IMG/VR virus record: IMGVR_UViG_3300032268_000832
Coordinates: 186,001 to 250,000 of that record
Reading direction: 5' to 3' (one strand)
Length of the DNA stretch: 64,000 bases
The notes below the pieces were generated by a model. That model was not told the origin of the DNA and searched no databases. It saw nothing but the letters and a program-made list of their open reading frames with translations. Positions 1 to 64,000 of this stretch are shown here, piece after piece. The translations under genes were made by a program, and so were the position numbers. The first letter of the stretch is position 1, and each line of letters starts with the position of its first letter.

Positions 1-58
1 AGAAGGGTGGACAGTTCCAGAGGACCCAGCAATCACTAAAGTTAAGGGTGATGAAGGA

Positions 59-574
59 ATGAATTACTATATGATTTATAGTGAAAAAAAAGGGATTGGG
101 ATTGATGAATTATTGTCTTTTGTTGATAAAACAATTAAATTAAATCTTGAAAGAGAAAAAAAACATGAATTATTAAGAGTTAAAGTTGAAGAACTTAAAA
201 AATTATTTAAAGAAAATTCATTAACAAAACTTTCTAGATTAAAATTTAGTTTTTCAGAAGAAGACATAGTGCCGTCTTTAGGTGAGTTTGATTTAAACAT
301 AGACGAAGATGTTGAACCACAAGACATCCAACCAAGTGAAAATTATCAAGAACCTATTATCTATACTTCTGAAATGATAGACAATATGGGTGTTGAAGAA
401 ATGTCTGAAACAATGACAACTCCACAATACTTAGATGAAAACGGAAAACCAATTCAATTTACAGAAGAAGAATTGGAAATGATGGAAGAAGAAGCGAGAG
501 CTGAAAGAAATCGAAAAATGTTTAAAAACAAAAAAAACGGGATGGCTAGCAAAATAGAGTTACCACCTAGATAA
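59..574 (+). CDS. hypothetical acidic protein, probably starts upstream of the window
   Basis: ORF track; followed by hairpin and T-run. Confidence 0.6.
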   Translation: MNYYMIYSEKKGIGIDELLSFVDKTIKLNLEREKKHELLRVKVEELKKLFKENSLTKLSRLKFSFSEEDIVPSLGEFDLNIDEDVEPQDIQPSENYQEPIIYTSEMIDNMGVEEMSETMTTPQYLDENGKPIQFTEEELEMMEEEARAERNRKMFKNKKNGMASKIELPPR

Positions 575-607
575 AAAAAAGCCTTAGAAATTTCTAAGGC
601 TTTTTTA
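573..607. terminator. bidirectional intrinsic terminator
   Basis: AAAAAAAGCCTTAGAAATTTCTAAGGCTTTTTT between convergent genes. Confidence 0.8.
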
Positions 608-622
608 ATTAAAACAATAACA

Positions 623-958
623 TTAAGAAAATGCTCTTTCAAGTAACTCTTGAAAAGTATGTATCAACCAGACTCCTCCAGCTGATAATAATCCGTTTAG
701 GAAAATCACTAAATAAAAATCGGTTACGCCCATAGAGCCAACAGGTGTTAAATCTGAATAACCAAAATAAATAAAAATGAACGATATCGCAAAACCCATC
801 CATGTACCTAAGCACATAAAACAAGTGAATAGTTTATGTAAACTATAACCACCAGTCCCATATTTACTTAAGAAATTTCTGAAACTTTCGAATAAAGACC
901 CATAAATTAAATTATTACATGCCCCATAACAAATCAGTAAAAAAACAATTGTATTCAT
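623..958 (-). CDS. small membrane protein (DUF1360-like, CxxC)
   Basis: hydrophobic helices, LFTCFMCLGTW motif. Confidence 0.55.
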   Translation of the reverse strand: MNTIVFLLICYGACNNLIYGSLFESFRNFLSKYGTGGYSLHKLFTCFMCLGTWMGFAISFIFIYFGYSDLTPVGSMGVTDFYLVIFLNGLLSAGGVWLIHTFQELLERAFS

Positions 959-1018
959 AATTTTTATTAAATATAAACATAATATATAAATTAGTCAATA
1001 TTTATAATAAAAAAAAAC

Positions 1019-1192
1019 ATGAAGAATTTTATAAAAAAATTACTTAGAGAAACCATAGATAGAATCATAAAATGTAAAAAATGTGGTTGGTCTTGGAAAG
1101 AATCTGAATCTTCAAAAGAAGATTTGTATGTTTGTCATAAATGTGGGTTTGATAATGAATCAAATTATATTGACAAAAACAAAAATAACTAG
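1019..1192 (+). CDS. 57-aa zinc-ribbon protein with IKKLLRE N-terminal motif (not in ORF track)
   Basis: manual translation MKNFIKKLLRETIDRIIKCKKCGWSW...VCHKCGFDN; ATATTTATA upstream. Confidence 0.7.
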   Translation: MKNFIKKLLRETIDRIIKCKKCGWSWKESESSKEDLYVCHKCGFDNESNYIDKNKNN

Positions 1193-1212
1193 TATATTTA
1201 ATAAAAAAAAAT

Positions 1213-1428
1213 ATGGACGATAAAATAATAAGTAGAGAACAGTCGTTGGCTGATAAAGATGTGTTGGTTGAAAAATATAAAACAGCACTTAAAAAAACAC
1301 AATTTATAAACGAAGTTAAAAACGGCCTTGGTGATGAGATTAAAAAGAACCCAAAACCTAAAGTGATTAAAAAAAGCTTCACATCAAAAATAATATCAGC
1401 AATAAAAAAAGTGTTTACTAAATTTTAA
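1213..1428 (+). CDS. hypothetical protein
   Basis: ORF track, co-oriented. Confidence 0.55.
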   Translation: MDDKIISREQSLADKDVLVEKYKTALKKTQFINEVKNGLGDEIKKNPKPKVIKKSFTSKIISAIKKVFTKF

Positions 1429-1429
1429 T

Positions 1430-1663
1430 ATGAACTTTGATAAATTAATTGAAACAGTTTCCGAAATATTCGAAAATGAGAAAATAGAAAAAAATGGTCT
1501 GGTGCTAACCTACCAATTACATCCAAAAGCCCACTTGTCGATGAACTTAGAATTACTACAAAAAACACAAGGTGTTAATACCAATTTTGAACCAGTTGAT
1601 GAATTTGAAGTTGAAATTAGTGGTATTTTAATAAAATTTGTTAAAAAAAATTACGAAGAATAA
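1430..1663 (+). CDS. hypothetical protein
   Basis: ORF track, co-oriented. Confidence 0.55.
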   Translation: MNFDKLIETVSEIFENEKIEKNGLVLTYQLHPKAHLSMNLELLQKTQGVNTNFEPVDEFEVEISGILIKFVKKNYEE

Positions 1664-1694
1664 AAAAAAGTAGTATATTTGCCAAAAATAATTA

Positions 1695-2294
1695 ATGGCA
1701 AAGACAAAGAAAATACTTGAAGACTTTGGTGATTACGATTATGTAGTCGGATTAGACGAGGTTGGTCGTGGAGCTGGCGCTGGGCCAGTTGTAACAGCAG
1801 CTGTGATAATGCCTAAGGGTTTTAAATCAGAACTAATAAGAGATAGCAAACAACTTACCGAAAAACAACGCAAAGACGCATACAAATTAATTATGGATAA
1901 TGCGATTGATGTTGTATGCGAAGCTGTCTCAGCCATTGATATCAACGAAATAGGTATCAACCCAGCAACATTCAAAGCAATGCACCTATGTTTAGATAAA
2001 CTAACCAAAACACCAGAACACATACTTGTGGATGGCACCGTATGGGAAAAATACTCAGATACGCCAGTAACAACAGTACCTAAGGGTGACGATACATACA
2101 CATGTATAGCAGCAGCTGCTATAGTAGCTAAAGTTAGACGTGATGAATACATGGGTAAAATACACAAACTACACCCACAATACGAATGGAGTGGTAATAA
2201 GGGTTATTTAAGTGCTGGACACATAGCCGCTATAAAACAATACGGCTCATGTAGGTATCATAGGACACAATATATAAAAAACTTTGTATCCTAA
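1695..2294 (+). CDS. rnhB: ribonuclease HII
   Basis: GLDEVGRG, DSKQL, LVDG, KGD and AAAAIVAKVRRD motifs. Confidence 0.95.
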   Translation: MAKTKKILEDFGDYDYVVGLDEVGRGAGAGPVVTAAVIMPKGFKSELIRDSKQLTEKQRKDAYKLIMDNAIDVVCEAVSAIDINEIGINPATFKAMHLCLDKLTKTPEHILVDGTVWEKYSDTPVTTVPKGDDTYTCIAAAAIVAKVRRDEYMGKIHKLHPQYEWSGNKGYLSAGHIAAIKQYGSCRYHRTQYIKNFVS

Positions 2295-2327
2295 ATCACT
2301 GAAAATCAACAAACAAAAAAATATTTT

Positions 2328-2380
2328 AAAAAAAGTTGCAAAAAAATTTGACACGGACTAAAAAACTTCGTATCTTTGCA
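2328..2380 (+). promoter_or_regulatory. strong host-type promoter (TTGAC...TATCTTTG)
   Basis: Bacteroidota -7 consensus TAnnTTTG; related blocks near 9118, 13057, 22780, 51895 and 53493. Confidence 0.7.
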
Positions 2381-2417
2381 TCACTGAAATAAATAATAAA
2401 CTTTAAAAACAAATATT

Positions 2418-3872
2418 ATGAGCACTTTATTAAAAGCTATGCAAACTAACAATTCTTTAACTGAAAACGGAATGACTACAAATTCAAGTTCTTTGAATTT
2501 ATGTGTTGATTTATTTTTTCAAATTGGTGCAATGAGAGGTCAAGATAAAACTAGACTTATCAATGTGTTTACCAAAGCTTTTGGTGAGAACCCGTTAAAC
2601 GCTATGCGTTTGCTTTTTTGGGCTCGTGATGTTCGTGGTGGTGCTGGTGAGAGACAAATTTTCAGAGACATAATTGAATATTTAGGTAAAAACCGTACAG
2701 AGGTTCTTGCTAAGAACTTACATTTGATTAGTGAGTTTGGTCGTTGGGATGATTTATTTATGATGATTGGAACACCTTTAGAAACACAAGCGTTAGGTTT
2801 ATATGCTGAAGGTTTGACTAGTAAAAATGGTTTAGCTGCAAAATGGGCTCCACGTCCAAATGTTGGTAATCGTGAGAAAAAAAGATGGGCAACCACTTTA
2901 AGAAAATATATGGGTATGTCACCAAAAGACTACCGTAAAATGTTAGTTGAAAATTCTAACACAGTTGAGCAATTAATGTGTTCTAGAGAATTCTCTTTAA
3001 TTGATTACTCTAAATTGCCTTCAAAAGCTATGAGTGATTACATGAAAGCGTTCTCTAAAAACGACTTAGCTCGTTTTCAAGAATACTTAACAAGTGTTGA
3101 AAAAGGTGAAACCAAAATCAATGCTGGTGCCGTATACCCATACGACATCATCAAAAACCTTAAACAAGGTAATACCAAAGGTGCTGATGTTCAATGGAAC
3201 GCGTTACCAAACTACATGGAAAACAACAACGAAAGAGTGTTGCCATTGGTTGACGTATCTGGTTCTATGGAAACACCAGCGGGTAGTAACGCTAATGTTA
3301 CTTGTATGGATGTATCAATCTCATTGGGGTTATACATTTCAGAAAGAAACGTTGGTCCATTCAAAGACGCGTTTATTACTTTCCACGAATCACCATCATT
3401 AGAAATAGTGAAAGGTAGTTTGTCAGAAAGATACCGTCAAATGGCACGTTCAAAATGGGGTGGTAGTACTAATTTAGAAGCAGCTTTCAAGTTGATTTTA
3501 AATAAAGCTGTTGCTTCTAATGTTGCACCTGAGGAAATGCCAACAATGATGTTAATCCTATCAGATATGGAGTTTGACTCTGCTGTAGGTAGTCGTTGGG
3601 GTGGTCAAGGTTCTTGGAACCCAACTGCTCAACAAATGATTGAAAAAATGTATAACGATGCTGGGTACGAAGTGCCAAAAATCGTTTTCTGGAACATTCA
3701 ATCAAGAGGTGATAACAACAAACCAGTTCACTTTGATAAAAATGGAACTGCGCTTGTATCTGGGTTCAGTCCAGCTTTACTTACCAACTTGTTGGCTGGT
3801 AAAGAAATGACACCATTAGCAATGATGATGTCAGTTATCGGCTCAGAGCGTTACGCTAGCGTAACTGTTTAA
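2418..3872 (+). CDS. DUF2828 family protein (TROVE/Ro60-like helical domain plus VWA domain)
   Basis: ARDVRGGAGER, GRWDDL, AAKWAPR; VWA MIDAS DVSGSM, GSTN, LSDMEFD. Confidence 0.85.
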   Translation: MSTLLKAMQTNNSLTENGMTTNSSSLNLCVDLFFQIGAMRGQDKTRLINVFTKAFGENPLNAMRLLFWARDVRGGAGERQIFRDIIEYLGKNRTEVLAKNLHLISEFGRWDDLFMMIGTPLETQALGLYAEGLTSKNGLAAKWAPRPNVGNREKKRWATTLRKYMGMSPKDYRKMLVENSNTVEQLMCSREFSLIDYSKLPSKAMSDYMKAFSKNDLARFQEYLTSVEKGETKINAGAVYPYDIIKNLKQGNTKGADVQWNALPNYMENNNERVLPLVDVSGSMETPAGSNANVTCMDVSISLGLYISERNVGPFKDAFITFHESPSLEIVKGSLSERYRQMARSKWGGSTNLEAAFKLILNKAVASNVAPEEMPTMMLILSDMEFDSAVGSRWGGQGSWNPTAQQMIEKMYNDAGYEVPKIVFWNIQSRGDNNKPVHFDKNGTALVSGFSPALLTNLLAGKEMTPLAMMMSVIGSERYASVTV

Positions 3873-3910
3873 TAAGGGTGAGGTGGGAAACTGCCTCATT
3901 TTTATCAAGA

Positions 3911-4065
3911 TTGTCATTGAAAGATGTATACCGCAAGCTATCTACAAATATTTATGATTCAGTACTTAGTTAATGTAGGTCTTCCCAGCAACCTCTAAAT
4001 TTATTTTTAATGTTGGGAAACTTCAAACAGGGTTTAGAAGTAAAAGCCCCAACATCTTGAGACAA
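3911..4065 (+). ncRNA. Y-RNA-like element copy 1
   Basis: terminal stem TTGTC..AAGATGT / ACATCTT-G-AGACAA then ATACCGCAA; directly after the DUF2828 gene. Confidence 0.55.
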
Positions 4066-4072
4066 TTAAAAT

Positions 4073-4101
4073 AAAACCTTCCATATATGGAGGGTTTTTT
4101 T
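4073..4101 (+). terminator. intrinsic terminator
   Basis: AAAACCTTCCATATATGGAGGGTTTTTTT. Confidence 0.8.
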
Positions 4102-4150
4102 GTTTTATATTATTTACATATTTTTTATTTTTCGGTATATTTAAAATAAA

Positions 4151-4393
4151 ATGAAAAAACTATTAATTAAAGAGGTAGACCGTTATTATAGTAGTAATAA
4201 AAAAGGTAAATATATTAGTGAATTTTTAATCTATGTTAAAATTGATGACCAAAATTTAAAATGTGAAACTGCTATTGGTGATAATGAAAAAAAAGAAATT
4301 GTTAACGAACTAATTTTAATACATTTTTACGATTACAACACAAAAGAAATCCTTAATTCAATAGAAGAAATAACATTATTTAATAAAAACTAA
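4151..4393 (+). CDS. hypothetical protein
   Basis: ORF track. Confidence 0.5.
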   Translation: MKKLLIKEVDRYYSSNKKGKYISEFLIYVKIDDQNLKCETAIGDNEKKEIVNELILIHFYDYNTKEILNSIEEITLFNKN

Positions 4394-4394
4394 A

Positions 4395-4733
4395 ATGGAA
4401 AACAACCACCCACTTATCCTAGTATTTTACTTGGACGCTGAAATGATGCAAAACCAACAAATTATTCAACCATTTGCCGAATCGGTAAATCATATGATTG
4501 AACAAAAAAATTCTAACATGATGGCATTCTTTTTACCAACTACTGGTGAAGAACGAGTAGAATGTATCAACCCAGTAATGCTTTCAGAACCAGATATGGA
4601 GAAAGTACAACAAATGATTAAAGAGATTCAAGAACAGTTTTCAGTAGGTGTTGATATGGATATTGAAGATATTGAAATTGAAAATAATCCATGCGAATGC
4701 GGTGGAGATTGTAATTGTGGTAAATATGAATAA
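4395..4733 (+). CDS. hypothetical protein with Cys-rich C-terminus
   Basis: ORF track; CECGGDCNCG tail. Confidence 0.6.
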   Translation: MENNHPLILVFYLDAEMMQNQQIIQPFAESVNHMIEQKNSNMMAFFLPTTGEERVECINPVMLSEPDMEKVQQMIKEIQEQFSVGVDMDIEDIEIENNPCECGGDCNCGKYE

Positions 4734-4914
4734 TCAAGATAAAGCAATAATATATGACAATTGTCTTAGAGAAAGTGATTCACTTCAAAGACAAAATTCT
4801 AAATTAAAATCTGAATATGCTGGTAATATACCAAATAATATTCAACAACAAATAGATAGAAATGATAAGAGAATAGCTGAGTTGGTAACAAAATTAGAAA
4901 ACTTATTTAAATAA
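4726..4914 (+). CDS. hypothetical coiled-coil protein
   Basis: ATG at 4726 within track ORF 4648..4914. Confidence 0.55.
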   Translation: MNNQDKAIIYDNCLRESDSLQRQNSKLKSEYAGNIPNNIQQQIDRNDKRIAELVTKLENLFK

Positions 4915-4942
4915 AATTAAACCCAGAAATTTTCTGGGTTTT

Positions 4943-5602
4943 TTAATGTAACGTACTTTGTCTTCGTATTTTAGGGTAAGGCCAACCTGTTTCATCATGT
5001 ATCACATCATATAATCTACCTATATTAGACTTAGTTGCTGTCCCCATAAATAAAAGACTTTTTATTTTTTGTTTTTTAGCTATTTTAGCAAGTGTATGGT
5101 GTAACCTTTGAGCTTCTTCTAAATTCTTACATAAAACCATATCAAATTGGTCCTCATTATATATTAACAATTTGTTATAAACAACTATGATTTGTTTAAC
5201 AGTTTTTTTAGAATGTGCGTTAAGCATAAGTCTTTTAACTATTTCACGTATTGTTGGTCTTTCACCGTTTTTATAACCAATACCATAAATCATAAATGTT
5301 TCTTCAAGCTCATAATCTTGAGATGTTAAAATAGTCCAATCACCCAAGGGTTCTTCAGTGTATAACTTACCATAACCATCTCTAAGGGTTCTAAATGTAT
5401 CACCCTCTTCAGTTGGTTTTGTCACAGCAATCTCGTATTTTACAGGTATAATTTTATTACTATTAACAAAACGTTTAGGAAACAAAACATTATTTTCTTC
5501 TTTTATTTTATGGTAACGTGTAAAAATAGTTTCTAGGGTTCTAGCTCTATGAATTGTCTTTTTATATTCGCCGTTACACAATAATACAACTCTATATGTC
5601 AT
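4943..5602 (-). CDS. hypothetical protein
   Basis: 219-aa ORF; terminator-like hairpin at 4919-4943. Confidence 0.7.
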   Translation of the reverse strand: MTYRVVLLCNGEYKKTIHRARTLETIFTRYHKIKEENNVLFPKRFVNSNKIIPVKYEIAVTKPTEEGDTFRTLRDGYGKLYTEEPLGDWTILTSQDYELEETFMIYGIGYKNGERPTIREIVKRLMLNAHSKKTVKQIIVVYNKLLIYNEDQFDMVLCKNLEEAQRLHHTLAKIAKKQKIKSLLFMGTATKSNIGRLYDVIHDETGWPYPKIRRQSTLH

Positions 5603-5657
5603 CTATTTGCATTTTTAATATAATTTAAGTATATTTGCTAAAAAATAAATACAAACT

Positions 5658-6689
5658 ATGAGCAAAAAAGATTATTATGAAGTTTTAGGTCTTAATAAGG
5701 CTGCTACTGCTGAAGAAATCAAAAAAACCTATAGAAAATTAGCAAAAGAACACCATCCAGATAAGGGCGGTGATGAAACACTATTTAAAGAAATTTCAGA
5801 AGCTTATGAAGTTTTATCTGATAAAGATAAAAAAGCCAAATACGATAGATTTGGTCATTCTCATGATAATATAGGTGGGTATGATGATATGCAAAATGGT
5901 TTCCATGATATGTTCAGTCAATTTTTTAGACAAAAACAAGCTAGAGAACGCGTTGGTGAAAATATGACCTTAACTGTAAAATTAACACTAGAAGAAATTT
6001 TTACAGGTGTTAAAAAGAAATATAACTACAATAGAAATGTTTCTTGTACTGACTGTTCTGGACATGGTGGTTCTGAACCACAAGAATGTTCTACATGTAA
6101 TGGAAGTGGTCAGATTAGACAAGTCACTAGAACACCTTTTGGTTTTATGGAAAACATAAATGATTGTCATGTTTGTAGTGGTACTGGAACAACTTTTAAA
6201 AACGAATGTAAAACTTGTAGTGGTAGTGGTTTAGTAAAAAAACAAGAACTAGTTGAAGTAGACATACCAACTGGAATCCAAGATGGTATGGCATTTGTTA
6301 TGGGTGGTAAAGGCCATGGTGTTAAAAGCGGAAGAGAAGGTGATTTAATTATACGAATATCCGAATTACCACACGAAAAATTCACTAGAGTTGGTTCGGA
6401 ACTAAAATTAAAACTTAAATTAGAATACCATCAGTTGGTATTGGGTGATAAAGTTGAAATAAACACCATAGAAGGTGGTAAAATTAGAATACCAATATCA
6501 GAATACAGTCAAATTGGGCAAAACCTTAAAATACCGTTTAAAGGTCTCAGAGAGCTAAATACAGACAAACGTGGTGATTTAATTGTTACTTTGGATGTGA
6601 ATATACCAAAAACTCTAGATGATAGCTTAAAAGCTATTATAATCGATTTAAAAGAAGAGTACGAAAAAAAACAAACGGAAAGTTTGTAA
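5658..6689 (+). CDS. dnaJ: DnaJ chaperone
   Basis: J domain with HPD, four CxxCxGxG repeats, C-terminal domain. Confidence 0.95.
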   Translation: MSKKDYYEVLGLNKAATAEEIKKTYRKLAKEHHPDKGGDETLFKEISEAYEVLSDKDKKAKYDRFGHSHDNIGGYDDMQNGFHDMFSQFFRQKQARERVGENMTLTVKLTLEEIFTGVKKKYNYNRNVSCTDCSGHGGSEPQECSTCNGSGQIRQVTRTPFGFMENINDCHVCSGTGTTFKNECKTCSGSGLVKKQELVEVDIPTGIQDGMAFVMGGKGHGVKSGREGDLIIRISELPHEKFTRVGSELKLKLKLEYHQLVLGDKVEINTIEGGKIRIPISEYSQIGQNLKIPFKGLRELNTDKRGDLIVTLDVNIPKTLDDSLKAIIIDLKEEYEKKQTESL

Positions 6690-6750
6690 ATTAGAATATT
6701 AATTAGTATTTTTGTAAAACAATAACATTATATAAAATTTTTTAAAAACA

Positions 6751-7176
6751 ATGGCTAGATACGAAGAACCATTTGAAGACACAACAGACTTGTATACTAA
6801 ACACATAGAAAGAGCAGGTCTATCTAATTTCATTAACATTACTGTGTTAACTAACAATAAAGCTAAAGACGTTTACAAGGTAAACAAAGCTAACGAATTG
6901 TTAAAATACAGAACTGGTGATGATATCATCATCGTTATCAACGAAAACGTCTTAGATAAACTTGATGACGCTGATAAAGAAATGGTGATTGAAGAATCTA
7001 TTTCTTCAATCCACTATAACACTGAAAAAGACAGAATTGAGATTTCTAAACCAGACGTTGTTACGTTTAGTGGTATTTTATCTAAACACGGTTTCGATAA
7101 ATGGAATCGAGTTAGAGAAACTATAAGTTTGTTATTCGAATCAGAAAAACAAACAGAGGCAGAAAACGCTGAGTAA
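6751..7176 (+). CDS. hypothetical phage protein
   Basis: ORF track; TAnnTTTG promoter upstream. Confidence 0.65.
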   Translation: MARYEEPFEDTTDLYTKHIERAGLSNFINITVLTNNKAKDVYKVNKANELLKYRTGDDIIIVINENVLDKLDDADKEMVIEESISSIHYNTEKDRIEISKPDVVTFSGILSKHGFDKWNRVRETISLLFESEKQTEAENAE

Positions 7177-7472
7177 TGTTCAAAGAACAGATTGCTGAAA
7201 TAAACCCAGAAGCGTTATTAGTTGATGGGTTTGACGAAGCTATTATAGGCATGGCCGAGAGAATAAATCTCGGCCCTGTTGTTGCCTATGACGTAGAAAA
7301 AATAATCGAAATACTTGCTAAAGACATGGAAGTTGATATTGACGACATTACGGATGGTCAATCAATTGAAGAAGTTCAAATTAGTATGGCTTACGAATAT
7401 TTTTATTTTAATATCCAAGGAGCTTGGATGGGTGACTACACACCAATTTTTATTAGTAAACTACAAAATTAA
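7176..7472 (+). CDS. hypothetical phage protein
   Basis: DGFDEAIIG...AYEYFYFNIQGAWMG resembles a recurrent phage family. Confidence 0.65.
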   Translation: MFKEQIAEINPEALLVDGFDEAIIGMAERINLGPVVAYDVEKIIEILAKDMEVDIDDITDGQSIEEVQISMAYEYFYFNIQGAWMGDYTPIFISKLQN

Positions 7473-7477
7473 ATAAA

Positions 7478-8173
7478 ATGAATTACGCACAAGAATTTAA
7501 AGATTACGCTATCAAACACATGGGTATTAGCTCATGTCAATTTCAAGCATGGGAAGATGTTCAAACTAGAATATATGGTCCATCAGCTTCACTAACACCT
7601 TACATCTTAGAAGAAAGAGAATTGCGTGTTACACAAATGGATATTTTTTCCAGACTTATGATGGATAGAATCATTTGGTTAGCTGGACCTGTTAACGATA
7701 GAATGAGTACTGTTGTTCAAGCACAGTTAATGTTCTTAGACAATTTAGAAGTTAAGGATGTTACGTTACATGTTGATACACCAGGTGGGTCAGTAAAATC
7801 AGGTCTTTCAATCGTTGATGTAATGAACTATGTTTCATCTGATATCATTACAGTAAACACTGGTATGGCTGCAAGTATGGGTAGTATCTTATTAGGTGCT
7901 GGTACCAAAGGTAAACGCTTCACATTACCAAATAGTAGAGTAATGTTACACCAAGTATCAACAGGTGCCCAAGGTAACATTCAAGATATCAGACGTTCAA
8001 TCGCTGAGGGTGAAAAATATAACACAACATTATTTAACATGCTTGGAGAATTTACTGACAAAACACCAGAACAAGTTCTTAAAGATGCTGAAAGAGATTT
8101 TTGGATGAATGGTGAAGAAGCGTTGGCTTATGGTATTGTTGATGGTGTTATAACAAACAAAAAGAAAAAATAA
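7478..8173 (+). CDS. clpP: ATP-dependent Clp protease proteolytic subunit
   Basis: DIFSRLMMDRII, TPGGSV, AASMGS, MLHQ, ERDFWM. Confidence 0.95.
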   Translation: MNYAQEFKDYAIKHMGISSCQFQAWEDVQTRIYGPSASLTPYILEERELRVTQMDIFSRLMMDRIIWLAGPVNDRMSTVVQAQLMFLDNLEVKDVTLHVDTPGGSVKSGLSIVDVMNYVSSDIITVNTGMAASMGSILLGAGTKGKRFTLPNSRVMLHQVSTGAQGNIQDIRRSIAEGEKYNTTLFNMLGEFTDKTPEQVLKDAERDFWMNGEEALAYGIVDGVITNKKKK

Positions 8174-8291
8174 TTATAAATAAACTTGCATTTTATAAAA
8201 AATGTTAGTATATTTGTAAAAAGATTTAGGATATGCGGGTTTTTTAATGTGTGCCCGCATATTTATAAATCACAAGTTCTTAGAAAAATAT

Positions 8292-8642
8292 GGGGTTGGT
8301 TGGTTTTGATTGGGTATAGTCGTAAACTGTAAGCATGTAGTGCTAGATTGGAAGCACTTTAATCTGTCTATTAAACATTGAATTGACAACGATTTTATCG
8401 TATCTGAAAATTTCCTTGATGAAGCTGTAATGGTTTCTAACGGAGAGTTAGCAGTAGCTTAAAACTGCAAATAGTGGTAATCCACTTGATAGTGATAATT
8501 CACTAAATAATGGTACACCATTCATCTTTATTATTGGATGCCATCGATAATATATTCTGGCGCTAGAAGAAAAATTGTAGCTAAACATGTAGAAAACATT
8601 TGAAGAATACTCAAGACGCGGGTTCGATTCCCGTCAGCTCCT
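8292..8642 (+). ncRNA. ssrA: tmRNA; tag ORF 8385-8462 DNDFIVSENFLDEAVMVSNGELAVA*
   Basis: GGGGTTG/CAGCTCC acceptor with G3-U70, GACGCGGGTTCGATTCCCGT T arm, tag ending AVA-stop. Confidence 0.9.
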
Positions 8643-8787
8643 CGAGTACTTTTTTGGGTGTATTAGGTTAATTCTTATTATACTCAACTCTTTAAAAAGA
8701 TTCAGTTAATTTTACCGAAAACATACTGAAATAAAAACCCCTAGTAAATTGTCGCTTACTAGGGGTTTAACTTTTTAATGCAATACC

Positions 8788-8829
8788 TTATTTTTTAGGT
8801 GGTTTGCATCCACATCCTTTGTTTTTCAT
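8788..8829 (-). CDS. putative 13-aa microprotein MKNKGCGCKPPKK
   Basis: manual translation; ATATTTATA motif upstream on the minus strand (about 8863-8871). Confidence 0.35.
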   Translation of the reverse strand: MKNKGCGCKPPKK

Positions 8830-8890
8830 AGTACTAATTATTTAATGAAGTGTTATAACAATTATAAATATCTTATAAAAAATATTAATT

Positions 8891-9115
8891 ATGTTTTTCG
8901 ATAAAAAATATACTGTCACATTCCTAAATAGTAAATGGGAAATTGTAAAATCTAATGTCAAATTAATCTCAATTCCACAAAGAAACGAATATATTTACAT
9001 TAATAATAAATATTACGATGTTATCAACGTGATTCATTCGATTGATAAAACACATAAAATACATATTGTTATAGAAGAAACTGAGGAAAAATATGATTTA
9101 AATAAAAAAAAATAA
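8891..9115 (+). CDS. hypothetical protein
   Basis: ORF track. Confidence 0.55.
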   Translation: MFFDKKYTVTFLNSKWEIVKSNVKLISIPQRNEYIYINNKYYDVINVIHSIDKTHKIHIVIEETEEKYDLNKKK

Positions 9116-9197
9116 AAAAAGTTGTAAAAAAACTTGACATGAGTCGAAACTTTTAGTATCTTTGCATATATTTATTACAATACGTTCTTAAACAACA

Positions 9198-9408
9198 TAT
9201 CTAAAAAGATGATTTCTGCAAACAGATATCTACAACTATGAGAAGGAGTAACTAGTCTCCATCGGACATTACTGACAACATTGAAATACCATGAGTCGCT
9301 ATTGTCACACGAAAGTGAAAAAAACTGGGAGTGTTGTGAGGACACTTTAAATCTACTACCGTGAGCACGTTAGTCACGTAAAACAAAGCGAACTATCATC
9401 TTGAGATA
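9198..9408 (+). ncRNA. Y-RNA-like element copy 2
   Basis: TATCT-AAA-AAGATGAT / ATCATCTT-G-AGATA stem then TTCTGCAA; promoter directly upstream. Confidence 0.6.
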
Positions 9409-9415
9409 ACTTATA

Positions 9416-9494
9416 TGGTTAAAGAATCTTTTCAGCAAACTAAAACTCTATTTTTAATTTGATAAAAAACACAGAAAAAAAGAGATTCTGACCA
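9416..9494 (+). ncRNA. Y-RNA-like element copy 3
   Basis: TGGT-TAA-AGAATCT / AGATTCT-G-ACCA stem then TTCAGCAA. Confidence 0.6.
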
Positions 9495-9497
9495 AAA

Positions 9498-9579
9498 GTG
9501 GTAGAAGTTAAGTCTTTATCTGAAAGATTGCCTTAAAAAGCATTTTCTAGGATAGCTGGTTCATAGCCAGCCTACCGCA
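9498..9579 (+). ncRNA. degenerate tRNA-like RNA
   Basis: acceptor GTGGTAG/CTACCGC and T arm GCTGG-TTCATAG-CCAGC; non-canonical D and anticodon arms. Confidence 0.5.
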
Positions 9580-9586
9580 CTAACAT

Positions 9587-9659
9587 TGCGGGGTAGAGCA
9601 GTAGGTAGCTCGCAAGGCTCATAACCTTGAGGTCGTCCGTTCGAGTCGGGCCCCCGCTA
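9587..9659 (+). tRNA. tRNA-Met(CAT), initiator-like
   Basis: cloverleaf, loop CTCATAA, 1:72 mismatch. Confidence 0.9.
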
Positions 9660-9717
9660 CTGGAGACTTTTTTGTACTTTTCAGTTTTCTGAGATATTTA
9701 TTATTAAAGAAATTGAA

Positions 9718-10377
9718 ATGGCAAGAAAAGAAAAAAACATACACTACATTTATAAAACAACGTGTAATATAACAGGACGATGGTACATCGGAATGCATAG
9801 CACGTATAACTTAGAAGATGGTTATATAGGTAGTGGTAAAACATTAAGACGTTCTATTAGAAAATACGGTAAAGAAAATCACACAAAAGAGATTCTAGAA
9901 TTTTTAGAAAATAGAGAAGAATTAGCTAAAAGAGAAAAAGAAATTGTTAATAAAGAATTAATTTCAGATTCCAAATGTATGAATTTGGCTCTTGGTGGTG
10001 AAGGTGGTGGTTTTATCAATGAAGAACATATGTTTAAATGTGTTAAAGCTGGTAGAAAAAAAACTGACGAAGTTTTAAAAGAAAAGTTCGGTGGTGATGA
10101 AAACTGGTTAAGTAGATTCAATTCTCATGTTAATAAAATAGCTTGGGAAAATGAAGAATACAGACAGAATAAATTAAAAAATCTAGATTGGACTGGTAAA
10201 AATCATGCTGAAGAATCTAAACGTTTAATCTCTGAAAAAAGAAAAGGTACTGGTATTGGTGAAACAAATAGTCAATACGGTACGTGTTGGATAACCAGAG
10301 ACGGTGCTAACAAAAAGATAAAAAAAGAAAACCTTGAAACTTATCTGAACGAAGGTTGGGTTAAGGGTAGAAAATAA
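9718..10377 (+). mobile_element. GIY-YIG homing endonuclease (Seg-like)
   Basis: YIYKTT...WYIGMH...YIGSG, NUMOD3-like GKNHAEESK; sits between two tRNA-Met genes. Confidence 0.85.
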
Positions 10378-10384
10378 AATACAT

Positions 10385-10472
10385 CGCGGAATGGTGGAAA
10401 TGGTAACATGCTAGGCTCATAACCTAGAGGAGCAGTAACACTGTGTTGTAGGTTCGAATCCTACTTCCGCAA
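10385..10472 (+). tRNA. tRNA-Met(CAT) with C1:A72 mismatch and long variable arm
   Basis: CTAGG-CTCATAA-CCTAG; variable hairpin GCAG-TAACA-CTGT. Confidence 0.8.
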
Positions 10473-10473
10473 C

Positions 10474-10528
10474 TAGAAGAATAGATTCAGCAATTTAATG
10501 TTTAGGATACAAAAAAGACTATTCTGTA
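10474..10528 (+). ncRNA. Y-RNA-like element copy 4 (minimal)
   Basis: AGAATAG / CTATTCT-G stem then ATTCAGCAA. Confidence 0.5.
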
Positions 10529-10597
10529 AAAATTAAAACCCATAGCAATATGGGTTTTTCTATTTAAACTAATAATTAATTTAAAACACAAAAACCA

Positions 10598-11275
10598 ATG
10601 GAAAAGATTAAACTTGAAATTCGTGGTGCAGAGGGCGGGACCGATGCAAAGCTATTGGTGTGTGAAATGAAAGACATTTACACCAAAGCAGCAAACATTA
10701 ATAACATCGGATGAATAACCGATGAAGAAAGAGATGGCTATGTTAGCATATGACTAACTGGTAAAAATGTCAAAAAAATCTTCGAAAACGAAATTGGTAA
10801 CCACAGGTGGCAAAGAGTCCCACCAACCGAACGTAAGGGAAGAGTCCACACTAGTTCAATAACAGTAGCACTTATGCAAGAAAACGATTACAAAGAAGTA
10901 GAGATACATCCAAGTGAATATCGTTTAGAAACAACTAGAGGGACTGGTCCAGGTGGGCAGCACCGCAACACTACTGACTCTACAGTAATTGTAACTCATG
11001 AAGCAACAGGTATTAAAGTTGTAAGAAACGGAAGATGCCAACATAAAAATAAAGAAGAAGCTCTTGTCGAATTAAAAAAACGAGTAAACGATTTTTATAG
11101 AAGCGGTCATGATAATGAAGCTAGTGAACAAAGAAAAGACCAAATCGGGAAGGGTGATAGAGGTGATAAACGAAGAACCTACAGAGTTAAAGATGGTGTT
11201 GTAATCGACCATATCACAGAAAAGACTGCAAATATAAAAGACATATACAGAGGTAAAATACAATTACTATCGTAA
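10598..11275 (+). CDS. class I peptide chain release factor (RF1-like PxT and GGQ; no domain 1) with in-frame TGA at 10712 and 10751
   Basis: manual translation [45 protein letters not shown], in frame with track ORF 10874 ([12 protein letters not shown]). Confidence 0.85.
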
Positions 11276-11359
11276 TAAAAAAAAAAGGGTGAAATTTTCA
11301 CCCTTTTTTATTTGTACATAAGTAAAAAAATCGGTATCTTTGTAAAAAAATCTTTAAAT

Positions 11360-11554
11360 ATGAAAAACAATCCTTTAATTATTGTTATTTTTTGGATATT
11401 ATGGGTGGTTGGGTTAGATTACATTTCCGAGTATGTGATTAGCAGACCAACAGACGGTTCTGTTCAATTCTTATCCTTAATCTTTGTATTAGCAATGACT
11501 GTATTGTTAGTTAAAAAGACTTATTTGTATATTATTAACAATTTAAATAAATAA
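11360..11554 (+). CDS. small two-helix membrane protein
   Basis: hydrophobic segments. Confidence 0.55.
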   Translation: MKNNPLIIVIFWILWVVGLDYISEYVISRPTDGSVQFLSLIFVLAMTVLLVKKTYLYIINNLNK

Positions 11555-11559
11555 AAACC

Positions 11560-12498
11560 ATGATTTCAACAATTATTATTGTTTTATCGCTAATAATGGC
11601 GATAGTAATCGCTCTTTCCACAAGGGAATCGAGCACAAAACAAACCAACTGGGGAACAGAATTTAATAGTGTTTGGTTAATTAAACCAATACTAATATTA
11701 GTTTTGGGCCTTACGTTAGGTTTTACTCAACCTTACAAATTAGATAGGGTCGATGCTGGTAACGTAGGTATCAAAGTCAACTTATCTGGTGATGCACGCG
11801 GTGTATCAAAGTATGAATACAAAACTGGTTGGGTAGTATTCAATACATGGACTGAACAACTTTATCAGTTTCCAGTTTTCCAACAAACTATTGGATATGA
11901 AAAACAACAAGTTATAACCAAAGGTGGTTTCCCAGCGACAATTCACCCAAGTTTTAACTATTCATTAAAAGCTGGTGCTGTTGGTGATATGTTCCAGAAT
12001 TTACGTTTGGATATTAAATCAGTAGAACAAGGTTGGTTACAAACAGCCATAGTTGGTGCTATTAATGACGTTGCTAATAAATGGGAGGTTGATAAAATCT
12101 TTAACGAGCGTGAACAATTTGAAGCTGCGATTAAAACTGAATGTAACAAGCGTTTATCTAAATGGTTTACCGTGTCACAATTAAGAACAAACATTGTTCC
12201 ACCACAATCCTTACAAGAAACAATTATAGCTAAAACTAGAGCGATTCAACAAGCACAAGCTGAGGACCAAAAAGCTCTTACAGCTGAAGCTGAAGCTAGA
12301 AAGAAAGTGGCTATTGCTAATGGTGATGCACAACAAACAATTATCGCGGCTAAAGCACAAGCAGAAGCTATGAGAATTAGAAAACAAGAAATCACTCCGT
12401 TGTATGTTGAATACTTAAAATGGATTGACATCAACCCTAACACACCAAGGGTACCACAAGTTGTGGGTAGCACAGCAGTGTTAAACCAACTTAAATAA
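11560..12498 (+). CDS. SPFH/band 7 (prohibitin-like) membrane protein
   Basis: N-terminal TM, VDAGNVGIKV, Ala/Glu/Gln-rich coiled coil. Confidence 0.85.
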   Translation: MISTIIIVLSLIMAIVIALSTRESSTKQTNWGTEFNSVWLIKPILILVLGLTLGFTQPYKLDRVDAGNVGIKVNLSGDARGVSKYEYKTGWVVFNTWTEQLYQFPVFQQTIGYEKQQVITKGGFPATIHPSFNYSLKAGAVGDMFQNLRLDIKSVEQGWLQTAIVGAINDVANKWEVDKIFNEREQFEAAIKTECNKRLSKWFTVSQLRTNIVPPQSLQETIIAKTRAIQQAQAEDQKALTAEAEARKKVAIANGDAQQTIIAAKAQAEAMRIRKQEITPLYVEYLKWIDINPNTPRVPQVVGSTAVLNQLK

Positions 12499-12551
12499 AC
12501 CAAGAACTCTACTGTGAAAGGTAGGGTTTCTTCTAATTTAAAAAAATAGAT

Positions 12552-13055
12552 ATGTTTAAAAAAATGCTTATTATAGGTCACGCTCGCCACGCGAAAGATA
12601 CGTTAGCTGAAATATGGCGAGATAATTATGGTCTTACGTTCAAATCATCATCACAAGCTGCTGCTGATATTTTCTTGTATGACACCTTAAAAGACAAGTA
12701 TGGTTATACAACACCAGAAGAATGTTTCGAGGATAGAGTAAACCACAGAGCTGAATGGAAACAATTGATTTGTGATTACAACAAAGACGACAGAGCTAGA
12801 TTAGCTAAGAGTATACTAGAACAATCAGATTGTTATGTAGGTATGCGTGATAGAGAAGAAATAAACGAGTGTATGCGCCAAGGGTTGTTTGATATAATCA
12901 TTTGGGTTGACGCATCAGAAAGATTACCGTTGGAAGACCCTTCATCATTTGATATTGACAAAACATGCGCTGATATCATCATTGAAAACAATGGAACTTT
13001 CGAAGAATTCAAAGAGAAAGTTTTAAGACTTGGAAAATTTTTGAAAAAAAATTAG
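12552..13055 (+). CDS. P-loop deoxynucleotide monophosphate kinase-like protein
   Basis: IIGHARHAKDT P-loop, ADIIIENNG. Confidence 0.65.
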   Translation: MFKKMLIIGHARHAKDTLAEIWRDNYGLTFKSSSQAAADIFLYDTLKDKYGYTTPEECFEDRVNHRAEWKQLICDYNKDDRARLAKSILEQSDCYVGMRDREEINECMRQGLFDIIIWVDASERLPLEDPSSFDIDKTCADIIIENNGTFEEFKEKVLRLGKFLKKN

Positions 13056-13105
13056 AAAAAAAGTTGCACAATTAAAAAAGTTGTGGTATCTTTGTATCAC
13101 AATAA

Positions 13106-13178
13106 GGTTCTATAGTATTAACGTGAATACGCCCGCCTCTAAAACGGAGAAATATCGGTTCGAGTCCGATTAGAACTA
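13106..13178 (+). tRNA. amber suppressor tRNA (anticodon CTA)
   Basis: acceptor GGTTCTA/TAGAACT, loop CTCTAAA, T arm ATCGG-TTCGAGT-CCGAT; anticodon stem only 3 bp. Confidence 0.7.
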
Positions 13179-13238
13179 CAAACACTTTACATTTTTTAGA
13201 AAAATGATATATTTATAAACAAAAAACAAATAGAACAA

Positions 13239-13589
13239 ATGACTTAGATTAACAATCAAAAATTAAGAGTTGTCACAAGACGTGACTTACCAATTTCCAC
13301 ACAAGCGGTGCAATCGGCACACGCAGCCATTGATTTTCAACATGACCACCCAGAAGTGGCATCACAATGGCAAACAAAATCAAATTATTTAGCATTATTA
13401 ACTGTCGCTGATGAAGAAGAGTTAATCAAATTGATTACCAAAGCTATCTTTATTGGTATCAAACACACTATTTTCCGTGAACCAGATTTGGGTAACGTGA
13501 TTACAGCAGTAGCCTTTGAACCAACAGACGCGGCTAAAAAACTTACCAGTTCATGTCCGTTATTAGGAAAGGAGGTTCAATATGCTTAA
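13239..13589 (+). CDS. peptidyl-tRNA hydrolase Pth2-like protein with in-frame TAG at codon 3 (13245)
   Basis: MT*INNQKLRVVTRRDLPISTQAVQSAHAA...FREPDLGNVITAVAF. Confidence 0.75.
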
Positions 13590-13839
13590 TATTCAATCCA
13601 GAACAGAAATCATTTTCCATTTTAACAAAATGTCTTTACAAGACCCTAGTATACCTATGTGGGTAATCAAAGCCAAGGGTGAAACATATTATGTAGACCA
13701 CGTAGATATGGAATCTGGTGTAGGTTTTACTACCAAAGAAACACCAGACAACCCAAGTACAAAGGGTTCTATTAAATTCAAAGCTAAATTGAAAATTGAA
13801 AAAATAAACAATAGGGTAGTCGCAACGATTTACCCTTAA
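13582..13839 (+). CDS. hypothetical protein
   Basis: ORF track. Confidence 0.6.
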   Translation: MLNIQSRTEIIFHFNKMSLQDPSIPMWVIKAKGETYYVDHVDMESGVGFTTKETPDNPSTKGSIKFKAKLKIEKINNRVVATIYP

Positions 13840-13845
13840 TTAAAT

Positions 13846-13915
13846 GGTTTGGTGACCGAGTGGTAGGTACAGTTCCGCAAGAACTGGCACGGTGGTTCGA
13901 ATCCACCCCAAACCT
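13846..13915 (+). tRNA. tRNA-Cys(GCA), atypical C33
   Basis: GGTTTGG/CCAAACC, CAGTT-CCGCAAG-AACTG, U73. Confidence 0.75.
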
Positions 13916-14049
13916 CTAATAATAATTTAAAACATAGAAATCATGATGTAGATTGCAAGACCACCGAATTAAGTTTATTATAACTTGGACATTATCTTGG
14001 ACAACTTGTCCAACTACTAACAATTATAATAAATTTAAAAAGAAAACAA

Positions 14050-14463
14050 ATGAAAACACAAGAACAAGTTCAACAAGAATTGAATACATATTTAAACAAA
14101 ACAGCACAACACGTGTTTGTAAAAACAATAAACGATAAAAAAGTAGTATTTAGACTTTTTGATGTTAAAACAAAAGATGGTAAAACCTATTGGATGGGTT
14201 TATTATTAAATGAAGATTTAACCCCAAACAGAATAAACATCCAAGTCAATATTGATGGTTGGTCAAGTTCTAACGCTAAGAATGGTCTTAAACACCTTAT
14301 GTTTTTGAATCAAGGTTACATGAGTGTTAGACTTAAAAGAAAAACACAACCTATCATTGATAGTTTAAAAGAAATTGTTGCGTCAATGGACGCTCCAGAT
14401 GTAAATTGGAGAGTGATGGAACAATACAAAAAAGATTTAATTGAAAAGCTACATGTAGCGTAA
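14050..14463 (+). CDS. hypothetical protein
   Basis: ORF track; terminator follows. Confidence 0.65.
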   Translation: MKTQEQVQQELNTYLNKTAQHVFVKTINDKKVVFRLFDVKTKDGKTYWMGLLLNEDLTPNRINIQVNIDGWSSSNAKNGLKHLMFLNQGYMSVRLKRKTQPIIDSLKEIVASMDAPDVNWRVMEQYKKDLIEKLHVA

Positions 14464-14513
14464 TAAATTAGGGCCACTGAGGCCCTTTTTTATTTTATTG
14501 AATATTTATAGGT

Positions 14514-15725
14514 ATGAAAGATACGATTAAACAATTACTTAGAGAGGCATTAGGTGTGCCAGACAATATAACAAATGTTGGTGTTGAAGTTTATAATAAA
14601 GTTTTAGATTATTTAAACCAACAACCAGCAGATATGCTTATGACTGATATTCCAAATAAAATTAAAATAACTGGTGAGTATAAAGTTGGTGATGCTGTGT
14701 TTAATAAAGTTAAACTTAAATTAAATACTAAGGTATTAAACCGTCATGACAACAATTTACCTAAAGTTTATGGTATGGCTTTTAGAAATAAAAGCGAGTT
14801 TGATGTTCAATTATTTAGAAATATTTCTGTAGGTAAAGACGGCTCTGTTTATCTATTCATTGAAATTGCAATAAACAAAACAACAACGGTAGAAGAAGTA
14901 TTAGAAGAATTTGCTAAAGAAAAGATTAAATTAACAATGGCTTTAACTCATGAGTTAAAACATGCTTACGATATGTATAAAAAGAAAGTGTCTAAAATAC
15001 ATAGAAATAGTGAATATGGTGTTTTTACCGATATGAGAACAAACATACCACCTTTGGACCAATTTATACATGATTTATATTTTACTACTAATGCTGAAAA
15101 TTTAGTTAGAGCAACAGAAGTAGCATCAAATATAGAACAAGTAGGTATCACCAAAAAACAATTTTTAAATTTTTTGGAAACTGATGACACGTATCAAAAC
15201 CTAAAAAGGATAAATTCATTCTCTTTAGATGAGTTGATAAATGAATTGAAACAACACAAAGATAGGATAATTAAGGTGTTGGATGATGCTGGGTACAAAA
15301 TACCTTCATCTGAGGATGATTTAATTAGTCTTTTATTGAAACTTACATATGAATTAATACAAAAGCGTAAATTTGAGTCTTATAAAGCCGCTGCTAGATT
15401 AAATGTCCCTTTTGTTGCTATGTTATTACAAGGTGATTCGGTTTCTAGAAAAGAAATTAAAGATTATGTTGACACTTTAAAACGATTTGATAATTATCAA
15501 CAGTTCTTCAATTATGAACAAAAAAACTTTAAAACCGTAACCGATAAGTTATTAAAGAAAATTCATAAATTATACGCTATGGCAAAAGATGATAACCAGT
15601 CAGATGTAATGCAAAAAATAAACGCTAGAACAACCAATGAATCTATTTTAGATTGGGATTTATACTACGAAGCAAATAACATAAGTGAAACAAACCCTTT
15701 TAAAAAAAATGAAGAATTTAATTAA
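14514..15725 (+). CDS. IKQLLRE-motif protein with HExxH motif
   Basis: MKDTIKQLLRE; THELKHAYD. Confidence 0.7.
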   Translation: MKDTIKQLLREALGVPDNITNVGVEVYNKVLDYLNQQPADMLMTDIPNKIKITGEYKVGDAVFNKVKLKLNTKVLNRHDNNLPKVYGMAFRNKSEFDVQLFRNISVGKDGSVYLFIEIAINKTTTVEEVLEEFAKEKIKLTMALTHELKHAYDMYKKKVSKIHRNSEYGVFTDMRTNIPPLDQFIHDLYFTTNAENLVRATEVASNIEQVGITKKQFLNFLETDDTYQNLKRINSFSLDELINELKQHKDRIIKVLDDAGYKIPSSEDDLISLLLKLTYELIQKRKFESYKAAARLNVPFVAMLLQGDSVSRKEIKDYVDTLKRFDNYQQFFNYEQKNFKTVTDKLLKKIHKLYAMAKDDNQSDVMQKINARTTNESILDWDLYYEANNISETNPFKKNEEFN

Positions 15726-17637
15726 ACAATTACTTAGAGAAAACTTACAATTGGCTGATAAGGTTTATTTCAATTCTGGGAAGTTATCACCTAGAGTTAG
15801 AGAAATAATTACACGTATCACCAATGGTGACCCATATACCAAAATAATGACTGACATCTACTATACGATGTTAACCAATAATCATAGAACTGGTGAATGG
15901 GCTCTTAAACAATTAGACCCAGAACATCAAGAAACTGAAAAACCAGAAAATGATGTGATGAGTACACCTGATTTGCAAAAATTAAGACCAATATACAACC
16001 AATTAAAAGAATACGATAAAAATGTATTCCCCATCAAAGGTTTCAACATCAATGGTGTTCAAGATACAAATGATTTAATTAGAGGGTTGATTCAGCGTGA
16101 AAAAATACTTAATATCTTTAATGAATGGCCTTCAATAGCTAAACGTAATATGAAAACTGATATTAGAACTGAAAGAGATAGCTCCCAAATGAATAGTTAT
16201 AGAGATGATTTAGAACATGCTGATGCGCATATTAGTCAGTTGAATAATAGAAACGAAGAAGCTAGAAACAGCATATTAAGAAAGATGTTTACTAACAACA
16301 CAACACTTGATGATGTATTGGATTTTGTACAAGAGAAAGAAAACTTACTTGGTGGTGTTGACTTAACTAGAAAACAAATAGGACAAATACTTAAACATGA
16401 TAAAGAAAACTATGACGAATTAAAAGTTAAATATAATAAAGGTAACATAATGATTATTGAAGTTTCTGGTCCAAATGGGATAAAAGAAATTGGTTGTAAT
16501 TCTCTTTGGTGTTTTACTTATAATAGAAAAGGTGGTTCTACTAATTGGGAAGATTGGTCTAGGAATTCAACTAACGGATATTGTTATATAATAATAGATT
16601 TTTCAGAGCCTTCAGATTCTGAATTGTTTATGCATGTCCTTACAAAACCACTTAGATATGATTATTCAGATTATGGTGAAACTGGTGATGAAAGACTTTA
16701 TACTATGTCAAACAGAGATATTCATGATGACGATGAGGACTATGGTAGAAGTGTTAACGAATACATAGAGTACCTAATTGATTTACCAACTGCAATGAAA
16801 GTAATGAACTTTGGAGTAAAAAAACCAAAAGAAAAAAAGAAAAAACAAAAATTCGTTGACCCTAACCAGTTATCATTAGATTTAAACGAAGTAAAAAATA
16901 CACTCAGAGAAGGTTTGATAACTGAAGCTCTTTACAATATAGACGATGATGTAGATTTAATTTATGATAATTTTTTTGCTGAGGATTTAGATACATTACT
17001 TAAAACTAGAAAATTAAATAATAGTATGTTTTATAACACAATTATAAGCACTAGTATTTTAAGTAATCCATTATGTGTTAAAGCAAATGAAATAAACCCT
17101 TGTAAAATATTAATTAACTTTGACAACAATATTTATAACCCAAACACTAAAACAATTTCAATTACAGCATCTAAAAGAGCGTTAGAATTTATAAAAGATA
17201 ACAATAATGATTTTGATAAAGCTTTAGATAATTTAGAATGGGATGATGCTAAAAAAATAAAATCAGATTTATCGGAAGAAAAAATCAAAGGTTCTATACA
17301 TCATGAATTAACACATTGGTTAGATGATACGTTTAACAACAATAGAATAAAAAGAGCTGTTGATAAATTCATCAAAAAAAATAAAAAAGTTGGTAGAAAT
17401 AACATACCAATTGATGCTGATACTTTAGAAATACAAGCACAAATACATAATATTCATCAATTAAAAAGAAAATATCAAGATGTTTGGGATAATTTAACTT
17501 TTAATGAAATGATGAATATGTCAGTAACGATTAGAGTTGTTTACAATAATTTACCTTTAAAATATAGAAACAGATGGGTTCGAGATTTAAAAACTAGAAT
17601 GTATCGTGAAGGCTTGTTAGGTAAAAATATGTATTAA
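15709..17637 (+). CDS. IKQLLRE-motif two-module protein with HExxH motif
   Basis: MKNLIKQLLRE; internal VKNTLREGLITE; HHELTH. Confidence 0.7.
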   Translation: MKNLIKQLLRENLQLADKVYFNSGKLSPRVREIITRITNGDPYTKIMTDIYYTMLTNNHRTGEWALKQLDPEHQETEKPENDVMSTPDLQKLRPIYNQLKEYDKNVFPIKGFNINGVQDTNDLIRGLIQREKILNIFNEWPSIAKRNMKTDIRTERDSSQMNSYRDDLEHADAHISQLNNRNEEARNSILRKMFTNNTTLDDVLDFVQEKENLLGGVDLTRKQIGQILKHDKENYDELKVKYNKGNIMIIEVSGPNGIKEIGCNSLWCFTYNRKGGSTNWEDWSRNSTNGYCYIIIDFSEPSDSELFMHVLTKPLRYDYSDYGETGDERLYTMSNRDIHDDDEDYGRSVNEYIEYLIDLPTAMKVMNFGVKKPKEKKKKQKFVDPNQLSLDLNEVKNTLREGLITEALYNIDDDVDLIYDNFFAEDLDTLLKTRKLNNSMFYNTIISTSILSNPLCVKANEINPCKILINFDNNIYNPNTKTISITASKRALEFIKDNNNDFDKALDNLEWDDAKKIKSDLSEEKIKGSIHHELTHWLDDTFNNNRIKRAVDKFIKKNKKVGRNNIPIDADTLEIQAQIHNIHQLKRKYQDVWDNLTFNEMMNMSVTIRVVYNNLPLKYRNRWVRDLKTRMYREGLLGKNMY

Positions 17638-17674
17638 TTTTTGTTTTTTAAAAATAAAATTGTATCTTTGCAAA

Positions 17675-18847
17675 ATGAAAACACAGATAAAACAAATACT
17701 TAGAGAAGGACTTACAATGGAAGAAAGAATTAAATTTGACTTCCAAATACCATCAGATATAATTGAAATCCAAAAGGTGTTCACCAAAAACGGATATAAA
17801 TTATATGTGGTTGGTGGAGCTGTGCGCGATGCCCTATTAGGAAAAACACCTAAGGATTTTGATTTAGCTACAGATGCTGTTCCTGACAAAGTAGAAGAAA
17901 TGATGCAAGATGCTGGGTTCAGAACCCTACCAACTGGTAAAGCTTTTGGTGTTATCAACGTATTCACTGACCAAGGAGAATATGAAGTAGCTACGTTTCG
18001 AAATGATATTGGTTCTGGTAGAAGACCAGACAGTGTTGAATTTACAAATATAGATGGTGATGTAAAAAGACGTGACCTTACAATCAACGCTTTGTTCTAT
18101 GATATAGACACAAAAGAAATAGTTGACCTTGTAGGTGGTGTAGACGACCTTAAAAACGGTGTTGTGAGAACTGTTGGTGCCCCAGAAGATAGATTTGGTG
18201 AAGATAGGCTTAGAATTCTAAGAGCGATTAGATTTGCTGGTAGATTTGGTTCTGATTTAGACCCAGCAACAGATATGGCATTACAAAAAGATGCAAGTCT
18301 TGAAGGTATTTCTGGTGAGCGTATTAGAGATGAGTTTATCAAAGGATTAATCTCAGCTAAGTCATTTAAAAAATACATGGAAATGTTAGATAAATATGAC
18401 TTATTCAAATGGGTGTTACCTAACATGTTATTGAATAAAAAATCATACATGAGAAACTCTGGTAAAGTTGACAATTACATTGTTGAATTGGCTAGTTTAT
18501 TAAAAGATAACGAAATTGATTTGTTAAGAAGAAAATTAAATGAATTGAAATACTCAGCAGACGAAATAAAAGCGATTGTGTTTTTAATTTCATTCTTAAA
18601 ATTGAGTGTTGATACCGCATACTTGTTGAAAAAAATGCAACAAACTGCTGGTGTTTCTGATAAACAAATTAGAGAATTTGGTGAGAAAGAAAACATACCA
18701 GAAAAATTGTTAAACGCTTTTGAACAATATAGACTTAGCGTTAGCGGACCAGAGGCTATGGAAAAATTTGATTTGAAACCAAGTCCTGAGTTGGGAAAAG
18801 CCATCCAAAAAATGGAAACAGCTAACTTTGAAAAATTATTAAAATAA
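17675..18847 (+). CDS. cca: CCA-adding tRNA nucleotidyltransferase
   Basis: VGGAVRD, DFDLAT, RRDLTINA, EDRLRILRAIRF, ERIRDE. Confidence 0.92.
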   Translation: MKTQIKQILREGLTMEERIKFDFQIPSDIIEIQKVFTKNGYKLYVVGGAVRDALLGKTPKDFDLATDAVPDKVEEMMQDAGFRTLPTGKAFGVINVFTDQGEYEVATFRNDIGSGRRPDSVEFTNIDGDVKRRDLTINALFYDIDTKEIVDLVGGVDDLKNGVVRTVGAPEDRFGEDRLRILRAIRFAGRFGSDLDPATDMALQKDASLEGISGERIRDEFIKGLISAKSFKKYMEMLDKYDLFKWVLPNMLLNKKSYMRNSGKVDNYIVELASLLKDNEIDLLRRKLNELKYSADEIKAIVFLISFLKLSVDTAYLLKKMQQTAGVSDKQIREFGEKENIPEKLLNAFEQYRLSVSGPEAMEKFDLKPSPELGKAIQKMETANFEKLLK

Positions 18848-18899
18848 TATTGATTTCGTTTAGTGTATTAGTATATTTATTCGTATAAACAAAAAGAAT

Positions 18900-19277
18900 A
18901 TGGCAAAATTTTTAGTAACATTTACCGACACGTTAGATGACATTGAAATTAACGGTTTTACCGTAATGACAGAAAAAGAAGTTGAAAGCTTTGAAGAAAC
19001 TGCGATGAGCATTACATGGCCTTTTATTTACGCCATGGGTCAAGATGAATTAGAATTCTCAAGTGGAGATGATTTCTTATCTAGAGTTGATTTTAAAGAA
19101 ATTACAAATGAAGAAGCTAAATCACTTAAAAAATTATTTGGTGACTCATTCGGAGTATTTATTGATGAAGCGTTCTTAGAAGAAGTTATTGGTGATGAAG
19201 ATGATTCTGATTTTGATGATGAAGATGATATGGATGATATGTACGACAATTACGGTGATGAAGAAGATTACGATTAG
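18900..19277 (+). CDS. acidic hypothetical protein
   Basis: ORF track; Asp/Glu-rich tail. Confidence 0.65.
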   Translation: MAKFLVTFTDTLDDIEINGFTVMTEKEVESFEETAMSITWPFIYAMGQDELEFSSGDDFLSRVDFKEITNEEAKSLKKLFGDSFGVFIDEAFLEEVIGDEDDSDFDDEDDMDDMYDNYGDEEDYD

Positions 19278-19737
19278 TTATAAACAACAACCAACTGGCA
19301 ATACATGTGGACCAACATGTATCTACATGGCACTAAACTACATAATCAACAAACCAAACGACTTACCCTTTGACGTATACATCACAAAACCCATAGAAGA
19401 AATAGCCGATGATTGCGGAACTGATTGGGTGGTAGGAACACCACCAGAAAGAATGATTAAAGGTTTTGATAAGTATGATATGAAATATGTGGAATACACA
19501 CACTCTCCTAACCCATATATGTTATTGAGAAGCGTTATCGATTCAGACAACATTCCAATTGTTAGAACAATCACACAAGGTGTTCCACATTGGATAATAG
19601 TAAATGGATTTGATGATGAAAAATACAATATACTTGACCCATGGCTTGGGCAAATACAATACACACAAGAACAACTAGACTACATTTGGTCACCAAGACA
19701 ATATCAATTTTTTGAAATAATAACCGATGAAAATTAA
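19258..19737 (+). CDS. C39-like cysteine peptidase
   Basis: QQPTGNTCGPTC, HWIIVNG, ILDPW. Confidence 0.8.
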   Translation: MKKITISYKQQPTGNTCGPTCIYMALNYIINKPNDLPFDVYITKPIEEIADDCGTDWVVGTPPERMIKGFDKYDMKYVEYTHSPNPYMLLRSVIDSDNIPIVRTITQGVPHWIIVNGFDDEKYNILDPWLGQIQYTQEQLDYIWSPRQYQFFEIITDEN

Positions 19738-20170
19738 ACAAGGAATCCCAGAAGACTTAATCCAATATGTTTTGGATTTTACATACCCAAATTTTAAACA
19801 CTTAATGTCCAGACAAGGTTATGATTTTTATTTAAAAGGTGTTACAAATTGGGGTATATCAGCGATGCTTGTAACAGACGATGATACAATATTAGGTGTT
19901 TATTTGTTGGGTGATACTCAATTAACCGATTATGTCGATGCACCAAAATATGAAGTTTTAAGAGGTGTTGAAGGTGTTCTATTGTTTATCGATTCATCAA
20001 TAAGAGGGTTAGGTTACGGTAATAAACTTAAAGACTATCCAAGGACACTTGGATATGATTATATCTGGGGTCAGCAGTTTAAGGGTCTTAATAACTTAAA
20101 TGATTGGCTTAAGCGTAGAGAATTGGTTGCAACAACTGGTGAAGTTTATATAACTGCTGAAATTTTTTAA
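19727..20170 (+). CDS. GNAT-like acetyltransferase
   Basis: LFIDSSIRGLGYGNKL motif A. Confidence 0.6.
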   Translation: MKIKQGIPEDLIQYVLDFTYPNFKHLMSRQGYDFYLKGVTNWGISAMLVTDDDTILGVYLLGDTQLTDYVDAPKYEVLRGVEGVLLFIDSSIRGLGYGNKLKDYPRTLGYDYIWGQQFKGLNNLNDWLKRRELVATTGEVYITAEIF

Positions 20171-20202
20171 TTTTATTTAGATATTTATAAATAAAATTAA
20201 AG

Positions 20203-20802
20203 ATGAGAAAATTTGATAAAATTAAAAATATTAAAAAAGCTAATTTACTATCTGAACAAAGATACTTAGAATCTAAAGGGTTCTTAAAAGAAAATATCAA
20301 CACAGCTTTAGATAACTTATTAAAAACTGCTGATTTTGATAAATTATCAGAAGTTGATAAAGTTGTATTGTTATCAGCTGGTAACGATATTGAAAAGTTA
20401 AAAAAAATTGATTTAATAAAATTTTATAGAGATAACGGAAACACATTCGGTGATTTGAAATTAAGAGTTAAAGTAAAAGAAGTGAATGAACAACCAATAA
20501 CACAAAGATATTCAATTGAAAACGCTGGGAAAATTGGTTATGTTTTCCCATCATTACGCAAATCACCAGATGGTGTTTATTTTGTGATTATAAAATTGGA
20601 AGAGGGTGTAGAAGATGAAATTCAATTTGGTGGTGAATACCATCAAGATGTTTTAATTTTAATAGATAATATGTATCCTTTAAGTTATGGTAATCTTAGT
20701 GAAGAATTTGAAAAATTTATGGACAGACATAATTTTGAATTGGGTAATTTTAGAAAAGATAATGATTTACCACCAAACGGTTTTTTTGATGATTTTAAAT
20801 AA
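20203..20802 (+). CDS. hypothetical protein (KANLLSE N-terminal motif)
   Basis: ORF track; ATATTTATA upstream. Confidence 0.65.
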   Translation: MRKFDKIKNIKKANLLSEQRYLESKGFLKENINTALDNLLKTADFDKLSEVDKVVLLSAGNDIEKLKKIDLIKFYRDNGNTFGDLKLRVKVKEVNEQPITQRYSIENAGKIGYVFPSLRKSPDGVYFVIIKLEEGVEDEIQFGGEYHQDVLILIDNMYPLSYGNLSEEFEKFMDRHNFELGNFRKDNDLPPNGFFDDFK

Positions 20803-20841
20803 AAAACAATAATTACATTATATAAAAGAATATACAAACAA

Positions 20842-21117
20842 ATGAAAAAGAAACAATTTTTAACAGAATCAGACAGAAAACAAATACTAGCTGATAAAGA
20901 GAAAGCCATATTAGAAAACTTTGCAAAGACATTTAATTCTATTAAACGTGTTGACGAAGCTGAAATAACGGAAAATAACGAATCAACAGTTTTAACGTCT
21001 ACAGATAAAAATGATTTGAAACAAGACATAGCTAAACTAAAAAAAGAAAAACCAGACGCTAAAGTTGGTGAAATAACTAAAAATGGTAAAATTTTTAGTG
21101 TTAGAATAACTTTTTAA
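20842..21117 (+). CDS. hypothetical protein
   Basis: ORF track. Confidence 0.55.
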   Translation: MKKKQFLTESDRKQILADKEKAILENFAKTFNSIKRVDEAEITENNESTVLTSTDKNDLKQDIAKLKKEKPDAKVGEITKNGKIFSVRITF

Positions 21118-21160
21118 GTCAAACATAAAAAAAAAATGAAAAACAAACAATTTTTAACAA

Positions 21161-22354
21161 ATGAATAGAAAAAATAAAATATCCATTATTAACAAAGCTA
21201 ATATTTTATTAGAAAATAAATTCATTGAAGAAAAAATTGGTAAAGACTCAATGATTAATGATTTAACAAACAAGGTTAATGATTTAACAAAAAGAGTAAA
21301 TTCAGGTGAAAATTTAGAAAATGAACTTAAAAATGTAATAAATAAGTTAATATTAGTTTTAAAAGACGATTCTATTGATGAAAATAAAATAGTTGAAGGG
21401 GTATTTGATTATGCTAAAATTGCTTTAATAAGTGGTTTGATGGCTTTAGGTATGACTAATACACAAGCACAATCAAAAATAGATAACTCAATTAATATAT
21501 CTTCTGTAAATAAAAGTGCTGAAGTTGAGTTATCGGATAATATAAAATTAGATGTTTCTAGAACTATTAACAGGTATCTTAATCAAGATAAAGGTGTTAA
21601 CCAAATAATTATTGAGATTGTTGGTAAAGCTTCCCTAGTAACACCACCAGCAGGTATGACAAATGAAGAATTAGCAACAAAAAGAGCGGAAAAAGCTAAA
21701 GAATATATTGAAGCTAAATATGGTAATAAAGTAATTGTGTCAAATATCACGACTAAAATAGGTGATACCAAATATATTAGTGGTTTGGATTCAAAAGATT
21801 CTCAAAAGTTTACGAAAGAACAAGGTGTTTCTATAAACATTGTTGCTAGTTTTGGTGGTAATTTAAATGGTTATTTTAATTCGATTATTATCTCCCCAGG
21901 TAAGAATCCAGATAATTTATTAGTATACAATTCTAGAGGTGAATTAATTACCAGTACTGGTTTTTTTGGTGATGGTGACAAATACCATCCACATTATTTG
22001 GTGTCAACAACGATGGGAATTGTTAAAGATAATGAATTGGGAAATAATACTAAACTTTTTGAAGGTACTTTAGATGAATTAAAAACTTTATTGACACAAC
22101 CCTTAGCGGATAACGACACTTATTATAATAATGCTTTAAAAATATTAATAGATAGGTATAATAACAATAAACCTATTTACTTATATGACTTACACACCCC
22201 AAAGACTTTAGATTTAAGTGATTTAGGTTTTGTAACGATTAAAGTTGTAACCAGTGATAAAGATACTGAGGGGAGTGTTATAATTAATGGTAGTAATAAT
22301 CAAAAAATTAAAGGAATTTACAACAAAAAAGGTTTTTCATTTTATGGTTTTTAA
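21161..22354 (+). CDS. protein with hydrophobic segment and OmpA-C-like region
   Basis: NEELATKRAEKAKEYI resembles the OmpA NxxLSxxRA motif; KANILLE N-terminus. Confidence 0.55.
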   Translation: MNRKNKISIINKANILLENKFIEEKIGKDSMINDLTNKVNDLTKRVNSGENLENELKNVINKLILVLKDDSIDENKIVEGVFDYAKIALISGLMALGMTNTQAQSKIDNSINISSVNKSAEVELSDNIKLDVSRTINRYLNQDKGVNQIIIEIVGKASLVTPPAGMTNEELATKRAEKAKEYIEAKYGNKVIVSNITTKIGDTKYISGLDSKDSQKFTKEQGVSINIVASFGGNLNGYFNSIIISPGKNPDNLLVYNSRGELITSTGFFGDGDKYHPHYLVSTTMGIVKDNELGNNTKLFEGTLDELKTLLTQPLADNDTYYNNALKILIDRYNNNKPIYLYDLHTPKTLDLSDLGFVTIKVVTSDKDTEGSVIINGSNNQKIKGIYNKKGFSFYGF

Positions 22355-22428
22355 AAAAAAACCATAAAACATTTTTTTATTAAAAAAAAATGTATATCTT
22401 TGCACTATTAATTTTAAAACAAAAAACC

Positions 22429-22785
22429 ATGAAAGTATTTTTTATTGCTTTTTTAATGTTTTCTTTATCGATTAAAGCCCAAAAACTAAAGAATGAATTA
22501 TTTACGTTTAATGTTGATTATACAAACAAAGAGTTTATAGTTAGGGTTGGTGATATAGATGAAAATAAATCACAAGTTGAAGTTGAAATTAAGTGTTCTA
22601 AAATAATTCTAGACTATAAAAAGGAAAAACATTTTGTGGAAGTTTTTAATATAAAACAACATGTTAATAATAGCAATGTTTTTTTTGGTGGTAAATTGAT
22701 TGAAGGTGAATATGTTATAACGTTAACATATGTTGAAAATGGTAAAAAAATAAAAAAAATAGAAAAAAAATTAATAAAAACTTGA
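22429..22785 (+). CDS. putative secreted protein
   Basis: signal peptide MKVFFIAFLMFSLSIKAQ. Confidence 0.6.
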   Translation: MKVFFIAFLMFSLSIKAQKLKNELFTFNVDYTNKEFIVRVGDIDENKSQVEVEIKCSKIILDYKKEKHFVEVFNIKQHVNNSNVFFGGKLIEGEYVITLTYVENGKKIKKIEKKLIKT

Positions 22786-22866
22786 CTTGTATTAAAATAG
22801 TTAGTATATTTGCATAACTTTTTAAAACAAGGATATATTTATAAACAAATACAAAAATAAAACAAA

Positions 22867-22968
22867 ATGAGAACAATTAACATACATATGATATCGATTT
22901 CGAATTGGAGACGCAATAGTCACCAAATGTCGGGTATGTCTAATTGCCAAGGTGGGACTGAAGTATAA
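22867..22968 (+). CDS. attenuator leader peptide 1 MRTINIHMISISNWRRNSHQMSGMSNCQGGTEV
   Basis: codons 4-19 are all read by tRNAs of the downstream cluster; contains antiterminator GTCGGGT (22929-22935). Confidence 0.85.
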   Translation: MRTINIHMISISNWRRNSHQMSGMSNCQGGTEV

Positions 22969-22993
22969 TTCAGAAACACATATAACAATACAC

Positions 22994-23027
22994 AACCCGA
23001 CTAGTTAAAAGCTTAGTCGGGTTTTTT
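22994..23027 (+). terminator. attenuator terminator 1
   Basis: AACCCGACTA..TAGTCGGGTT plus T-run. Confidence 0.85.
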
Positions 23028-23038
23028 ATTTTAAAACT

Positions 23039-23230
23039 ATGGGTGAATTAGTAAGAAAATTAGGAACTGAAAAAAGTGTCAACTTAGTTAAAGACTTTAA
23101 CCTAATAGTTGACAAGTACAGAAAAATAGCAGATGCCAGTGGATATCACGGAGAGCTAAAATTTCAAAAAGAAGGTGGGTTCACCGTAATATTTGTAGAT
23201 ATTAAAACGGACGATAATTTGGAGGAGTAA
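23039..23230 (+). CDS. hypothetical protein
   Basis: ORF track. Confidence 0.55.
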   Translation: MGELVRKLGTEKSVNLVKDFNLIVDKYRKIADASGYHGELKFQKEGGFTVIFVDIKTDDNLEE

Positions 23231-23308
23231 AGCGTAATGGTTGACCGCTCTAGTCTTGAAAACTAGTCTCGCGAAAGTGGGTTGCAGGTTCGAGTCCTGT
23301 CTCCTCCG
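23221..23308 (+). tRNA. tRNA-Ser(TGA)
   Basis: GGAGGAG/CTCCTCC, CTAGT-CTTGAAA-ACTAG, long variable arm. Confidence 0.9.
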
Positions 23309-23378
23309 CAAAAATTTACACATGCGGTGAATAGTAAAAATTATCCGCACTTTTACAAAATGTAATATATTTATTAGT

Positions 23379-23813
23379 ATGGAAATAAATATAAACGTTA
23401 AAAGGTGTTCCAAATGTCAAGAAGAAAAAAGTATTGATTTATTTGGTGTAAAAAATTATAATAAAGATGGTTTAAATCATTATTGTAAAGAATGTGAAAA
23501 TAATAGGAATAAGGTTAGATATCAAGACCCTATTCAAAAAGAAAAAATAAAGTATAATTCAATTTTAAGAAATTATGGTCTTACTAAAGAAGAATATTTA
23601 TTAAAATTAGATAAACAAGAACATAAATGTTCTATCTGTAGTGATGTTTTAAAAAATGATAAAAAAACACACGTAGACCATTGTCATTTGACTGGTGTTG
23701 TTAGAGATATTTTATGTGATAAATGTAATAAATTATTGGGTAACGTAAAAGAAGATGTTAATTACCTAAAAAATTTAATAAATTACATTGAAAAATATTC
23801 ACCGCAAAAATAA
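23379..23813 (+). mobile_element. endonuclease VII-like homing endonuclease
   Basis: CSIC..HVDHCHLTGVVRDILCDKCNKLLG; inserted in the tRNA array. Confidence 0.8.
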
Positions 23814-23866
23814 GGCGAATAGAAAAGATAATCACCGCAAAAATGCGGTGATTGTAAATTAAACAT

Positions 23867-23939
23867 GGTGGCTATAGTGTAACGGTTAACACGCTAGATT
23901 GTGGTTCTGGAAATGGGAGTTCGATTCTCCTTAGTCACC
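23867..23939 (+). tRNA. tRNA-His(GTG)
   Basis: G-1, CTAGA-TTGTGGT-TCTGG, C73. Confidence 0.9.
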
Positions 23940-23946
23940 CTTTTAT

Positions 23947-24018
23947 ACTTCGCTGGTGAAATGGCTATCATCTTGGTCTCCAAAACCAAGGTTTCAGGTT
24001 CGAGTCCTGAGCGTAGTG
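23947..24018 (+). tRNA. tRNA-Trp(CCA)
   Basis: TTGGT-CTCCAAA-ACCAA. Confidence 0.9.
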
Positions 24019-24027
24019 CTAAAACAT

Positions 24028-24100
24028 AGGCGTGTGGTGAAATTGGTTATCACGCAAGACTGATACTTTTGTATTTCGAGTTCGAGTCTCGACATGCCTA
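24028..24100 (+). tRNA. tRNA-Ile(GAT)
   Basis: CAAGA-CTGATAC-TTTTG. Confidence 0.85.
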
Positions 24101-24105
24101 CAAAC

Positions 24106-24189
24106 TGTGATGTGGATGAATGGTTTAGTCACCAGCCTGATACGCTGGGTGTTTATAACACAATGTGGGTTCGAGTCCCACCGTCACAA
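24106..24189 (+). tRNA. tRNA-Ile(GAT) with long variable arm
   Basis: CCAGC-CTGATAC-GCTGG; variable hairpin GTGTT-TAT-AACAC. Confidence 0.8.
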
Positions 24190-24191
24190 CT

Positions 24192-24425
24192 ATGAAAAGA
24201 CAATATAGTGAAAATGAAAAAGGATTGGTAGAAGCCATAGTTGGATTGTTCATTTTGCTTCCTAACCCACAATTGAAGGGTAAAGAACAAGAAATAATGA
24301 AAATTGCTTTTAAAATTCTGGACGAAATGTTAGATGAAGACTTTGAACCAGAAGAAAATGAAGATGAAGACGATGATGATGGATACGAAGATTACATCAA
24401 GTATATTGTTGAAAAACGTAAATAA
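24192..24425 (+). CDS. acidic hypothetical protein
   Basis: ATG at 24192 after the tRNA. Confidence 0.55.
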   Translation: MKRQYSENEKGLVEAIVGLFILLPNPQLKGKEQEIMKIAFKILDEMLDEDFEPEENEDEDDDDGYEDYIKYIVEKRK

Positions 24426-24499
24426 GGTCCTCTGGCGCAATTGGTTAGCGCAGCGCGCTCATAACGCGACGGTTTCGGGTTCGAGTCCCGAGGGGACCA
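24426..24499 (+). tRNA. tRNA(CAT), elongator Met or Ile2
   Basis: GCGCG-CTCATAA-CGCGA, paired 1-72. Confidence 0.85.
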
Positions 24500-24604
24500 C
24501 ACCCTATCAAATGGTGTAACCACGGGTAAAAACAGCAACGCTGGCGAATGGACCAGAGGCGCACCGTAATTGTGGTACTCGGTGTATTGATAAAAATATA
24601 AAAT

Positions 24605-24690
24605 TCTGGTTTGGCCGAGTGGACGATGGCAGCAGACTGTTAATCTGCTAGGGTACACCCTCAACGTAGGTTCGAATCCTACAGCCAGAG
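24605..24690 (+). tRNA. tRNA-Asn(GTT) with long variable arm
   Basis: GCAGA-CTGTTAA-TCTGC; variable hairpin AGGGT-AC-ACCCT. Confidence 0.8.
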
Positions 24691-24757
24691 CGAAAATTTT
24701 TTTGTTAATCTATTGACTTTTTGTTCGAATTTATTATATTTATAATAAAAACAAATT

Positions 24758-25312
24758 ATGAAAGAAAAAATATTAGAATTAAGAAAAAAAGGTTTAAAAA
24801 TTGATGAAATTGTTAAAGAATTGGGTTGTGCTAAAAGCACCGTATCATATCACATTAACAATAATGGTTTAGGTGGTAAGGTTATAACTGACAGTTTAAT
24901 TTCTAAAATTAATGAGTATTATTTAACTCATAGTAAAGCTGAAACAGCTAAACATTTCGGGATTGGAGCTTCAACTGTAACTAAATATACTGAAAATAAA
25001 AGAGTCTATTTAAGCGAAGAAGAGAGGAAAGAAAAAGCTGTTAAAGCCGTTGTAAAAAGAAGACAAAAAGTCAAAGAGATGGCAGTTGAATACAAAGGCG
25101 GTTCATGTCAGAGATGTGGTTATAATAAATACATAGGTGCTTTAGAGTTTCACCATATGGACCCAAATGAAAAAGATTTTTTAATAAGCAGAAAAGGTCA
25201 TTGTACATCTTGGGAAAAAATAAAAAAAGAATTAGATAAATGTATTTTAGTTTGTGCTAATTGTCACAGAGAAGTACACGAAGAAGAAAGAAATAACAAG
25301 GGGCTGTCGTAG
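24758..25312 (+). mobile_element. HTH-HNH homing endonuclease
   Basis: CQRCGY..LEFHH..CILVCANCHREVH; sits between two tRNA-Asn genes. Confidence 0.85.
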
Positions 25313-25373
25313 CAGCGGTCTAATACGGAGGACTGTTAATCCTTTTACATGGGTTCGAATCCCATCGGCCCCG
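25300..25373 (+). tRNA. tRNA-Asn(GTT)
   Basis: GAGGA-CTGTTAA-TCCTT. Confidence 0.85.
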
Positions 25374-25387
25374 CAAAATAAAAGAAG

Positions 25388-25540
25388 ATGGAAAAGACAA
25401 GTGAAGCTGATATGCAGCGTCTTTATGATTACTTGGATAAAATGGGTGTATCTTATACGGTAGACCGAAATCCAAGTCCAGAAAAGATTGCTAGAATCAA
25501 AGCACAAATTGAAAAGAACAAAAAAATAAGAATGTGTTAA
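25388..25540 (+). CDS. 50-aa hypothetical protein (not in track)
   Basis: manual translation MEKTSEADMQRLYDYLDKMG... Confidence 0.5.
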   Translation: MEKTSEADMQRLYDYLDKMGVSYTVDRNPSPEKIARIKAQIEKNKKIRMC

Positions 25541-25640
25541 TGCTGATAAACTACAACAGCACCAGACGAAAAACTGGCGTGGAGCATGGGACTAGTTAAC
25601 CACCACAATTGTAGGAGAATACCCTACCACATTCACAAAT

Positions 25641-25713
25641 GCCGAGGCTTATAGGAAAAGAGCCATCCCTCATAAAGATGGTCAAGTCGGTTCGACTCCG
25701 ATACTCGGTACCA
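25641..25713 (+). tRNA. tRNA-Met(CAT), atypical D arm
   Basis: loop CTCATAA, T arm GTCGG-TTCGACT-CCGAT, encoded CCA. Confidence 0.7.
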
Positions 25714-25718
25714 AAATT

Positions 25719-25791
25719 GGCTCTATCGTTCAACTGGATAGGACCTCGGTCTACGAAATCGAAAATACAGGTTCGAATCCTGTTAGAGTCA
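25719..25791 (+). tRNA. tRNA-Arg(ACG)
   Basis: TCGGT-CTACGAA-ATCGA. Confidence 0.9.
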
Positions 25792-25840
25792 CAACATCAG
25801 TCAAATCTATAATTTATATGTATCATTTGGCTAACAATAT

Positions 25841-25913
25841 GCCTCCATAGCATAAATGGAAATGCAACATCCTTCTAAGATGTCCAATCGGGGTTCGAAT
25901 CCCTGTGGGGGTA
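25841..25913 (+). tRNA. tRNA-Arg(TCT)
   Basis: ACATC-CTTCTAA-GATGT. Confidence 0.9.
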
Positions 25914-26117
25914 CAAATAAAATAGCAATCAAGGTTTGTTTCACCTTCAAGATATTCCTGAAAAGAAACTAGGTGTGTTGATAGGGGTAGCCTCCCAACA
26001 GTGACTGATTAAATTCAAGGTAGATACGGACTGGTACAGTGGTGACTTACACACGGAATTCCACTAATCCCTTTGTAGCCCGTCACGACCCAAGGGCGGG
26101 ATTGTTATTTTATTTAT

Positions 26118-26204
26118 GGAGAGTTGCCAGAGTGGTAATGGAGCGGATTGCTAATCCGTGGTCGTTAGTTCGGCCCATGGGTTCGAATCCCATACTCTCC
26201 ACCA
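26118..26204 (+). tRNA. tRNA-Ser(GCT)
   Basis: GCGGA-TTGCTAA-TCCGT, long variable arm, encoded CCA. Confidence 0.9.
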
Positions 26205-26248
26205 CGTCTTATTCATTATTTCTAGATATTTATTTAAAAATATTGATA

Positions 26249-27043
26249 ATGAAAAAATATATTAAAAATTTGCTTAGAGAAAATATTTTAAAAGAGTATA
26301 TCAATCAAGACATGGTATCTCTTAAGAGATATTTTTCTATGTCAGATGAACAAAAGAAGTCTTATTTACCACATGAATATCCATATGAATTTGATAGGTT
26401 CTTAGATGAAGAAGGTATAGAAACAGATATTGAGGGTGAAACATATGAAATATCAGATATTCTATTTGATAAAAACCCAGAATTATACAATAGATTTGCT
26501 GAATGGTTATTTAGAGAAATTGAACAAAACACACTAAACGTTCCAGACTCTGATTATCCAGCATGGGCCTATTTTGATAACCCAAGACTTGTTAAGAATC
26601 AATGGTTAATTCATTTCACTGATAATGCTGAGAGTATTGCAAGACAAGGTTTTAAATATGGTGTTGATGAAATTGATAAATTGGCGTTAACAACACATTT
26701 GGGAGAGTTCGAAAAAAAATATGGTGGTTATAATTTTGCTTATGATATTGAGAGATATGATAGATATGCACATAGCAATCGTGGTTCTGGTTTTAAATAT
26801 GGTAAAGAAGCTGTTATATTTAGAGCATCTGGTATAGAATTATGGCATTATAGTGATGAGGAACCACAAGTTATTTTTTATGGTAATACAGCTAGAAACA
26901 TAATACCAATAATAAGAGGTGAGAATGCTGATTGGGCGGTTTATAGCACAAAGAGTGGTCGTATCTTATATGAGAACGATGATTTTGACAATGTAGTTGT
27001 ATGGGTTTTAAGAAATTACGTTCAATATAGAAAACAAGTGTAA
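26249..27043 (+). CDS. IKNLLRE-motif hypothetical protein
   Basis: start reassigned to ATG 26249 (MKKYIKNLLRE). Confidence 0.7.
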   Translation: MKKYIKNLLRENILKEYINQDMVSLKRYFSMSDEQKKSYLPHEYPYEFDRFLDEEGIETDIEGETYEISDILFDKNPELYNRFAEWLFREIEQNTLNVPDSDYPAWAYFDNPRLVKNQWLIHFTDNAESIARQGFKYGVDEIDKLALTTHLGEFEKKYGGYNFAYDIERYDRYAHSNRGSGFKYGKEAVIFRASGIELWHYSDEEPQVIFYGNTARNIIPIIRGENADWAVYSTKSGRILYENDDFDNVVVWVLRNYVQYRKQV

Positions 27044-27045
27044 AT

Positions 27046-27723
27046 ATGAAAGATTTTATTAAACAAAAATTATCAGAGAATTTAGTACATGAGGTAATCG
27101 AATCTTATTTAGAAGAGGATTACCCATCCAATTTTGATTTAGAAGAATTTTCAAAATTAAATAGTTTTAACAAAAGAATCCAATACTGTCAAGAAAGACT
27201 TAAAAGAATATCATCTGGCTCATCTAGGATTGTCTATATGGTTGACGATACTAAAGTGCTTAAGATTGCGAGAAATAAAAAGGGTCTTGCACAAAACGAA
27301 ATTGAAATTGATTATTCAAATTACTATGATTTAAAAGACATCACAGCACAAGTATTTGCTTATGACCAAAATAATTTATGGGTTGAAATGGAGTTGGCTA
27401 AAAAAGTAACGCCAGCAATATTTGAAAGAGTTGTTGGTTTTACATTTGCTGATTATTGTGCTGGCCTTAGAAAACATCATGATGAAATAAACCCAAAAAG
27501 AGGTTCATGGTTTAGTTCTGATGTAAGCAAAGAAGTTTATGAAGCTATGTGGGAAGATGAATTTACTTATGAAATGTTAAGTTTTATTGGTGGTTATGAT
27601 ATTCCAGTTGGTGATTTGTGTAAACTTAACACATATGGTCTTGTAAAAAGAAATGGTGAAGACACGATTGTTATGATTGATTACGGATTAAATAATGATG
27701 TTTGGCAAGACTATTATAAATAA
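27046..27723 (+). CDS. protein-kinase-like fold protein
   Basis: SSGSSRIVY, VLKIA, QNEIE, GDL, IDYG. Confidence 0.65.
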   Translation: MKDFIKQKLSENLVHEVIESYLEEDYPSNFDLEEFSKLNSFNKRIQYCQERLKRISSGSSRIVYMVDDTKVLKIARNKKGLAQNEIEIDYSNYYDLKDITAQVFAYDQNNLWVEMELAKKVTPAIFERVVGFTFADYCAGLRKHHDEINPKRGSWFSSDVSKEVYEAMWEDEFTYEMLSFIGGYDIPVGDLCKLNTYGLVKRNGEDTIVMIDYGLNNDVWQDYYK

Positions 27724-27761
27724 TTTTTGTATAGTTAAAAAATAAGTAGTATATTTGCATC

Positions 27762-28700
27762 ATGAAAAAAGAAATAAGAACAATATTAAGAGAAGGTATG
27801 TTAAAGAATTCATTAGGGGTTGCGGTTTCAAGACCAGACCAAGTGCTTATCGTGATGCGTGGTATACCAGGCTCGGGTAAATCAACAAAAGCCAAAGAAC
27901 TAGTAGGTGAAGGAGTAATCCATTCAACTGATGCTGTTATAGAGTCACAAGGTGATTACAACAAATTCTTTCAATTAATGTTTGAATCTAAAGACTTTAC
28001 ACCATTGTCAAGAGCTCACTCTACCAATTTAAAAAACGTTGTTGGTTCGTTAAAAGAAGGTGTTTCACCAGTTATCCTAGATAACACAAACATCAAACAA
28101 AACGAATCAAAGGCCGCTATTAAGGCTGCTTTGGAAATGGGGTTGGCTGACAACAACATAAAGTTTGTGGATATAGGTACAGCTGGTCTTACAGCTGAGC
28201 AATTAGCTGAAAGAAACACTCATGGTGTACCGCTTGAAAAAATACAATCAATGATTGAATCACACAAGGGTCAAGGTCCATTAACGCTTAAAAGCGTTTT
28301 AGAATCGAAAGACATGTACAAAGAATCAAACATTTTGTATTCTGCTGTTGTATTGGATGGTGGGTCTAGAGCAGCTTTGTTGTCAAGAATTGAGGGTATG
28401 ATACCTGATGGTTGGAAAGTAATTGCGCACCACATGACTATAGTGTTTGGTAAACCAGTACCAAACCAAGAAGATTTAGGTAAAGAAGTTACTTTGTATG
28501 TTGAAGCTATAGGGATTAGCGATATGGCTATGGCTGTTAGGGTTGAAGGTTATCCATCAACCAATGCGATTCCACATATAACAATTGCGATAAACCCAGA
28601 TGGTGGAAAACCAGTGATGTCGAATGATATCACCAAATGGCAAAAAATAAAGAACTTTGCCATTAAGGGTAGAGTTACTGAAATTAAGAAAGGGTCGTAA
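27762..28700 (+). CDS. polynucleotide kinase-like P-loop fused to 2H phosphoesterase (RNA end healing)
   Basis: GIPGSGKST, ILDNTN, RNTHGVP; HMT and HIT 2H motifs. Confidence 0.85.
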   Translation: MKKEIRTILREGMLKNSLGVAVSRPDQVLIVMRGIPGSGKSTKAKELVGEGVIHSTDAVIESQGDYNKFFQLMFESKDFTPLSRAHSTNLKNVVGSLKEGVSPVILDNTNIKQNESKAAIKAALEMGLADNNIKFVDIGTAGLTAEQLAERNTHGVPLEKIQSMIESHKGQGPLTLKSVLESKDMYKESNILYSAVVLDGGSRAALLSRIEGMIPDGWKVIAHHMTIVFGKPVPNQEDLGKEVTLYVEAIGISDMAMAVRVEGYPSTNAIPHITIAINPDGGKPVMSNDITKWQKIKNFAIKGRVTEIKKGS

Positions 28701-28758
28701 AGACCCTTTTTTATTTGCATATAATAAAAATATGTTGTATCTTTGTAAAAAATATATT

Positions 28759-29394
28759 ATGATAACAGCGCAAGTAGTATTAATTAACGAAGAAGGTTTA
28801 ATTCTTGGAGTGTCTAGAAAAGACAACCATTCTGATTTCGGATTACCTGGAGGTAAGATGGACCCAGAAGACGACAATGACCCTACAACAACGGCAATAA
28901 GAGAATGTAAAGAAGAAACTGGTTTGGATATTTTTAATTTACAATTAGTTTTTGCTATCCATAAAAATGGTAACATGGGTTACACTTATTTGGCTAAGTA
29001 TTCTGGTGAAATAAACCATAACGAACCACATGTAGTTAAATGGGTGGCTATGGAAGTTCTAATTAACGGAAGCTTCGGTAGATACAATCAAATGGTGTCT
29101 GAATCACTTACGGATTTGGGTGTTGATTATCAATTGGATGTTGATTTGGATAGTTTAACTAACGAAGTTAAAGAGTATGCTGCTAATAATAAGCTGTTGG
29201 GGATGACTTTTAACGTTGACCATCTTTATAAACAGTATGGTTTTACTGGTAAAACTTCTTATGTTGTTTATTTTGATATAGATTACGATGAATTTTTGTG
29301 GGATTTTGACAATGACTTTATAATTGGTTTGGAAGCTATTGGTAAAAAATATGGGGTTGGTGTTCAATTACCACATCATTATTATACAAAATAG
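28759..29394 (+). CDS. NUDIX hydrolase
   Basis: LPGGKMDPED..AIRECKEETGL. Confidence 0.85.
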   Translation: MITAQVVLINEEGLILGVSRKDNHSDFGLPGGKMDPEDDNDPTTTAIRECKEETGLDIFNLQLVFAIHKNGNMGYTYLAKYSGEINHNEPHVVKWVAMEVLINGSFGRYNQMVSESLTDLGVDYQLDVDLDSLTNEVKEYAANNKLLGMTFNVDHLYKQYGFTGKTSYVVYFDIDYDEFLWDFDNDFIIGLEAIGKKYGVGVQLPHHYYTK

Positions 29395-29440
29395 TTGTAA
29401 CAATAGAAATTAATTAGTATATTTGCAAAAACTTATAAAT

Positions 29441-29827
29441 ATGAAAAATGCTGAAAGACGTCTTCAACTAACGTCAAAATTTGTACAGATGGGTAAAGCT
29501 CTAGTTGAAGAGGGTAGAGAATCCAATGATTTAATTATCGCTCAGTTGGGTAGTATGATAATCTTTTTAGGTGGGATTTGTTTTGATGATGAAGATGTCA
29601 CAAAATTTGGTGAATTGGTTTCTATGTATTCAGCAAAAAAATTGGTTGAATCTTTAGAAGAAAACAATGACCCTGAAATTATGGCTATCAGAAGAAAAGC
29701 TGAAGCTGACACTTATGAAAACATCTTAGATGGGATTGATGGTTTAATTGATGATGCTAAGAGAGGTAAATTGGATGATGAGGATGAAATCAATTTTGAC
29801 CAAGATGATGACGATGATAATGATTAA
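29441..29827 (+). CDS. hypothetical protein
   Basis: ORF track. Confidence 0.6.
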   Translation: MKNAERRLQLTSKFVQMGKALVEEGRESNDLIIAQLGSMIIFLGGICFDDEDVTKFGELVSMYSAKKLVESLEENNDPEIMAIRRKAEADTYENILDGIDGLIDDAKRGKLDDEDEINFDQDDDDDND

Positions 29828-29887
29828 TTAACGCAAATATTTTGTGCATTAAAATAAACACATATATTTGCACAAAAAATACATGTT

Positions 29888-31012
29888 ATGTTAAAAATAC
29901 AAAAATTTATAAAAGAAAACGGTTTTGAAAAAGCTGTTAAAGAGTTTCAATTAAAAACTCGTGAATACGAACACAAAGTGTTATTGAAATATGACCAATT
30001 AGTGTCACCAACTATTATGTCGAACATAGAAGTTCAAGAATGTAGAGGTCTTATCCTTGAAAAAGGTACATGGGATGTTATGTCGTTGGCTTTCACAAAA
30101 TTCTTCAATGCTGAAGAAGGAAACGCTGCTAAAATAGATTGGAACACAGCTCACGTTTTAGAGAAACTTGACGGTACTCTTATACAAGTGTATTGGGACT
30201 GGGTAAACGAAGAATGGTATGCTGGTACTACTGGTACAGCTGAGGGTGAGGGTGAAGTTAACAACAAAATGGGAACTACTTTTAACTCATTGTTTTGGGA
30301 CACTGTAACAAAACAATATGCGTTGAATACATGTATGTTCGACAAAAACCATGTATATGTGTTTGAGTTAACAACTCCATATAATATTGTTGTAAAACCA
30401 CACGGAGAATCATCAGCAACTTTGTTGACTGTTAGAAACCGTGTTACATTACAAGAGGTTTCTTGGAAAAACTTAACTATGATTGCAGAATCGTTAAGAG
30501 TACCATTGGTTAAAAGATTTGACTTGAATGCTAAAGATGTGGGTACTTTGTTACGTACATTTGAAGGTATGCCATGGTCAGAAGAAGGTTACGTTGTTGT
30601 AGACGCTAATTTTAACCGTATCAAGATAAAAAACCCAGCTTACGTTGCGGTTCACCACTTGAAAGGTAAAACAGCTGAACACAACATCATAACTATCGTT
30701 AAATCTAACGAGATAGAAGAATTCGCTTCAACTTTCCCAGAAAGAAAAGATGAATTGCTTAGACTTAAAGATAACTACGATAAATTAACTGACAAGTTAA
30801 ATGATGTTTGGGTTGAGTTAAGTGCTCGTAAACCAAAAAACATAACCAAAGAAGAAAAGAAAAGATACGCTGCGGCTGTATTTGAAGTTTGTGGTAAACA
30901 CGACTTAAAACAATTCACTGGATTGTATTTCGGATTGGTTGATGGTAAAGTTGGTTCCGTAGAAGACTTCATTGTAAACTACGATGACAAATTATTATAC
31001 AAAATGCTCTAA
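29888..31012 (+). CDS. RNA ligase, T4 Rnl1-like
   Basis: ECRGLIL, KFFN, EKLDGTLI, FEL, EGYVV, KIK. Confidence 0.85.
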   Translation: MLKIQKFIKENGFEKAVKEFQLKTREYEHKVLLKYDQLVSPTIMSNIEVQECRGLILEKGTWDVMSLAFTKFFNAEEGNAAKIDWNTAHVLEKLDGTLIQVYWDWVNEEWYAGTTGTAEGEGEVNNKMGTTFNSLFWDTVTKQYALNTCMFDKNHVYVFELTTPYNIVVKPHGESSATLLTVRNRVTLQEVSWKNLTMIAESLRVPLVKRFDLNAKDVGTLLRTFEGMPWSEEGYVVVDANFNRIKIKNPAYVAVHHLKGKTAEHNIITIVKSNEIEEFASTFPERKDELLRLKDNYDKLTDKLNDVWVELSARKPKNITKEEKKRYAAAVFEVCGKHDLKQFTGLYFGLVDGKVGSVEDFIVNYDDKLLYKML

Positions 31013-31050
31013 CTCTTTGGGGTTAGAGCTTAACCTTTAAAAATAAAAAA

Positions 31051-31692
31051 ATGGCAAAAAATCATAAACTAAATGAACGTTTATTAATAGAATACGTTAA
31101 TTCTGGTGAATGGACTATTAATGATAGTGGTGAAATATGGTCTAAAATTAAAAGGGTTGGTGCTGGGTTTTATGAAGTAGAACCATACAGAATTGAGAGA
31201 AAGACCAAGGAAGGTTATTTAAGTATAAGAGGTTCTGTTAATGGAAAAAGATATAGTAGTTTTGCACATAGATTAGTTTGGCAATATTTTAACGGTGATA
31301 TAAACGATGGTTTAACAATAAACCATAAAGATGGTGATAAAACTAATAACAAATTATCAAATTTAGAACTAGCAACATATAAAGAACAATCCAAGCATTC
31401 TAGAGAAGTTCTCGGTAACGTGATAGACCAATATGGTGAAAAAAACCCTTCCTTTAAACTAAAAGATTCAGAGGTAGAAGAAATTAGAGAATTATATAAA
31501 ACCAAAAACTACACTCAAGTACAAATTGGGGAAATGTACGGTGTTGCACATCAAACAATATCTAAAATAGTAAATGGTGATAGAAGAAATAAAGATTTAA
31601 AAACAGTAAAACAAGATTATAGAAACTGCCTTAAAAGCGTTAGAAACGATAAAGGTAGGTTTATATTAAAAACAAATAAAGATAACATTTAA
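31051..31692 (+). mobile_element. HNH homing endonuclease with C-terminal HTH
   Basis: HRLVW..INHKDGDKTNNKLSNLE. Confidence 0.85.
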
Positions 31693-31702
31693 TTAGTTTA
31701 TA

Positions 31703-32044
31703 ATGGCAAAAATAACACCTTTATATCCACAATTCGTAACTGTTGATGGTAATTGTGCGTTACGTTTAATCTACGATGGTGGAAAATATAAATATTACAG
31801 AGATGGCGGTCAATGGGGTGTTGATTGTTATAGAGACTCAGAAGGTATTTTACGAGCATATTGTAGGGATATTAAATCGTTAGATGATAAACCATTGCTT
31901 TCAATATCTGAAAAAGAATGGAGACTATGTAACGGTAAATACGTGCCACATAAGTTTGAACGATACGGTTCTGAACGTGACACCACTGGAGATGTAAAAA
32001 AAGAAGTACCAAAAAACAAAAATAAATACCTTTTAATACGATAA
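31703..32044 (+). CDS. hypothetical protein ending KYLLIR
   Basis: ORF track. Confidence 0.6.
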   Translation: MAKITPLYPQFVTVDGNCALRLIYDGGKYKYYRDGGQWGVDCYRDSEGILRAYCRDIKSLDDKPLLSISEKEWRLCNGKYVPHKFERYGSERDTTGDVKKEVPKNKNKYLLIR

Positions 32045-32046
32045 AA

Positions 32047-32217
32047 ATGGAAAAAGAAAATAACTATGAAGGTATAAAGTCGATTTACCATTATATTCCT
32101 CATTATGATATTGAGACTTTGATTGATTTTGATAGGGTATCTAAAAATCCTTGTTCCGAAATTGAATTACCAAAACAAAAAGAAAACAAACGTAAATACC
32201 TTTTAATTGCAAGATAA
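32047..32217 (+). CDS. 56-aa protein ending KYLLIAR (not in track)
   Basis: manual translation MEKENNYEG...NPCSEIELPKQKENKRKYLLIAR. Confidence 0.55.
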   Translation: MEKENNYEGIKSIYHYIPHYDIETLIDFDRVSKNPCSEIELPKQKENKRKYLLIAR

Positions 32218-32720
32218 TGACTTATACAGACAAAACTTACGAAGAAGCAAAATTGGTTGCTATAAAAGCGCATAGCAACCAATCCTATGATGAAATATTC
32301 CCATACCACAAACACTTACAAGACGTTGTGGATGTAATCAAAAGATTTGGATACTCTGGGAAATACATCGTGGCATCTTGGTTGCATGATGCAATCGAGG
32401 ACGATGGTATAAGCTACAACGACATAAAGAAACACTTCGGTATTGAAGTTGCTGAAATGGTTTTCTGTGTTACTGATGAGCTTGGGAGAAACAGAAAAGA
32501 GAAAAAAGAGAAAACTTTACCTAAAACTGCTAGCAATCCAGATGCAATTATTCTTAAGTTGGCTGATAGAATCGCAAACATTGAACATGGTGGTAAAATT
32601 GACATGTATGCCAAGGAATACGCGGAGTTCAAAGGTGCTTTGTACTTAAACACACCAATCGCTGCCAAACCAATGTGGGAACACTTAGAAAAATTATTGG
32701 GAAAAAGTTTGGAGGATTAA
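32217..32720 (+). CDS. HD-domain hydrolase, Mesh1/SpoT-like
   Basis: AHSNQ, PYHKH, WLHDAIED, KLADRIAN. Confidence 0.8.
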   Translation: MTYTDKTYEEAKLVAIKAHSNQSYDEIFPYHKHLQDVVDVIKRFGYSGKYIVASWLHDAIEDDGISYNDIKKHFGIEVAEMVFCVTDELGRNRKEKKEKTLPKTASNPDAIILKLADRIANIEHGGKIDMYAKEYAEFKGALYLNTPIAAKPMWEHLEKLLGKSLED

Positions 32721-32758
32721 AAATAAGTAGTATATTTGCAATCTAAAACAAAAACATT

Positions 32759-33070
32759 ATGGCAGGTGAAATAATTGGTGAATTGATAGCGGGGGTAGCT
32801 GAAGTTGGGTTTGAAGCCGCTTCAATCTCAAACAACAAAAAAAATGGTATTGGGTGTCTAATAATGACAATTCTTTTAATAGGGTTGATTATTGGTGTAT
32901 ACTACATGGCCACTAAAGAACCAACACAACCAACACATGGTCTTGTGACCAAAAAATTACCCGATGACAAGATGGTTATCAAAACCAAAAAAGGTGAAGA
33001 CGTTTATACAATAACACATGAGTTATACCTTAACAAAAAAGTAGGTGACTCAATAATTCTAAATAATTAA
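32759..33070 (+). CDS. single-TM membrane protein
   Basis: hydrophobic segment. Confidence 0.6.
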   Translation: MAGEIIGELIAGVAEVGFEAASISNNKKNGIGCLIMTILLIGLIIGVYYMATKEPTQPTHGLVTKKLPDDKMVIKTKKGEDVYTITHELYLNKKVGDSIILNN

Positions 33071-33071
33071 T

Positions 33072-34472
33072 ATGACAATCAAACAAATTTTTGATGAGAT
33101 TGCTGCTGAAAGCGGTAACAACGCTAAGATTGAAATTCTTAGAAAGTACCAAGACAACGAACTATTGAAAAAAGTTCTTTATATGGCTAACTCTAAAAGA
33201 GTTAAATTTTATATCAAAAGAATCCCTGAATATACACCTATTTTAGAATATCCAGAAGGTATTGATTTTATAGGTCAATTAGGTAGATTAGATGGTTTAT
33301 CATTAAGAGTTACTACTGGTTCTTATGCTACTTTATTATTAAAAGATATTTTATCACATATGACAGCTGATGATGCTTATATCGTAGAACGTATAATTGA
33401 GAAAGATTGTAAAATTGGTATGGGTACCACATTTATGAACAAAGTATTCAAAGACCTTATTGAAGACACACCTTATATGGGTGCTGTTTCTTTTGATGAG
33501 AAGAAAGCTCGTAAAATCTTCGAAAAAGGTGCTAAGGGTTTTTCACAAATTAAAATGGATGGCCGTTACTGTAATGCCGTTATCCGAAATGGTGAAGTTG
33601 AAATGGAATCACGCCAAGGTGAACCAACAACACTTACTGGTGCTAAATTTTTAGAAGAATTAGAATCGTTTGAAGACTGTGTACTTAATGGTGAGTTAAC
33701 AATGGTTGATACACCTAGATATGAGTCTAACGGTATCATAGCTTCTCTTATCGACATCTTAGGTAAAAAAGACTCTAGAACTGAAAAAGAGAACGAAAAG
33801 AAATTAAAAGCGTTCAATGACAAACATGGTTCGTTGGAAGAAGCGTTAGATAAAATCCGTTACACAGTATGGGACCGATTAACCGTAGATGAATACTTCA
33901 ACAAATCATCAAAACTTAAATATGTTGAGCGTTTAGCAACACTAGAAAAAGTGATTCAAGATGCTGGTTCTACATGTGTTAATTTGATTGAGAGTATGAT
34001 TGTTCATAACTATAAGCAAGCTATGAATCACTTCAAAGAAGTGTTAGCGTTAGGTGAAGAAGGTACAATCCTTAAAGCGTGGGATGGTGAGTGGAAAGAT
34101 GGTAAACCAACATGGCAAATTAAGCTTAAATTGGAATTAACGTTAGATTTGGTTATTACTGGATTCAACTACGGAACCAAAGGAACTAAAAACGAAAACG
34201 TTGTTAGTTCATTGAACGCCGAAACATCATGTGGTAAATTAAAAACTAGACCACAAGGGTTAAAAGAAGACTTAATGAAAGAAATTACTAAAAACCAAGA
34301 TAATTTGTTAGGTACAATTATTGAGGTTAAGTGTTCTGGTCTTTCATTTGATAACACAGGTGCTTATTCATTGTTATATCCAGCGTTTAAACACTTTAGA
34401 GATGATAAGAGTGAGGCTAATTCTTTAGATGAGTGTATTGAAATTCAAAATGCTGCGTTAGGTTTATCATAA
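33072..34472 (+). CDS. ATP-dependent DNA ligase
   Basis: KMDG, LNGEL, EGTILK, KLK, FRDDK. Confidence 0.9.
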   Translation: MTIKQIFDEIAAESGNNAKIEILRKYQDNELLKKVLYMANSKRVKFYIKRIPEYTPILEYPEGIDFIGQLGRLDGLSLRVTTGSYATLLLKDILSHMTADDAYIVERIIEKDCKIGMGTTFMNKVFKDLIEDTPYMGAVSFDEKKARKIFEKGAKGFSQIKMDGRYCNAVIRNGEVEMESRQGEPTTLTGAKFLEELESFEDCVLNGELTMVDTPRYESNGIIASLIDILGKKDSRTEKENEKKLKAFNDKHGSLEEALDKIRYTVWDRLTVDEYFNKSSKLKYVERLATLEKVIQDAGSTCVNLIESMIVHNYKQAMNHFKEVLALGEEGTILKAWDGEWKDGKPTWQIKLKLELTLDLVITGFNYGTKGTKNENVVSSLNAETSCGKLKTRPQGLKEDLMKEITKNQDNLLGTIIEVKCSGLSFDNTGAYSLLYPAFKHFRDDKSEANSLDECIEIQNAALGLS

Positions 34473-34576
34473 ATTAACAAAAAATAAACAATAAAAATTT
34501 GGTATATCAAATTTAACTTAGTATATTTGTAACCTAATAACAAAAAAATTTAATTATTAAAAAAAAAAGAAAAATT

Positions 34577-35053
34577 ATGAAAAAATTATTTTACGTATTA
34601 ATTGCGTTTATCGCATTAACAGTTACAGCACAAGGTCAAACAGATTCTACAAAAGTTAAAACAACTAAATATGTTTCGGTTGGGTTATCAATGTCAAATT
34701 TTGACGAAACTTTTTCTGATAACTCTTATCCAAGTGTTGAAGTTGGTTTCACAAAAAATGATATTTCTTATGGTGTGGTTTTAGGTAGAGCATCGTTAAG
34801 AGATTTAGGTAGTTTTAGTGATAACATCCAAAATTATTTTTATGAAATTAAGATATCTCCATCTACATCTTTAGGTTACTTAAACGGTAATTTAATTTTA
34901 GGTCTTGGGGGTTACATTAATCAAGGGAATAGACATTTTGTAGAATATGGCGCTGGTTTATCTAAAACTTTTGGTAACGTAAGTTATGGTTTATCATATT
35001 CTAATTGGGATGGTGTTGATTATGTTACACCAAGTGTTAGTTTAAGTTTCTAA
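34577..35053 (+). CDS. putative small outer-membrane beta-barrel protein
   Basis: signal peptide, alternating beta pattern, C-terminal Phe. Confidence 0.55.
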   Translation: MKKLFYVLIAFIALTVTAQGQTDSTKVKTTKYVSVGLSMSNFDETFSDNSYPSVEVGFTKNDISYGVVLGRASLRDLGSFSDNIQNYFYEIKISPSTSLGYLNGNLILGLGGYINQGNRHFVEYGAGLSKTFGNVSYGLSYSNWDGVDYVTPSVSLSF

Positions 35054-35134
35054 TAAACAAAAAACATATAAAAACAAAAATGGGTGTGTAATAACACCCT
35101 TTTTTACTAGTAAAAATTAAATAAAAAGAACAAG

Positions 35135-36187
35135 ATGAAAAAAATGATTAAATTTCCGTCTATCGAACAATTCAGAAGCGTTGTAGCTACTGTTCTTAGA
35201 AAATATAATTTTGTTGGTCTTGATGAGAATGGTGATGCGATTTACGACACCACAAAACCAAAACCAACGCTTACCTTCAAGGGCACTGTGAAACTTCACG
35301 GAACCAATGCTGGTGTTTCTTTCAAATACGGTTATGATAACACTAGTGAGTATTGGGTACAATCTCGTGAAAACATTATCACACCAGAAAAAGACAATGC
35401 TGGTTTTGCTTTCTTTGTTGAATCACATAAAGAAGCGTTTAAAAAATTTGCTAGTCAAATTGATTCGTTGGGGATGTTTGATGTCCGTCATAACATCGTT
35501 ACGATTTATGGTGAATGGGCTGGTGGTAACATTCAGAAGGGTGTTGGTATTTCAAATCTACCAAAATCATTCTTTATCTTTGGTGTTAAAGTAACTCCGA
35601 TTACTGAAACTGAAGAAGAAGCTAGACAAAAACCAGCTTATTGGATTCCTTCACACTTTTTGAAAAGTCCTGAGGATAACATTTACAATATCGAAGATTT
35701 CCAAACTTGGGAAATCGATATTGACTTTAACATGCCACAATTGGTTCAAAACAAATTGTCAGAACTTACACTAGCTGTTGAAGAAGAATGTCCAGTTGCT
35801 AAGGCTTTTGGGTTCTCTGGAATCGGTGAAGGTATTGTTTGGTCAACAACGCTTAACGGAAACGTACACCGCTTCAAGGTGAAGGGCGAACGCCACTCTA
35901 GTTCAAAGGTTAAAACACTTGCAGCTGTAGACACTGAAAAATTGGAATCAATCCAAAGCTTTGTTGAATACGCAGTAACTGAAAGTCGTTTCAATCAAGC
36001 ACTTGAAAATGTATTCCCTAACGAAGAACCAATTGAAAACAAAAAATTGGGTGATGTAATTCGTTGGGTTGTAAACGACGTAATCAAAGAGGAAATGGAC
36101 ACCATGACTGATAACAAAATCGAACCAAAAGATGTGAACAAATACATCTCTTCTAAGGTTAGAGATATGTTCTTTAAGTTGGTGTAA
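35135..36187 (+). CDS. RNA ligase, Rnl2-like
   Basis: VKLHGTN, IYGEW, GEGIVW, FKVK. Confidence 0.8.
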   Translation: MKKMIKFPSIEQFRSVVATVLRKYNFVGLDENGDAIYDTTKPKPTLTFKGTVKLHGTNAGVSFKYGYDNTSEYWVQSRENIITPEKDNAGFAFFVESHKEAFKKFASQIDSLGMFDVRHNIVTIYGEWAGGNIQKGVGISNLPKSFFIFGVKVTPITETEEEARQKPAYWIPSHFLKSPEDNIYNIEDFQTWEIDIDFNMPQLVQNKLSELTLAVEEECPVAKAFGFSGIGEGIVWSTTLNGNVHRFKVKGERHSSSKVKTLAAVDTEKLESIQSFVEYAVTESRFNQALENVFPNEEPIENKKLGDVIRWVVNDVIKEEMDTMTDNKIEPKDVNKYISSKVRDMFFKLV

Positions 36188-36281
36188 ATCAAAGAGTTAG
36201 TAGCTGAAAAAAGTTAATTTTTTTTAGTGAAAACTCTTTATTTTTATATAAAATAACGTATATTAATAATAAAAAAAACGG

Positions 36282-37622
36282 ATGAATTCAAAATTATTTA
36301 TTGCAGAAAAAGTTAAGGTTGGTTTTAACCCAAGAACCGATACTTATAGTGGAAAATTGGGTTATGTTATCGGCTTTGACGGTAAAAAATGGCGTAAAGA
36401 ACCTTCATGGGAAGGTTGGAGGTATCACCACATGGATGATGATACGTATCAGCAAAAACGTAGAGAGCAATACAATGACCGTGTGGCTAAGTCTAAAAAA
36501 GACCATGCTTATTATGTTCAAGAATCTTCAAAAAATAAAAATAATTGGTATAAGCAATATGCTGATATGACTGAGGAAGAATATGTTGATAAATTTGTTG
36601 GTTCTTATGATAAATTCACACCTAGTCTTGGTAGAGTTTCTTCTGACGAATCACTTAAACCAATTGAATTTGACAACGTACCAACAGAAGGTTTTGTATT
36701 AAACAAAAAAGTTGGTGGTTACTCTAACGGTTGGGACCATAGGTCAACTTATTGTCGTGTGTACGACCCGAGAGGTTTCGAGTTTGAAATCAGTGTTCCT
36801 AATTTGTTGTTTATTCTTCAAGAGTGTAACGCGATGAAAGGAAAAGGTCTAGAAGGGGCTTTTGTGTATGCTTGGGATGGTAAGGATTTAGTGTTGTTAC
36901 CAACAACCAGTCTTGATTATCAAGAATCACAGAAGTTTACTGAAATGCAATCACAAAAAATCGGGGTTAAGGATTTGGTTGAGGGTTGTACTTACAAAAC
37001 AAAACAAATGGAAGAATACATCTATTTGGGTAAATTCAACTGGTTTGATGAACATTACAGATATAGTCATGATAGATACGACAAAGTTAGTTGTGGGAAA
37101 AGACAGGTGTTTTATAAAGTTCAAAAACCTAATTATGGTGAAAGAATTGAATCGTTTACTAGTTTAGCTAAATTTGCAATTAAAACAAATGACACACCAG
37201 TTTCAAACTACGCTGAATTGTTGGATGAATTTAATAAATCAAAATTTAGTGGTATTATTGATAACCTTGAAGAAATCGATGCTTTTATACCAACAGAATT
37301 AACATATTCTCACCATTCGCATGAAGATTATGGGTATTGTTATTTACCATTGGGTAATAACCAATACGAACAGTATGCTTTAGAAACGGACGAAGTTGAA
37401 TACTCTAACGCTAGTTACTATTATAATAGAAATAGTAAAAATAAGATTAAGACATACAAGTTAACAGCTAAAAAAGTTGTTACGGTTAAAGACGGTGAGA
37501 TTAAATTGAAAACAATCAAACCAAAGTTAATTGAAAAGATTTCATATCAAACTATTAAGGATATGAAATTAAAATTAGTTACGATAAATAAAAATAACAA
37601 AAATAGAGTATTAGTATTTTAA
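36282..37622 (+). CDS. hypothetical phage protein
   Basis: 446-aa ORF. Confidence 0.75.
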   Translation: MNSKLFIAEKVKVGFNPRTDTYSGKLGYVIGFDGKKWRKEPSWEGWRYHHMDDDTYQQKRREQYNDRVAKSKKDHAYYVQESSKNKNNWYKQYADMTEEEYVDKFVGSYDKFTPSLGRVSSDESLKPIEFDNVPTEGFVLNKKVGGYSNGWDHRSTYCRVYDPRGFEFEISVPNLLFILQECNAMKGKGLEGAFVYAWDGKDLVLLPTTSLDYQESQKFTEMQSQKIGVKDLVEGCTYKTKQMEEYIYLGKFNWFDEHYRYSHDRYDKVSCGKRQVFYKVQKPNYGERIESFTSLAKFAIKTNDTPVSNYAELLDEFNKSKFSGIIDNLEEIDAFIPTELTYSHHSHEDYGYCYLPLGNNQYEQYALETDEVEYSNASYYYNRNSKNKIKTYKLTAKKVVTVKDGEIKLKTIKPKLIEKISYQTIKDMKLKLVTINKNNKNRVLVF

Positions 37623-37624
37623 TT

Positions 37625-38062
37625 ATGAGTGCAAACAACGACAAATTAGTACAAGAGTTAACCAAGATTGTTAACGAGAAAAAAGCAGCCATCGCTAAGG
37701 CTGAAAGACCTAACTGGAACACTAACTGTGCTTTCAGATACAGCAAAGATTCCTCAGCTAGTATCAACCTACAAGTATGTAGTGCGGTAGAAGAATTGGT
37801 TTATATTTTAGGTTTCTTGTGTGAGAAACGTAACGCGTTTAACGAAGCACAAAAAATCATCGGTACAAACCTAGAATTTAAGTGGTTTGGTTTTACCTTT
37901 GATGATTGGGCCGAAGACATCAAAACAAGAATCGACAAAATCGAGATTACAACCAAGAAAAAAGAGTTGGAAATGCTTGAGGAACGTCTTAACAAATTAA
38001 TCAGCCCAGAGCTTAGAGCACAAATGGAGCTTGAAGAAATCAGAAAATCTCTTGGTGTATAA
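37625..38062 (+). CDS. hypothetical coiled-coil protein
   Basis: ORF track. Confidence 0.65.
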   Translation: MSANNDKLVQELTKIVNEKKAAIAKAERPNWNTNCAFRYSKDSSASINLQVCSAVEELVYILGFLCEKRNAFNEAQKIIGTNLEFKWFGFTFDDWAEDIKTRIDKIEITTKKKELEMLEERLNKLISPELRAQMELEEIRKSLGV

Positions 38063-38268
38063 TGATTACCAATAAAGTATACAGATTGACCAAAAATGTT
38101 GAAGTGGCTAGAGATATGCCACTTAAAGCTGGTCAAGAACTTGAAGTTGTGATGGATGTGGTTTATATTAATGGGTTTCCATTACAACCAGAACTACAAC
38201 CATTATTCTTACGTTTTGTCAATGAAAACCAAAGTATTTTGGAAGACGTGACAAAAAAATGGAAATAA
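38062..38268 (+). CDS. hypothetical protein
   Basis: ORF track. Confidence 0.55.
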   Translation: MITNKVYRLTKNVEVARDMPLKAGQELEVVMDVVYINGFPLQPELQPLFLRFVNENQSILEDVTKKWK

Positions 38269-38320
38269 ATTTGGAAGTATAAAAAAGATTTAATATCTTT
38301 GCAAAAATAAATGTAGAAGT

Positions 38321-39610
38321 ATGATAACTAAAGAAAACGGCTTAAAATACGCTAAATTAATTCACGTATCGGTTGATAACGGAAAAACAGATAATAGCAA
38401 CAAAGTCTATATAATGGAAGAGCTTGCTGACGGTAGAATCAAATGTGAATACGGTAGAGTTGGTAAAAGTCTCACTACTGAGTATAAAGATAGTTCTAAA
38501 TGGAGTAGTGTTTACAAACAAAAGACTGGTGCTAGTAAAGGTTACACTGATGTAACAGAGTTATTAGCAGAACCAGTAGTTGATAATTCAAACGGTGGTT
38601 CACAAAACAACACTGTTGAAGCGATAAAAGATGCTATGGTTAAGAAATTAGTTCAAGACCTTATGGCATACGCAAATAAATCTATTCAAAAGAATTATAA
38701 AGTTACTCAAGACGCTGTTTCTGAACAACAAGTTGAAGCAGCACAAGAGGTTTTGTCTAAAGTTACAGCTATGCTTAAAGTTGGTGGTGACCTTAAAGAA
38801 GTGAACAACGAATTGTTAAGACTTTTTACCGTTATTCCTAGAAAAATGGATAACGTTAAAAATCACTTGGTTCAAGGTCTTGATAACGATGACGAATTGG
38901 AAAAAGCTCAAAGATTGTTGGGTGAAGAACAAAGTGCGCTGGATACCATGGCTGGTCAGGTTAAACTTATCAAACAACAAAAACAAACTATTGAAACCAC
39001 TGGTGAAGAAATGTCAGATATTGACATCCTTACTCAAATGGGTCTTAAGATTGAAGTTGAGAAAGATAGCGAAACACTTAGCCTTATCACCAAATTATTG
39101 GGTGATAATTCGTCAAAAGCCAAAAAGATTTTCAAAGTTGTTAATATTGCCACACAAGCCAAATTTGATAACCATTTTAAAACAGCTAAAGTTAAAAAGA
39201 AAAGACTTTACTGGCATGGTTCTCGAAACGAGAACTGGTTTAACATTATCCAGACTGGTCTTATGATTAGACCTTCTGGTGCTGTTTACACTGGTTCTAT
39301 GTTCGGTGATGGTGTGTATTTCGCTAACAAGAGTCAAAAATCATTGGGGTATAGTTCACTATCAGGTTCACATTGGACTAGAGGTAACTCTCAAGTAGGT
39401 TTCTTGGCATTGTTCGATGTACATTTAGGAAACGAGAAACACATTCACAAACATGATTCATCATGTTATAGTTTGAGTTACTCTAACATCCAAAAGGATG
39501 GTTTTGATAGCGTATACGCTCATGGTGGTGCTGACCTTAGAAATGACGAGTTCATTATCTACAATCCAGTACAATGTACAATTTCTCACTTAATACAAAT
39601 GGAACACTAA
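38321..39610 (+). CDS. WGR-domain poly(ADP-ribose) polymerase
   Basis: YGRVG; regulatory helices (FTVIPR); WHGSR, MFGDGVYFA, NDEFIIY triad. Confidence 0.9.
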   Translation: MITKENGLKYAKLIHVSVDNGKTDNSNKVYIMEELADGRIKCEYGRVGKSLTTEYKDSSKWSSVYKQKTGASKGYTDVTELLAEPVVDNSNGGSQNNTVEAIKDAMVKKLVQDLMAYANKSIQKNYKVTQDAVSEQQVEAAQEVLSKVTAMLKVGGDLKEVNNELLRLFTVIPRKMDNVKNHLVQGLDNDDELEKAQRLLGEEQSALDTMAGQVKLIKQQKQTIETTGEEMSDIDILTQMGLKIEVEKDSETLSLITKLLGDNSSKAKKIFKVVNIATQAKFDNHFKTAKVKKKRLYWHGSRNENWFNIIQTGLMIRPSGAVYTGSMFGDGVYFANKSQKSLGYSSLSGSHWTRGNSQVGFLALFDVHLGNEKHIHKHDSSCYSLSYSNIQKDGFDSVYAHGGADLRNDEFIIYNPVQCTISHLIQMEH

Positions 39611-40332
39611 TGGAAGAATTAGAATTTAAAACACCTTATCAATGGTGTTTAGAACTTAACATAAGGGTCTTAGACCTAAACGAATGGCCACTAGAGTGGT
39701 TCGGTTCAAAGGAGATGCATTATTTTATGTTTCCTACAATGCCTAAAGGTGAATTCCTTGAAGCGTTGTCACAATGCAAGGTAAAAGCTAACTCGATGCC
39801 AAGAAAAACTGAAATGTATTTGGAATACAGAATGTATGGTCTGGTTCCTTACAATATAAGTCCAATTCAACAAGGTATCCAATTTGGTCATGCTGTGGTT
39901 GAGTACGGTCAAACAGTTAAAGGTCTATCTAATTTAGAGAAGATTTATAATAAATGGGCCAAAGAAGATAAAACTTTTATTATCCTTAATGGTGGTACTA
40001 CTAACAATACACCAGATAAGTTAGGAAGTCTTAACCAACATTTAAGAACACTTACTGATAATGGTGTCGCTACAGCTGTTTTCCATGAACCAGACTTAGG
40101 GGACCAGTTAACAGCAGTTGTGTTCTTGGTTGACGAGAGAGTTTTCAATAGAGAACTTTACCCAGAGTTCCAAGAAGAAAAGTTACCTTATGGTACTCGT
40201 AAGCCGTCCAAAAAAGCTCAACTTGAATTGGAAGAAAGAAATGAATCCAACTACCAAAAATGGGTTGAAAAGATTGGAGGTCCTAAAAACGCTTTCTTGA
40301 GAGAGTTTTTAAAACCACTTAGGTTGGCTTAA
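39610..40332 (+). CDS. Pth2-like domain protein
   Basis: QQGIQFGHAV, FHEPDLGDQLTAVVF; similar to the 13239 gene. Confidence 0.65.
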   Translation: MEELEFKTPYQWCLELNIRVLDLNEWPLEWFGSKEMHYFMFPTMPKGEFLEALSQCKVKANSMPRKTEMYLEYRMYGLVPYNISPIQQGIQFGHAVVEYGQTVKGLSNLEKIYNKWAKEDKTFIILNGGTTNNTPDKLGSLNQHLRTLTDNGVATAVFHEPDLGDQLTAVVFLVDERVFNRELYPEFQEEKLPYGTRKPSKKAQLELEERNESNYQKWVEKIGGPKNAFLREFLKPLRLA

Positions 40333-40369
40333 ACCTTTACTAATTTCCTTGGGTTTCATATAATTGTGT

Positions 40370-40822
40370 ATGAAACCCATTGAGATTAAAAAAATACTAG
40401 ACAAATATTTAAATAAACATTATGTAGTTTGTAATAACAAATTTTATCATGTTAACACAACTCAGTTAGAATATGGTCAAGACATCGTTATAGAATGTCA
40501 TGTTGTTTTTGATTTTGATATTTTAGAATGTGAAAAAATATTTAGAAAATGGTCGTTTTCAAATGGGTTGCAAAAAAAAGAGTTTGGTTCAGCGTATAAA
40601 AAACCATTTTGGACTGTTGAAATGTCTGATGACTTGCATGCTTTTCATCATATAGATGCTGAGGCTGAACTAATTAATATGTTATCACAAGAAATTTCAA
40701 ACGAAATTGATAGAGAGATTATTAACGATTTAATAGCTATAAATGGAAACGAAATTGATAGAGAGATTATTACTGATTTAATAACAATAAATGGAAACCA
40801 AAATATTACACCTTACAGGTAA
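40370..40822 (+). CDS. small protein containing a T4 gp23-like major capsid segment
   Basis: WTVEMSDDLHAFHHIDAEAELINMLSQEISNEIDREII. Confidence 0.6.
   Translation: MKPIEIKKILDKYLNKHYVVCNNKFYHVNTTQLEYGQDIVIECHVVFDFDILECEKIFRKWSFSNGLQKKEFGSAYKKPFWTVEMSDDLHAFHHIDAEAELINMLSQEISNEIDREIINDLIAINGNEIDREIITDLITINGNQNITPYR
40699..40798 (+). repeat. 48-nt tandem duplication
   Basis: AAACGAAATTGATAGAGAGATTATTA at 40699 and 40747. Confidence 0.85.
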
Positions 40823-41312
40823 GATTGAGTTTGAACCTGAGGACAAAACAAAAAAACACTTAAATCAAGCGTCATGGAAAAAAATAGCCATGGTTATGGT
40901 AGATGGAGAGATATGCGAATACTACAATTGGTTCATAAAAAGAAGATACAATCTAACACTAAATAAACCGCTTAGAGGGGCTCATATTTCGTTTATTAAC
41001 GACAGCATGAGGGATTTAACCCAGAATGGACAAAAGTCCGTTGAAGAGGCTCTAAATGCGTGGGATATAACAAAACAAAAATGGCATGGTAAAACTATAC
41101 CTATCGTTATTGATTTGGACCCTAGGACTGATGGTAGAACATGGTGGTTTAACGTTCCTCATGAAGAGAGAGAATCATTACAATCCATAAGAACTGAATT
41201 GGGTTTAGGGAAACCATTCTTTGGAATGCACATGAGTATTGGTTATGCTAACGAAAAAAACATAGAACACTCTGAATACTTACATGATTTAATAAAAAAG
41301 GGCTACATTTAG
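40791..41312 (+). CDS. 2H phosphoesterase-like protein
   Basis: AHISF and MHMSI motifs. Confidence 0.65.
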   Translation: METKILHLTGKIEFEPEDKTKKHLNQASWKKIAMVMVDGEICEYYNWFIKRRYNLTLNKPLRGAHISFINDSMRDLTQNGQKSVEEALNAWDITKQKWHGKTIPIVIDLDPRTDGRTWWFNVPHEERESLQSIRTELGLGKPFFGMHMSIGYANEKNIEHSEYLHDLIKKGYI

Positions 41313-41740
41313 CCCTTTTTATTTTTTGCGTTATTGATTAACCATGGTTCCACGTTAGGTATCTTTTCTAGGAATTTCAATTCCACTTCATAAGCTCTAG
41401 ATTCTTCTTCTAGTTCTGTTAACCCATAATTATCATGTAATGCTTTAAGATGAAAAGATTCATGTACGATTACAGCAGCTATATTATTTATTGAAACGCT
41501 ATTCATATCGTTTGTTGTTATGAGTACTGTATCACCATTTTGTGTTGTTGAGAATGTGCTAAGTATATAACTTATTTTTTTACAATGTTTTTTAACCATA
41601 TCATAAGCTTCGGTATCGTTGTTCTGAATGATTAGTAAAGCTTGTTCAACTTTAACTTTCCAACCAGTTCCAACATCGTCAATCTTTATTTGCCCATAAG
41701 ATGTGATAGACAAAAGTAATATAAATAATATTTTTTTCAT
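41309..41740 (-). CDS. secreted HExxH metallopeptidase-like protein
   Basis: signal peptide; VHESFH. Confidence 0.6.
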   Translation of the reverse strand: MKKILFILLLSITSYGQIKIDDVGTGWKVKVEQALLIIQNNDTEAYDMVKKHCKKISYILSTFSTTQNGDTVLITTNDMNSVSINNIAAVIVHESFHLKALHDNYGLTELEEESRAYEVELKFLEKIPNVEPWLINNAKNKKG

Positions 41741-43383
41741 TAGTTGGCGTATCCTGTATTAACAATATAATAATTTGAACTTCCACCAGACACTGGGGAA
41801 TTTATAACAATAGATTGAACACCAGAATAGGTGGTTTTTAAATTACTATTTGATGAGTTTATTATAGAAAATTGGGTCGGTGTGAATATCCTAGTGTTAA
41901 CCAAAGTTGGTTTCCACGAAGTAAATTTACCTATTTTTTTAGCGTAAATATAATAAACGTCTGAAATGTTTATTTTAGAATCATCATTAACATCAAATTT
42001 ATAATAATCCCAAGCATTTATATTTCTACTTAAAACCTTAGAGTTTGCTGAAATAGCGTCAAAAGTTGTTATAGCGTTAGGTGTTGGTGCATCAATTTGA
42101 ATATACCATTCTATTGATGGGTTAGTAGTTTCTGTGATAGTATATTTTCCATTAGAATCTGTGTATATTGTTTTATATAACTCCCATGAACCTGTGCTAA
42201 ATATATAATCAAATTCCAAGACATAATTTAAAGAATTGTTATTATTTAAATCATTCCAACGACCACTACCAACAAACTGAATATAATCTTCACCACCAGA
42301 ATTGTTAGGTTCACCACCATTCCAATTAGAATAAGGATAAACACCAAATCTCCATGCTGTTGACATGTAATTACGATTCATCTCATCAGCTGTAAGAGCG
42401 TTAGAATATACTTGAAAACTACCTAATCTAAAATTACCATAAGCGCCAGAACCCATGTTTGTAAAATCGGTTAACCCAATACCATAATATAAACCATTTC
42501 CGTAATAATATGGTGCTTGTCTAGCTGTATTTATAGTAGCAAAAGCAACACCATCTTTATAACCAGTAAGTGTTGTTCCATCGTAAGTAAAACCAACTAA
42601 ATGCCAAGCGTTTAATGTTATACTAGTAGAAACTTGTACCATTCCACCGTTCCAAAGCCCACATCTAAGTGTGTTACCACCAGTTATTTCTATTTGTGCG
42701 TCGTGCCAACCAGATGATGGGCTACCAGCACCTAATTCAGTTACAACAACACCATTTCCAGTTGGATAAATCCACGCTAATAATGAAACTTTAGTTGATG
42801 TAAATTTTGAGGCTAAATTACCCGTAATACCATATTGGTTAATACCGTTGAATGTTAAGTATTTACCACCACTATTAGTATATGTAGGGTTGTTTGTTAA
42901 TGTAGTGTTAATACTAGATTTAATATCTGTTAGTATATTTCCTGATGTGTAGGACGCTACATCATAATCAGCTTGTTGGTTTGTGGTGACATAATTTTCT
43001 GTCCATCTCCACCCAGCATTTGGTTCCCCATAAAAATTACCTGTTTTGTCTTGATAATATCCTATCCATCCACTAGGCCATGTGTTAAAAACAAAGGTAT
43101 TTTCAGCAGCGTTAGAAATTGTCACTAAATGACCATTCATAGCTACACAGTTAGCTTGGGCTGTAGTCCAATTAGCGGTGGTTGTTGAACGATAATATGA
43201 ATGACCGTTATAATTTGTTTGTGAAGTAAATCCAGCTAAATTTGACGTTGTTCTTTTAAAAAGTTTTATAGGTATATTAGGAATACCTACACTATTTGAG
43301 TTGTAGATATAACCAGAATAATTAAATTGACCAAATAATTGGTTAGTCAATAATAATATGAATACCACTAACTTTTTCATCAT
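41740..43383 (-). CDS. secreted protein with C-type lectin, LamG and dockerin-like domains
   Basis: YNGHSYY..CVAMNGHLVTI, WNGGEPNN..WNDL; WHLVGFTYDG; DVNDDSKINISD. Confidence 0.8.
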   Translation of the reverse strand: MMKKLVVFILLLTNQLFGQFNYSGYIYNSNSVGIPNIPIKLFKRTTSNLAGFTSQTNYNGHSYYRSTTTANWTTAQANCVAMNGHLVTISNAAENTFVFNTWPSGWIGYYQDKTGNFYGEPNAGWRWTENYVTTNQQADYDVASYTSGNILTDIKSSINTTLTNNPTYTNSGGKYLTFNGINQYGITGNLASKFTSTKVSLLAWIYPTGNGVVVTELGAGSPSSGWHDAQIEITGGNTLRCGLWNGGMVQVSTSITLNAWHLVGFTYDGTTLTGYKDGVAFATINTARQAPYYYGNGLYYGIGLTDFTNMGSGAYGNFRLGSFQVYSNALTADEMNRNYMSTAWRFGVYPYSNWNGGEPNNSGGEDYIQFVGSGRWNDLNNNNSLNYVLEFDYIFSTGSWELYKTIYTDSNGKYTITETTNPSIEWYIQIDAPTPNAITTFDAISANSKVLSRNINAWDYYKFDVNDDSKINISDVYYIYAKKIGKFTSWKPTLVNTRIFTPTQFSIINSSNSNLKTTYSGVQSIVINSPVSGGSSNYYIVNTGYAN

Positions 43384-43829
43384 ATTTTAGAAATAGCGTC
43401 TTGTAAGGCTTTTTTTAACGCACCAGAAAAAGCTGATTTTTCGAAAGGTAGGGTTTCATCTTGTAATTCAATAAATGTTGAACTAACATCAGTATTTGTA
43501 TCACCTTCACCTTCATATTCATCACCATCTATTTTTACTATTAATTTAACTGTTGTTTTTTTTCTTTTTTTCTCAAAAGGACCTAAAGACACACTATTGG
43601 TTGGTGCTTCAATACTTTCAATTAAAACACTAACAGGTTTCCCATCTTGACAAATAGAATAACTATTAGAAAGAATTTCTTCGGTAATTTGTTTTACACC
43701 TAGCAAAAATCTATTAGGGTTCACTCCTTCAATTTCACCTTCGTTTTTAACATCTTTAACTGAATAACATTCTTGAGAATATCCTCTTAAAGAAATAAAT
43801 ATTGTTAATATAATTAAAATTTTTTTCAT
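43380..43829 (-). CDS. secreted hypothetical protein
   Basis: signal peptide. Confidence 0.65.
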   Translation of the reverse strand: MKKILIILTIFISLRGYSQECYSVKDVKNEGEIEGVNPNRFLLGVKQITEEILSNSYSICQDGKPVSVLIESIEAPTNSVSLGPFEKKRKKTTVKLIVKIDGDEYEGEGDTNTDVSSTFIELQDETLPFEKSAFSGALKKALQDAISKI

Positions 43830-43834
43830 ATGTA

Positions 43835-45232
43835 TTATAATATTGCTTTTGCTCCTGTTAAAATTTGGTAAGATAACGGTTTATCATTTATTTGTTGAAC
43901 ACCGCTTATACTTATATTTAACTTGAATTTTTTTGTTATTTTATAATCAGCTGATACAAAAGGTATTGCTAACAATCCTGAATTATACCACATACCTTGA
44001 TAATAGTAAACATATGGTGAATAAACAGCAACAAACATAGTTGTTAATTTTATTTTTTTATTTAATTTAAAATCACTATAAACACCACCTAACATTGAAA
44101 TACTTTTAAATCTAGATTCACCTAAATTCCCAGTTGTTAAATTAACACCAATTGTTGATGTTACTTTACGATACTTATATGATTCCATAAAAGAAATAGT
44201 GTTGAAAAAGTCTTTATCAAAATTCAACATAGTTGAATTAGCCAGTATACTGGTAAATTTCTTATGTCTATATGAAACAAACAAAGTTATGTTTGAATTA
44301 TTAATATAACTCGTAAAATTAACTAACACACCTTTAGCGAATGTGTTTTTAGTGTTTGATGAAACAATACTAGCGTTTAATTTAAACTGACTAGGGTCGG
44401 CCCCATCTGCACTACCTATAACAACGACATCACCATTCATCATTAGATTACCTTTTTTCGCTCCAGCTACTTTACTTTTTGTCGTAGATGAAGATTGAGA
44501 AGAAGATACTAACGCGTTATTAGCTTGTTCTTTATTTTTTTCTGAAGTTTCTGATTTTTCAGTATTGTCTAACCTTACAGAATTAACACCTCCTGTAATA
44601 TTACTTATGGGTGTTTGACTTTCTTGTGTTCCTGTTGTAGTTGTGCTAGTCTGAGTTGGATTAGTAGTTCCTTCATTTCCACTATTTGTTCCAGTTCCAT
44701 TATTAGAGGTATTATTTCCGTTGGTAACTGGTGTTTTTTTATCTCCGTTACTATTTCCTGTATTTCCGATAGAATTGGTCCCATTTTTATTATCTTTTTT
44801 TTCTTCATTGTTATTTGCTGAAACCTTCTCGTCAGCTTCAACAATCCCTGAAATTGTTGAACCACCACTTATGGCTTCCATGTCACTTAAAATAGACAAA
44901 ACACTGGTCACCACAGCTATATTGTTTTGCGCAATTAAAACATTCATAGTGGTATCTAAGGTTAAACCAACACCACTACATGGACCTGCTGGGTTTTGAG
45001 AATTTACAGTATTAATCCAATCTTGAAAAACACCCGATTGTAATTCAGCATCAGTAAATGAACGTACTTGGCCGTTATAAGTTACTGGTACCGAACCAGA
45101 AGATGTATCAATATAGATTTGTTTAGTTTTAGAGGTGCAAGGGTCGGTATAAGAATACATAAACCCTTGCGCCACAGCTAAAACCGATGTGAATAATAAT
45201 AAAATTGTATATATAAATTTATTAACATTCAT
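43835..45232 (-). CDS. secreted protein with Asn/Thr-rich linker and C-terminal beta-barrel-like region
   Basis: signal peptide, low-complexity linker, alternating beta pattern. Confidence 0.65.
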   Translation of the reverse strand: MNVNKFIYTILLLFTSVLAVAQGFMYSYTDPCTSKTKQIYIDTSSGSVPVTYNGQVRSFTDAELQSGVFQDWINTVNSQNPAGPCSGVGLTLDTTMNVLIAQNNIAVVTSVLSILSDMEAISGGSTISGIVEADEKVSANNNEEKKDNKNGTNSIGNTGNSNGDKKTPVTNGNNTSNNGTGTNSGNEGTTNPTQTSTTTTGTQESQTPISNITGGVNSVRLDNTEKSETSEKNKEQANNALVSSSQSSSTTKSKVAGAKKGNLMMNGDVVVIGSADGADPSQFKLNASIVSSNTKNTFAKGVLVNFTSYINNSNITLFVSYRHKKFTSILANSTMLNFDKDFFNTISFMESYKYRKVTSTIGVNLTTGNLGESRFKSISMLGGVYSDFKLNKKIKLTTMFVAVYSPYVYYYQGMWYNSGLLAIPFVSADYKITKKFKLNISISGVQQINDKPLSYQILTGAKAIL

Positions 45233-45237
45233 TTTAA

Positions 45238-45588
45238 TTAATTTTCAGTTGTACTTGACATAGAAATTCCGTCTTCTTCATCAACTTTTTGGATAAGCAT
45301 TTTATCTCTATCTTCTGAGTTAAACCAATAGTCAACAACTTTGTTTAAGTTACCAACAAAAGCACCTAATAAGATAAGTAACATTTCTTTCCAATCTTCA
45401 TTAATAGTAGCGCCAAAAAAAACACCAGCGTTAATCCCTAATATAATCATTGTAAATAAACCTAACACAATTGCTGTAATTTTCCAACGATTATTTTGCA
45501 TTTCAACAAGCATATAATAGAATCTATTTTTTTCATCTATTTTTTTTGGTATTTCTTTACCTGTTATCATTTGTTTTAATTTGTTCAT
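45238..45588 (-). CDS. two-TM membrane protein
   Basis: hydrophobic helices. Confidence 0.6.
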   Translation of the reverse strand: MNKLKQMITGKEIPKKIDEKNRFYYMLVEMQNNRWKITAIVLGLFTMIILGINAGVFFGATINEDWKEMLLILLGAFVGNLNKVVDYWFNSEDRDKMLIQKVDEEDGISMSSTTEN

Positions 45589-45591
45589 TTT

Positions 45592-46296
45592 TTAATTTTT
45601 AAATATTCCATTTTTTATTAATTTTGAAATTACCCTAGAAGCAGCTGTTTCTAAGGCTTTTTTTGTTGATATACCGATTGTTGATTGATTAAATTTAATT
45701 TCATCCACACCATCTAATAACGAAGATGTTTTTACAGTTGAAGCTTCACCTAATCCACTACCAGTATAAATTTCACCAGTTTCAGCATCTACAAATCTAA
45801 CTTGTAATCCTAATCTAGTTGTTTGTGTTGTTTTAGAACCATCTGTTAGTTTAACCTCTTCATCTTCTGATACACTGAAGTCATATACTTCAATATAAAC
45901 AAAGAATTTTGCTAAAATGACATTACCCTTCACTTCTATTTTATTTGATGAAATACCCTTATCTGAAGCTTTATCTTGAGCTATCATTTTTTGTTTTATT
46001 TCATTTTTATCTTCAGTAAATTTGAATCTGTCTGTTGTTTCTAAGAACTCTAAAACAATATTTGCAACCCCAAGTCCAACACGTTTGTCTTTTAACTCTG
46101 GGTACATTTCATATAATTCCTCGTTGATACCTATTTTAAGTACTTGAACTGGAATAGCCTCACCTTCATAGCCACTAACTACATCAAGTGATTGTTTCTT
46201 TTCAAAATCAGCCTTATAATCCTCGGTCTTTACAGTGCCAATTTGACCGTAAAGACCGAAAGATGATAATAATAAGGTTAAAAGCAATTTTTTCAT
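45592..46296 (-). CDS. CsgG-like protein
   Basis: LETTDRF, VYDFS, LQVRFVDAETGEI. Confidence 0.7.
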   Translation of the reverse strand: MKKLLLTLLLSSFGLYGQIGTVKTEDYKADFEKKQSLDVVSGYEGEAIPVQVLKIGINEELYEMYPELKDKRVGLGVANIVLEFLETTDRFKFTEDKNEIKQKMIAQDKASDKGISSNKIEVKGNVILAKFFVYIEVYDFSVSEDEEVKLTDGSKTTQTTRLGLQVRFVDAETGEIYTGSGLGEASTVKTSSLLDGVDEIKFNQSTIGISTKKALETAASRVISKLIKNGIFKN

Positions 46297-46297
46297 A

Positions 46298-46612
46298 TTA
46301 CCAAGGGTCCTCTTCTGTTTTTTTAGGAGCGGGTGCTGGAGCTGCTACTGGCGCAGCAACTGAAGTTTTTTGGTTATTAGTATTATTACTTTGTTGTTTT
46401 TGTTGGTTGGTATTGTTATTAGATAAATTGATAACAACAGGAGCAGCTGCTGGAGCTGCTTGTTCTGTTTTTGTTTCTTCTTTATCTTCACCTTCACCAC
46501 CAAATAAATGAGTAGACACCCAAATACCTGCACCACCAATTACAGTGGTTAATGTTCCTAGGATAGTTTTTTTAAGACCTGACCATCCTTCTTCTGTTTT
46601 GTTTTCTTCCAT
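46298..46612 (-). CDS. single-TM protein with Ala/Pro-rich tail
   Basis: ORF track. Confidence 0.6.
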   Translation of the reverse strand: MEENKTEEGWSGLKKTILGTLTTVIGGAGIWVSTHLFGGEGEDKEETKTEQAAPAAAPVVINLSNNNTNQQKQQSNNTNNQKTSVAAPVAAPAPAPKKTEEDPW

Positions 46613-46618
46613 TTTTTT

Positions 46619-48511
46619 TTAATATTTAGCAATTTTATCAGTTTCAATTTTACTTATAGTATTTAATTTAGCAATATATAACCCACTAGCTAAAGAAGAT
46701 AAGTTAGTAGAATAAACATATTGACCCTTAGCCATATATTTGTTTATTATAGTAAATACTTTTCTTCCCGCTACATCGAACAAACATAGTTCAGTTTCAC
46801 CGCTTTTATCTACTTTAAAATTTACAAATACATCACCATTTGTTGGGTTAGGATAAACAATCATATCACCAGTGATAAATGTTTGATTACCAATTTTATT
46901 GATTTCAACAACACCATTGGTAGGTACAATATTCATATCTGAAGAAGTTTCGTTTCCTACAAATTTTCTAGATGTGTATAATGGACTAGAGTTCCATTCG
47001 CTTTGTGGTGATTTAGCTGTAAAATATAATGTGAAAAGAGTTTCCCCGTCTTCAACAAAGTTATTATTACTAGCATCATAACCACCCCACTCAATAACAT
47101 CATCATGAGGGTTAACAAAACTTAACCATGACATTGCTTTTTGTGAGTTTCTTACTTCATTAAATTCTAATAAATTAGAATCATAATATAAAGCTAATTG
47201 TAGAGAACCTAATTTATTATTACCAGTAAGTGTTTTAACAGGTATTTCAACCATATTACCTTCACTCACAGTTAAACTAGGTAAATTAATTTCAACTGTT
47301 GGTAAAGGTCTATCATACTCAACTTTTTCATCAATAACATAACTAGAAGCATTAGCTGGGTTATTAATTTCAATAGGTGTTAAACGAGCCATATGATAAC
47401 CAGTTCTATTTGCGTCACCAGTAACCATAACATAATATGTTATACTAGTTTCACCAAAAGGTATTTCATATGTAAAGTCAGTAACACCAGCAATACTTGA
47501 AGTCATGTTTGTGTTAGGTGAACCCATAACAGTAGTGTATTCACTAGATGTAAAGAATTTAATATTGTTTACACCATTTGGCCATACGCTAAATCTACCA
47601 GAGATTTTACCAAAAACACCATAAGCATCAGATATTGTAATGTTATTGTTACCATTTACGTCAGCAGCGTAAAAATCAAAATCACTTGGTTGTCCAGTAC
47701 CTAACACCCATTGATTAATTTGCTGTGCATCCGCAACTGAAATAACGTTACCAACATCCATAGTACCACCGTTTACAACTAATCTTATATCATAAAACGT
47801 AGCGTCAATTTGCTCATTAATAGCATAAGAACCGTTTAAATCAGTAAGATAATTGTTAACTAAAGTCCATGGACCGCCAGTTTTAAGTTTTTTCTCTAAT
47901 GAGAATGGTAAATTTTTAGCTGGAGTATCGTTTACGTTCACAAAATTTGCTGTGTAAGTAAAAGTTTGTCTTAAGAAGTTACCACCATAATTGTGAAGTG
48001 ATAACACTAAGTCATTACCAGCTTGGTCAGCACCCATTTGAGGAAAAGTTTGAACACCAGTCCATGTTAAGTTTCCAATAGACGGCAAAGAATCAAAAGT
48101 TCCAGCAGCAACATGGGTAAAAGCAATATTAAACAAATTACCGATTGGTAATGTGTATGTACTATCACTACCTGTGTATACTACAGTTATAGTTACGTAA
48201 CCATTAGCATTGTTATCAACAAATTGTAAATCTAAATTGGTTGTAGAACCAATTAAAGATACAGCTGCTGATGAAAATGCTGTTTTATCATAAAACACTC
48301 TAAATTGAAGACCTGTAACTAACGAAGTAGTTGTATTAGCATAGGTTAATTTAGTGTTAGTAACACCTTGTACACTAGTACCAACGGTATAGTTCGTGTC
48401 AATTAAAACCCAAACACCGTTAGACGGTGCAACAGGTTCTTGTGCGAAAGTTGGTGTTATGAAACTAAATAATAGTAACGCAACACTAACTAATTTTTTA
48501 ATGTTTTTCAT
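46619..48511 (-). CDS. secreted cohesin/dockerin-like protein with type IX secretion C-terminal sorting domain
   Basis: signal peptide; DVNGNNNITISD; VYPNPT..FDVAGR..LASGLYIAKL. Confidence 0.8.
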   Translation of the reverse strand: MKNIKKLVSVALLLFSFITPTFAQEPVAPSNGVWVLIDTNYTVGTSVQGVTNTKLTYANTTTSLVTGLQFRVFYDKTAFSSAAVSLIGSTTNLDLQFVDNNANGYVTITVVYTGSDSTYTLPIGNLFNIAFTHVAAGTFDSLPSIGNLTWTGVQTFPQMGADQAGNDLVLSLHNYGGNFLRQTFTYTANFVNVNDTPAKNLPFSLEKKLKTGGPWTLVNNYLTDLNGSYAINEQIDATFYDIRLVVNGGTMDVGNVISVADAQQINQWVLGTGQPSDFDFYAADVNGNNNITISDAYGVFGKISGRFSVWPNGVNNIKFFTSSEYTTVMGSPNTNMTSSIAGVTDFTYEIPFGETSITYYVMVTGDANRTGYHMARLTPIEINNPANASSYVIDEKVEYDRPLPTVEINLPSLTVSEGNMVEIPVKTLTGNNKLGSLQLALYYDSNLLEFNEVRNSQKAMSWLSFVNPHDDVIEWGGYDASNNNFVEDGETLFTLYFTAKSPQSEWNSSPLYTSRKFVGNETSSDMNIVPTNGVVEINKIGNQTFITGDMIVYPNPTNGDVFVNFKVDKSGETELCLFDVAGRKVFTIINKYMAKGQYVYSTNLSSLASGLYIAKLNTISKIETDKIAKY

Positions 48512-48520
48512 TTTTCCGTT

Positions 48521-48769
48521 TTAAGCTTCGTTTGAGTTGTCTTTGTTAGATTTACCAAAAACTTTGTCAACCGATGCTAAACCTAGACATCCGAATGATA
48601 ACATTGCGACAGCATTAACTAATGTGTCAGAAGGTTTGATATCACCATGTGAATAACTATTTACGAACATTGTTGCACATAAAGTTAATCCAGCGATGAT
48701 TCCAACAAACCTTTTTGATGAGAAATTTCCTGTCTCATCTTGGAAAATTTGTGTAAAGAATTTTTTCAT
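48521..48769 (-). CDS. small two-TM protein (holin-like)
   Basis: SSKRFVG and two hydrophobic helices. Confidence 0.5.
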   Translation of the reverse strand: MKKFFTQIFQDETGNFSSKRFVGIIAGLTLCATMFVNSYSHGDIKPSDTLVNAVAMLSFGCLGLASVDKVFGKSNKDNSNEA

Positions 48770-48905
48770 TTTTTTTAATTTTATTCTTTTGTTATTTTTT
48801 TGATGAAACATTTGCTTTCGCTTAAATATAAATATTGAAAAAAAGTTTAAAAAAAATCTTTATTTAAAAAAAAAGTAGTATCTTTGCATAAAATTATTTA
48901 ATGCG

Positions 48906-49167
48906 ATGAAATTGATTTTTAAATATAATTGGTGTGTACCCTACGAAGCTAGTGGTACTGAAATTTTTATAATAGAATGTGATAGTAAAATTAAATTACA
49001 AGTTTACGTTTTAGATAAAATAAAAGAAGTTAGGCAAAAAAAAAAATAACTACCTAACATTATTTAATTTTGAATTTTATAATTTAGATGAATTAGAGTA
49101 CCAAATAGAATATAACGTATACACCTTAGATGAATGGTGTGAAAAAGAAATAATAAAAATAGAATAA
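48906..49167 (+). pseudogene. ORF split by an A11 homopolymer (49036-49046)
   Basis: removing one A joins MKLIFKYNW..VRQKK to NNYLTLF..KIE*. Confidence 0.55.
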
Positions 49168-49168
49168 A

Positions 49169-50392
49169 ATGAGCAAACAACTAACACACGAGTTTCTAGT
49201 AGAAAATGGGTTAATACTTTTTGAAACCATAATTGGTTCTCAAGCATATGGTACCCAAACACCTACTAGTGATGTAGACAAAAAATTCGTATACATATTA
49301 CCTATGGATTATATCTTGGGTACTGGATATGTTGAACAAATAAATGTAAATAAAGACTACACAGGTTGGGAACTTAGACGTTTCCTAGAATTAATGGAAA
49401 CAAACAACCCAACGGTTCTAGAACTTTTAAACAGCCCAGGAGACTGTATAATCAGCAAACACCCTTTGTTTGACCTAATCCTTGCACATAAGGAGGATTT
49501 CATAACAAAACTATGTAAAAATAGCTTTGGTGGATACGCTAGACAACAAATTGTTAAAGCTAAAGGTCTTAACAAGAAACAAAACTGGGAAAAAGACAAA
49601 GTAACTAGAAAAGACTTGTTAGATTTCTGTTATGTTATTCAAGGTGATAAATCAATCCCATGGAGAGCGTGGAATGCTAACAAATATGATGAAAAATTTG
49701 TTGGTGCTGTGAATATCCCAAATGCGAGAGATACCTACGCTTTATTTTATGACAGCGTTGCTGAAATGCTTCATTCTGAAAATACTGATGAAGAACTTAG
49801 AGAGACTTATAAAGAAGCACTGAGAAAAGCTGGTAAATCAATGGGTATGGGTTATAAAGGACTTATCAATACTGGTCATGAAGATGAAGATGGTAAGATT
49901 AACTACGGTATCTCAAATCAATTACGTCTTTCTAGCGTACCTAAAGGTGAGAAAGTTATTGCAACAATAGTGTATAACAAAGATGGTTATTCAGAACATT
50001 GTAAAGACTATAAAGAGTATCAAGAATGGCTTGAAAACCGTAACGAAGCTCGTTATGTTGAAACACAAGAACATGGGCAAAGAATTGATGGTAAGAATAT
50101 GATGCACTGTATGCGTCTTATCAGAATGGCAACAGAAATTGGTCAAGGTAAAGGGATTCAAGTAAGAAGAGAAGATAGAGAATATCTATTATCAATTCGT
50201 AGAGGTGAACTAGACTTAGATAAATTAATCGAAGAAGCGGATAATGCAATTAAAAATATGGATGAAGTTTTTGATAATTCCACTCTACCTGACAGAGTCC
50301 CTAAGGGTTTGGTAAATGCTCTTTTAGTTACTATCAGAAGAGAATTTTATGATTTGCCAATATCGGCAACAACACTTGAAAAAAGACTTTAA
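49169..50392 (+). CDS. Pol beta-like nucleotidyltransferase (YcgL/RlaP-like)
   Basis: GSQAYGTQTPTSDVD, NPTVLE, KNMMHCMRL. Confidence 0.8.
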   Translation: MSKQLTHEFLVENGLILFETIIGSQAYGTQTPTSDVDKKFVYILPMDYILGTGYVEQINVNKDYTGWELRRFLELMETNNPTVLELLNSPGDCIISKHPLFDLILAHKEDFITKLCKNSFGGYARQQIVKAKGLNKKQNWEKDKVTRKDLLDFCYVIQGDKSIPWRAWNANKYDEKFVGAVNIPNARDTYALFYDSVAEMLHSENTDEELRETYKEALRKAGKSMGMGYKGLINTGHEDEDGKINYGISNQLRLSSVPKGEKVIATIVYNKDGYSEHCKDYKEYQEWLENRNEARYVETQEHGQRIDGKNMMHCMRLIRMATEIGQGKGIQVRREDREYLLSIRRGELDLDKLIEEADNAIKNMDEVFDNSTLPDRVPKGLVNALLVTIRREFYDLPISATTLEKRL

Positions 50393-50393
50393 G

Positions 50394-50897
50394 ATGGATA
50401 TATTTGACGCACCTAAAAATTGTATAAGAACCAACAGTGGTTTATATATAAATGTTTTTGAACCAAAATCTGAAATGATTAATATTGAAGACATCGCACA
50501 TGCGTTAGCTTCTTTGCCCAGATTTGGCGGTCATTTAAACAAACACTATTCAGTGGCGCAACATTGTATAAGATGTTGCGAAATGGCTGAAGGGTTTGAA
50601 GACAAAAAAGCAGCTTTGCTCCATGATGCTAGCGAAGCGTATATGTTAGATATACCAACACCAATAAAATCAATGTTACCAGATTATAAAAAATATGAGG
50701 GTAATTTAATGATGTTTATTGCAAATCATTTTGATTTTGAATACCCATTAAACGAAAAAGTTCACACTATAGATAGAGATATGTTAGTATATGAATGGGA
50801 AAATTTAGTGGTAAATGAATCTGAGGAATTTGAATGTTGGGACCATGCAACAGCTAAGTCTAGATTTATAGATGAATTTAATAATTTATTTAAATAA
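50394..50897 (+). CDS. HD-domain deoxynucleotidase-like protein (YfbR/YfdR-like)
   Basis: DIAHAL, RFGGH, YSVAQH, LLHDASEAY, DIPTPIK. Confidence 0.85.
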   Translation: MDIFDAPKNCIRTNSGLYINVFEPKSEMINIEDIAHALASLPRFGGHLNKHYSVAQHCIRCCEMAEGFEDKKAALLHDASEAYMLDIPTPIKSMLPDYKKYEGNLMMFIANHFDFEYPLNEKVHTIDRDMLVYEWENLVVNESEEFECWDHATAKSRFIDEFNNLFK

Positions 50898-51215
50898 ACT
50901 GTTATTTTCTAATAAAAATTGTATATTATCATCGGCTGTTTGACAGTCATCTATGAAGGAGAATATTTGCTCATTGGTAAGTATTCTCCATTCATTTTTA
51001 GCTTCAGTCTTAGTTTGGTGTTTTCTATGAAGCCATTGTTCTACTTTTAAGTAATTTTTACTTTCATATTGCTTTAATAATACAATCTTATTAGGGTTAC
51101 CAGTTTGTAATTCCGATAATCTAATTTTTATATCTCTTTTTGTGACACCTATCTTGTAGGATTCATTTCCATCAATGTCTGTTTGTAGTAATAAATATAC
51201 ATGTCCCATAATCAC
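50886..51215 (-). CDS. GIY-YIG nuclease (T5orf172/MUG113-like)
   Basis: VYLL..YKIGVT..RLSELQTGNP..E..LH..EW. Confidence 0.8.
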   Translation of the reverse strand: MIMGHVYLLLQTDIDGNESYKIGVTKRDIKIRLSELQTGNPNKIVLLKQYESKNYLKVEQWLHRKHQTKTEAKNEWRILTNEQIFSFIDDCQTADDNIQFLLENNSLFK

Positions 51216-51265
51216 AAATATATTAGAGTTTTTGTATTTTGTAAATATTTATAAATAAAAAAAAT

Positions 51266-51853
51266 ATGAAAGACTTTATAAAAAATAGACTTAGAGAATC
51301 TTTAGAACATGAAGAAGATTTACAAGAAATAAATTGGAAAGGATTAGCCGCTGGTGCTGCTATGACGTTGGGTACGTTAGGTGCGCAAGGACAAACGACA
51401 GAACCAACTACACAAACACAAACACCAACAACTCAAACAACACAACAAAAACCAATGTTCGGTACACCAGAACAAAGAGCTGCTGCTAAGGCTAAAAGAG
51501 AAGCTCAACGTAAAAAGAATTTTGATATTTCTGTAAATAATGCTTATGGAATGGGATTTGTTGAAGATATTGAAGAAGAAGAATTTAACACTGGTTGTAA
51601 CATAGCCAATAATCAAGAATTAAAATATTTAGATGGTTCATCACCTGAATTCCCTAATTTTGTATATAGAGAAATGGAAGATGGTACCAAAGTTAAGATT
51701 AATATGAAAAAATATCTTAATTATATTAGAAAACAAAATAAACAAGCTGATGTGCCTTTAGATGGTTTACAAGGTCCTAATTTTAAATCAACAAAATGTG
51801 GTGTTTCTAAAGATGCTGCAAAACAAAGCAAAAGCGATTGGAGTAAAAAATAA
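51266..51853 (+). CDS. IKNRLRE-motif protein
   Basis: MKDFIKNRLRE; hydrophobic segment then Thr/Gln-rich linker. Confidence 0.65.
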   Translation: MKDFIKNRLRESLEHEEDLQEINWKGLAAGAAMTLGTLGAQGQTTEPTTQTQTPTTQTTQQKPMFGTPEQRAAAKAKREAQRKKNFDISVNNAYGMGFVEDIEEEEFNTGCNIANNQELKYLDGSSPEFPNFVYREMEDGTKVKINMKKYLNYIRKQNKQADVPLDGLQGPNFKSTKCGVSKDAAKQSKSDWSKK

Positions 51854-51894
51854 CCATTTTAATGGTTTTTTTAAAAAATCATATATTTATTATA

Positions 51895-51945
51895 AAAAAG
51901 TTGCAAAAAAACTTGACTTGTATTAAAACAGTTCGTATATTTGCA
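51895..51945 (+). promoter_or_regulatory. promoter of the Cys/Val/Leu tRNA operon
   Basis: AAAGTTGCAAAAAACTTGACTTGTATTAAAACAGTTCGTATATTTGCA, near-identical to 53493-53543. Confidence 0.75.
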
Positions 51946-51982
51946 TCGTATTAAATTTTAACGAAAAAAGAAACAAAACAAA

Positions 51983-52063
51983 ATGAGAAATACTTTTAAC
52001 ATATTAGTCCTTTTAAGCTTATGCTTGCTAGTGGTAAACACAGCAGGGCTTTGCGTATGTTAA
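51983..52063 (+). CDS. attenuator leader peptide 2 MRNTFNILVLLSLCLLVVNTAGLCVC
   Basis: 10 of codons 8-18 are Leu/Val/Cys; antiterminator GGGCTTT (52046-52052). Confidence 0.85.
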   Translation: MRNTFNILVLLSLCLLVVNTAGLCVC

Positions 52064-52093
52064 ACTCATCTGAATAAGATAAGTATCTCTCAC

Positions 52094-52125
52094 AAAAAGC
52101 CCATCCTAACCAGATGGGTTTTTTT
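52094..52125 (+). terminator. attenuator terminator 2
   Basis: AAAAAGCCCATC-CTAACCA-GATGGGTTTTTTT. Confidence 0.85.
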
Positions 52126-52138
52126 ATTGAATAATAAT

Positions 52139-52219
52139 GCCGTGGTTCCTGAGTGGTCAAAGGGGGCGGACTGCAAATCCGCTGCGAAAGCTTCGTGGGT
52201 TCGAATCCCTCTCACGGCT
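52139..52219 (+). tRNA. tRNA-Cys(GCA) with extended variable arm
   Basis: GCGGA-CTGCAAA-TCCGC; variable TGCGAAAGCTTC; U73. Confidence 0.85.
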
Positions 52220-52240
52220 CAATGATAAACTGAAAAAAAA

Positions 52241-52621
52241 ATGGAAGGTAAAGATTACTTAGTTGGTTCATTTAGAACCAAAAACGGTGCTCAAGTTAAC
52301 GTTTATAGAAATATTAAAAATATGGAAAAGAATGAAATTAAAAAGGACTTGTATAAGTCAAAGAATCTGGCTAAATTTAGCCACTATGTAAACGGAAACC
52401 TGTATTATAAGGTAGACGTGATGGACGGAACTTATCAGTTCCCAATAAAAACAGTACAGAAATCATATGTAATGGATACTAGACAAGTTGAAAAGATTCC
52501 AACACTAGTATTAGCAGAAGATTTAGGAACAACAAGTTTTGACGCTGAAATAAAGGGTTCTGAATTGATTAGATGGATTGAAAAAGCTATCGATAATGAA
52601 GATTTTATAAAAGTAGGGTAA
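52241..52621 (+). CDS. hypothetical protein
   Basis: ORF track. Confidence 0.65.
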   Translation: MEGKDYLVGSFRTKNGAQVNVYRNIKNMEKNEIKKDLYKSKNLAKFSHYVNGNLYYKVDVMDGTYQFPIKTVQKSYVMDTRQVEKIPTLVLAEDLGTTSFDAEIKGSELIRWIEKAIDNEDFIKVG

Positions 52622-52634
52622 AACCTACTTAAAT

Positions 52635-52723
52635 GGGACTATGGTGTAGTTGGTTAAACATCCCATCCTTACAAGATGGAGACGAGAAGTATAACGCTGG
52701 TTCGAATCCAGCTAGTCCTACCA
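52635..52723 (+). tRNA. tRNA-Val(TAC) with 16-nt variable region
   Basis: CCATC-CTTACAA-GATGG; encoded CCA. Confidence 0.8.
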
Positions 52724-52731
52724 AAATAAAT

Positions 52732-52818
52732 GGCCTTGTGGCGAAACTGGCAGTACGCACTAGACTTAAAATCTAGGGTCCCGAAGGGGGCGTGTGGGTT
52801 CGACTCCCACCAAGGCTA
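52732..52818 (+). tRNA. tRNA-Leu(TAA)
   Basis: CTAGA-CTTAAAA-TCTAG, long variable arm. Confidence 0.9.
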
Positions 52819-52826
52819 CACAATAT

Positions 52827-52909
52827 GCGGATATGGTGGAATGGTAGACACACTAGCCTTAGAAGCTAGGGCTCATTTGGGCATGCGAGTTCGAGTCTCG
52901 CTATCCGTA
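52827..52909 (+). tRNA. tRNA-Leu(TAG)
   Basis: CTAGC-CTTAGAA-GCTAG, long variable arm. Confidence 0.9.
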
Positions 52910-52915
52910 CAAATC

Positions 52916-52990
52916 GCATCTGTAACTCAGTGGTTCAGTAGTGCTTCCTTTACACGGAAGAAGTCGGGGGTTCGAATCCCTCCAGATGCA
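52916..52990 (+). tRNA. tRNA-Val(TAC)
   Basis: CTTCC-TTTACAC-GGAAG. Confidence 0.9.
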
Positions 52991-52992
52991 CT

Positions 52993-53083
52993 AAAAGATA
53001 GTTTCAGCAAACAAAAACTGGTTAAAAATTCACACTTAAAATGCGAACGAAGCGGTTCAAATCCGCAAAATATAACTATCTTG
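52993..53083 (+). ncRNA. Y-RNA-like element copy 5 with tRNA-derived cargo
   Basis: AAGATAGTT / AACTATCTT-G, TCAGCAA; internal CTTAAAA loop and T arm GCGG-TTCAAAT-CCGC. Confidence 0.65.
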
Positions 53084-53088
53084 TTTTT

Positions 53089-53172
53089 GGCCGAGTGGCG
53101 TAATTGGTAGCCGCGCCAGTCTAAGAAGCTGGTTCTCGAAAGGGAGTGTGGGTTCGAGTCCCACCTTGGTCA
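53089..53172 (+). tRNA. tRNA-Leu(AAG)
   Basis: CCAGT-CTAAGAA-GCTGG, long variable arm. Confidence 0.85.
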
Positions 53173-53201
53173 CAAATTGAAATATCAACATATTTATTAG
53201 T

Positions 53202-53483
53202 ATGAAAACACTAATAAAACAATTGTTAAGAGAAAACATACTTGAATTACCAGATTACGCTGTTATTGAAATTACAATACCAATAGCATACATGGACCCT
53301 AAGTATTATTATCAAGCTGTACCAATAAATCAGTTGGATTCTGATAGGATATACATTTGGAAAGGTGCTGCTGGTGGTAAATCAATATCAACCAAGAGTG
53401 TTAGAGTATTAAAAACATTCAAATACAACGAAAAAGATGAAATGGACGTTTATCTTAATCAATTGAGAAACAACGAAATATAA
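53202..53483 (+). CDS. IKQLLRE-motif protein
   Basis: MKTLIKQLLRE; ATATTTATT upstream. Confidence 0.65.
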   Translation: MKTLIKQLLRENILELPDYAVIEITIPIAYMDPKYYYQAVPINQLDSDRIYIWKGAAGGKSISTKSVRVLKTFKYNEKDEMDVYLNQLRNNEI

Positions 53484-53492
53484 AATATTTCA

Positions 53493-53543
53493 AAAAAAGT
53501 TGCAAAAAAACTTGACTTGTATTAAAACAGTTCGTATCTTTGC
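53493..53543 (+). promoter_or_regulatory. promoter of the Phe/Glu/Asp/Ala tRNA operon
   Basis: TTGACTTGTATTAAAACAGTTCGTATCTTTGCA. Confidence 0.75.
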
Positions 53544-53623
53544 ACTATAATTAAAAACAAAGAAAAAAAATGACTTTTTAAAAAAAGTCGCATATTTATA
53601 AACAAATACAAAAAGAAAACACA

Positions 53624-53713
53624 ATGAGAACTTTAACTAACATATTTGATTTCGCATTTTTTGCAGCCGAGGAGGATTACTCTTTCGGAAGGTCAAACAC
53701 TGTCATAAGTTAA
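53624..53713 (+). CDS. attenuator leader peptide 3 MRTLTNIFDFAFFAAEEDYSFGRSNTVIS
   Basis: codons 8-18 are all Phe/Asp/Ala/Glu; antiterminator AGGTCAAAC (53690-53698). Confidence 0.88.
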   Translation: MRTLTNIFDFAFFAAEEDYSFGRSNTVIS

Positions 53714-53738
53714 CGTTTAAATTAACGATATAAATGAT

Positions 53739-53768
53739 AAGTCTGACCTAATAAGTCAGACTTTTTTT
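53739..53768 (+). terminator. attenuator terminator 3
   Basis: AAGTCTGAC-CTAATAA-GTCAGACTTTTTTT. Confidence 0.85.
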
Positions 53769-53783
53769 ATGCAATAAATAATT

Positions 53784-53856
53784 GGTTCTGTAGCTCAGTT
53801 GGTAGAGCACTAGATTGAAGCTCTAGGTGTCGTGGGTTCGAGTCCCACTGGAACCA
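53784..53856 (+). tRNA. tRNA-Phe(GAA)
   Basis: CTAGA-TTGAAGC-TCTAG. Confidence 0.9.
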
Positions 53857-53865
53857 CAAAAAAAT

Positions 53866-53940
53866 GGCCCCGTCTTCTAAACGGAATAGGAAGCCACCCT
53901 TTCAAGGTGTGTAATGCGAGTTCGAGTCTCGTCAGGGCTA
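53866..53940 (+). tRNA. tRNA-Glu(TTC)
   Basis: CACC-CTTTCAA-GGTG. Confidence 0.85.
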
Positions 53941-53977
53941 CAATCTGGTTAAGATTCCAGTAATCAAAAATCTAAAT

Positions 53978-54050
53978 GGTCTATTCGTCTAGTCGGTCAG
54001 GACGTGCCCCTTTCACGGGTAAAACACGGGTTCGAATCCCGTATAGACTA
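53978..54050 (+). tRNA. tRNA-Glu(TTC)
   Basis: TGCCC-CTTTCAC-GGGTA. Confidence 0.9.
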
Positions 54051-54059
54051 CAATAAAAA

Positions 54060-54131
54060 GGTCCTATCGTTCATCGGCTAGGATGCCTCCCTGTCACGGA
54101 GGTGAGGAGGGTTCGATTCCCTCTAGGACCG
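54060..54131 (+). tRNA. tRNA-Asp(GTC)
   Basis: CCTCC-CTGTCAC-GGAGG. Confidence 0.9.
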
Positions 54132-54215
54132 CTGGTAACATCTGGTAATTTTAATACCAGTAAAAACCATTAAAAACAGGGATTATTAGTTTTATCTGGT
54201 AATGTCTGGTAATTT

Positions 54216-54287
54216 GGGGTCATAGCTCAACGGCTGAGCGCTTCCCTTGCACGGAAGAGGATGTGGGTTCGAATCCCATTGGCTCCA
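54216..54287 (+). tRNA. tRNA-Ala(TGC)
   Basis: CTTCC-CTTGCAC-GGAAG; G3-U70. Confidence 0.9.
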
Positions 54288-54340
54288 CTAATTAGTTTCT
54301 ATCTTTTTAATTTTTAAAGATATTTATAGATAAAAAAAGT

Positions 54341-56683
54341 ATGAAATTATCACATATATTCAAGGATTTGTTAAATGAGGATTTTAAAACTCAAACACAG
54401 AAATTCATCTCTCAAGGTTATGAACCAGAAATTGTTAGGTCGTATATTGAAAAATTTAAATATATTAGAGATGGTAAGTATCGTGAGGCGCTTAACCCTG
54501 ACTTAAACATCAACGTTCCAGTTGAAAAACGATTTGATATTGATGCGTACCCAACGTTTAATTCTCTTGAAACCCTAGTTGATTATGTGTCAGGTCAAAG
54601 ACCAGTTAAAACCACTATGTCAAAACAAAATGATATTGAAGTTACTGGTGAAGCTGTTTATAACAAAGATGGTGTTGAAGTATTTTATGCTGACAATCCA
54701 AGAGCGTGTATTAAATATAAGGGTAGTATGCCATATAGTTGGTGTGTTGCTAGGTCAGATTCTTCAAACATGTTCTATACATACAGATTTAAACCATATG
54801 AACCAGCTTTTTATTTTGTTAAGGATGTAAAAGCTACTGAAAAAGAATTGGCAGATATTGCTAAAACTGGTACTGTTAGTGGTGGTTTTAAAAATAGATA
54901 TCATTTCTTTGTTATTCAAGTACCTAAAAACCTTAACCCTGAAGATGACAACACCCCACAATACATAGTTACTTCAGCTAACAATGACGGGGATAATCAA
55001 TTAAGTTGGAATCAAATTCTAGAAATAAACCCAAAATTAGCTGCTATAAAAAATGTATTGATTCCTAAACCTTTTACACCACAAGAAAGGGCGCAACATG
55101 AAAGGTTTAAAAAGGGTATAAATGATAATGAATTTAGGAAACTTAGTTACGAAGATAAGAAAGCTTATTTGGATATATACCCAACAATTGCTAAACCAAT
55201 TACAACTAATCAATTTTTGATATTACCAGACGATTTAAAGAATCTATATGTTTCATTTGGTATTGGATTAGACGATGAACAATTTGATAGTATTAAAAAC
55301 AACCCTAAATTACTTAAGCGTTATGTACAAATTAGTGATAGAAAGTTAGATGTTTATTTAAAAGCTGATAATTGGAATAGAACTAGTTATCGTATGATGT
55401 ATACTGAATTGATAGTACTTCCAGAGGAAAAAATATCAGAATACTTAAACACTTTAAATAAAAAAGAAATTGGTAGTTTTATTGCGAATAACGGTGTTGA
55501 TAAATTAGAAATGCTAGAGAAACTTGCTTCTGGTAAATTGGTTGGTAATTATTCTGATATTAAACCGATAATTGATGGTTTAAGAAAAAATAGTGGAATT
55601 AGATATAGAAGCAAATATAATGAAGAAACAGATGTAATAGAACTGTTAAACGAAATGCTTCCAGATAGTGTATCTGTTGAATATGGTGAATATTCAAATG
55701 AAATTATGTTTGAACTTTCTTCCGAAATAAAATTTGGTTATGATTTAGAAGGTGTTTTATCCAGCTTATCACAAGATAGTTGGGATTCATGGAATGATAG
55801 TTATTTTGATGGTTGGTCTGAAGGACTTAAAGAAGAATACGAAAACCAAATAGAATCAGTACTTAAAGACCAAAATTTAGTTAATGATTTAAGAAAAAAT
55901 GGTATAAACCCAACACCAAAAATAGTAGAAACGTTATTAGAAAAATTTAATGCGAGTGAAAAAATAAAAGAACACATTGATGAAGTTTATACTGAAGCTC
56001 AATCTGTTAGTGAAAATCGAATATTTAGAGAGTTACATAATAAATTTACAAAGATAATAACTTACGAGAATAGTAATAGCGGTGGTTATTATGGTTCTAG
56101 TAGAAGAAATTTTACTGAGGTTACTATAAATATATCTAATTTTATTGGTGCTTTAATTTCAGATTCTGACATATTAACAAAAGATAAAACACAATTTGAA
56201 AGCGCTTTTGAATCATTATTAGAAGACTTATTAGAACAAGCCGATTTACCTACAACTCAAGAAGAGATAGACGAAGAAGTTAGAAATGGTGGTGTAGATA
56301 TTGATAATGAAGCTATGAGTAACTACATAAAGGAAAAAATATATGAGATTATAGATGAAAAAATTTATAATAATGACGATGAATATAATGACGAAGAACG
56401 TGAAGAAATAAAAAAAACAAAATATGATATTCTTACAGCTTTTGAAAAAACACTTAAAGGGTTAGGTCAAGATGAAAATACTAATGAAATAGAAAATGAT
56501 TTAGTTCGTATTGTATTTGATAGAAGTAAAATTAAAACCAATGGGTCGATTTATACCTCTGTTATTCATAAGAAAGATAATAGTACTTTTAATGGTTATA
56601 TGTTTATTAATGACATCCCATCTTATTTTAAAAACTACAAATTATTTGAAGAAATAAAAAAAATGAAAAATTTAATCAATTAA
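54341..56683 (+). CDS. large hypothetical protein (FKDLLNE N-terminal motif)
   Basis: 780-aa ORF; YSWCV segment resembles SLWCF of the 15709 gene. Confidence 0.75.
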   Translation: MKLSHIFKDLLNEDFKTQTQKFISQGYEPEIVRSYIEKFKYIRDGKYREALNPDLNINVPVEKRFDIDAYPTFNSLETLVDYVSGQRPVKTTMSKQNDIEVTGEAVYNKDGVEVFYADNPRACIKYKGSMPYSWCVARSDSSNMFYTYRFKPYEPAFYFVKDVKATEKELADIAKTGTVSGGFKNRYHFFVIQVPKNLNPEDDNTPQYIVTSANNDGDNQLSWNQILEINPKLAAIKNVLIPKPFTPQERAQHERFKKGINDNEFRKLSYEDKKAYLDIYPTIAKPITTNQFLILPDDLKNLYVSFGIGLDDEQFDSIKNNPKLLKRYVQISDRKLDVYLKADNWNRTSYRMMYTELIVLPEEKISEYLNTLNKKEIGSFIANNGVDKLEMLEKLASGKLVGNYSDIKPIIDGLRKNSGIRYRSKYNEETDVIELLNEMLPDSVSVEYGEYSNEIMFELSSEIKFGYDLEGVLSSLSQDSWDSWNDSYFDGWSEGLKEEYENQIESVLKDQNLVNDLRKNGINPTPKIVETLLEKFNASEKIKEHIDEVYTEAQSVSENRIFRELHNKFTKIITYENSNSGGYYGSSRRNFTEVTINISNFIGALISDSDILTKDKTQFESAFESLLEDLLEQADLPTTQEEIDEEVRNGGVDIDNEAMSNYIKEKIYEIIDEKIYNNDDEYNDEEREEIKKTKYDILTAFEKTLKGLGQDENTNEIENDLVRIVFDRSKIKTNGSIYTSVIHKKDNSTFNGYMFINDIPSYFKNYKLFEEIKKMKNLIN

Positions 56684-56752
56684 ATTTGCAAGATTAAAAA
56701 TTTACTCGTATATTTGCATCATAATTAATATAAAACTTAAAATAAAAACAAG

Positions 56753-57091
56753 ATGAGTAAATTTGAAAAAATGATTTCGGCTAGTAATTCAACAACATTA
56801 GCAAACAGAGCTAGCGATTTAGCTGAAGAAGTGTCTTTAGAGTTAAACTCTTTCATCAACAATTTGAAAAGAGAAAAATCTCAGTTGAAAAGTAAAATCA
56901 ACAAGTTAACGGATTTAGCACCAGAGAACACTACATCTTTGAGACCTGGTCATCCAGAATTCAATGCTTCGAATTGGGTAGCTGAGTTACATCAATGTCG
57001 TATGGATTTAGCATTGAAAGATGTTGAATTAGCAGAAGCACAAGCTATCCACGATGAATACTTTGGTGAAGAAGCTGAAAACGCTAAGTAA
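56753..57091 (+). CDS. hypothetical coiled-coil protein
   Basis: ORF track. Confidence 0.65.
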   Translation: MSKFEKMISASNSTTLANRASDLAEEVSLELNSFINNLKREKSQLKSKINKLTDLAPENTTSLRPGHPEFNASNWVAELHQCRMDLALKDVELAEAQAIHDEYFGEEAENAK

Positions 57092-57093
57092 TC

Positions 57094-57579
57094 ATGAGTA
57101 CAAAACCGAAAGTGTATTTGGCGAAATCAAACAGAGCTAATCCAGAATTGGTTAGTAGAGTTCGCCAAACTCTTTCCAAATATGATATAGAAATCGTTGA
57201 ATTTAAGGGTGGTCAATTTAGTCACAAACCAATGTTAGAATGTGAACAATTAGTAGTTGTACCAGACTTATCAGATGAAGAAAATATCGTAATTGGGAAA
57301 GGGTTGTATGAGCAAATTGAAAGATTTGGTTCCTCAAAAGGTTTTGAATATGTTTTAACTATCACTAGTGATAACATGTTGATTAAAGAACTTGATGATA
57401 TTGATATAATTGATTATGATGATTACGTTGAATACGCTCTTCTACATTTTCAATCATCATGGGGTTCTGAACACTTGAAGGACGTTTTAGATGAAATTGG
57501 TTATAACCCAAAATCATCAAATACTTTAAAAACGTCTGGTAAATCAAATTATTATATGTTAATTGGTAAAAAAGTTTAA
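57094..57579 (+). CDS. hypothetical protein, possible TIR or deoxyribosyltransferase-like fold
   Basis: KPKVYLAKS..VRQTLSKYDIEIV N-terminus; weak. Confidence 0.45.
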   Translation: MSTKPKVYLAKSNRANPELVSRVRQTLSKYDIEIVEFKGGQFSHKPMLECEQLVVVPDLSDEENIVIGKGLYEQIERFGSSKGFEYVLTITSDNMLIKELDDIDIIDYDDYVEYALLHFQSSWGSEHLKDVLDEIGYNPKSSNTLKTSGKSNYYMLIGKKV

Positions 57580-57768
57580 AAAAAACTTGCAAGATTGAAA
57601 AACACTTAGTATATTTGCATTGTAATTTTAAATAAACATCGTAGAGTGTTTGAGAGTAGTAGCTATTAGGAAAGTTCCTCCTCTTTATCGAAAGATAAAT
57701 GAAACTTTGTACTGGCGGTGGTATCAAACACAAAGACGTAAGTATTGGGGTCTTACAACCCCAAGAAT

Positions 57769-57841
57769 GGTACCGTAGCTCAGTTGGTAGAGCAATGGAC
57801 TGAAAATCCATGTGTCACTGGTTCGATTCCAGTCGGTACCA
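57769..57841 (+). tRNA. tRNA-Phe(GAA)
   Basis: ATGGA-CTGAAAA-TCCAT. Confidence 0.92.
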
Positions 57842-58014
57842 CTACAGTAAGACGGTTAGCCTTACGTAAAGAACTTTAAGACACCATGGAAGGTTTTAAA
57901 GGGAAATGACGCTAACAGCTGAGGAAGTGCTAGAACTTCTGGGTTTGCAGTTCGGACCCTCTCCCAAAGAAAACACTGCAATGGTACTATCATGGGAACG
58001 ATAGTACCAAAACA

Positions 58015-58090
58015 CGGGGATAGCATAAGGGCGGCAGTTCCTTGCAGAACGTATACTAGTTGCCGAGGGGTTCGACTCCCTTCTCCCCGA
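58015..58090 (+). ncRNA. degenerate tRNA-like RNA
   Basis: CGGGGA/TCCCCG acceptor and GAGGG-GTTCGACT-CCCTT T arm; non-canonical middle. Confidence 0.5.
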
Positions 58091-58104
58091 CTAAATTATT
58101 AACT

Positions 58105-58278
58105 ATGGCTACATTAGCACAAAAATCTAGACAAGCTAGAGCGTTAGCAATGCTTGAAACACAACTTAAAAGTGGTGTTAAAACTCAGAAAGGAACTTCT
58201 GACGTTAAAATCGAATTGACAGATGCGGATAGAAAACGTATCAACAAAGAGATTAGTAACTTAAAAGCGAAAGCTTAA
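58105..58278 (+). CDS. small basic protein
   Basis: ATG at 58105, MATLAQKSRQAR... Confidence 0.6.
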   Translation: MATLAQKSRQARALAMLETQLKSGVKTQKGTSDVKIELTDADRKRINKEISNLKAKA

Positions 58279-58282
58279 AAAA

Positions 58283-58428
58283 TAGGTAAAGAAAGATTAT
58301 TTCAGCAATTTAAATCAACAGCCTCCTAAGCTCGTGGTCGCAGGTTCGAATCCTGTCTAGTTTTTCCTAGGAAAAGCAAGTAGCTCAGTTGGATAGAGCA
58401 CGTATGAAAAAATTAATCTTGTTACCTA
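58283..58428 (+). ncRNA. Y-RNA-like element copy 6 containing a circularly permuted tRNA-Arg(CCT)
   Basis: TAGGTAA-AGA-AAGATTA / TAATCTT-G-TTACCTA, TTCAGCAA; internal order is anticodon arm, T arm, closed acceptor, D arm. Confidence 0.75.
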
Positions 58429-58431
58429 CAT

Positions 58432-58507
58432 ATGAGGATAGCTCAGTTGGTAGAGCGCTCGGTGGTTCGCTGCCGAGAGGTTGCAGGTTCGAGTCCTGCT
58501 CCTTGTA
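58432..58507 (+). ncRNA. tRNA-like RNA with the anticodon loop replaced by a UUCG tetraloop
   Basis: canonical D and T arms; CTCGGTGG-TTCG-CTGCCGAG. Confidence 0.7.
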
Positions 58508-58599
58508 CAAAAAAATTTTTAACTATTATTTAACAAAAAAATTTTGTAGTTACAAAAATACTTAGTATATTTGCATTGTAAAACATAAACAATAACAAA

Positions 58600-59319
58600 A
58601 TGAGTTTTTTTAAAAATCTAATCTTCGCTCAAGATGAAAATCCTAGTGAGGGTACTAGTACACCAGCACCAGTGAAACAACAAACAACAAGTAAGTTTCC
58701 TGATTCTGGTCAAGCAACAACTGTTGCAACACCTGTTTTTTCGTTTCCAAATTCTGAAACGACACCAACACCTACAACCTTTGTTTCTCAAGCAAATGTT
58801 TCTCACGAACACTTAGAGAAAGCTATTGAGTTATATGAAAAGGGTTTTGATTCTTTAAACCAAAATGGTTTTGATTTCTACGAGTTTTTCCAATCAGTAT
58901 CACAAGGTGGTATCGCAAACCCTCAAGTATATACTATGGCTTATGCTATGGGAACAGCAATGGATAAAACTATTAACAAAGAGAAACTTACCTCACAAGC
59001 TGATTACTATATCGCTGAAATTACCAAAGTATACGATGAAAACGTTGCTAAAGGTCAAGGTAAAAAAGAAAGTTTATTGAGACAAAAAGAGTCTGAAAAT
59101 CAAACATTAGCAAATGAGTTAACTATGTTCCAACAACAATTGGAAGCGTTGCAAATTCAAATTGTTGATAGACAAAATAAACTTCAAGCTATCAATGGTA
59201 AATACCAACCACAATTGGATGAAGTTGATAGTAAATTAAATGCCAACACAATTGCCAAGAGTAAAATTGTTGAGGCTATTGAAATTGTAAAATCAGGGAT
59301 TAACACAAACATTAAATAA
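58600..59319 (+). CDS. coiled-coil protein, first gene of the ABC/OmpA operon
   Basis: ORF track; TAnnTTTG promoter upstream. Confidence 0.7.
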   Translation: MSFFKNLIFAQDENPSEGTSTPAPVKQQTTSKFPDSGQATTVATPVFSFPNSETTPTPTTFVSQANVSHEHLEKAIELYEKGFDSLNQNGFDFYEFFQSVSQGGIANPQVYTMAYAMGTAMDKTINKEKLTSQADYYIAEITKVYDENVAKGQGKKESLLRQKESENQTLANELTMFQQQLEALQIQIVDRQNKLQAINGKYQPQLDEVDSKLNANTIAKSKIVEAIEIVKSGINTNIK

Positions 59320-59320
59320 G

Positions 59321-60454
59321 ATGAGTTCACAAACACAATTTAAACAACCAACTACATTAAACGCAAATTTAATGGAGTTACCAATCCTTAAGCACTTTGA
59401 CCAAAATCAAATTGCAACTAAGGTAGACACATTCCGTAAAGGTGAGAAAAATCTTTTCTGGTTCATGAAATTAGCCGCATTTGGTGCTATTGGTTACGGA
59501 TTATGGAAGTATGTATTACCAACCGTATTCCAAGCCATAGGTCATATGTTAGCAGTTGCCGCTACTGGGGTGATGATTGTAGGTCTTATAATCGCAGCAC
59601 CAGTAATTCTTAAAGGGCTTAGAGCCTTGACTAGAAGTCTTCATAAGATGATTATCCGTCACGACCCTTTTGCTCAGTTGGAAATTGAGCGTCATAAGAT
59701 GATTTCTAACCAAACAACATTTAGAGTTGCTAAAGGAAACATTGCTCAGTTAAAAAATGATATGGAATTAGAATCAAGCAGAGCGCAAACAGAAGCTGAG
59801 GAAGGGCAAAAGTCAATTCTTAGACTTCAAGCCAAAGCACAAAAAATCAAAACCAGAATGGACGAAATGGTTCAAAAAGGTGGTGTAGAAGCTAGAGGTG
59901 AAGATGAATATGTAAACTTGGCGTCTGAATTTCAAAAAGTAAACGCTGAAGCATTGCGTGTTTCAAATAAATTAACGCAAGCTAAAGACTTCGTTCAAAA
60001 ATACGGTACACGTGCCAACATCATGAAGAAAATGGGTCAAAAGCTTACAATGGTTGAGACTGCTATGGAGATTAAAATCTCTGACTTTGATGCTACTGTA
60101 GAAATGCTTAAGAAAGACTATGAATTTGGTCAAAAATCTAACGCTGCTACAACTGCCGCTAAAAATGCAATGGGCTTCACCAAAGGATGGGAATTCGATT
60201 ATGCTCTTGACGTTGTAACATCAACGATTGCCGCTGATATCGCGATTACAGCTGGTAACTTGAAAGACATCGAAACGCTTACAACTAACTATACGTTAGA
60301 TTCTGATGAGTTGTTCGCTAACTTGAATGCTGTGGCTGACAAAATCAAAGTTGGTGAAGATATTATTCCAAGTTCAAAACAATACAACAACCCTGAGTAC
60401 GTTTTGTCATCAACTGACAGACAAAAATCAGGTGGGTTTGGTGAGTTGTTCTAA
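59321..60454 (+). CDS. two-TM long coiled-coil protein (PspA-like architecture)
   Basis: two TM helices then extended coiled coil. Confidence 0.65.
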   Translation: MSSQTQFKQPTTLNANLMELPILKHFDQNQIATKVDTFRKGEKNLFWFMKLAAFGAIGYGLWKYVLPTVFQAIGHMLAVAATGVMIVGLIIAAPVILKGLRALTRSLHKMIIRHDPFAQLEIERHKMISNQTTFRVAKGNIAQLKNDMELESSRAQTEAEEGQKSILRLQAKAQKIKTRMDEMVQKGGVEARGEDEYVNLASEFQKVNAEALRVSNKLTQAKDFVQKYGTRANIMKKMGQKLTMVETAMEIKISDFDATVEMLKKDYEFGQKSNAATTAAKNAMGFTKGWEFDYALDVVTSTIAADIAITAGNLKDIETLTTNYTLDSDELFANLNAVADKIKVGEDIIPSSKQYNNPEYVLSSTDRQKSGGFGELF

Positions 60455-60707
60455 TCAAAGATAAAAAAGAACTGTTCGAGTACCTTTTGTTGACCATACA
60501 TCCAAAAGTGAAGTGGTGGACAAAGATACTATAGGATTGGTGAGCCTAGATGAGTAAGTAACAAGTCAGAAGAGTCTTAGACCGTATGGGTAGTTCCTCT
60601 AACTGGCGAACATTAAAAAAACGTTAAATAGAAAAAAAAGATTTGGTACATTAAAAATATGTTTGTATATTTGTACCATAAAACAATAACATTAAAATTT
60701 AAACAAA

Positions 60708-62522
60708 ATGGGAAGAATCCTTAAAATTCAAAAATTGACTACCTTTGCAGAAGGTGTAATTGTTGCTCTTGGAGCAGTATTGGTAATGGGTATCGTGTAC
60801 TTCGTGTCACCAGGCCTACGTGTAGAAGTGTCTAAAACACTTGGTGGTTTAGAGCTTAATTCAGAAACCTTGAACAATGTAACAGCTGGTACTAAATTGC
60901 CGTTGCCATCTAGTACTCCATCAAGTGAAGTTGCTTCAAAAGGTCTTATTAGAATTGCAGAGTATGCATGGAATGGTAACTCTGGTATGATTGTAGCTAA
61001 CGGTGGACCACGCACAACTGAGGGGTCGCTTATGGAAGCCGCAGGTGTAAACTTAGAAATTGTTCGTCAAGACATGGTTGGTGGTTTACGTGATATGCAA
61101 GTAAAATTCGTTGAAGAATTTGATGGTGGTGCCGCTTATCCTAAATCTGATAAATCAGCTGTTGCTGTATCTATCATGGGTGATGGTGTTCCATTCTATA
61201 TCACAACTACACAAAAATCGTTAGATGAAAAATTCGGTAAGGGTAAATACCACGTACAAGCGATTGCACAATATGGTTTATCATACGGTGAAGATAAGCT
61301 TATCGGACCACAAATTTGGAAAGATAACCCTCAATCATTGAAAGGTGCTGTTATTTCTTCTGTAATCGGTGACGGTGACTGGGTTGTAGCTTGTAACTAT
61401 GCGTTCGCTAACAAAATTCCAGTAAATCCAGACCCAAAAACTTACGACCCTAATGCGATTAACTTCGTACCATCACCAAATGATGACTTTATTGAATCTG
61501 TAAAAGACTTGATTAAATCTCAAACAGCTGGTTATACGGTTCCATTAAAAGAGGTTAAAGATGGTAAATTAACTGGTAAGACGGTTAACCGTAAGATTGA
61601 TGGTGCTACTACGTGGACTCCAGGTGATAAGATGGCTTTCGATGCGTTGACTGGTTTCACAGATGTTGTTTCAACAAAAGAGTTTGTGAATCAAATGGCT
61701 ACTACGCTTGTAATTGTTAAAGAGTGGGCTGTACAACACGATAAAGAAGTTATCAATTTATTGAAACAAACTTATGTTGCTTCTAATCAAATCAAACAAT
61801 ACGATGAATGGGCTCGTAAAGCGGCTGAGTGTGTAGCTAAAACATACAACGCAGAAACTGCTGAATACTGGTATAATATGTTCAAAGGACAAAAAGGTAC
61901 CAAAGCTGGTTTAGGTTACGATGTTGGTGGTACAAGAGTATTCAACTATGCTGATGCAATGCAATACAACGGTATCTCTGATGGTAACAACAGATACAAA
62001 GCAGTATATGACCAAGTTTCCGCTTATTTGACTGACTTGAACCCATGTGGTTTCAATGAAACTTGCCCTGAGGGTGTTATACCTTACGATGACGCGGTTA
62101 ACTTATACTTCTTAAAATCAATTAACATTGGTGATGCAGGTAAAACTGAAAAAATATCATATGCTGAAAACAAAACTAAAGTTTTAGCTAGTGGTCAATG
62201 GAACATCAACTTTGCAACTGGTAGTTCAGCTATCCAAGGGTCTGAAAAAGACTTAGAAACGATATATAACTTGTTAGTGCAAGCTGAGGAAGCAAAACTT
62301 AAAGTTGTTGGTCACACTGATAACGTAGGTAACTCAAATTCTAATATGGACTTGTCAAAAGGACGTGCTAACTCTGTAGTTGCATATTTAACAAGTAGAG
62401 GTATCTCTAAAGAACGTTTCCAATTGGTAGACGGAAAAGGTGATACACAACCTATCGGTGATAACAACACTGTATCAGGTAAAGCTAAAAATAGACGTGT
62501 AGAAATTACTCTATTAAAATAG
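60708..62522 (+). CDS. ABC substrate-binding-like domain fused to OmpA C-terminal domain
   Basis: INFATGS, VVGHTDNVG, NMDLSKGRANSV, KNRRVEI. Confidence 0.85.
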   Translation: MGRILKIQKLTTFAEGVIVALGAVLVMGIVYFVSPGLRVEVSKTLGGLELNSETLNNVTAGTKLPLPSSTPSSEVASKGLIRIAEYAWNGNSGMIVANGGPRTTEGSLMEAAGVNLEIVRQDMVGGLRDMQVKFVEEFDGGAAYPKSDKSAVAVSIMGDGVPFYITTTQKSLDEKFGKGKYHVQAIAQYGLSYGEDKLIGPQIWKDNPQSLKGAVISSVIGDGDWVVACNYAFANKIPVNPDPKTYDPNAINFVPSPNDDFIESVKDLIKSQTAGYTVPLKEVKDGKLTGKTVNRKIDGATTWTPGDKMAFDALTGFTDVVSTKEFVNQMATTLVIVKEWAVQHDKEVINLLKQTYVASNQIKQYDEWARKAAECVAKTYNAETAEYWYNMFKGQKGTKAGLGYDVGGTRVFNYADAMQYNGISDGNNRYKAVYDQVSAYLTDLNPCGFNETCPEGVIPYDDAVNLYFLKSINIGDAGKTEKISYAENKTKVLASGQWNINFATGSSAIQGSEKDLETIYNLLVQAEEAKLKVVGHTDNVGNSNSNMDLSKGRANSVVAYLTSRGISKERFQLVDGKGDTQPIGDNNTVSGKAKNRRVEITLLK

Positions 62523-62629
62523 TGTTCGTGTTTTAATTAAAAAGTCCCTGATTAACATCAGGGATTTTTTTTTATTATTATTTGGTAGTTTGAAAAATAA
62601 ATAGTATTTTTGTATAAAATTATAACACA

Positions 62630-63409
62630 ATGAAAAATATAATTAAAATGTTTGTCCCTTTTCAAACAATAAAAGGGTCTGAAAAAACAATAATGCTAAC
62701 AATATGGTTAGTTTCTTTGTTTGCTATTTGGGGTGTTTGTGCTATGGGTACAACGCACTTGTTTCCAACACCGTCACAAGTGTTGAAAGGGTTTGGAACT
62801 ATATGGACTGATGGTCTTATTGTTCATTTATTCAATTCTTTAGCGTTATGTGCTCAAGCTGTTTTAATTTCAGTTTTTATTTCTTTGTTTGTAACTTATT
62901 TAAGTACGTTACCATTCTTTAAGGGTTGGGCTGACTTTATTTCAAAGCTTAGATTCTTACCGCTAGCTGGTATTACATTTTACATCACTATTATCATTTC
63001 TAGTGCAAGAACTATACAAGTATGGGTACTTGTAATGTTTATGTCGACTTATTTGATTACATCGCTTGTACAGATGATTAAAGACATTTCACAAGAAGAA
63101 TTTGACCATGCAAGAACGCTTGGTTGTAACAGATGGGAAATGCTTTGGGAAGTGGTGATTAAAGGACGTTTTGATTACGTATTTGAATTGGTTAGACAAA
63201 ACCTTGCGATTGTATGGATGATGCTTGTAAGTATTGAGAGTATCCTTATCGCTGCTGGTGGTCTTGGTGTTCTTATTAAGAATGGTGATAAGGTTGGTGA
63301 CAACGGACGTGTTATTGCGGTTCAAATTGTGATTATCCTTGTTGGTATCGTGCTTGACTTCTTGTTAACAAAATTAAGAAAATTAATATTCAGGTATTCT
63401 AACTTTTAA
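62630..63409 (+). CDS. ABC transporter permease (NitT/TauT/SsuC-like)
   Basis: FPTPSQV; EAA loop DHARTLGCNRW; GGLG. Confidence 0.85.
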   Translation: MKNIIKMFVPFQTIKGSEKTIMLTIWLVSLFAIWGVCAMGTTHLFPTPSQVLKGFGTIWTDGLIVHLFNSLALCAQAVLISVFISLFVTYLSTLPFFKGWADFISKLRFLPLAGITFYITIIISSARTIQVWVLVMFMSTYLITSLVQMIKDISQEEFDHARTLGCNRWEMLWEVVIKGRFDYVFELVRQNLAIVWMMLVSIESILIAAGGLGVLIKNGDKVGDNGRVIAVQIVIILVGIVLDFLLTKLRKLIFRYSNF

Positions 63410-63420
63410 AATTAAAAATT

Positions 63421-63612
63421 ATGCTGTATGTTTTAATCATTATTATTTGTGGGTTAATTGGTGGTTTAATAGTTATAACTATTGATTATTTGTTTAATTT
63501 ATTTTCTAATAAAAAAAGTAATATAGTTACTTATGAGAAAATAAAACAAACACCTGAACAATTAAAAATTAGTAAACGTTTAGATGAAATGTTAGAAGAG
63601 TTTAAAAAATAA
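63421..63612 (+). CDS. small single-TM protein
   Basis: ORF track. Confidence 0.5.
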   Translation: MLYVLIIIICGLIGGLIVITIDYLFNLFSNKKSNIVTYEKIKQTPEQLKISKRLDEMLEEFKK

Positions 63613-63617
63613 AAATT

Positions 63618-64000
63618 ATGCCGTATACAACAAATGAAACGCTATTATACGTTGATAACGTAAGCGCAGGTTACGATGGGAAAGTCATTATTAAAGACAT
63701 CAACATCATAGAAAGAAATGTAATAAGAAAAGACTTTGATTCAACTGGTCAAGTTATTGCAGTGTTGGGACGTTCAGGTAGAGGTAAGTCTACATTGTTT
63801 AAAGTTCTTACTGGTTTATTAAAACCAATGAGTGGTCAAATATTATTGGCTGATATGGATACTGACGATTCAAGCGATGCTAAACCTTTAGATGAAGGTG
63901 ATGTTGGTTTTGTTGACCAAAAATACACGCTTTTCAGACATAAAACAGTTACTCAGATTTGTCAATACGCTATGCGTAAATCAACTTACCCTAAAGCAGA
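63618..64000 (+). CDS. ABC transporter ATP-binding protein (runs off the window)
   Basis: manual translation MPYTTNETLLYVDNVSAGY..LGRSGRGKSTLFKVLTGL..VGFVDQ. Confidence 0.88.
   Translation, partial: MPYTTNETLLYVDNVSAGYDGKVIIKDINIIERNVIRKDFDSTGQVIAVLGRSGRGKSTLFKVLTGLLKPMSGQILLADMDTDDSSDAKPLDEGDVGFVDQKYTLFRHKTVTQICQYAMRKSTYPKA

What the first reader, a model, noticed from the sequence alone, without database searches (positions are those of the whole stretch)
10598..11275. Release factor gene interrupted by two in-frame UGA codons
Seen: release-factor similarity ([28 protein letters not shown]) continues in one frame across TGA at 10712 and 10751, with no frameshift or visible decay. The first TGA lies about where RF1 proteins have a Trp. 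Established: RF2 autoregulates through an internal UGA. Inference: this factor is made only when UGA termination fails, giving a readthrough sensor analogous to the tRNA attenuators. Caveat: PxT predicts UAA/UAG specificity, so the gate codon and the substrate may differ. Domain 1 is missing, as in PrfH-like rescue factors.
Basis: partly seen in the sequence, partly recalled or inferred. Interest (0 to 1): 0.85.

Follow-up and report, generated by a model that had tools for sequence, protein, structure and literature searches.

The report
Stop-codon-gated phage release factor gene
A lake-water jumbo phage carries a shortened release-factor-1 gene that can only be made if the ribosome reads through two conserved early UGA stop codons. 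The whole phage family of such genes carries similar early stops or prfB-like frameshift sites, which looks like a built-in gauge of how well the infected cell terminates translation.

Summary
Window 10598-11275 (+) is one 225-codon RF1-like frame with PPT and GGQ motifs and no domain 1. It is interrupted only by TGA at 10712-14 and 10751-53. It is not a pseudogene, a sequencing error, selenocysteine, or part of a recoded genome.

Both TGAs are kept in 22 related loci although synonymous sites are saturated. dN/dS before and between the TGAs is 0.03-0.24, similar to the rest of the gene. No other gene in the 306-kb phage has a convincing in-frame TGA, against 915 TGG codons. The ARAGORN "tRNA-SeC(tca)" is really a tRNA-Glu(UUC), so no UGA suppressor tRNA was found.

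Of 84 homologues from phages and other mobile elements, 77 carry an early recoding signal at two hot-spots. These are in-frame TGA or TAG, or +1 frameshift sites CTT-TAG-C, CTT-TGA-C or CTT-TAA-C like that of prfB. The early stops sit in weak contexts (+4 base A or C in 75 of 76, never T). The true stops are TAA followed by T.

Best reading: programmed double UGA readthrough makes synthesis of the factor depend inversely on UGA termination, that is on RF2 activity. That sensor function is inferred, not shown. The closest analogues are prfB and the Mimivirus release-factor gene. I found no prior description for phage or bacterial RF1-type genes.

The parts
10598..11275 (+). Whole gene for a domain-1-less RF1-like factor: 225 codons including the two in-frame TGAs, ending in TAA
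10598..10711 (+). N piece, codons 1-38. It corresponds to the start of RF1 domain 2 (the LEIRGAEGG helix-tip region).
   Evidence: Matches prfA profile 105-137. dN/dS is 0.03-0.24 against diverged relatives.
10712..10714 (+). First gate: in-frame TGA (codon 39), context GGA TGA A
   Evidence: Conserved in 26 of the classified loci (22 with both TGAs, 4 with TGA plus a frameshift site), plus L045 with this TGA alone. Aligns to TGG in L014, L094 and L107.
10715..10750 (+). Twelve sense codons between the two gates
   Evidence: pN/pS is 0.39, with the frame kept in all relatives.
10751..10753 (+). Second gate: in-frame TGA (codon 52), context ATA TGA C
   Evidence: The same column holds TGA in 36 loci and TAG in 3. 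A CTT-TAG-C +1 frameshift site lies two codons downstream in a sister clade.
10754..11272 (+). C piece, codons 53-225: decoding loop, GGQ domain and domain 4. The first in-frame ATG/GTG/TTG after the second TGA is codon 93 (10874), so the piece cannot be made on its own with its decoding loop.
10808..10810 (+). Trp71 of HRWQR, encoded by TGG. It is TGG in nearly every relative that has Trp at this column and TGA in none of the reliably aligned ones, so TGA is not a general Trp codon here.
10820..10828 (+). PPT tripeptide in the RF1-type PxT position, flanked by Q72 and by H84-T85
   Evidence: The alignment to T. maritima RF1 is.
10952..10960 (+). GGQ peptidyl-tRNA hydrolysis motif
11273..11278 (+). 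True terminator: TAA followed by T, in fact a tandem TAA TAA. This is a strong context, in contrast to the two gates.
   Evidence: Across the family, 38 of 41 true stops are TAA and 33 of 41 have +4 T.
10535..10558 (+). Terminator-like hairpin between tRNA-Met and the gene. It separates the gene from the upstream tRNA unit.
11281..11309 (.). Terminator-like hairpin with T and A runs on both sides, directly after the gene
23947..24019 (+). Phage tRNA-Trp(CCA), the most likely near-cognate decoder of UGA (inference). Its D stem has U11-A24, the same pair as in the Hirsh UGA suppressor.
   Evidence: The frameshift-type relative G003 has the same pair, so this feature does not discriminate.

Best explanation
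The gene encodes a functional class-I release factor of RF1 type without domain 1. The full protein is made only by ribosomes that read both early UGA codons (39 and 52) as sense, in frame.

No dedicated UGA-suppressor tRNA was found. Decoding is therefore most likely near-cognate readthrough, probably by Trp-tRNA(CCA) from host or phage, in competition with the host's RF2. Both UGAs sit in weak termination contexts (UGA-A and UGA-C). Output should therefore scale roughly with the square of readthrough efficiency and rise steeply when UGA termination capacity (RF2 activity) falls in the infected cell.

This is the readthrough counterpart of the prfB +1 frameshift gate. Sister genes in the same family use the prfB device itself (CUU-UAG-C, CUU-UGA-C, CUU-UAA-C).

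Shown: the stops are real, conserved, position-specific, in leaky contexts, flanked by sequence under purifying selection, and unique to this gene in the genome. Inferred: which tRNA decodes them, that RF2 sets the yield, and that the purpose is to couple factor supply to termination demand. One way a feedback loop could close: extra RF1 activity takes over UAA, which ends 86% of the phage's ORFs, and so frees RF2 for UGA.
For: - **Frame and motifs.** The frame and the RF motifs are intact across both TGAs.
- **Conservation.** Twelve diverged genes of this type all keep TGA/TGA while dS exceeds 1. dN/dS for the part before and between the TGAs is 0.03-0.24, against 0.05-0.13 for the C part.
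- **Family pattern.** 77 of 84 classifiable homologues carry an early recoding signal at codon 38-44 and/or 52-54. At least 15 switches among the states none, in-frame stop and frameshift are needed on the tree.
- **Frameshift relatives.** Sister genes carry prfB-like sites TGY-CTT-TAG-C. GC-rich clades carry GGAGG/GGGGG-N3-CTT-TGA-C.
- **Stop contexts.** The +4 base after early stops is A 41, C 34, G 1, T 0. Leu after the stop is CTN in 34 of 34 cases, while TTR makes up 49% of Leu codons elsewhere in the same genes. The true stops are TAA in 38 of 41 and have +4 T in 33 of 41.
- **Not a general Trp codon.** Trp71 is TGG in nearly every relative with Trp at that column and TGA in none of the reliably aligned ones.
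- **Genome uses the standard code.** Coding cover is 0.85 under code 11 against 0.87 under code 4. TGA ends 22-28 ORFs. There are 915 TGG codons and no other convincing in-frame TGA.
- **No tRNA(UCA).** Infernal's register and homologous tRNAs show the 'SeC(tca)' call is tRNA-Glu(UUC).
- **Standard-code hosts.** In-frame TGA also occurs in 52-62% GC contigs and in elements of isolates of Cupriavidus and Pararhizobium.
- **No internal start.** No in-frame start codon lies between the second TGA and codon 93, so the conserved decoding loop can only be translated by readthrough.
Against: - Two UGAs in series would give a very low yield at ordinary bacterial readthrough rates, so either readthrough is unusually high during infection or trace amounts suffice. 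Neither is shown.
- The factor's PPT motif predicts UAA/UAG reading, so it cannot directly restore UGA termination. A direct prfB-type feedback loop is therefore missing for this clade.
- Positions 39 and 52 are never TGG in the AT-rich clades and are Cys (TGY) in the frameshift clade, so the inserted residue is uncertain.
- There are no expression, proteomic or biochemical data. The metatranscriptome contigs only show that the sequence is present in RNA libraries.
- No conserved readthrough-stimulating RNA structure was found.
Confidence: 0.6

Rival explanations
1. Constitutive attenuator rather than a sensor. The two leaky stops simply hold a potentially toxic release factor at trace level, and yield does not vary in any meaningful way with RF2 activity.
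For: Unregulated RF2 overexpression is toxic in B. subtilis, while RF1 overexpression causes a milder growth defect (PMC12421855). Jeudy et al. proposed that two recoding events buffer against overexpression in Mimivirus (PMC3521657). The sequence data here do not distinguish a fixed dam from a regulated one.
Against: A weak initiation site would give low constitutive expression more cheaply. The repeated switching between in-frame stops and prfB-type frameshift sites points to a device whose common property is competition with release factors. In prfB that competition is regulatory (established knowledge).
Confidence: 0.2
2. Dedicated reassignment. UGA is efficiently decoded during infection by a specialised tRNA or by an altered host or phage factor not recognised here, as in TGA-recoded (code 4) phages. 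On this view the RF gene is the one late-code gene of this phage.
For: Borges et al. detected suppressor tRNAs in only 35% of TGA-recoded phages, and they found RF1 genes in TGA-recoded Jade phages. This phage has about 38 tRNA genes, including an amber-suppressor-like tRNA(CUA) and two tRNAs with abnormal anticodon loops.
Against: No tRNA with anticodon UCA exists in the genome; the single ARAGORN call is tRNA-Glu(UUC). No other gene uses in-frame TGA. TGA ends 22-28 ORFs. Trp71 in the same gene family is never TGA in a reliable alignment. In the Jade phages the code-change genes are written in standard code.
Confidence: 0.13
3. Pseudogene: a release-factor gene inactivated by two nonsense mutations and drifting.
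For: Gene callers split it; the window's own call is a 133-aa fragment. One relative, L012, does show a frame-disrupting change in the C part.
Against: Both stops are conserved across lineages whose synonymous sites are saturated, with no other stops or frameshifts, and dN/dS is 0.03-0.24 upstream of and between them. The stop contexts are non-random.
Confidence: 0.02
4. Selenocysteine insertion at the two UGAs.
For: UGA columns align with Cys in a sister clade, the classical Sec/Cys signature. ARAGORN labels one tRNA 'SeC'.
Against: That tRNA is a 76-nt tRNA-Glu family member, not a tRNA-Sec. There is no SelB in the phage and no conserved hairpin after either UGA (alifold -0.57 kcal/mol). Other clades place the UGA at other columns, or replace it with TAG or with a frameshift site.
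Confidence: 0.01

Closest known systems
prfB (bacterial RF2) autoregulatory +1 programmed frameshift at CUU UGA C
   Same: It is a class-I release-factor gene with a premature stop early in the ORF, in a weak context, where passage competes with release-factor action. Relatives of the window gene carry the same heptamer logic: CTT-TGA-C with an SD-like GGAGG/GGGGG 3 nt upstream in GC-rich clades, and CTT-TAG-C or CTT-TAA-C elsewhere.
   Different: The window gene continues in the same frame, so it needs readthrough rather than a frameshift, and it has two stops. The protein is RF1-type (PPT) and lacks domain 1, whereas the prfB site lies in domain 1. The gate codon UGA is not cognate to the encoded factor. 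In prfB the premature stop is never TAG, and no frameshift is known in prfA (PMC12421855). An early in-frame UGA with same-frame continuation has never been found in bacterial RF2 genes, and the RF1/UAG counterpart is 'also unknown' (PMC5009743).
Mimivirus R726 / Megavirus mg280 class-I release factor gene (Jeudy et al. 2012, PMC3521657)
   Same: It is a viral release-factor gene whose 5' part holds two recoding events. The first is a conserved UGA readthrough for which no cognate tRNA exists. The virus encodes a tRNA-Trp with an A in the D arm like the Hirsh suppressor, and the phage tRNA-Trp also has U11-A24. Relatives L057, L058, L068 and L073 even have the same order of events: UGA readthrough, then a frameshift at UAG.
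   Different: The giant-virus protein is of the eukaryotic/archaeal eRF1 type and works on eukaryotic ribosomes. This one is a bacterial RF1-type protein in a phage. The window gene uses two readthroughs and no frameshift. The Mimivirus recoding was tested experimentally; this one was not.
Stop-codon-recoded phages (code 4 / code 15) with 'code-change' modules (Borges et al., bioRxiv 2021.08.26.457843)
   Same: It is a phage with an RF1 gene, many tRNAs including a suppressor-like tRNA, and in-frame TGA in a phage gene.
   Different: Recoding here is confined to one gene. The genome reads as standard code, and TGA serves as a terminator elsewhere. There is no tRNA(UCA). In the Jade phages the release-factor gene itself is written in standard code, and the in-frame stops lie in lysis and structural genes.
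PrfH (RF-H), the domain-1-less release-factor homologue paired with RtcB
   Same: It lacks the N-terminal domain 1 and keeps a decoding domain plus GGQ.
   Different: It scores far better as RF1 than as PrfH and keeps the RF1 PxT-type loop with the flanking Q and HT residues. There is no RtcB in the genome. The gene sits among tRNA genes, not in an RNA-repair operon.

Membership tests
Bacterial RF1 (prfA) | GGQ motif in an RF-1 (PF00472) domain | tested here: met
   GGQ lies at 10952-10960. PF00472 scores 83.1 bits against a cut-off of 35.
Bacterial RF1 (prfA) | PxT tripeptide with flanking Gln and His-Thr of the RF1 decoding pocket | tested here: met
   [16 protein letters not shown] aligns with VQRVPVTESGGRIHTS of T. 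maritima RF1. Actual codon specificity was not assayed.
Bacterial RF1 (prfA) | Full four-domain architecture including N-terminal domain 1; equivalog score above the NCBIfam cut-off | tested here: not met
   The protein starts at prfA profile position about 105. The best score is 166.8 bits against a cut-off of 400 (pieces scored separately). No upstream coding sequence is available. It is therefore RF1-like, not a canonical prfA orthologue.
PrfH (TIGR03072) | Score above the family cut-off; divergent decoding loop; neighbouring RtcB | tested here: not met
   It scores 68.1 bits against a cut-off of 166.65. PDB PrfH matches at 1.5e-10 against 3e-37 for RF1. No RtcB is present in the 306-kb genome.
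prfB-type +1 programmed frameshift gate | CUU-stop-C slippery site with the downstream ORF in the +1 frame | tested here: not met
   In the window gene the codons before the stops are GGA and ATA, and the ORF continues in frame 0. The feature is met in 28 related loci.
Programmed stop-codon readthrough | In-frame stop conserved among diverged homologues, coding constraint on both sides, weak termination context | tested here: met
Programmed stop-codon readthrough | Demonstrated full-length product and measured readthrough efficiency | not testable with these tools
   This needs a reporter assay or proteomics.
Genome-wide stop-codon reassignment (code 4 phage) | Many genes with in-frame TGA; higher coding density under code 4; cognate tRNA(UCA) | tested here: not met
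   Coding cover is 0.850 against 0.868. No other convincing in-frame TGA was found. The sole 'tca' call is tRNA-Glu(UUC).
Selenoprotein gene | SECIS hairpin after UGA, tRNA-Sec, SelB | tested here: not met

The most novel reading that the evidence does not exclude
A widespread family of domain-1-less RF1-type factors on phages and other mobile elements works as a termination homeostat. It is wired through premature stop codons of either specificity. UGA gates report RF2 activity. UAG gates, whether in-frame or CUU-UAG-C frameshift, report RF1 activity including the factor's own. Combinations act as AND gates. On this reading the phage senses, and then takes over, translation termination in the infected cell. 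This would be the first readthrough-gated bacterial-type release-factor gene and the first RF1-type gene with a prfB-like frameshift, and it would be convergent with the Mimivirus eRF1 gene.
Probability: 0.4. Interest if true: 0.9.

Novelty: new variant of a known kind. Interest (0 to 1): 0.82.

Why it matters
Autoregulation through a premature stop has been regarded as a peculiarity of RF2. A 2016 review states that an early in-frame UGA continuing in the same frame was once hypothesised but never found in bacterial RF2 genes, and that the RF1/UAG counterpart is unknown. A 2025 survey of 12,753 genomes found no programmed frameshift in prfA and never TAG in the prfB motif.

This phage family shows both missing cases. 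It uses all three stop codons and switches repeatedly between readthrough and frameshift solutions. That offers a natural experiment on how termination efficiency can be sensed.

The finding also has a practical side. Gene callers split or truncate these genes: database entries of 133, 152, 160 and 178-187 aa are fragments, so the family is under-annotated. Finally, it gives jumbo-phage translation modules (tRNAs, tmRNA, SmpB, ClpP, CCA-adding enzyme) a regulated termination component.

Tried and rejected
- **Suppressor tRNA.** ARAGORN's tRNA-SeC(tca) at 53866-53941 looked like the decoder. Infernal puts the loop as CUUUCAA, giving anticodon UUC. Homologous tRNAs with compensatory acceptor-stem changes in L209 and L268 are called Glu(ttc) and are the only Glu tRNA in their arrays. 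Rejected.
- **Genome-wide recoding.** Coding-density comparison and two codon-usage screens for in-frame TGA or TAG gave only antisense artefacts and adjacent same-frame genes. Rejected.
- **Selenocysteine.** No SECIS, SelB or tRNA-Sec. Rejected.
- **Readthrough-stimulating RNA structure.** Local hairpins place each UGA in a loop in this phage, but there is no conserved structure across 12 relatives. Not supported.
- **Hirsh-like A24 in phage tRNA-Trp as a specific adaptation.** A24 is also present in a frameshift-type relative. Uninformative.
- **Close cultured relatives.** None; all GenBank phage hits are below 60% identity. PADLOC gave no hit. The best PHROG is a full-length RF family of 'unknown function'.
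- **Identity of tRNA(CUA).** Similarity to the other phage tRNAs was uninformative.

Full report
**Observation.** Window 10598-11275 (+) translates as one 225-codon frame. It is interrupted only by TGA at 10712-14 (codon 39) and 10751-53 (codon 52), and it ends in TAA. The 38-aa N piece matches NCBIfam prfA profile positions 105-137. The 173-aa C piece matches positions 162-333 at 166.8 bits, with Pfam RF-1 at 83 bits and the PCRF C-terminal part at 37 bits. PPT lies at 10820-28 and GGQ at 10952-60. Domain 1 is absent. An in-frame TAA lies 18 nt before the ATG, preceded by a terminator-like hairpin (10535-58) and a tRNA-Met gene. By sequence the nearest solved structures are RF1 (3e-37), then RF2 (1e-21), then PrfH (1.5e-10). 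The first in-frame start codon after the second TGA is codon 93, downstream of the decoding loop. The most conserved part of the protein can therefore only be translated by reading through.

**Setting.** The window is bases 186001-250000 of a 306,463-bp IMG/VR virus record with about 32% GC. The same sequence occurs in many lake-water metagenomes and in some metatranscriptomes. Contigs from two other DNA runs and two RNA runs cover part or all of the gene, and none of the listed differences falls on either TGA.

Around the gene lies a translation and proteostasis module:
- DnaJ and ClpP
- tmRNA (8292-8645)
- 28 tRNA genes in the window
- a CCA-adding enzyme
- SmpB, elsewhere in the genome

Start regions lack Shine-Dalgarno motifs (2% against 4% at random) and are A-rich. 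This is typical of Bacteroidota, so such a host is a plausible inference.

**Not a recoded genome.** Coding cover by long ORFs is 0.850 under code 11 and 0.868 under code 4 or code 15. Stops of 365 ORF-genes are TAA 315, TGA 28 and TAG 22. Two screens for in-frame TGA or TAG with coding signal on both sides returned only antisense artefacts, short tails and adjacent same-frame genes. In 230 long ORFs there are 915 TGG codons and no in-frame TGA. TGA-ended ORFs have +4 T in half of the cases and a back-up stop a median of 3 codons further on.

**No UGA suppressor tRNA.** ARAGORN calls a tRNA-SeC(tca) at 53866-53941. Infernal aligns its loop as CUUUCAA, which gives anticodon UUC. Homologous tRNAs in a related jumbo phage and in two other phages are called Glu(ttc). 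In those two phages, L209 and L268, the tRNAs have compensatory acceptor-stem changes and are the only Glu tRNA of their arrays. The whole genome has no other UCA anticodon. A tRNA(CUA) at 13106-13179 is supported by Infernal, but I found no target gene for it.

**Not a pseudogene.** Related loci from viral contigs and metagenome contigs were read codon by codon. Twenty-two loci keep TGA at both positions. Among 12 diverged genes of this type, synonymous sites are saturated (dS above 1 for most pairs) and still all 12 have TGA/TGA. dN/dS of the part before and between the TGAs is 0.03-0.24, against 0.05-0.13 for the C part.

**The family pattern.** Of 84 classifiable homologues, 77 carry an early recoding signal. 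Positions use P0001 numbering.

| Signal | Loci |
|---|---|
| TGA39 + TGA52 (the window's type) | 22 |
| TGA44 + TGA52 | 13 |
| TGA44 + TAG52 | 3 |
| TGA at the canonical Trp column only (six of the seven contigs have 52-62% GC) | 7 |
| Single in-frame TGA at other combinations | 4 |
| +1 frameshift site TGY-CTT-TAG-C at codon 54 | 13 |
| That frameshift site plus TGA39 | 4 |
| CTT-TGA-C at codon 54 | 1 |
| CTT-TGA-C or CTT-TGA-G at codon 38 in GC-rich clades, several with GGAGG/GGGGG 3 nt upstream | 6 |
| CTT-TGA-C eleven codons further down (L023) | 1 |
| CTT-TAG-C at codon 38 | 2 |
| CTT-TAA-C at codon 38 | 1 |
| No signal | 7 |

After the +1 shift the sequence rejoins the family alignment (LCL|SG... 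against IwLTG...). This explains the 178-187-aa database entries as +1-frame fragments. On a tree of the recoding-free C part, at least 15 changes among the states none, in-frame stop and frameshift are needed. The family also occurs in genome records of isolates: a Cupriavidus plasmid with an in-frame TGA, Thiobacillus denitrificans DSM 12475 with CTT-TGA-C, and Pararhizobium with TGA at the Trp column. Those organisms are taken here to use the standard code (my own knowledge, not tested).

**Contexts.** In 43 unique in-frame-type genes the base after the early stop is A 41, C 34, G 1 and T 0. When the next residue is Leu, the codon is CTN in 34 of 34 cases, although TTR makes up 49% of Leu codons elsewhere in the same genes. 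The true terminators are TAA in 38 of 41 and are followed by T in 33 of 41. +4 U strengthens termination in bacteria (PMC5289835, abstract as listed). That UGA-C is the weakest context is my own knowledge. Trp71 (HRWQR) is TGG in nearly every relative that has Trp at that column, and TGA only in one unreliable frameshifted alignment. TGA is therefore not a general Trp codon in these genes. The premature stops are confined to the first quarter of the ORF.

**Mechanism.** The shared property of all variants is a premature stop where passage competes with a class-I release factor. For prfB it is established that this makes synthesis inversely dependent on RF2 activity. For the window gene I infer the same logic with readthrough. 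Near-cognate tRNA, most likely Trp-tRNA(CCA), competes with host RF2 at two leaky UGAs, and only double readthrough yields the factor. The phage's own tRNA-Trp has U11-A24 like the Hirsh suppressor. A frameshift-type relative has the same pair, so this proves nothing.

The product has PPT and so should read UAA and UAG. Sister clades with CTT-TAG-C would be truly autoregulated. One possible way to close the loop: 86% of the phage's ORFs end in TAA, which both factors read, so extra RF1 activity would free RF2 for UGA. This is speculation. The alternatives are a fixed attenuator, an unrecognised decoder, a pseudogene, and selenocysteine. Selenocysteine is rejected: there is no SelB, no conserved hairpin, and no tRNA-Sec.

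**Comparison with what is known.**
- The Atkins et al. review states that an early in-frame UGA with same-frame continuation was once proposed for RF2 but is found in no bacterial RF2 gene. It adds that the RF1/UAG counterpart is unknown, and it cites a giant virus as the only release-factor gene with readthrough plus frameshift (PMC5009743).
- That case is Mimivirus R726 / Megavirus mg280. It has a conserved UGA readthrough followed by a frameshift at UAG or UAA, and a viral tRNA-Trp with a Hirsh-like A (PMC3521657). The order of events is the same as in relatives L057, L058, L068 and L073.
- A 2025 survey found no programmed frameshift in prfA and never TAG in the prfB motif (PMC12421855).
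- Work on recoded phages reports RF1 genes written in standard code.
- Papers on huge phages and on release-factor evolution do not mention gated phage factors.
- My other literature searches found no description either. The library is not complete, so prior work cannot be excluded.

**Verdict.** The window gene is one member of a large, apparently undescribed set of phage RF1-like genes that are gated by early stop codons. It is a new variant of the prfB and Mimivirus principle, and the regulatory function still needs experiment.

Noticed in passing
window 53866-53941: ARAGORN labels this tRNA 'SeC(tca)'. Infernal's register and homologous tRNAs in other phages show it is a tRNA-Glu(UUC) with a C27-U43 mismatch. 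It is a trap for anyone scoring suppressor tRNAs automatically.
   Followed up: yes
window 13106-13179: An amber-suppressor-like tRNA with anticodon CUA (both ARAGORN and Infernal agree) lies 1.8 kb downstream of the RF gene. I found no convincing in-frame TAG gene in the genome. Its amino-acid identity is unknown. It would compete with an RF1-type factor at UAG.
   Followed up: partly
window 8292-8645; window 7478-8173; genome G000:287508-287939: The phage encodes a tmRNA (Rfam 72 bits, missed by ARAGORN) directly after a ClpP gene, and an SmpB gene elsewhere. Together these form a near-complete trans-translation and tag-degradation set.
   Followed up: partly
L009-L012, L050, L053-L055, L057, L068, L072, L073, L075, L080, L082, L091, L100 (site about 145 nt into each gene): RF1-type genes with a prfB-like +1 frameshift site TGY-CTT-TAG-C. 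The RF1-specific stop in this motif has not been reported for prfA or prfB.
   Followed up: partly
L013, L015-L018, L023, L108; L121 (Thiobacillus denitrificans DSM 12475); L115 (Cupriavidus plasmid); L123 (Pararhizobium): GC-rich members carry CTT-TGA-C, several of the viral-contig ones with an SD-like GGAGG/GGGGG 3 nt upstream, or an in-frame TGA. The versions in cultured isolates would be tractable test systems.
   Followed up: partly
L011, L020, L075, L081 (tripeptide column): Some family members have SPT instead of PPT. By the tripeptide-anticodon rule (from memory, Ito et al. 2000), Ser at position 1 plus Thr at position 3 would predict reading of all three stops. Others have PPN, PPS or PET.
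   Followed up: no
window 58432-58508; genome G000:286683-286759: Two tRNA genes have abnormal anticodon loops. ARAGORN gives four-base 'anticodons' ttcg and gagg, and Infernal shows 9 extra bases in the loop of the first. They may contain introns or be frameshift-suppressor-like tRNAs.
   Followed up: no
window 9718-10377: A GIY-YIG-like ORF (weak SegE hit) is wedged between two tRNA-Met genes. The second tRNA-Met (10385-10473) is unusually long at 89 nt. The ORF is probably a homing endonuclease in the tRNA array.
   Followed up: no
window 10705-10724 and 10741-10757: Each UGA lies in the loop of a small local hairpin (CATCGG/CCGATG and GTTAG/CTAAC). The second shows hints of covariation in close relatives, but no structure is conserved across 12 diverged genes.
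   Followed up: partly
whole genome G000: There is no Shine-Dalgarno signal upstream of genes, and positions -14 to -10 are A-rich, which suggests a Bacteroidota host. TGA-ended ORFs have a back-up in-frame stop a median of 3 codons downstream, against 7 for TAA.
   Followed up: partly

Follow-up and report, generated by a model that had tools for sequence, protein, structure and literature searches.

Why phages that use the standard genetic code carry nonsense-suppressor tRNAs is an open question, and the locus described here raises it in a concrete form, since a tRNA with the amber anticodon precedes a gene whose third codon is TAG. The window, by which we mean the whole 64,000-nt stretch of DNA analysed, corresponds to positions 186001-250000 of a 306,463-bp virus record (IMGVR_UViG_3300032268_000832; 31% GC), which has 38 tRNA genes across its full length, and lake-water metagenomes of several independent studies also contain the phage. 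The original prediction, made from the window alone, held that this TAG is conditionally recoded and that synthesis of the encoded peptidyl-tRNA hydrolase (Pth)-like protein hinges on the suppressor tRNA outcompeting RF1. The elements of the locus on which the question turns are the following.

13106..13178, plus strand: amber suppressor tRNA, anticodon CUA (ARAGORN and Rfam), with loop CUCUAAA and discriminator A73, CCA not encoded
13186..13213, plus strand: putative sigma-70-like promoter between the tRNA and the gene, TTTACA - 16 nt - TATATT with TG before the -10 element (consensus scan)
13239..13241, plus strand: proposed true start ATG (all 60 recoded loci have an in-frame ATG 1-6 codons ahead of the TAG)
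13245..13247, plus strand: in-frame amber TAG at codon 3, followed by A (ATT) and kept in 60 of 65 distinct loci (sequence)
13239..13589, plus strand: full Pth2-like ORF of 116 codons with the TAG counted, ending in TAA at 13587-13589 (Pfam, AF2, Foldseek)
13308..13310, plus strand: GTG taken as the start by standard-code gene callers, giving a 93-aa product; probably not the real start

The tRNA itself was recovered by two independent programs. ARAGORN called a tRNA with anticodon CTA at 13106-13179, and the Rfam tRNA model (RF00005) scored 50.2 bits at 13106-13178, against a gathering score of 29, as expected of a cloverleaf. There are two C.A mismatches at the anticodon stem, and the identity elements are ambiguous, the best similarity to any other tRNA of the phage being 72%, to a tRNA-Arg. 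As had been described, the tRNA ends 60 nt before the ATG, and positions 13239-13250 read ATG ACT TAG ATT. The hexamers in the intervening segment may function as a promoter for the gene, and related loci likewise show a TTGACT/TTTACA ... TATATTTAT motif ahead of the gene. A further motif, TATATTTATA, is present at 13205-13216 of the window and at L019:2318-2356 (genome about 94117-94155); it recurs just upstream of genes that have no -35 element, such as a fibre-like gene, and resembles a T4-type late promoter, for which it is a candidate by likeness. No strong RNA structure was detected around the TAG (z = -2).

The reading frame beyond the TAG runs into a Pth2-like N-terminus that a start at GTG 13308 cuts off, a claim of the original prediction that is upheld by PF01981 and by the structural model. 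We consider a start at this GTG probably wrong because it would cost the protein its first beta-strand and two conserved residues; on the AF2 model and the alignment, the resulting product lacks strand 1 (residues 5-11, KLRVVTR), half of helix 1, R11 and D13. At the protein level, conservation of the segment from the TAG to the GTG is strong. In a sister strain from an independent lake metagenome (depth 282), ATG ACT TAG ATT is identical and the GTG is replaced by ACA, and in many homologues this position is a Thr. None of the metatranscriptome contigs extends over the gene. Public collections hold this family in two wrong forms, either 116 aa with Gln at codon 3 or 93, 105 or 106 aa from internal starts. 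In a protein search, many homologues were 116 aa long and began MTQINNQ, and others were 93 aa long and began at an internal Val or Met. The contigs of the 116-aa homologues nevertheless read ATG ACT TAG, and translating the gene does not reproduce the stored protein. The Gln of the database entries thus arises because gene callers read TAG as Gln on short contigs, a translation artefact that had been missed in the original prediction. The possibility that TAG replaced a Gln codon was rejected, since the DNA behind these "Gln" proteins reads TAG, and within the MTQINNQ clade no homologue had a sense codon at the site.

The 113 residues that follow the TAG score 33.1 bits with the Pfam PTH2 family (PF01981), whose cut-off is 23, and 32.5 bits were obtained when the genome was searched. 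The first match position is 16 codons upstream of GTG 13308; scores against the NCBIfam Pth2 models are far under the equivalog cut-offs. An AF2 model built from 39 family members (pLDDT 96, pTM 0.89) has the Pth2 alpha/beta fold, matching archaeal Pth2 and human Bit1 structures in Foldseek (2zv3, 1q7s, 3erj, 1wn2 and 1xty; E 1e-7 to 1e-6, TM 0.72-0.79). The phage family has the fold and the VVR-DL ... AQ--HA motif in common with archaeal and eukaryotic Pth2 (Bit1/PTRH2; PF01981) but differs from them in an invariant set of its own (R11, Q22, H25, W41, E78 and T86). The catalytic residues of characterised Pth2 enzymes are the Lys of the GK motif and an Asp (Sulfolobus enzyme). In profile alignments to PDB Pth2 chains, the GK lysine falls over a variable position and the Asp over the invariant Glu78 of an EPD motif. 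Since the canonical lysine is not conserved in the family, the biochemical activity is uncertain.

Two scans of IMG/VR identified 80 homologous loci, 65 of them with distinct proteins, at 42-100% identity to the protein of the window. The original prediction had named conservation of the TAG in homologues as a check, and among these distinct loci the arrangement of an ATG, 0-5 further sense codons, TAG and a purine was found in 60. After the TAG, the first base is A in 49 loci and G in 11, and the next codon is ATT in 45 and GTA in eight, the others having GTT, ATC, ATA, GGC or ACA; the codon directly before the TAG takes 18 different forms. The TAG is never replaced by TAA or TGA (60/60), and between it and the conserved KL(Y/R)VV core none of the 60 loci has an ATG, GTG or TTG. 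Lineages that use Shine-Dalgarno (SD) sequences have GGAG or GAGG 5-8 nt upstream of the ATG and not upstream of the codon after the TAG. A conserved in-frame stop with coding sequence downstream and a start upstream, as is characteristic of read-through, is therefore found in 60 of 65 loci, with SD spacing to match. A purine after TAG, according to work in E. coli by Bossi and by Miller and Albertini, reportedly favours suppression by tRNA, and the purine in 60 of 60 loci fits this context rule. Terminal branches of the family tree have a median length of 0.21 changes per site, many being much longer; with its base unresolved, the tree does not separate one origin of the TAG from several. Eight of the nine single-base changes of TAG give a sense codon. 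That TAG has been kept at one site over such branches, despite these escapes and its rarity as a stop, points to selection for the stop itself.

The layout is identical in three huge phages, LR756500 (462 kb), LR756501 (735 kb) and LR745206 (635 kb). Freshwater jumbo phages of 31% GC stand at one end of its range and megaphages of 735 kb at the other, and cluster C mycobacteriophages have it in modified form. When the region was compared with the INPHARED phages by blastn, no match was obtained. L021 and L076/L078 have another in-frame TAG within the Pth2-like ORF, at sites that encode His/Glu or Gln/Glu in homologues, and the lineages concerned may be TAG-recoded.

A suppressor tRNA is physically linked to the gene. 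A tRNA(CUA) lies within 5 kb of the gene in 50 of the 60 recoded loci, and in the clade of the window the distance from its end to the ATG is usually about 60-200 nt. No other anticodon is as common near these genes as CUA (62 of 252 tRNAs). In an RNAalifold analysis of the tRNA(CUA) of 34 relatives, compensatory changes support 17 of the 18 pairs predicted. Five bases of the loop, TCTAA, are invariant, the anticodon among them. The 63 distinct tRNA(CUA) sequences fall into types that are only 57-79% identical to each other, one of them with a long variable arm. With backbones so diverse, it is unlikely that one and the same amino acid is inserted everywhere, which argues that the codon acts as a gate and not as a code for a particular residue.

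Three complete genomes without a nearby tRNA(CUA) (G001, G002 and G005) were checked whole with ARAGORN. G002 (353 kb) has no CUA tRNA and has a tRNA(UUA), and a tRNA(UUA) is present in G005 (169 kb) as well; ochre suppressors, with anticodon UUA, read UAG in addition to UAA. In G001 (362 kb), a divergent tRNA-like element with a CUCUAAA loop lies 26 nt upstream of the ATG and scores 23.7 bits, below the Rfam threshold of 29. A search of five genomes for a suppressor anticodon loop together with a T-loop pattern gave matches at chance level only. At locus L073, which is heavily rearranged and has neither tRNA(CUA) nor ATG-x-TAG, there is a degenerate tRNA homologue with a changed loop. Three further loci start with ATG and lack the TAG, and each has a single tRNA within 5 kb, which is always tRNA(UUA):

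L098:6513-6604: tRNA(UUA) near a TAG-less Pth2-like gene
L100:9487-9562: tRNA(UUA) near a TAG-less Pth2-like gene
L103:1355-1430: tRNA(UUA) near a TAG-less Pth2-like gene

In G007 (242 kb, incomplete), which belongs with these TAG-less cases, the tRNA(UUA) is the sole tRNA found in the record, accompanied by a tmRNA. The linkage of the gene with suppressors is thus broader than the gate, and the linked tRNA(UUA) at the three TAG-less loci means that linkage alone does not require gating.

Outside this gene, the use of TAG by the phage is conventional. Read with code 11, the genome has compact genes and a coding fraction of 92%, and of the 374 genes called, 324 end in TAA, 28 in TGA and 22 in TAG; the three stops in the window that the original prediction had listed as ordinary gene ends (13055, 29394 and 62522) do close ORFs with TAG. 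In the 22 TAG-ending genes, the next in-frame stop lies 0-26 codons past the TAG with a single exception, a long open frame at genome positions 92254-95535, which was rejected as recoding because it consists of two adjacent genes. A scan of the whole genome for start-proximal TAG yielded the Pth2-like gene only, other start-near TAG or TGA candidates being unconvincing, and G001, G002 and G005, likewise scanned whole, had no other convincing in-frame TAG. Across the four genomes scanned whole, 6-14% of gene-ending stops are TAG and 48-87% are TAA. The 306-kb genome is on the standard code, with one recoded gene and no genome-wide recoding. We regard it as very improbable that the whole genome reassigns TAG (code 15) and that this gene is one of many. 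The presence of a suppressor tRNA, the rarity of TAG as a stop (22 of 374) and the extra TAGs in the relatives L021 and L076 could be read that way; the coding density and gene compactness under code 11, the nearness of the next stop in TAG-ended genes, the resolution of the one long continuation into two separate genes and the outcome of the start-proximal scan all speak against it. Even less credible is that the locus is a pseudogene or a sequencing error, or that the 93-aa product is the real one. Standard-code gene callers do give this product, but the TAG recurs across many independent assemblies and samples, the stretch from the TAG to the GTG shows strong protein-level conservation, the GTG itself lacks conservation, and the truncated form would be without core structure. 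Conditional recoding of one gene is supported instead, by the conserved TAG with its upstream ATG, the linked suppressor and the standard code elsewhere. The proposal that it is local stands insofar as the standard code holds elsewhere in the genome; what the proposal had missed is that the locus is no isolated oddity and is, to judge from its distribution, an ancient and widespread module.

Two readings that accept the conserved TAG deserve closer attention, and both are unlikely in our estimate. In one, ATG-ACT-TAG is a tiny upstream ORF, the enzyme is made by re-initiation or by independent initiation at ATT or further downstream, and the tRNA(CUA) is unrelated. This is the main alternative overall, and for cluster C mycobacteriophages it is plausible. 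In Bxz1 (L157), Myrna (L023) and ScoobyDoobyDoo (L158), the gene for peptidyl tRNA hydrolase reads ATG or GTG, TAG, GTG; the GTG after the TAG is the annotated start and has an SD sequence 7 nt upstream, so that the protein could arise there without read-through, and a tRNA(CUA), annotated as 'tRNA-OTHER' in Bxz1, lies 130-300 nt downstream. Among the 60 recoded loci, moreover, 48 have ATT, ATC or ATA, which are weak alternative starts, after the TAG. The remaining 12, however, have GTA, GTT, GGC or ACA there and no other start before the core; re-initiation has no need of TAG in particular, yet TAG is found in 60 of 60 loci of TAA-rich genomes; the SD spacing suits the upstream ATG; the preference for Ile or Val at the next codon looks like conservation at the amino-acid level; and the tight linkage to a suppressor tRNA is left unexplained. 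The other reading grants that read-through is real and denies the TAG any regulatory role, making it a tolerated, inherited quirk kept by a neutral ratchet. The second in-frame TAG in the genes of L021 and L076 fits this, as does the proposal of Borges et al. (bioRxiv 10.1101/2021.08.26.457843) that suppressor acquisition detoxifies in-frame stops. A neutral TAG should nevertheless decay, given that eight of nine single-base changes lead to sense, and neutral TAGs would be expected at random sites in random genes, whereas here a single near-start site of one gene is kept over branches of 0.2-0.6 or more changes per site, with a conserved purine context and a physically linked tRNA, and other in-frame TAGs were not found in the four genomes.

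The reading that we prefer, with a probability of roughly 0.78, is that programmed amber read-through gates a Pth2-fold hydrolase and ties its output to the phage suppressor tRNA. Ribosomes would initiate at ATG 13239 and meet UAG at codon 3, where host RF1, releasing a dipeptide, would compete with the phage tRNA(CUA). The complete 116-residue enzyme would be reached only by read-through, so that output would follow the activity of a tRNA that the phage alone supplies, and the enzyme could probably be made only when this tRNA works. With the gate inside the first seven codons, the abortive product would be trivial. As no host tRNA would read UAG, the codon would in effect report the function of the phage-supplied tRNA. 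The charging of the tRNA and the occurrence of read-through would both be expected on this scheme, and the amber codon would presumably scale the dose of the enzyme to suppressor, or more generally phage-tRNA, activity. The dependence of Pth synthesis on the competition with RF1, as originally predicted, is supported by comparison among relatives, in those steps that are testable in silico.

The neighbourhood suggests what such an enzyme might be for, as it contains further elements that could act on stalled ribosomes and a small module that surrounds the gene.

8292..8645, plus strand: phage tmRNA (Rfam 72.4 bits against a gathering score of 47; absent from the ARAGORN listing of the window)
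10874..11275, plus strand: 133-aa GGQ-domain-only protein, RF1-derived (PF00472 83.9 bits; NCBIfam RF1 positions 201-333; GPGGQ)
13582..13839, plus strand: 85-aa ORF overlapping the Pth2 stop (ATGCTTAA), with its own AAGGAGG motif (sequence)
13846..13916, plus strand: tRNA-Cys(GCA), which closes the small module (ARAGORN)

The GGQ protein has no codon-recognition domains, may on this domain content be a codon-independent ribosome-rescue factor, and has its conserved gene some 1-4 kb ahead of Pth2 in 20 related loci. The Pth2 module has a tmRNA nearby in L015, G002 and G007 too. The 85-aa ORF follows Pth2 directly in about 30 related loci (tblastn) and gave no lead in Pfam, PHROG or the Atlas, and in many close relatives a tRNA-Cys comes after the module. 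Because the hydrolase gene belongs to a conserved island that also encodes a tmRNA and a GGQ protein derived from RF1, we infer that the enzyme recycles peptidyl-tRNA or another N-blocked aminoacyl-tRNA. The recycling activity could then scale with read-through and with the ribosome stalling that suppressors cause, a scheme into which the tmRNA and the GGQ protein fit. Another possible substrate, by analogy, is N-acetylated aminoacyl-tRNA, since Pth is able to detoxify this product of GNAT toxins, a subject on which there are published papers (PMC4942678, PMC9241777). In the same part of the window, an ORF at 9718-10377 (plus strand), flanked by tRNA-Met genes, has a weak match to group I intron GIY-YIG endonucleases (TIGR01453, E 3e-6, below the cut-off).

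Several other tRNAs of the phage are unusual. One with anticodon UCA at 53866-53941 (plus strand), called 'SeC' by ARAGORN and scoring 42.7 bits against the Rfam tRNA model, is a possible opal suppressor, and no convincing in-frame TGA gene for it was found in the genome. At 58432-58508 (plus strand) and at genome positions 286683-286759, ARAGORN reported the four-base anticodons ttcg and gagg, that is, eight-base anticodon loops; the ttcg tRNA reaches 54 bits in Rfam, and the two may be quadruplet decoders or merely mis-folded predictions. In addition, tRNAs of the normally short Met, Ile, Asn, Cys and Val classes are 82-89 nt long (10385-10473, 24106-24190, 24605-24691, 52139-52220 and 52635-52723), which suggests insertions, introns or long variable arms.

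The proposed gate has parallels in known systems. The prfB gene, encoding RF2, is autoregulated by a +1 frameshift at an early in-frame UGA and thereby senses its own product. The present gene resembles it as an early in-frame stop in the gene of a termination or recycling factor, with synthesis set by competition at that stop, and differs in that the frame is unchanged and a dedicated suppressor tRNA is supplied. The bar minigenes of lambda are stand-alone and toxic to pth mutants. As in these minigenes and in early peptidyl-tRNA drop-off (treated in PMC10192219), an ORF of two or three codons that ends in a stop is a type of message from which short peptidyl-tRNAs, which are Pth substrates, arise; here, unlike in the bar minigenes, the mini-frame continues into the hydrolase gene. 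Xanthomonas phage XacN1 (PMC5852040) is, like the present phage, a jumbo phage that uses the standard code and encodes many tRNAs, tRNA(CUA) among them, and targets of its suppressor tRNAs were searched for with none identifiable. We rejected XacN1 as an already solved case: there the family domain forms the C-terminal portion of a protein of 279 aa that has no TAG, and since this homologue is a TAG-less fusion, the present module does not explain the XacN1 suppressors. A parallel at the level of the code is provided by crAss-like phages, Lak phages and the clades of Borges et al. (bioRxiv 10.1101/2021.08.26.457843), in which phage suppressor tRNAs drive the reassignment of TAG to Gln (code 15). 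There a phage tRNA(CUA) decodes in-frame TAG in a standard-code host, as it would here, and in both cases few genes end in TAG and the genomes are rich in AT. Here, however, recoding concerns a single gene at one conserved position within its first seven codons, linked to the tRNA, and the client is a putative translation-recycling enzyme, whereas theirs are late structural or lysis genes.

Full-text searches of the literature uncovered no account of phage Pth2-like genes with an amber codon or of their module with a tRNA gene, and targeted reading of survey papers on huge phages, stop-codon recoding and jumbo phages brought up none. Phage suppressor-tRNA recoding and programmed read-through are the known kinds of system to which the amber-Pth2/tRNA module would belong. 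It exposes a systematic mis-annotation in public databases, where the protein appears as a 93-aa truncation or with a spurious Gln, and it points to a phage ribosome-rescue island of tmRNA, GGQ protein, Pth2-like enzyme and suppressor whose logic can be tested, the cluster C mycobacteriophages being cultivable and having a related arrangement. For many of the nonsense-suppressor tRNAs carried by standard-code phages, the module supplies a concrete, conserved client gene, one that would constitute a natural translational AND-gate made of a single codon and linked to its own tRNA. The arrangement also suggests a possible first step towards a change of the genetic code in phages. More tentatively, and at what we judge to be less than even odds, the pair of suppressor tRNA and amber Pth2 may be an ancient mobile translational sensor of phage-only tRNA activity or of the balance between RF1 and suppressor, and at the same time a selective anchor that retains suppressors in standard-code phages and would thereby pre-adapt their lineages to whole-genome reassignment of TAG.

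Follow-up and report, generated by a model that had tools for sequence, protein, structure and literature searches.

Predicted leader-peptide attenuators in front of the tRNA operons of a 306-kb phage of Bacteroidota

Introduction

In the enterobacterial amino-acid operons (trp, his, leu, thr, ilvGMEDA, ilvBN and pheA), transcription is controlled by a short translated leader that carries a run of regulatory codons on or next to region 1 and by three mutually exclusive helices: 1:2, the antiterminator 2:3, and 3:4, an intrinsic terminator with a U tract. Leaders naming several amino acids are known, as in ilv (Ile, Leu, Val) and thr (Thr, Ile). The pheST operon of E. coli, with its pheM leader, appears to place a component of the translation apparatus under the same type of control, in response to the supply of its cognate aminoacyl-tRNA. 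T-box riboswitches also sense tRNA status and act through a terminator/antiterminator choice upstream of translation-related genes, but they bind the tRNA directly, without a ribosome, through a specifier codon and the T-box sequence. In Bacteroidota, the Bacteroid-trp motif (Rfam RF01692) appears to be a Trp-codon leader motif. Large phages such as T4, T5 and other jumbo phages carry clusters of tRNA genes interspersed with homing endonucleases and small ORFs, which may offset host tRNA loss, codon-usage mismatch or tRNA-targeting defence.

Here we examined a window of 64,000 nucleotides (positions 186,001 to 250,000 of IMG/VR record IMGVR_UViG_3300032268_000832), together with the rest of the phage genome and its relatives. 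A first-pass annotation had proposed that three tRNA operons in this window are gated by attenuators whose leader codons match the tRNAs encoded downstream. Each element that it listed was found, the pattern proved stronger than it had reported, and the parts of its interpretation that sequence analysis can test held up.

Results

Four tRNA units share one layout

Three units in the window consist of a near-identical promoter, a short ORF with a good start context, a strong intrinsic terminator and a tRNA array. Their features are as follows, in window coordinates.

22781-22812 (+), promoter of unit 1: conserved box CTTGACTTGTATTAAAA plus the -7 element TATATTTG
22867-22968 (+), leader ORF 1, 33 codons; codons 4-19 (22876-22923) use only I, N, H, M, S, W and R codons
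22874-22894 (+), region 1 of leader 1, including ACATAC at 22880-22885 (the conserved AAC ATA motif), which is predicted to pair with GTATGT at 22934-22939
22927-22946 (+), region 2 of leader 1; the core GTCGGGT (22929-22935, codons 21-23) is complementary to the terminator's 5' arm
22994-23029 (+), intrinsic terminator of unit 1 (regions 3 and 4 plus the T run; hairpin 22994-23023)
23221-26204 (+), tRNA array 1: Ser(tga), His, Trp, Ile, Ile, CAT (Met or Ile2), Asn, Asn, Arg(acg), Arg(tct), Ser(gct), with interspersed small ORFs, including HNH endonucleases
51912-51943 (+), promoter of unit 2
51983-52063 (+), leader ORF 2, 26 codons; codons 8-18 (52004-52036) are L, V and C codons plus one Ser; the region 2 core GGGCTTT lies at 52046-52052
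52096-52128 (+), intrinsic terminator of unit 2 (hairpin 52096-52122), 17 nt before the first tRNA
52139-53173 (+), tRNA array 2: Cys, Val, Leu(taa), Leu(tag), Val, Leu(aag)
53511-53542 (+), promoter of unit 3
53624-53713 (+), leader ORF 3, 29 codons; codons 8-18 (53645-53677) are F, D, A and E codons; region 2 lies at 53690-53707
53739-53770 (+), intrinsic terminator of unit 3 (hairpin 53739-53763), 21 nt before the first tRNA
53784-54288 (+), tRNA array 3: Phe, a tca-anticodon (opal-suppressor-type) tRNA, Glu, Asp, Ala

The 17-nt promoter box occurs exactly three times on the + strand of the window, at 22781, 51912 and 53511, and each copy is followed by a Bacteroidota-type -7 element, TAnnTTTG, which in unit 1 lies at 22805; the unit 1 promoter is conserved in relatives. 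All three ORFs begin ATG AGA and contain AAC ATA, and leader ORF 1 is conserved in more than 50 contigs. The three terminators have dG values of -10.7 to -15.1 kcal/mol, the strongest (-15.1) being that of unit 1, and runs of 6-8 T. The tRNA arrays were identified with ARAGORN and the Rfam tRNA model. A fourth unit, which the first-pass annotation could not see, lies just past the window end at genome positions 250950-252929. It has the same promoter, a leader run of K, T, Q, Y, P and G codons, a terminator, and Pro, Lys, Gly, Gln, Tyr and Thr tRNAs, and serves as an out-of-sample test of the pattern. A Bacteroidota host is indicated by the promoter element and by a T9SS sorting domain.

To determine if the leaders carry credible translation signals, we scored their start codons with a start-context matrix built from the phage's own long ORFs. 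The A-rich contexts of the leaders score in the top 0.3-2.2% of all ATGs, with leader 1 in the 99.7th percentile, and above the median of the long-ORF starts. In units 2, 3 and 4 the hairpins (-10.7 to -16 kcal/mol, with T runs) end only 17-21 nt before the first tRNA, which leaves no room for a promoter, and no other promoter-like site stands inside the arrays of this genome. The tRNAs can therefore be transcribed only by reading through the terminator.

Leader codons name the amino acids of their own array

The codon runs of leaders 1 to 3 end at codons 19, 18 and 18. In codons 8-18, the numbers of codons naming amino acids of the unit's own array are 11, 10, 11 and 11 of 11 for units 1 to 4, while the other arrays score 0 apart from one single match. 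The binomial P values for the three units in the window are 1.6e-6, 5e-8 and 9e-8, and the product over the units is 3e-26; only 1-3 of 1274 short ORFs in the whole genome score as high. The four sets partition all 20 amino acids as 7 + 3 + 4 + 6. What is more, all 25 non-suppressor anticodons have a cognate run codon under strict wobble rules (P = 0.009 against synonymous resampling), and the runs favour codons that are rare in the phage, with a mean usage of 0.41 against 0.53 expected (P < 1e-4) and a GC3 of 0.40 against 0.20.

We then asked whether the match holds in homologous loci. Across eight genomes, own arrays match 266/297 run codons, whereas other arrays of the same genome match 18/792. 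There are exceptions, which we label G008, G009 and G010: G008 keeps K, Q, T and G codons before an array holding only Tyr and Pro (2/11), G009 scores 8/11, and G010 has Ser(gga), which does not read the leader's TCG codons. Replacements in the runs of leader 1 stay within the set, 11 to 1, and there are 58 synonymous changes at conserved residues across all leader classes. A second lineage splits its tRNAs into two arrays, and its two leaders follow that split, scoring 18/18 and 12/12 for their own array against 0/18 and 3/12 for the other. In this lineage, however, promoter-like sites lie inside the arrays and between the terminator of the second leader (leader B) and its first tRNA, so that control there cannot be exclusive.

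Alternative helices in the leaders

Codons 21-25 of the leaders (23-26 in leader 3) are complementary to the 5' arm of the terminator. With the first 48 nt excluded, 11 leader variants pair the 5' arm with the coding region (codons about 20-26 in ten, 26-30 in one), with z scores of -2.3 to -4.0 against shuffles. When a ribosome footprint was placed on run codons 8-14, the 2:3 antiterminator formed in all four leaders, although a footprint at the last run codons (16-19) would cover part of region 2. Before region 3 is transcribed, the lowest-energy fold of all four leaders is the 1:2 helix, and RNAalifold gives this helix for 13 relatives of leader 1; its columns are nearly invariant, however, so there is no covariation support for it. 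At equilibrium the full-length RNA keeps the terminator under every footprint tried, and the switch must therefore be kinetic. In simple truncated folds, leaders 1, 3 and 4 form the antiterminator even without a ribosome, and only leader 2 gives the textbook on/off picture; the gain over the 1:2 state is small, 0 to -6.9 kcal/mol.

The antiterminator pairing, on the other hand, co-varies with the terminator across relatives. In 32 leaders, own region 2 against own 5' arm averages -11.4 kcal/mol, compared with -7.85 +/- 0.39 when the pairs are permuted, and in 38 further variants from metagenomes the values are -10.2 and -7.8 +/- 0.36. In neither data set did any of 20,000 permutations reach the observed mean. 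RNAalifold recovers the helix with compensatory changes, including double changes in 7 of 11 pairs in leader 3, and compensatory changes in relatives were also found in the terminator of unit 1.

Discussion

The sequence data are best explained by ribosome-mediated transcription attenuators of the trp/his/ilv type that regulate tRNA genes, a reading to which we assign a probability of about 0.8. A conserved phage promoter would start a transcript whose first feature is a leader ORF of 26-33 codons, in which codons about 4-19 are drawn almost only from the amino acids of the tRNAs encoded downstream. If those aminoacyl-tRNAs are plentiful, the ribosome would run through, region 2 would be either covered by the ribosome or re-captured by region 1, and the terminator would form and stop transcription before the first tRNA. 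If any one of those tRNAs is scarce, the ribosome would stall in the run and sit on region 1, leaving region 2 free to pair with the terminator's 5' arm, and RNA polymerase would read into the array. In the absence of transcript, 3'-end or ribosome data (no RNA run was listed and no cultured relative was found), translation of the leaders, read-through caused by stalling and the natural cause of the shortage are inferred. In this model tRNA is both the sensed molecule and the product, so each unit is a closed negative-feedback loop, the four units together watch all 20 amino acids, and the phage probably makes tRNAs only when they run short.

The first-pass annotation had named starvation and anticodon-nuclease defence as possible triggers, and the trigger remains an inference. 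It is possible, though we hold this only tentatively, that the selected role of the same attenuator is inducible counter-defence, in which host anticodon nucleases or other tRNA-depleting immunity cut particular tRNAs and the stalled leader switches on just the matching replacement set. The design is an OR gate over every tRNA species of an array, and between the tRNA clusters the phage carries an RNA-ligase-domain ORF, a CCA-adding-type nucleotidyltransferase and a tmRNA, the kind of toolkit that goes with tRNA damage; phage tRNAs may counter tRNA-targeting defences. However, nothing in the sequence identifies a nuclease target, the four groups do not obviously follow known nuclease specificities, no RtcB was found, and plain homeostasis (host tRNA decay after host shut-off, or a mismatch in codon usage) explains the same features. 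If host immunity or host shut-off does act in this way, the four attenuators could form a phage-borne monitor of the whole aminoacyl-tRNA pool, with 20 amino acids read through four channels, which would be both the first case of tRNA genes controlled by ribosome-mediated attenuation and a new layer in the phage-host conflict over tRNAs.

A classical amino-acid-starvation sensor, reading charging level rather than tRNA amount to time or tune infection according to host nutrition, seems unlikely. Uncharged tRNA stalls ribosomes in the same way, as in the trp, his and ilv attenuators, and the sequence features cannot distinguish charging level from abundance. But more tRNA does not relieve a lack of amino acid, so the output would be futile, and shortage of the tRNA itself is the more sensible selected signal. 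Moreover, the leaders match tRNA species (anticodons) and not just amino acids, and they follow the gene content of their own array even when the grouping differs.

It is very improbable that there is no regulation, with the hairpins acting as leaky terminators or processing signals and the short ORFs arising by chance or encoding small functional peptides. Leader 2 is hydrophobic and could pass for a small membrane peptide, and there is no expression evidence. Yet the codon-set match, with P around 1e-6 to 1e-8 per unit, recurs in a fourth unit and in two lineages, the peptide tails vary freely while their RNA keeps complementarity to the terminator, and an unconditional terminator 17-21 nt before the only genes of an operon would make no sense. 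Least likely is T-box-like sensing without a ribosome, for although the leader holds a row of triplets complementary to the downstream anticodons, no T-box or other Rfam family matches, the triplets lie in one frame set by an ATG with a strong start context, replacements in the run keep to the amino-acid set and include two-base Ser codon switches (TCG to AGC or AGT), and the geometry fits a ribosome footprint.

Comparison with known systems

The arrays described here resemble those of T4, T5 and other jumbo phages in being clusters of tRNA genes interspersed with endonucleases (HNH matches in this genome) and small ORFs. We found no report of translated, codon-matched attenuators in front of such arrays in full-text searches of the literature, and nothing similar in Rfam 15, which agrees with the statement in the first-pass annotation that it knew of no described phage system of this kind. 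The Bacteroid-trp motif occurs in the phylum of the likely host, and its model matches Bacteroides thetaiotaomicron among our controls, but it has no match in the phage genome; the family is tied to tryptophan genes and has a different sequence and a different output. T-box riboswitches share the sensing of tRNA status and the terminator/antiterminator choice, but no Rfam match to them was found at gathering or permissive thresholds, and the features point to translation. The pheST attenuator regulates an aminoacyl-tRNA synthetase, for one amino acid, in a cellular genome, whereas here the regulated genes are the tRNAs themselves.

The units resemble the enterobacterial amino-acid operon attenuators in layout, with a short leader ORF, a run of regulatory codons on or next to region 1 and predicted 1:2 (without covariation support), 2:3 and 3:4 helices, although there is no sequence or Rfam similarity. 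They differ in that the genes downstream are tRNAs, small ORFs and HNH endonucleases rather than enzymes for the amino acids named by the leader codons, in that one leader carries up to seven amino acids and up to nine anticodons, in that four units together cover all 20 amino acids, and in that the system is encoded by a phage of Bacteroidota.

Genomic Context and the Likely Host

The window, bases 186001-250000, belongs to a 306,463-bp virus record with 30.9% G+C and 38 tRNA genes by ARAGORN. The host is almost certainly a member of Bacteroidota. An ORF at 46619-48511 (-) carries a cohesin domain and a type IX secretion C-terminal sorting domain, which points to a Bacteroidota host and suggests that the phage uses the host secretion system, and the promoters carry the TAnnTTTG -7 element. 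DNA runs that hold the sequence are lake-water metagenomes. DNA searches of phage GenBank entries returned only tRNA and HNH matches, and the single weak hit of the protein search, LR745206.1, has no leader and no tRNAs nearby. A scan of a genome collection with an 18-mer gave mostly chance hits; two true leaders sat on contigs binned to a Methanobacterium MAG and to a gammaproteobacterium, so they give no host information. We also considered a link to the bS21 jumbo phages of freshwater Bacteroidetes. However, the genome has no S21 gene, and the paper on those phages reports nothing on tRNA control.

RNA and translation maintenance genes lie among the tRNA clusters, at 17660-18847 (+), 35135-36187 (+), 2418-3872 (+) and 5658-6689 (+): a CCA-adding/PolyA_pol-family enzyme, an RNA-ligase-domain protein, a DUF2828/DUF7788 protein and a full DnaJ. 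Together with the tmRNA, the RNA-ligase-domain protein and the CCA-adding-type enzyme fit a phage that maintains its own translation supply, but they prove nothing about defence. Further tRNA-related loci were observed outside the units with leaders:

8292-8645 (+), a tmRNA (Rfam RF00023, 72.4 bits), just upstream of the next cluster
9587-13916, a separate tRNA cluster without a leader, with two CAT tRNAs that have a mismatched 1:72 pair (initiator-like), a cta-anticodon tRNA and a Cys tRNA
57580-58510 (+), a promoter of the same general type as those of the units, without any leader ORF, preceding a second tRNA-Phe (57769-57842, the best-scoring tRNA in the window), then about 600 nt of GC-richer sequence that looks structured, then a tRNA-like gene with an eight-base anticodon loop (58432-58508)

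Leader Codons Match the Downstream tRNAs

The window holds three copies of an exact 17-nt promoter box. About 55-100 nt after each box comes a short ORF, which is followed by a strong hairpin with a T run and then by a tRNA array. The three ORFs are:

22867-22968, leader 1
51983-52063, leader 2
53624-53713, leader 3

All three begin ATG AGA and contain AAC ATA. Their start contexts are A-rich and, with a matrix trained on the phage's own long ORFs, fall in the top 0.3-2.2% of all ATGs. A 17-nt motif, ATATTTATAAACAAATA, lies 8-11 nt before the start codon of leaders 1, 3 and 4, at 22843-22859 and 53599-53615 in the window and at 251052-251068 in the genome, and might be a translation enhancer or a processing site. 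To compare the leaders with the arrays, we translated the leaders.

Codon runs of the three leaders in the window and the tRNAs encoded downstream (leader; run; amino acids used; downstream tRNAs)
Leader 1; codons 4-19; I, N, H, M, S, W, R; Ser, His, Trp, Ile, CAT (Met or Ile2), Asn, Arg
Leader 2; codons 8-18; L, V, C, plus one Ser; Cys, Val, Leu
Leader 3; codons 8-18; F, D, A, E; Phe, Glu, Asp, Ala, plus a suppressor-type tRNA

In the shared stretch of codons 8-18, own-array matches are 11, 10 and 11 of 11, while the other arrays score 0, with one single match. Binomial P values are 1.6e-6 to 5e-8, and only one to three of 1274 short ORFs in the whole genome reach these scores. What is more, a fourth tRNA cluster (Pro, Lys, Lys, Pro, Gly, Gln, Tyr, Thr, Gly) lies just beyond the window, with the same promoter, a leader run of K, T, Q, Y, P and G codons (11/11), and a terminator 18 nt before the first tRNA. 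This unit could not be seen when the first-pass annotation was made, so it serves as an independent test. The four sets partition the 20 amino acids as 7 + 3 + 4 + 6. The match also holds at the level of tRNA species, since all 25 non-suppressor anticodons have a cognate codon in their own run under strict wobble rules (P = 0.009 against synonymous resampling). The runs are enriched in codons that the phage otherwise rarely uses, which is what a sensitive sensor would need. On the other hand, no collinearity is apparent between codon order in the leader and tRNA order in the array.

Two suppressor-type tRNAs are present, with anticodons cta (amber) and tca (opal), at 13106-13179 and 53866-53941. 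Stop-codon recoding as the reason for these tRNAs was not supported: stop-free coverage is 0.89 under the standard code, against 0.91 when either stop is read through. Leader 4 ends in TAG followed directly by TAA. Five tRNAs of 82-89 nt (24106-24190, 24605-24691, 52139-52220, 52635-52723 and 10385-10473) have long variable arms but anticodons for amino acids whose tRNAs normally have short arms, namely Ile(gat), Asn(gtt), Cys(gca), Val(tac) and a CAT tRNA. All five pass the Rfam tRNA threshold, although their identity and function are unclear.

ORFs inside tRNA array 1, at 23379-23813 (+) and 24758-25312 (+), include at least one that resembles HNH homing endonucleases of many large phages, and tRNA gene order and copy number differ between close relatives. 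Several ORFs of very different lengths, at 26249-27043, 27046-27723, 51266-51853, 53202-53483 and 54341-56683 (+), share a similar N-terminus (M-K-x-[FLY]-I-K-x-x-L-[RS]-E-[NS]-[LI]), and some of them sit inside or next to the tRNA arrays. Pfam has no match for the 780-aa member.

Predicted Alternative RNA Structures

In the first approach we folded the full-length leaders at equilibrium with ribosome footprints. The terminator was always retained, as expected for a kinetic switch, and this calculation cannot show the switch. We therefore replaced it with folds of transcripts cut before the terminator's 3' arm. In transcripts that end before region 3, the terminator's 5' arm, is made, the lowest-energy fold of all four leaders is a long helix between regions 1 and 2 (the 1:2 helix), formed by codons about 3-10 and codons about 20-27. 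The conserved AAC ATA motif is part of region 1; in leader 1, ACATAC pairs with GTATGT just 3' of the antiterminator core, and RNAalifold finds this helix in 13 relatives.

When the terminator's 5' arm was present but the 3' arm was not, and a footprint covered run codons 8-14, the 5' arm paired with codons 21-25 in all four leaders, the partner in leader 3 being codons 23-26. Folds that left out the first 48 nt gave the same partner in 11 variants, with a range of codons about 20-26 in ten of them and 26-30 in one, and z -2.3 to -4.0 against shuffles. Without a footprint, however, only leader 2 shows a clean off state in this simple model, and the gain from switching out of the 1:2 helix is modest, 0 to -6.9 kcal/mol. 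We take the order of transcription, in which 1:2 forms first, and the local terminator hairpin (-10.7 to -16 kcal/mol) to set termination as the default.

In units 2-4 only 17-21 nt separate the terminator from the first tRNA, and no other promoter-like site stands inside the arrays of this genome. The tRNAs can therefore be made only by reading through the terminator.

Conservation in Relatives

The promoter box found six IMG/VR contigs. The 63-aa ORF that follows terminator 1 found 18 loci, down to 47% identity, and in 16 of the 18 an L1-type leader (the class of leader 1) lies upstream. We then examined the tRNA regions of seven larger relatives, of which four (G001, G002, G006 and G007) carry all four leader classes, while the other three carry one to three classes. 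Across the eight genomes, codons 8-18 match the genome's own array in 266 of 297 cases and the other arrays of the same genome in 18 of 792. A 35-nt degenerate pattern from leader 1 found 56 metagenome contigs, which gave 39 distinct leader peptides (one is not a leader).

The peptide tails vary freely. The terminators differ too, and the segment at codons about 21-25 changes with them, examples being GTCGGGT/ACCCGAC, CAAGG/CCTTG, GAATTCGG/CCGAATTC and GAGACGG/CCGTCTC. The pairing of own region 2 with own 5' arm is more stable than every one of 20,000 permuted pairings, in both data sets. RNAalifold recovers the antiterminator with compensatory changes for the L1, L3 and L4 leader classes, while L2 rests on per-sequence duplex analysis. 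Replacements inside the L1 run stay within the amino-acid set, 11 to 1, and include Ser switches between TCG and AGC or AGT.

The match is not absolute. The relative G008 has only 17 tRNAs and keeps an L4-type leader before an array of just Tyr and Pro (2/11); its L2 leader has lost Val from the run, and its array has no Val tRNA. The array of G009 lacks Ile and Met tRNAs, and its leader has fewer Ile codons (8/11). G010 carries Ser(gga), which does not read the leader's TCG codons. These cases look like evolutionary lag rather than contradiction.

A Second Lineage with a Different Split

A search with the 5'-UTR motif ATATTTATAAACAAATA was too unspecific and most hits were unrelated; the loci were reused as a control set. 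By luck, they included four contigs (L026, L053, L078 and L105) that belong to a different lineage, in which the motif recurs before the first of two leaders, leader A. The tRNA regions of three of the contigs (G011-G013) each have two leaders. Leader A has a run of S, I, N, H, V, Q, P, F, K, C and W codons and precedes an array of Gln, Phe, His, Arg, Ser, Pro, Met, Ile, Asn, Lys, Val, Cys and Trp. Leader B has a run of L, Y, M, D, T, R or G, A and E codons and precedes Asp, Glu, Met, Tyr, Gly, Ala, Thr, Arg and Leu.

In G011 and G012, own-array scores are 18/18 and 12/12, against 0/18 and 3/12 for the other array. In G013, leader A scores 16/18 own against 2/18, and leader B 12/12 against 1/12. 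The overlap in leader B is Met and Arg, which occur in both arrays. These runs do not fit the four-way partition of the window's genome; leader content therefore follows the genes downstream and not ancestry. Both leaders have a segment complementary to their terminator's 5' arm. This lineage also has a repeated promoter-like element (TTTG, 19 nt, TAATTTTG; loci L254 (G011:C1:41001-60000), L255 and L256) directly upstream of several individual tRNAs inside the arrays. One such element lies between leader B's terminator and its first tRNA, so tRNA expression there has at least two layers of control and the attenuators cannot be the only one.

Discussion

How tRNA gene expression is matched to demand is an old open question, and in bacteria it is mostly ascribed to growth-rate and stringent control of promoters. 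Here tRNA operons appear to be governed by the speed at which a ribosome reads codons for those same tRNAs, a direct, species-specific feedback loop built from parts of a textbook mechanism. It would explain how large phages carry dozens of tRNA genes without paying for them constantly, and it gives a concrete, testable link between phage tRNAs and host tRNA depletion or cleavage. The units are compact, about 250 nt, and modular, and six leader classes, each with its own amino-acid set, already exist in nature, which makes them candidate sensors of the supply of individual tRNAs in Bacteroidota.

Amino-acid starvation would also stall the ribosome, but extra tRNA would not relieve it. The selected signal is more likely a shortage of the tRNA itself, which could come from host shut-off, codon demand or tRNA-cleaving defence.

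We found no description of leader-peptide attenuators upstream of tRNA genes, in phages or in cells, in the literature searched, although this omits most subscription journals and an older report cannot be excluded. The anatomy agrees at the sequence level with that of a leader-peptide attenuator, except that the 1:2 helix is predicted and conserved but has no covariation support. The units are not a T-box or any other Rfam family, and their output is not amino-acid biosynthesis. We conclude, from sequence analysis and without transcript or experimental evidence, that they work like the trp/his/ilv attenuators but regulate tRNA genes, which makes each unit a feedback loop on tRNA supply.
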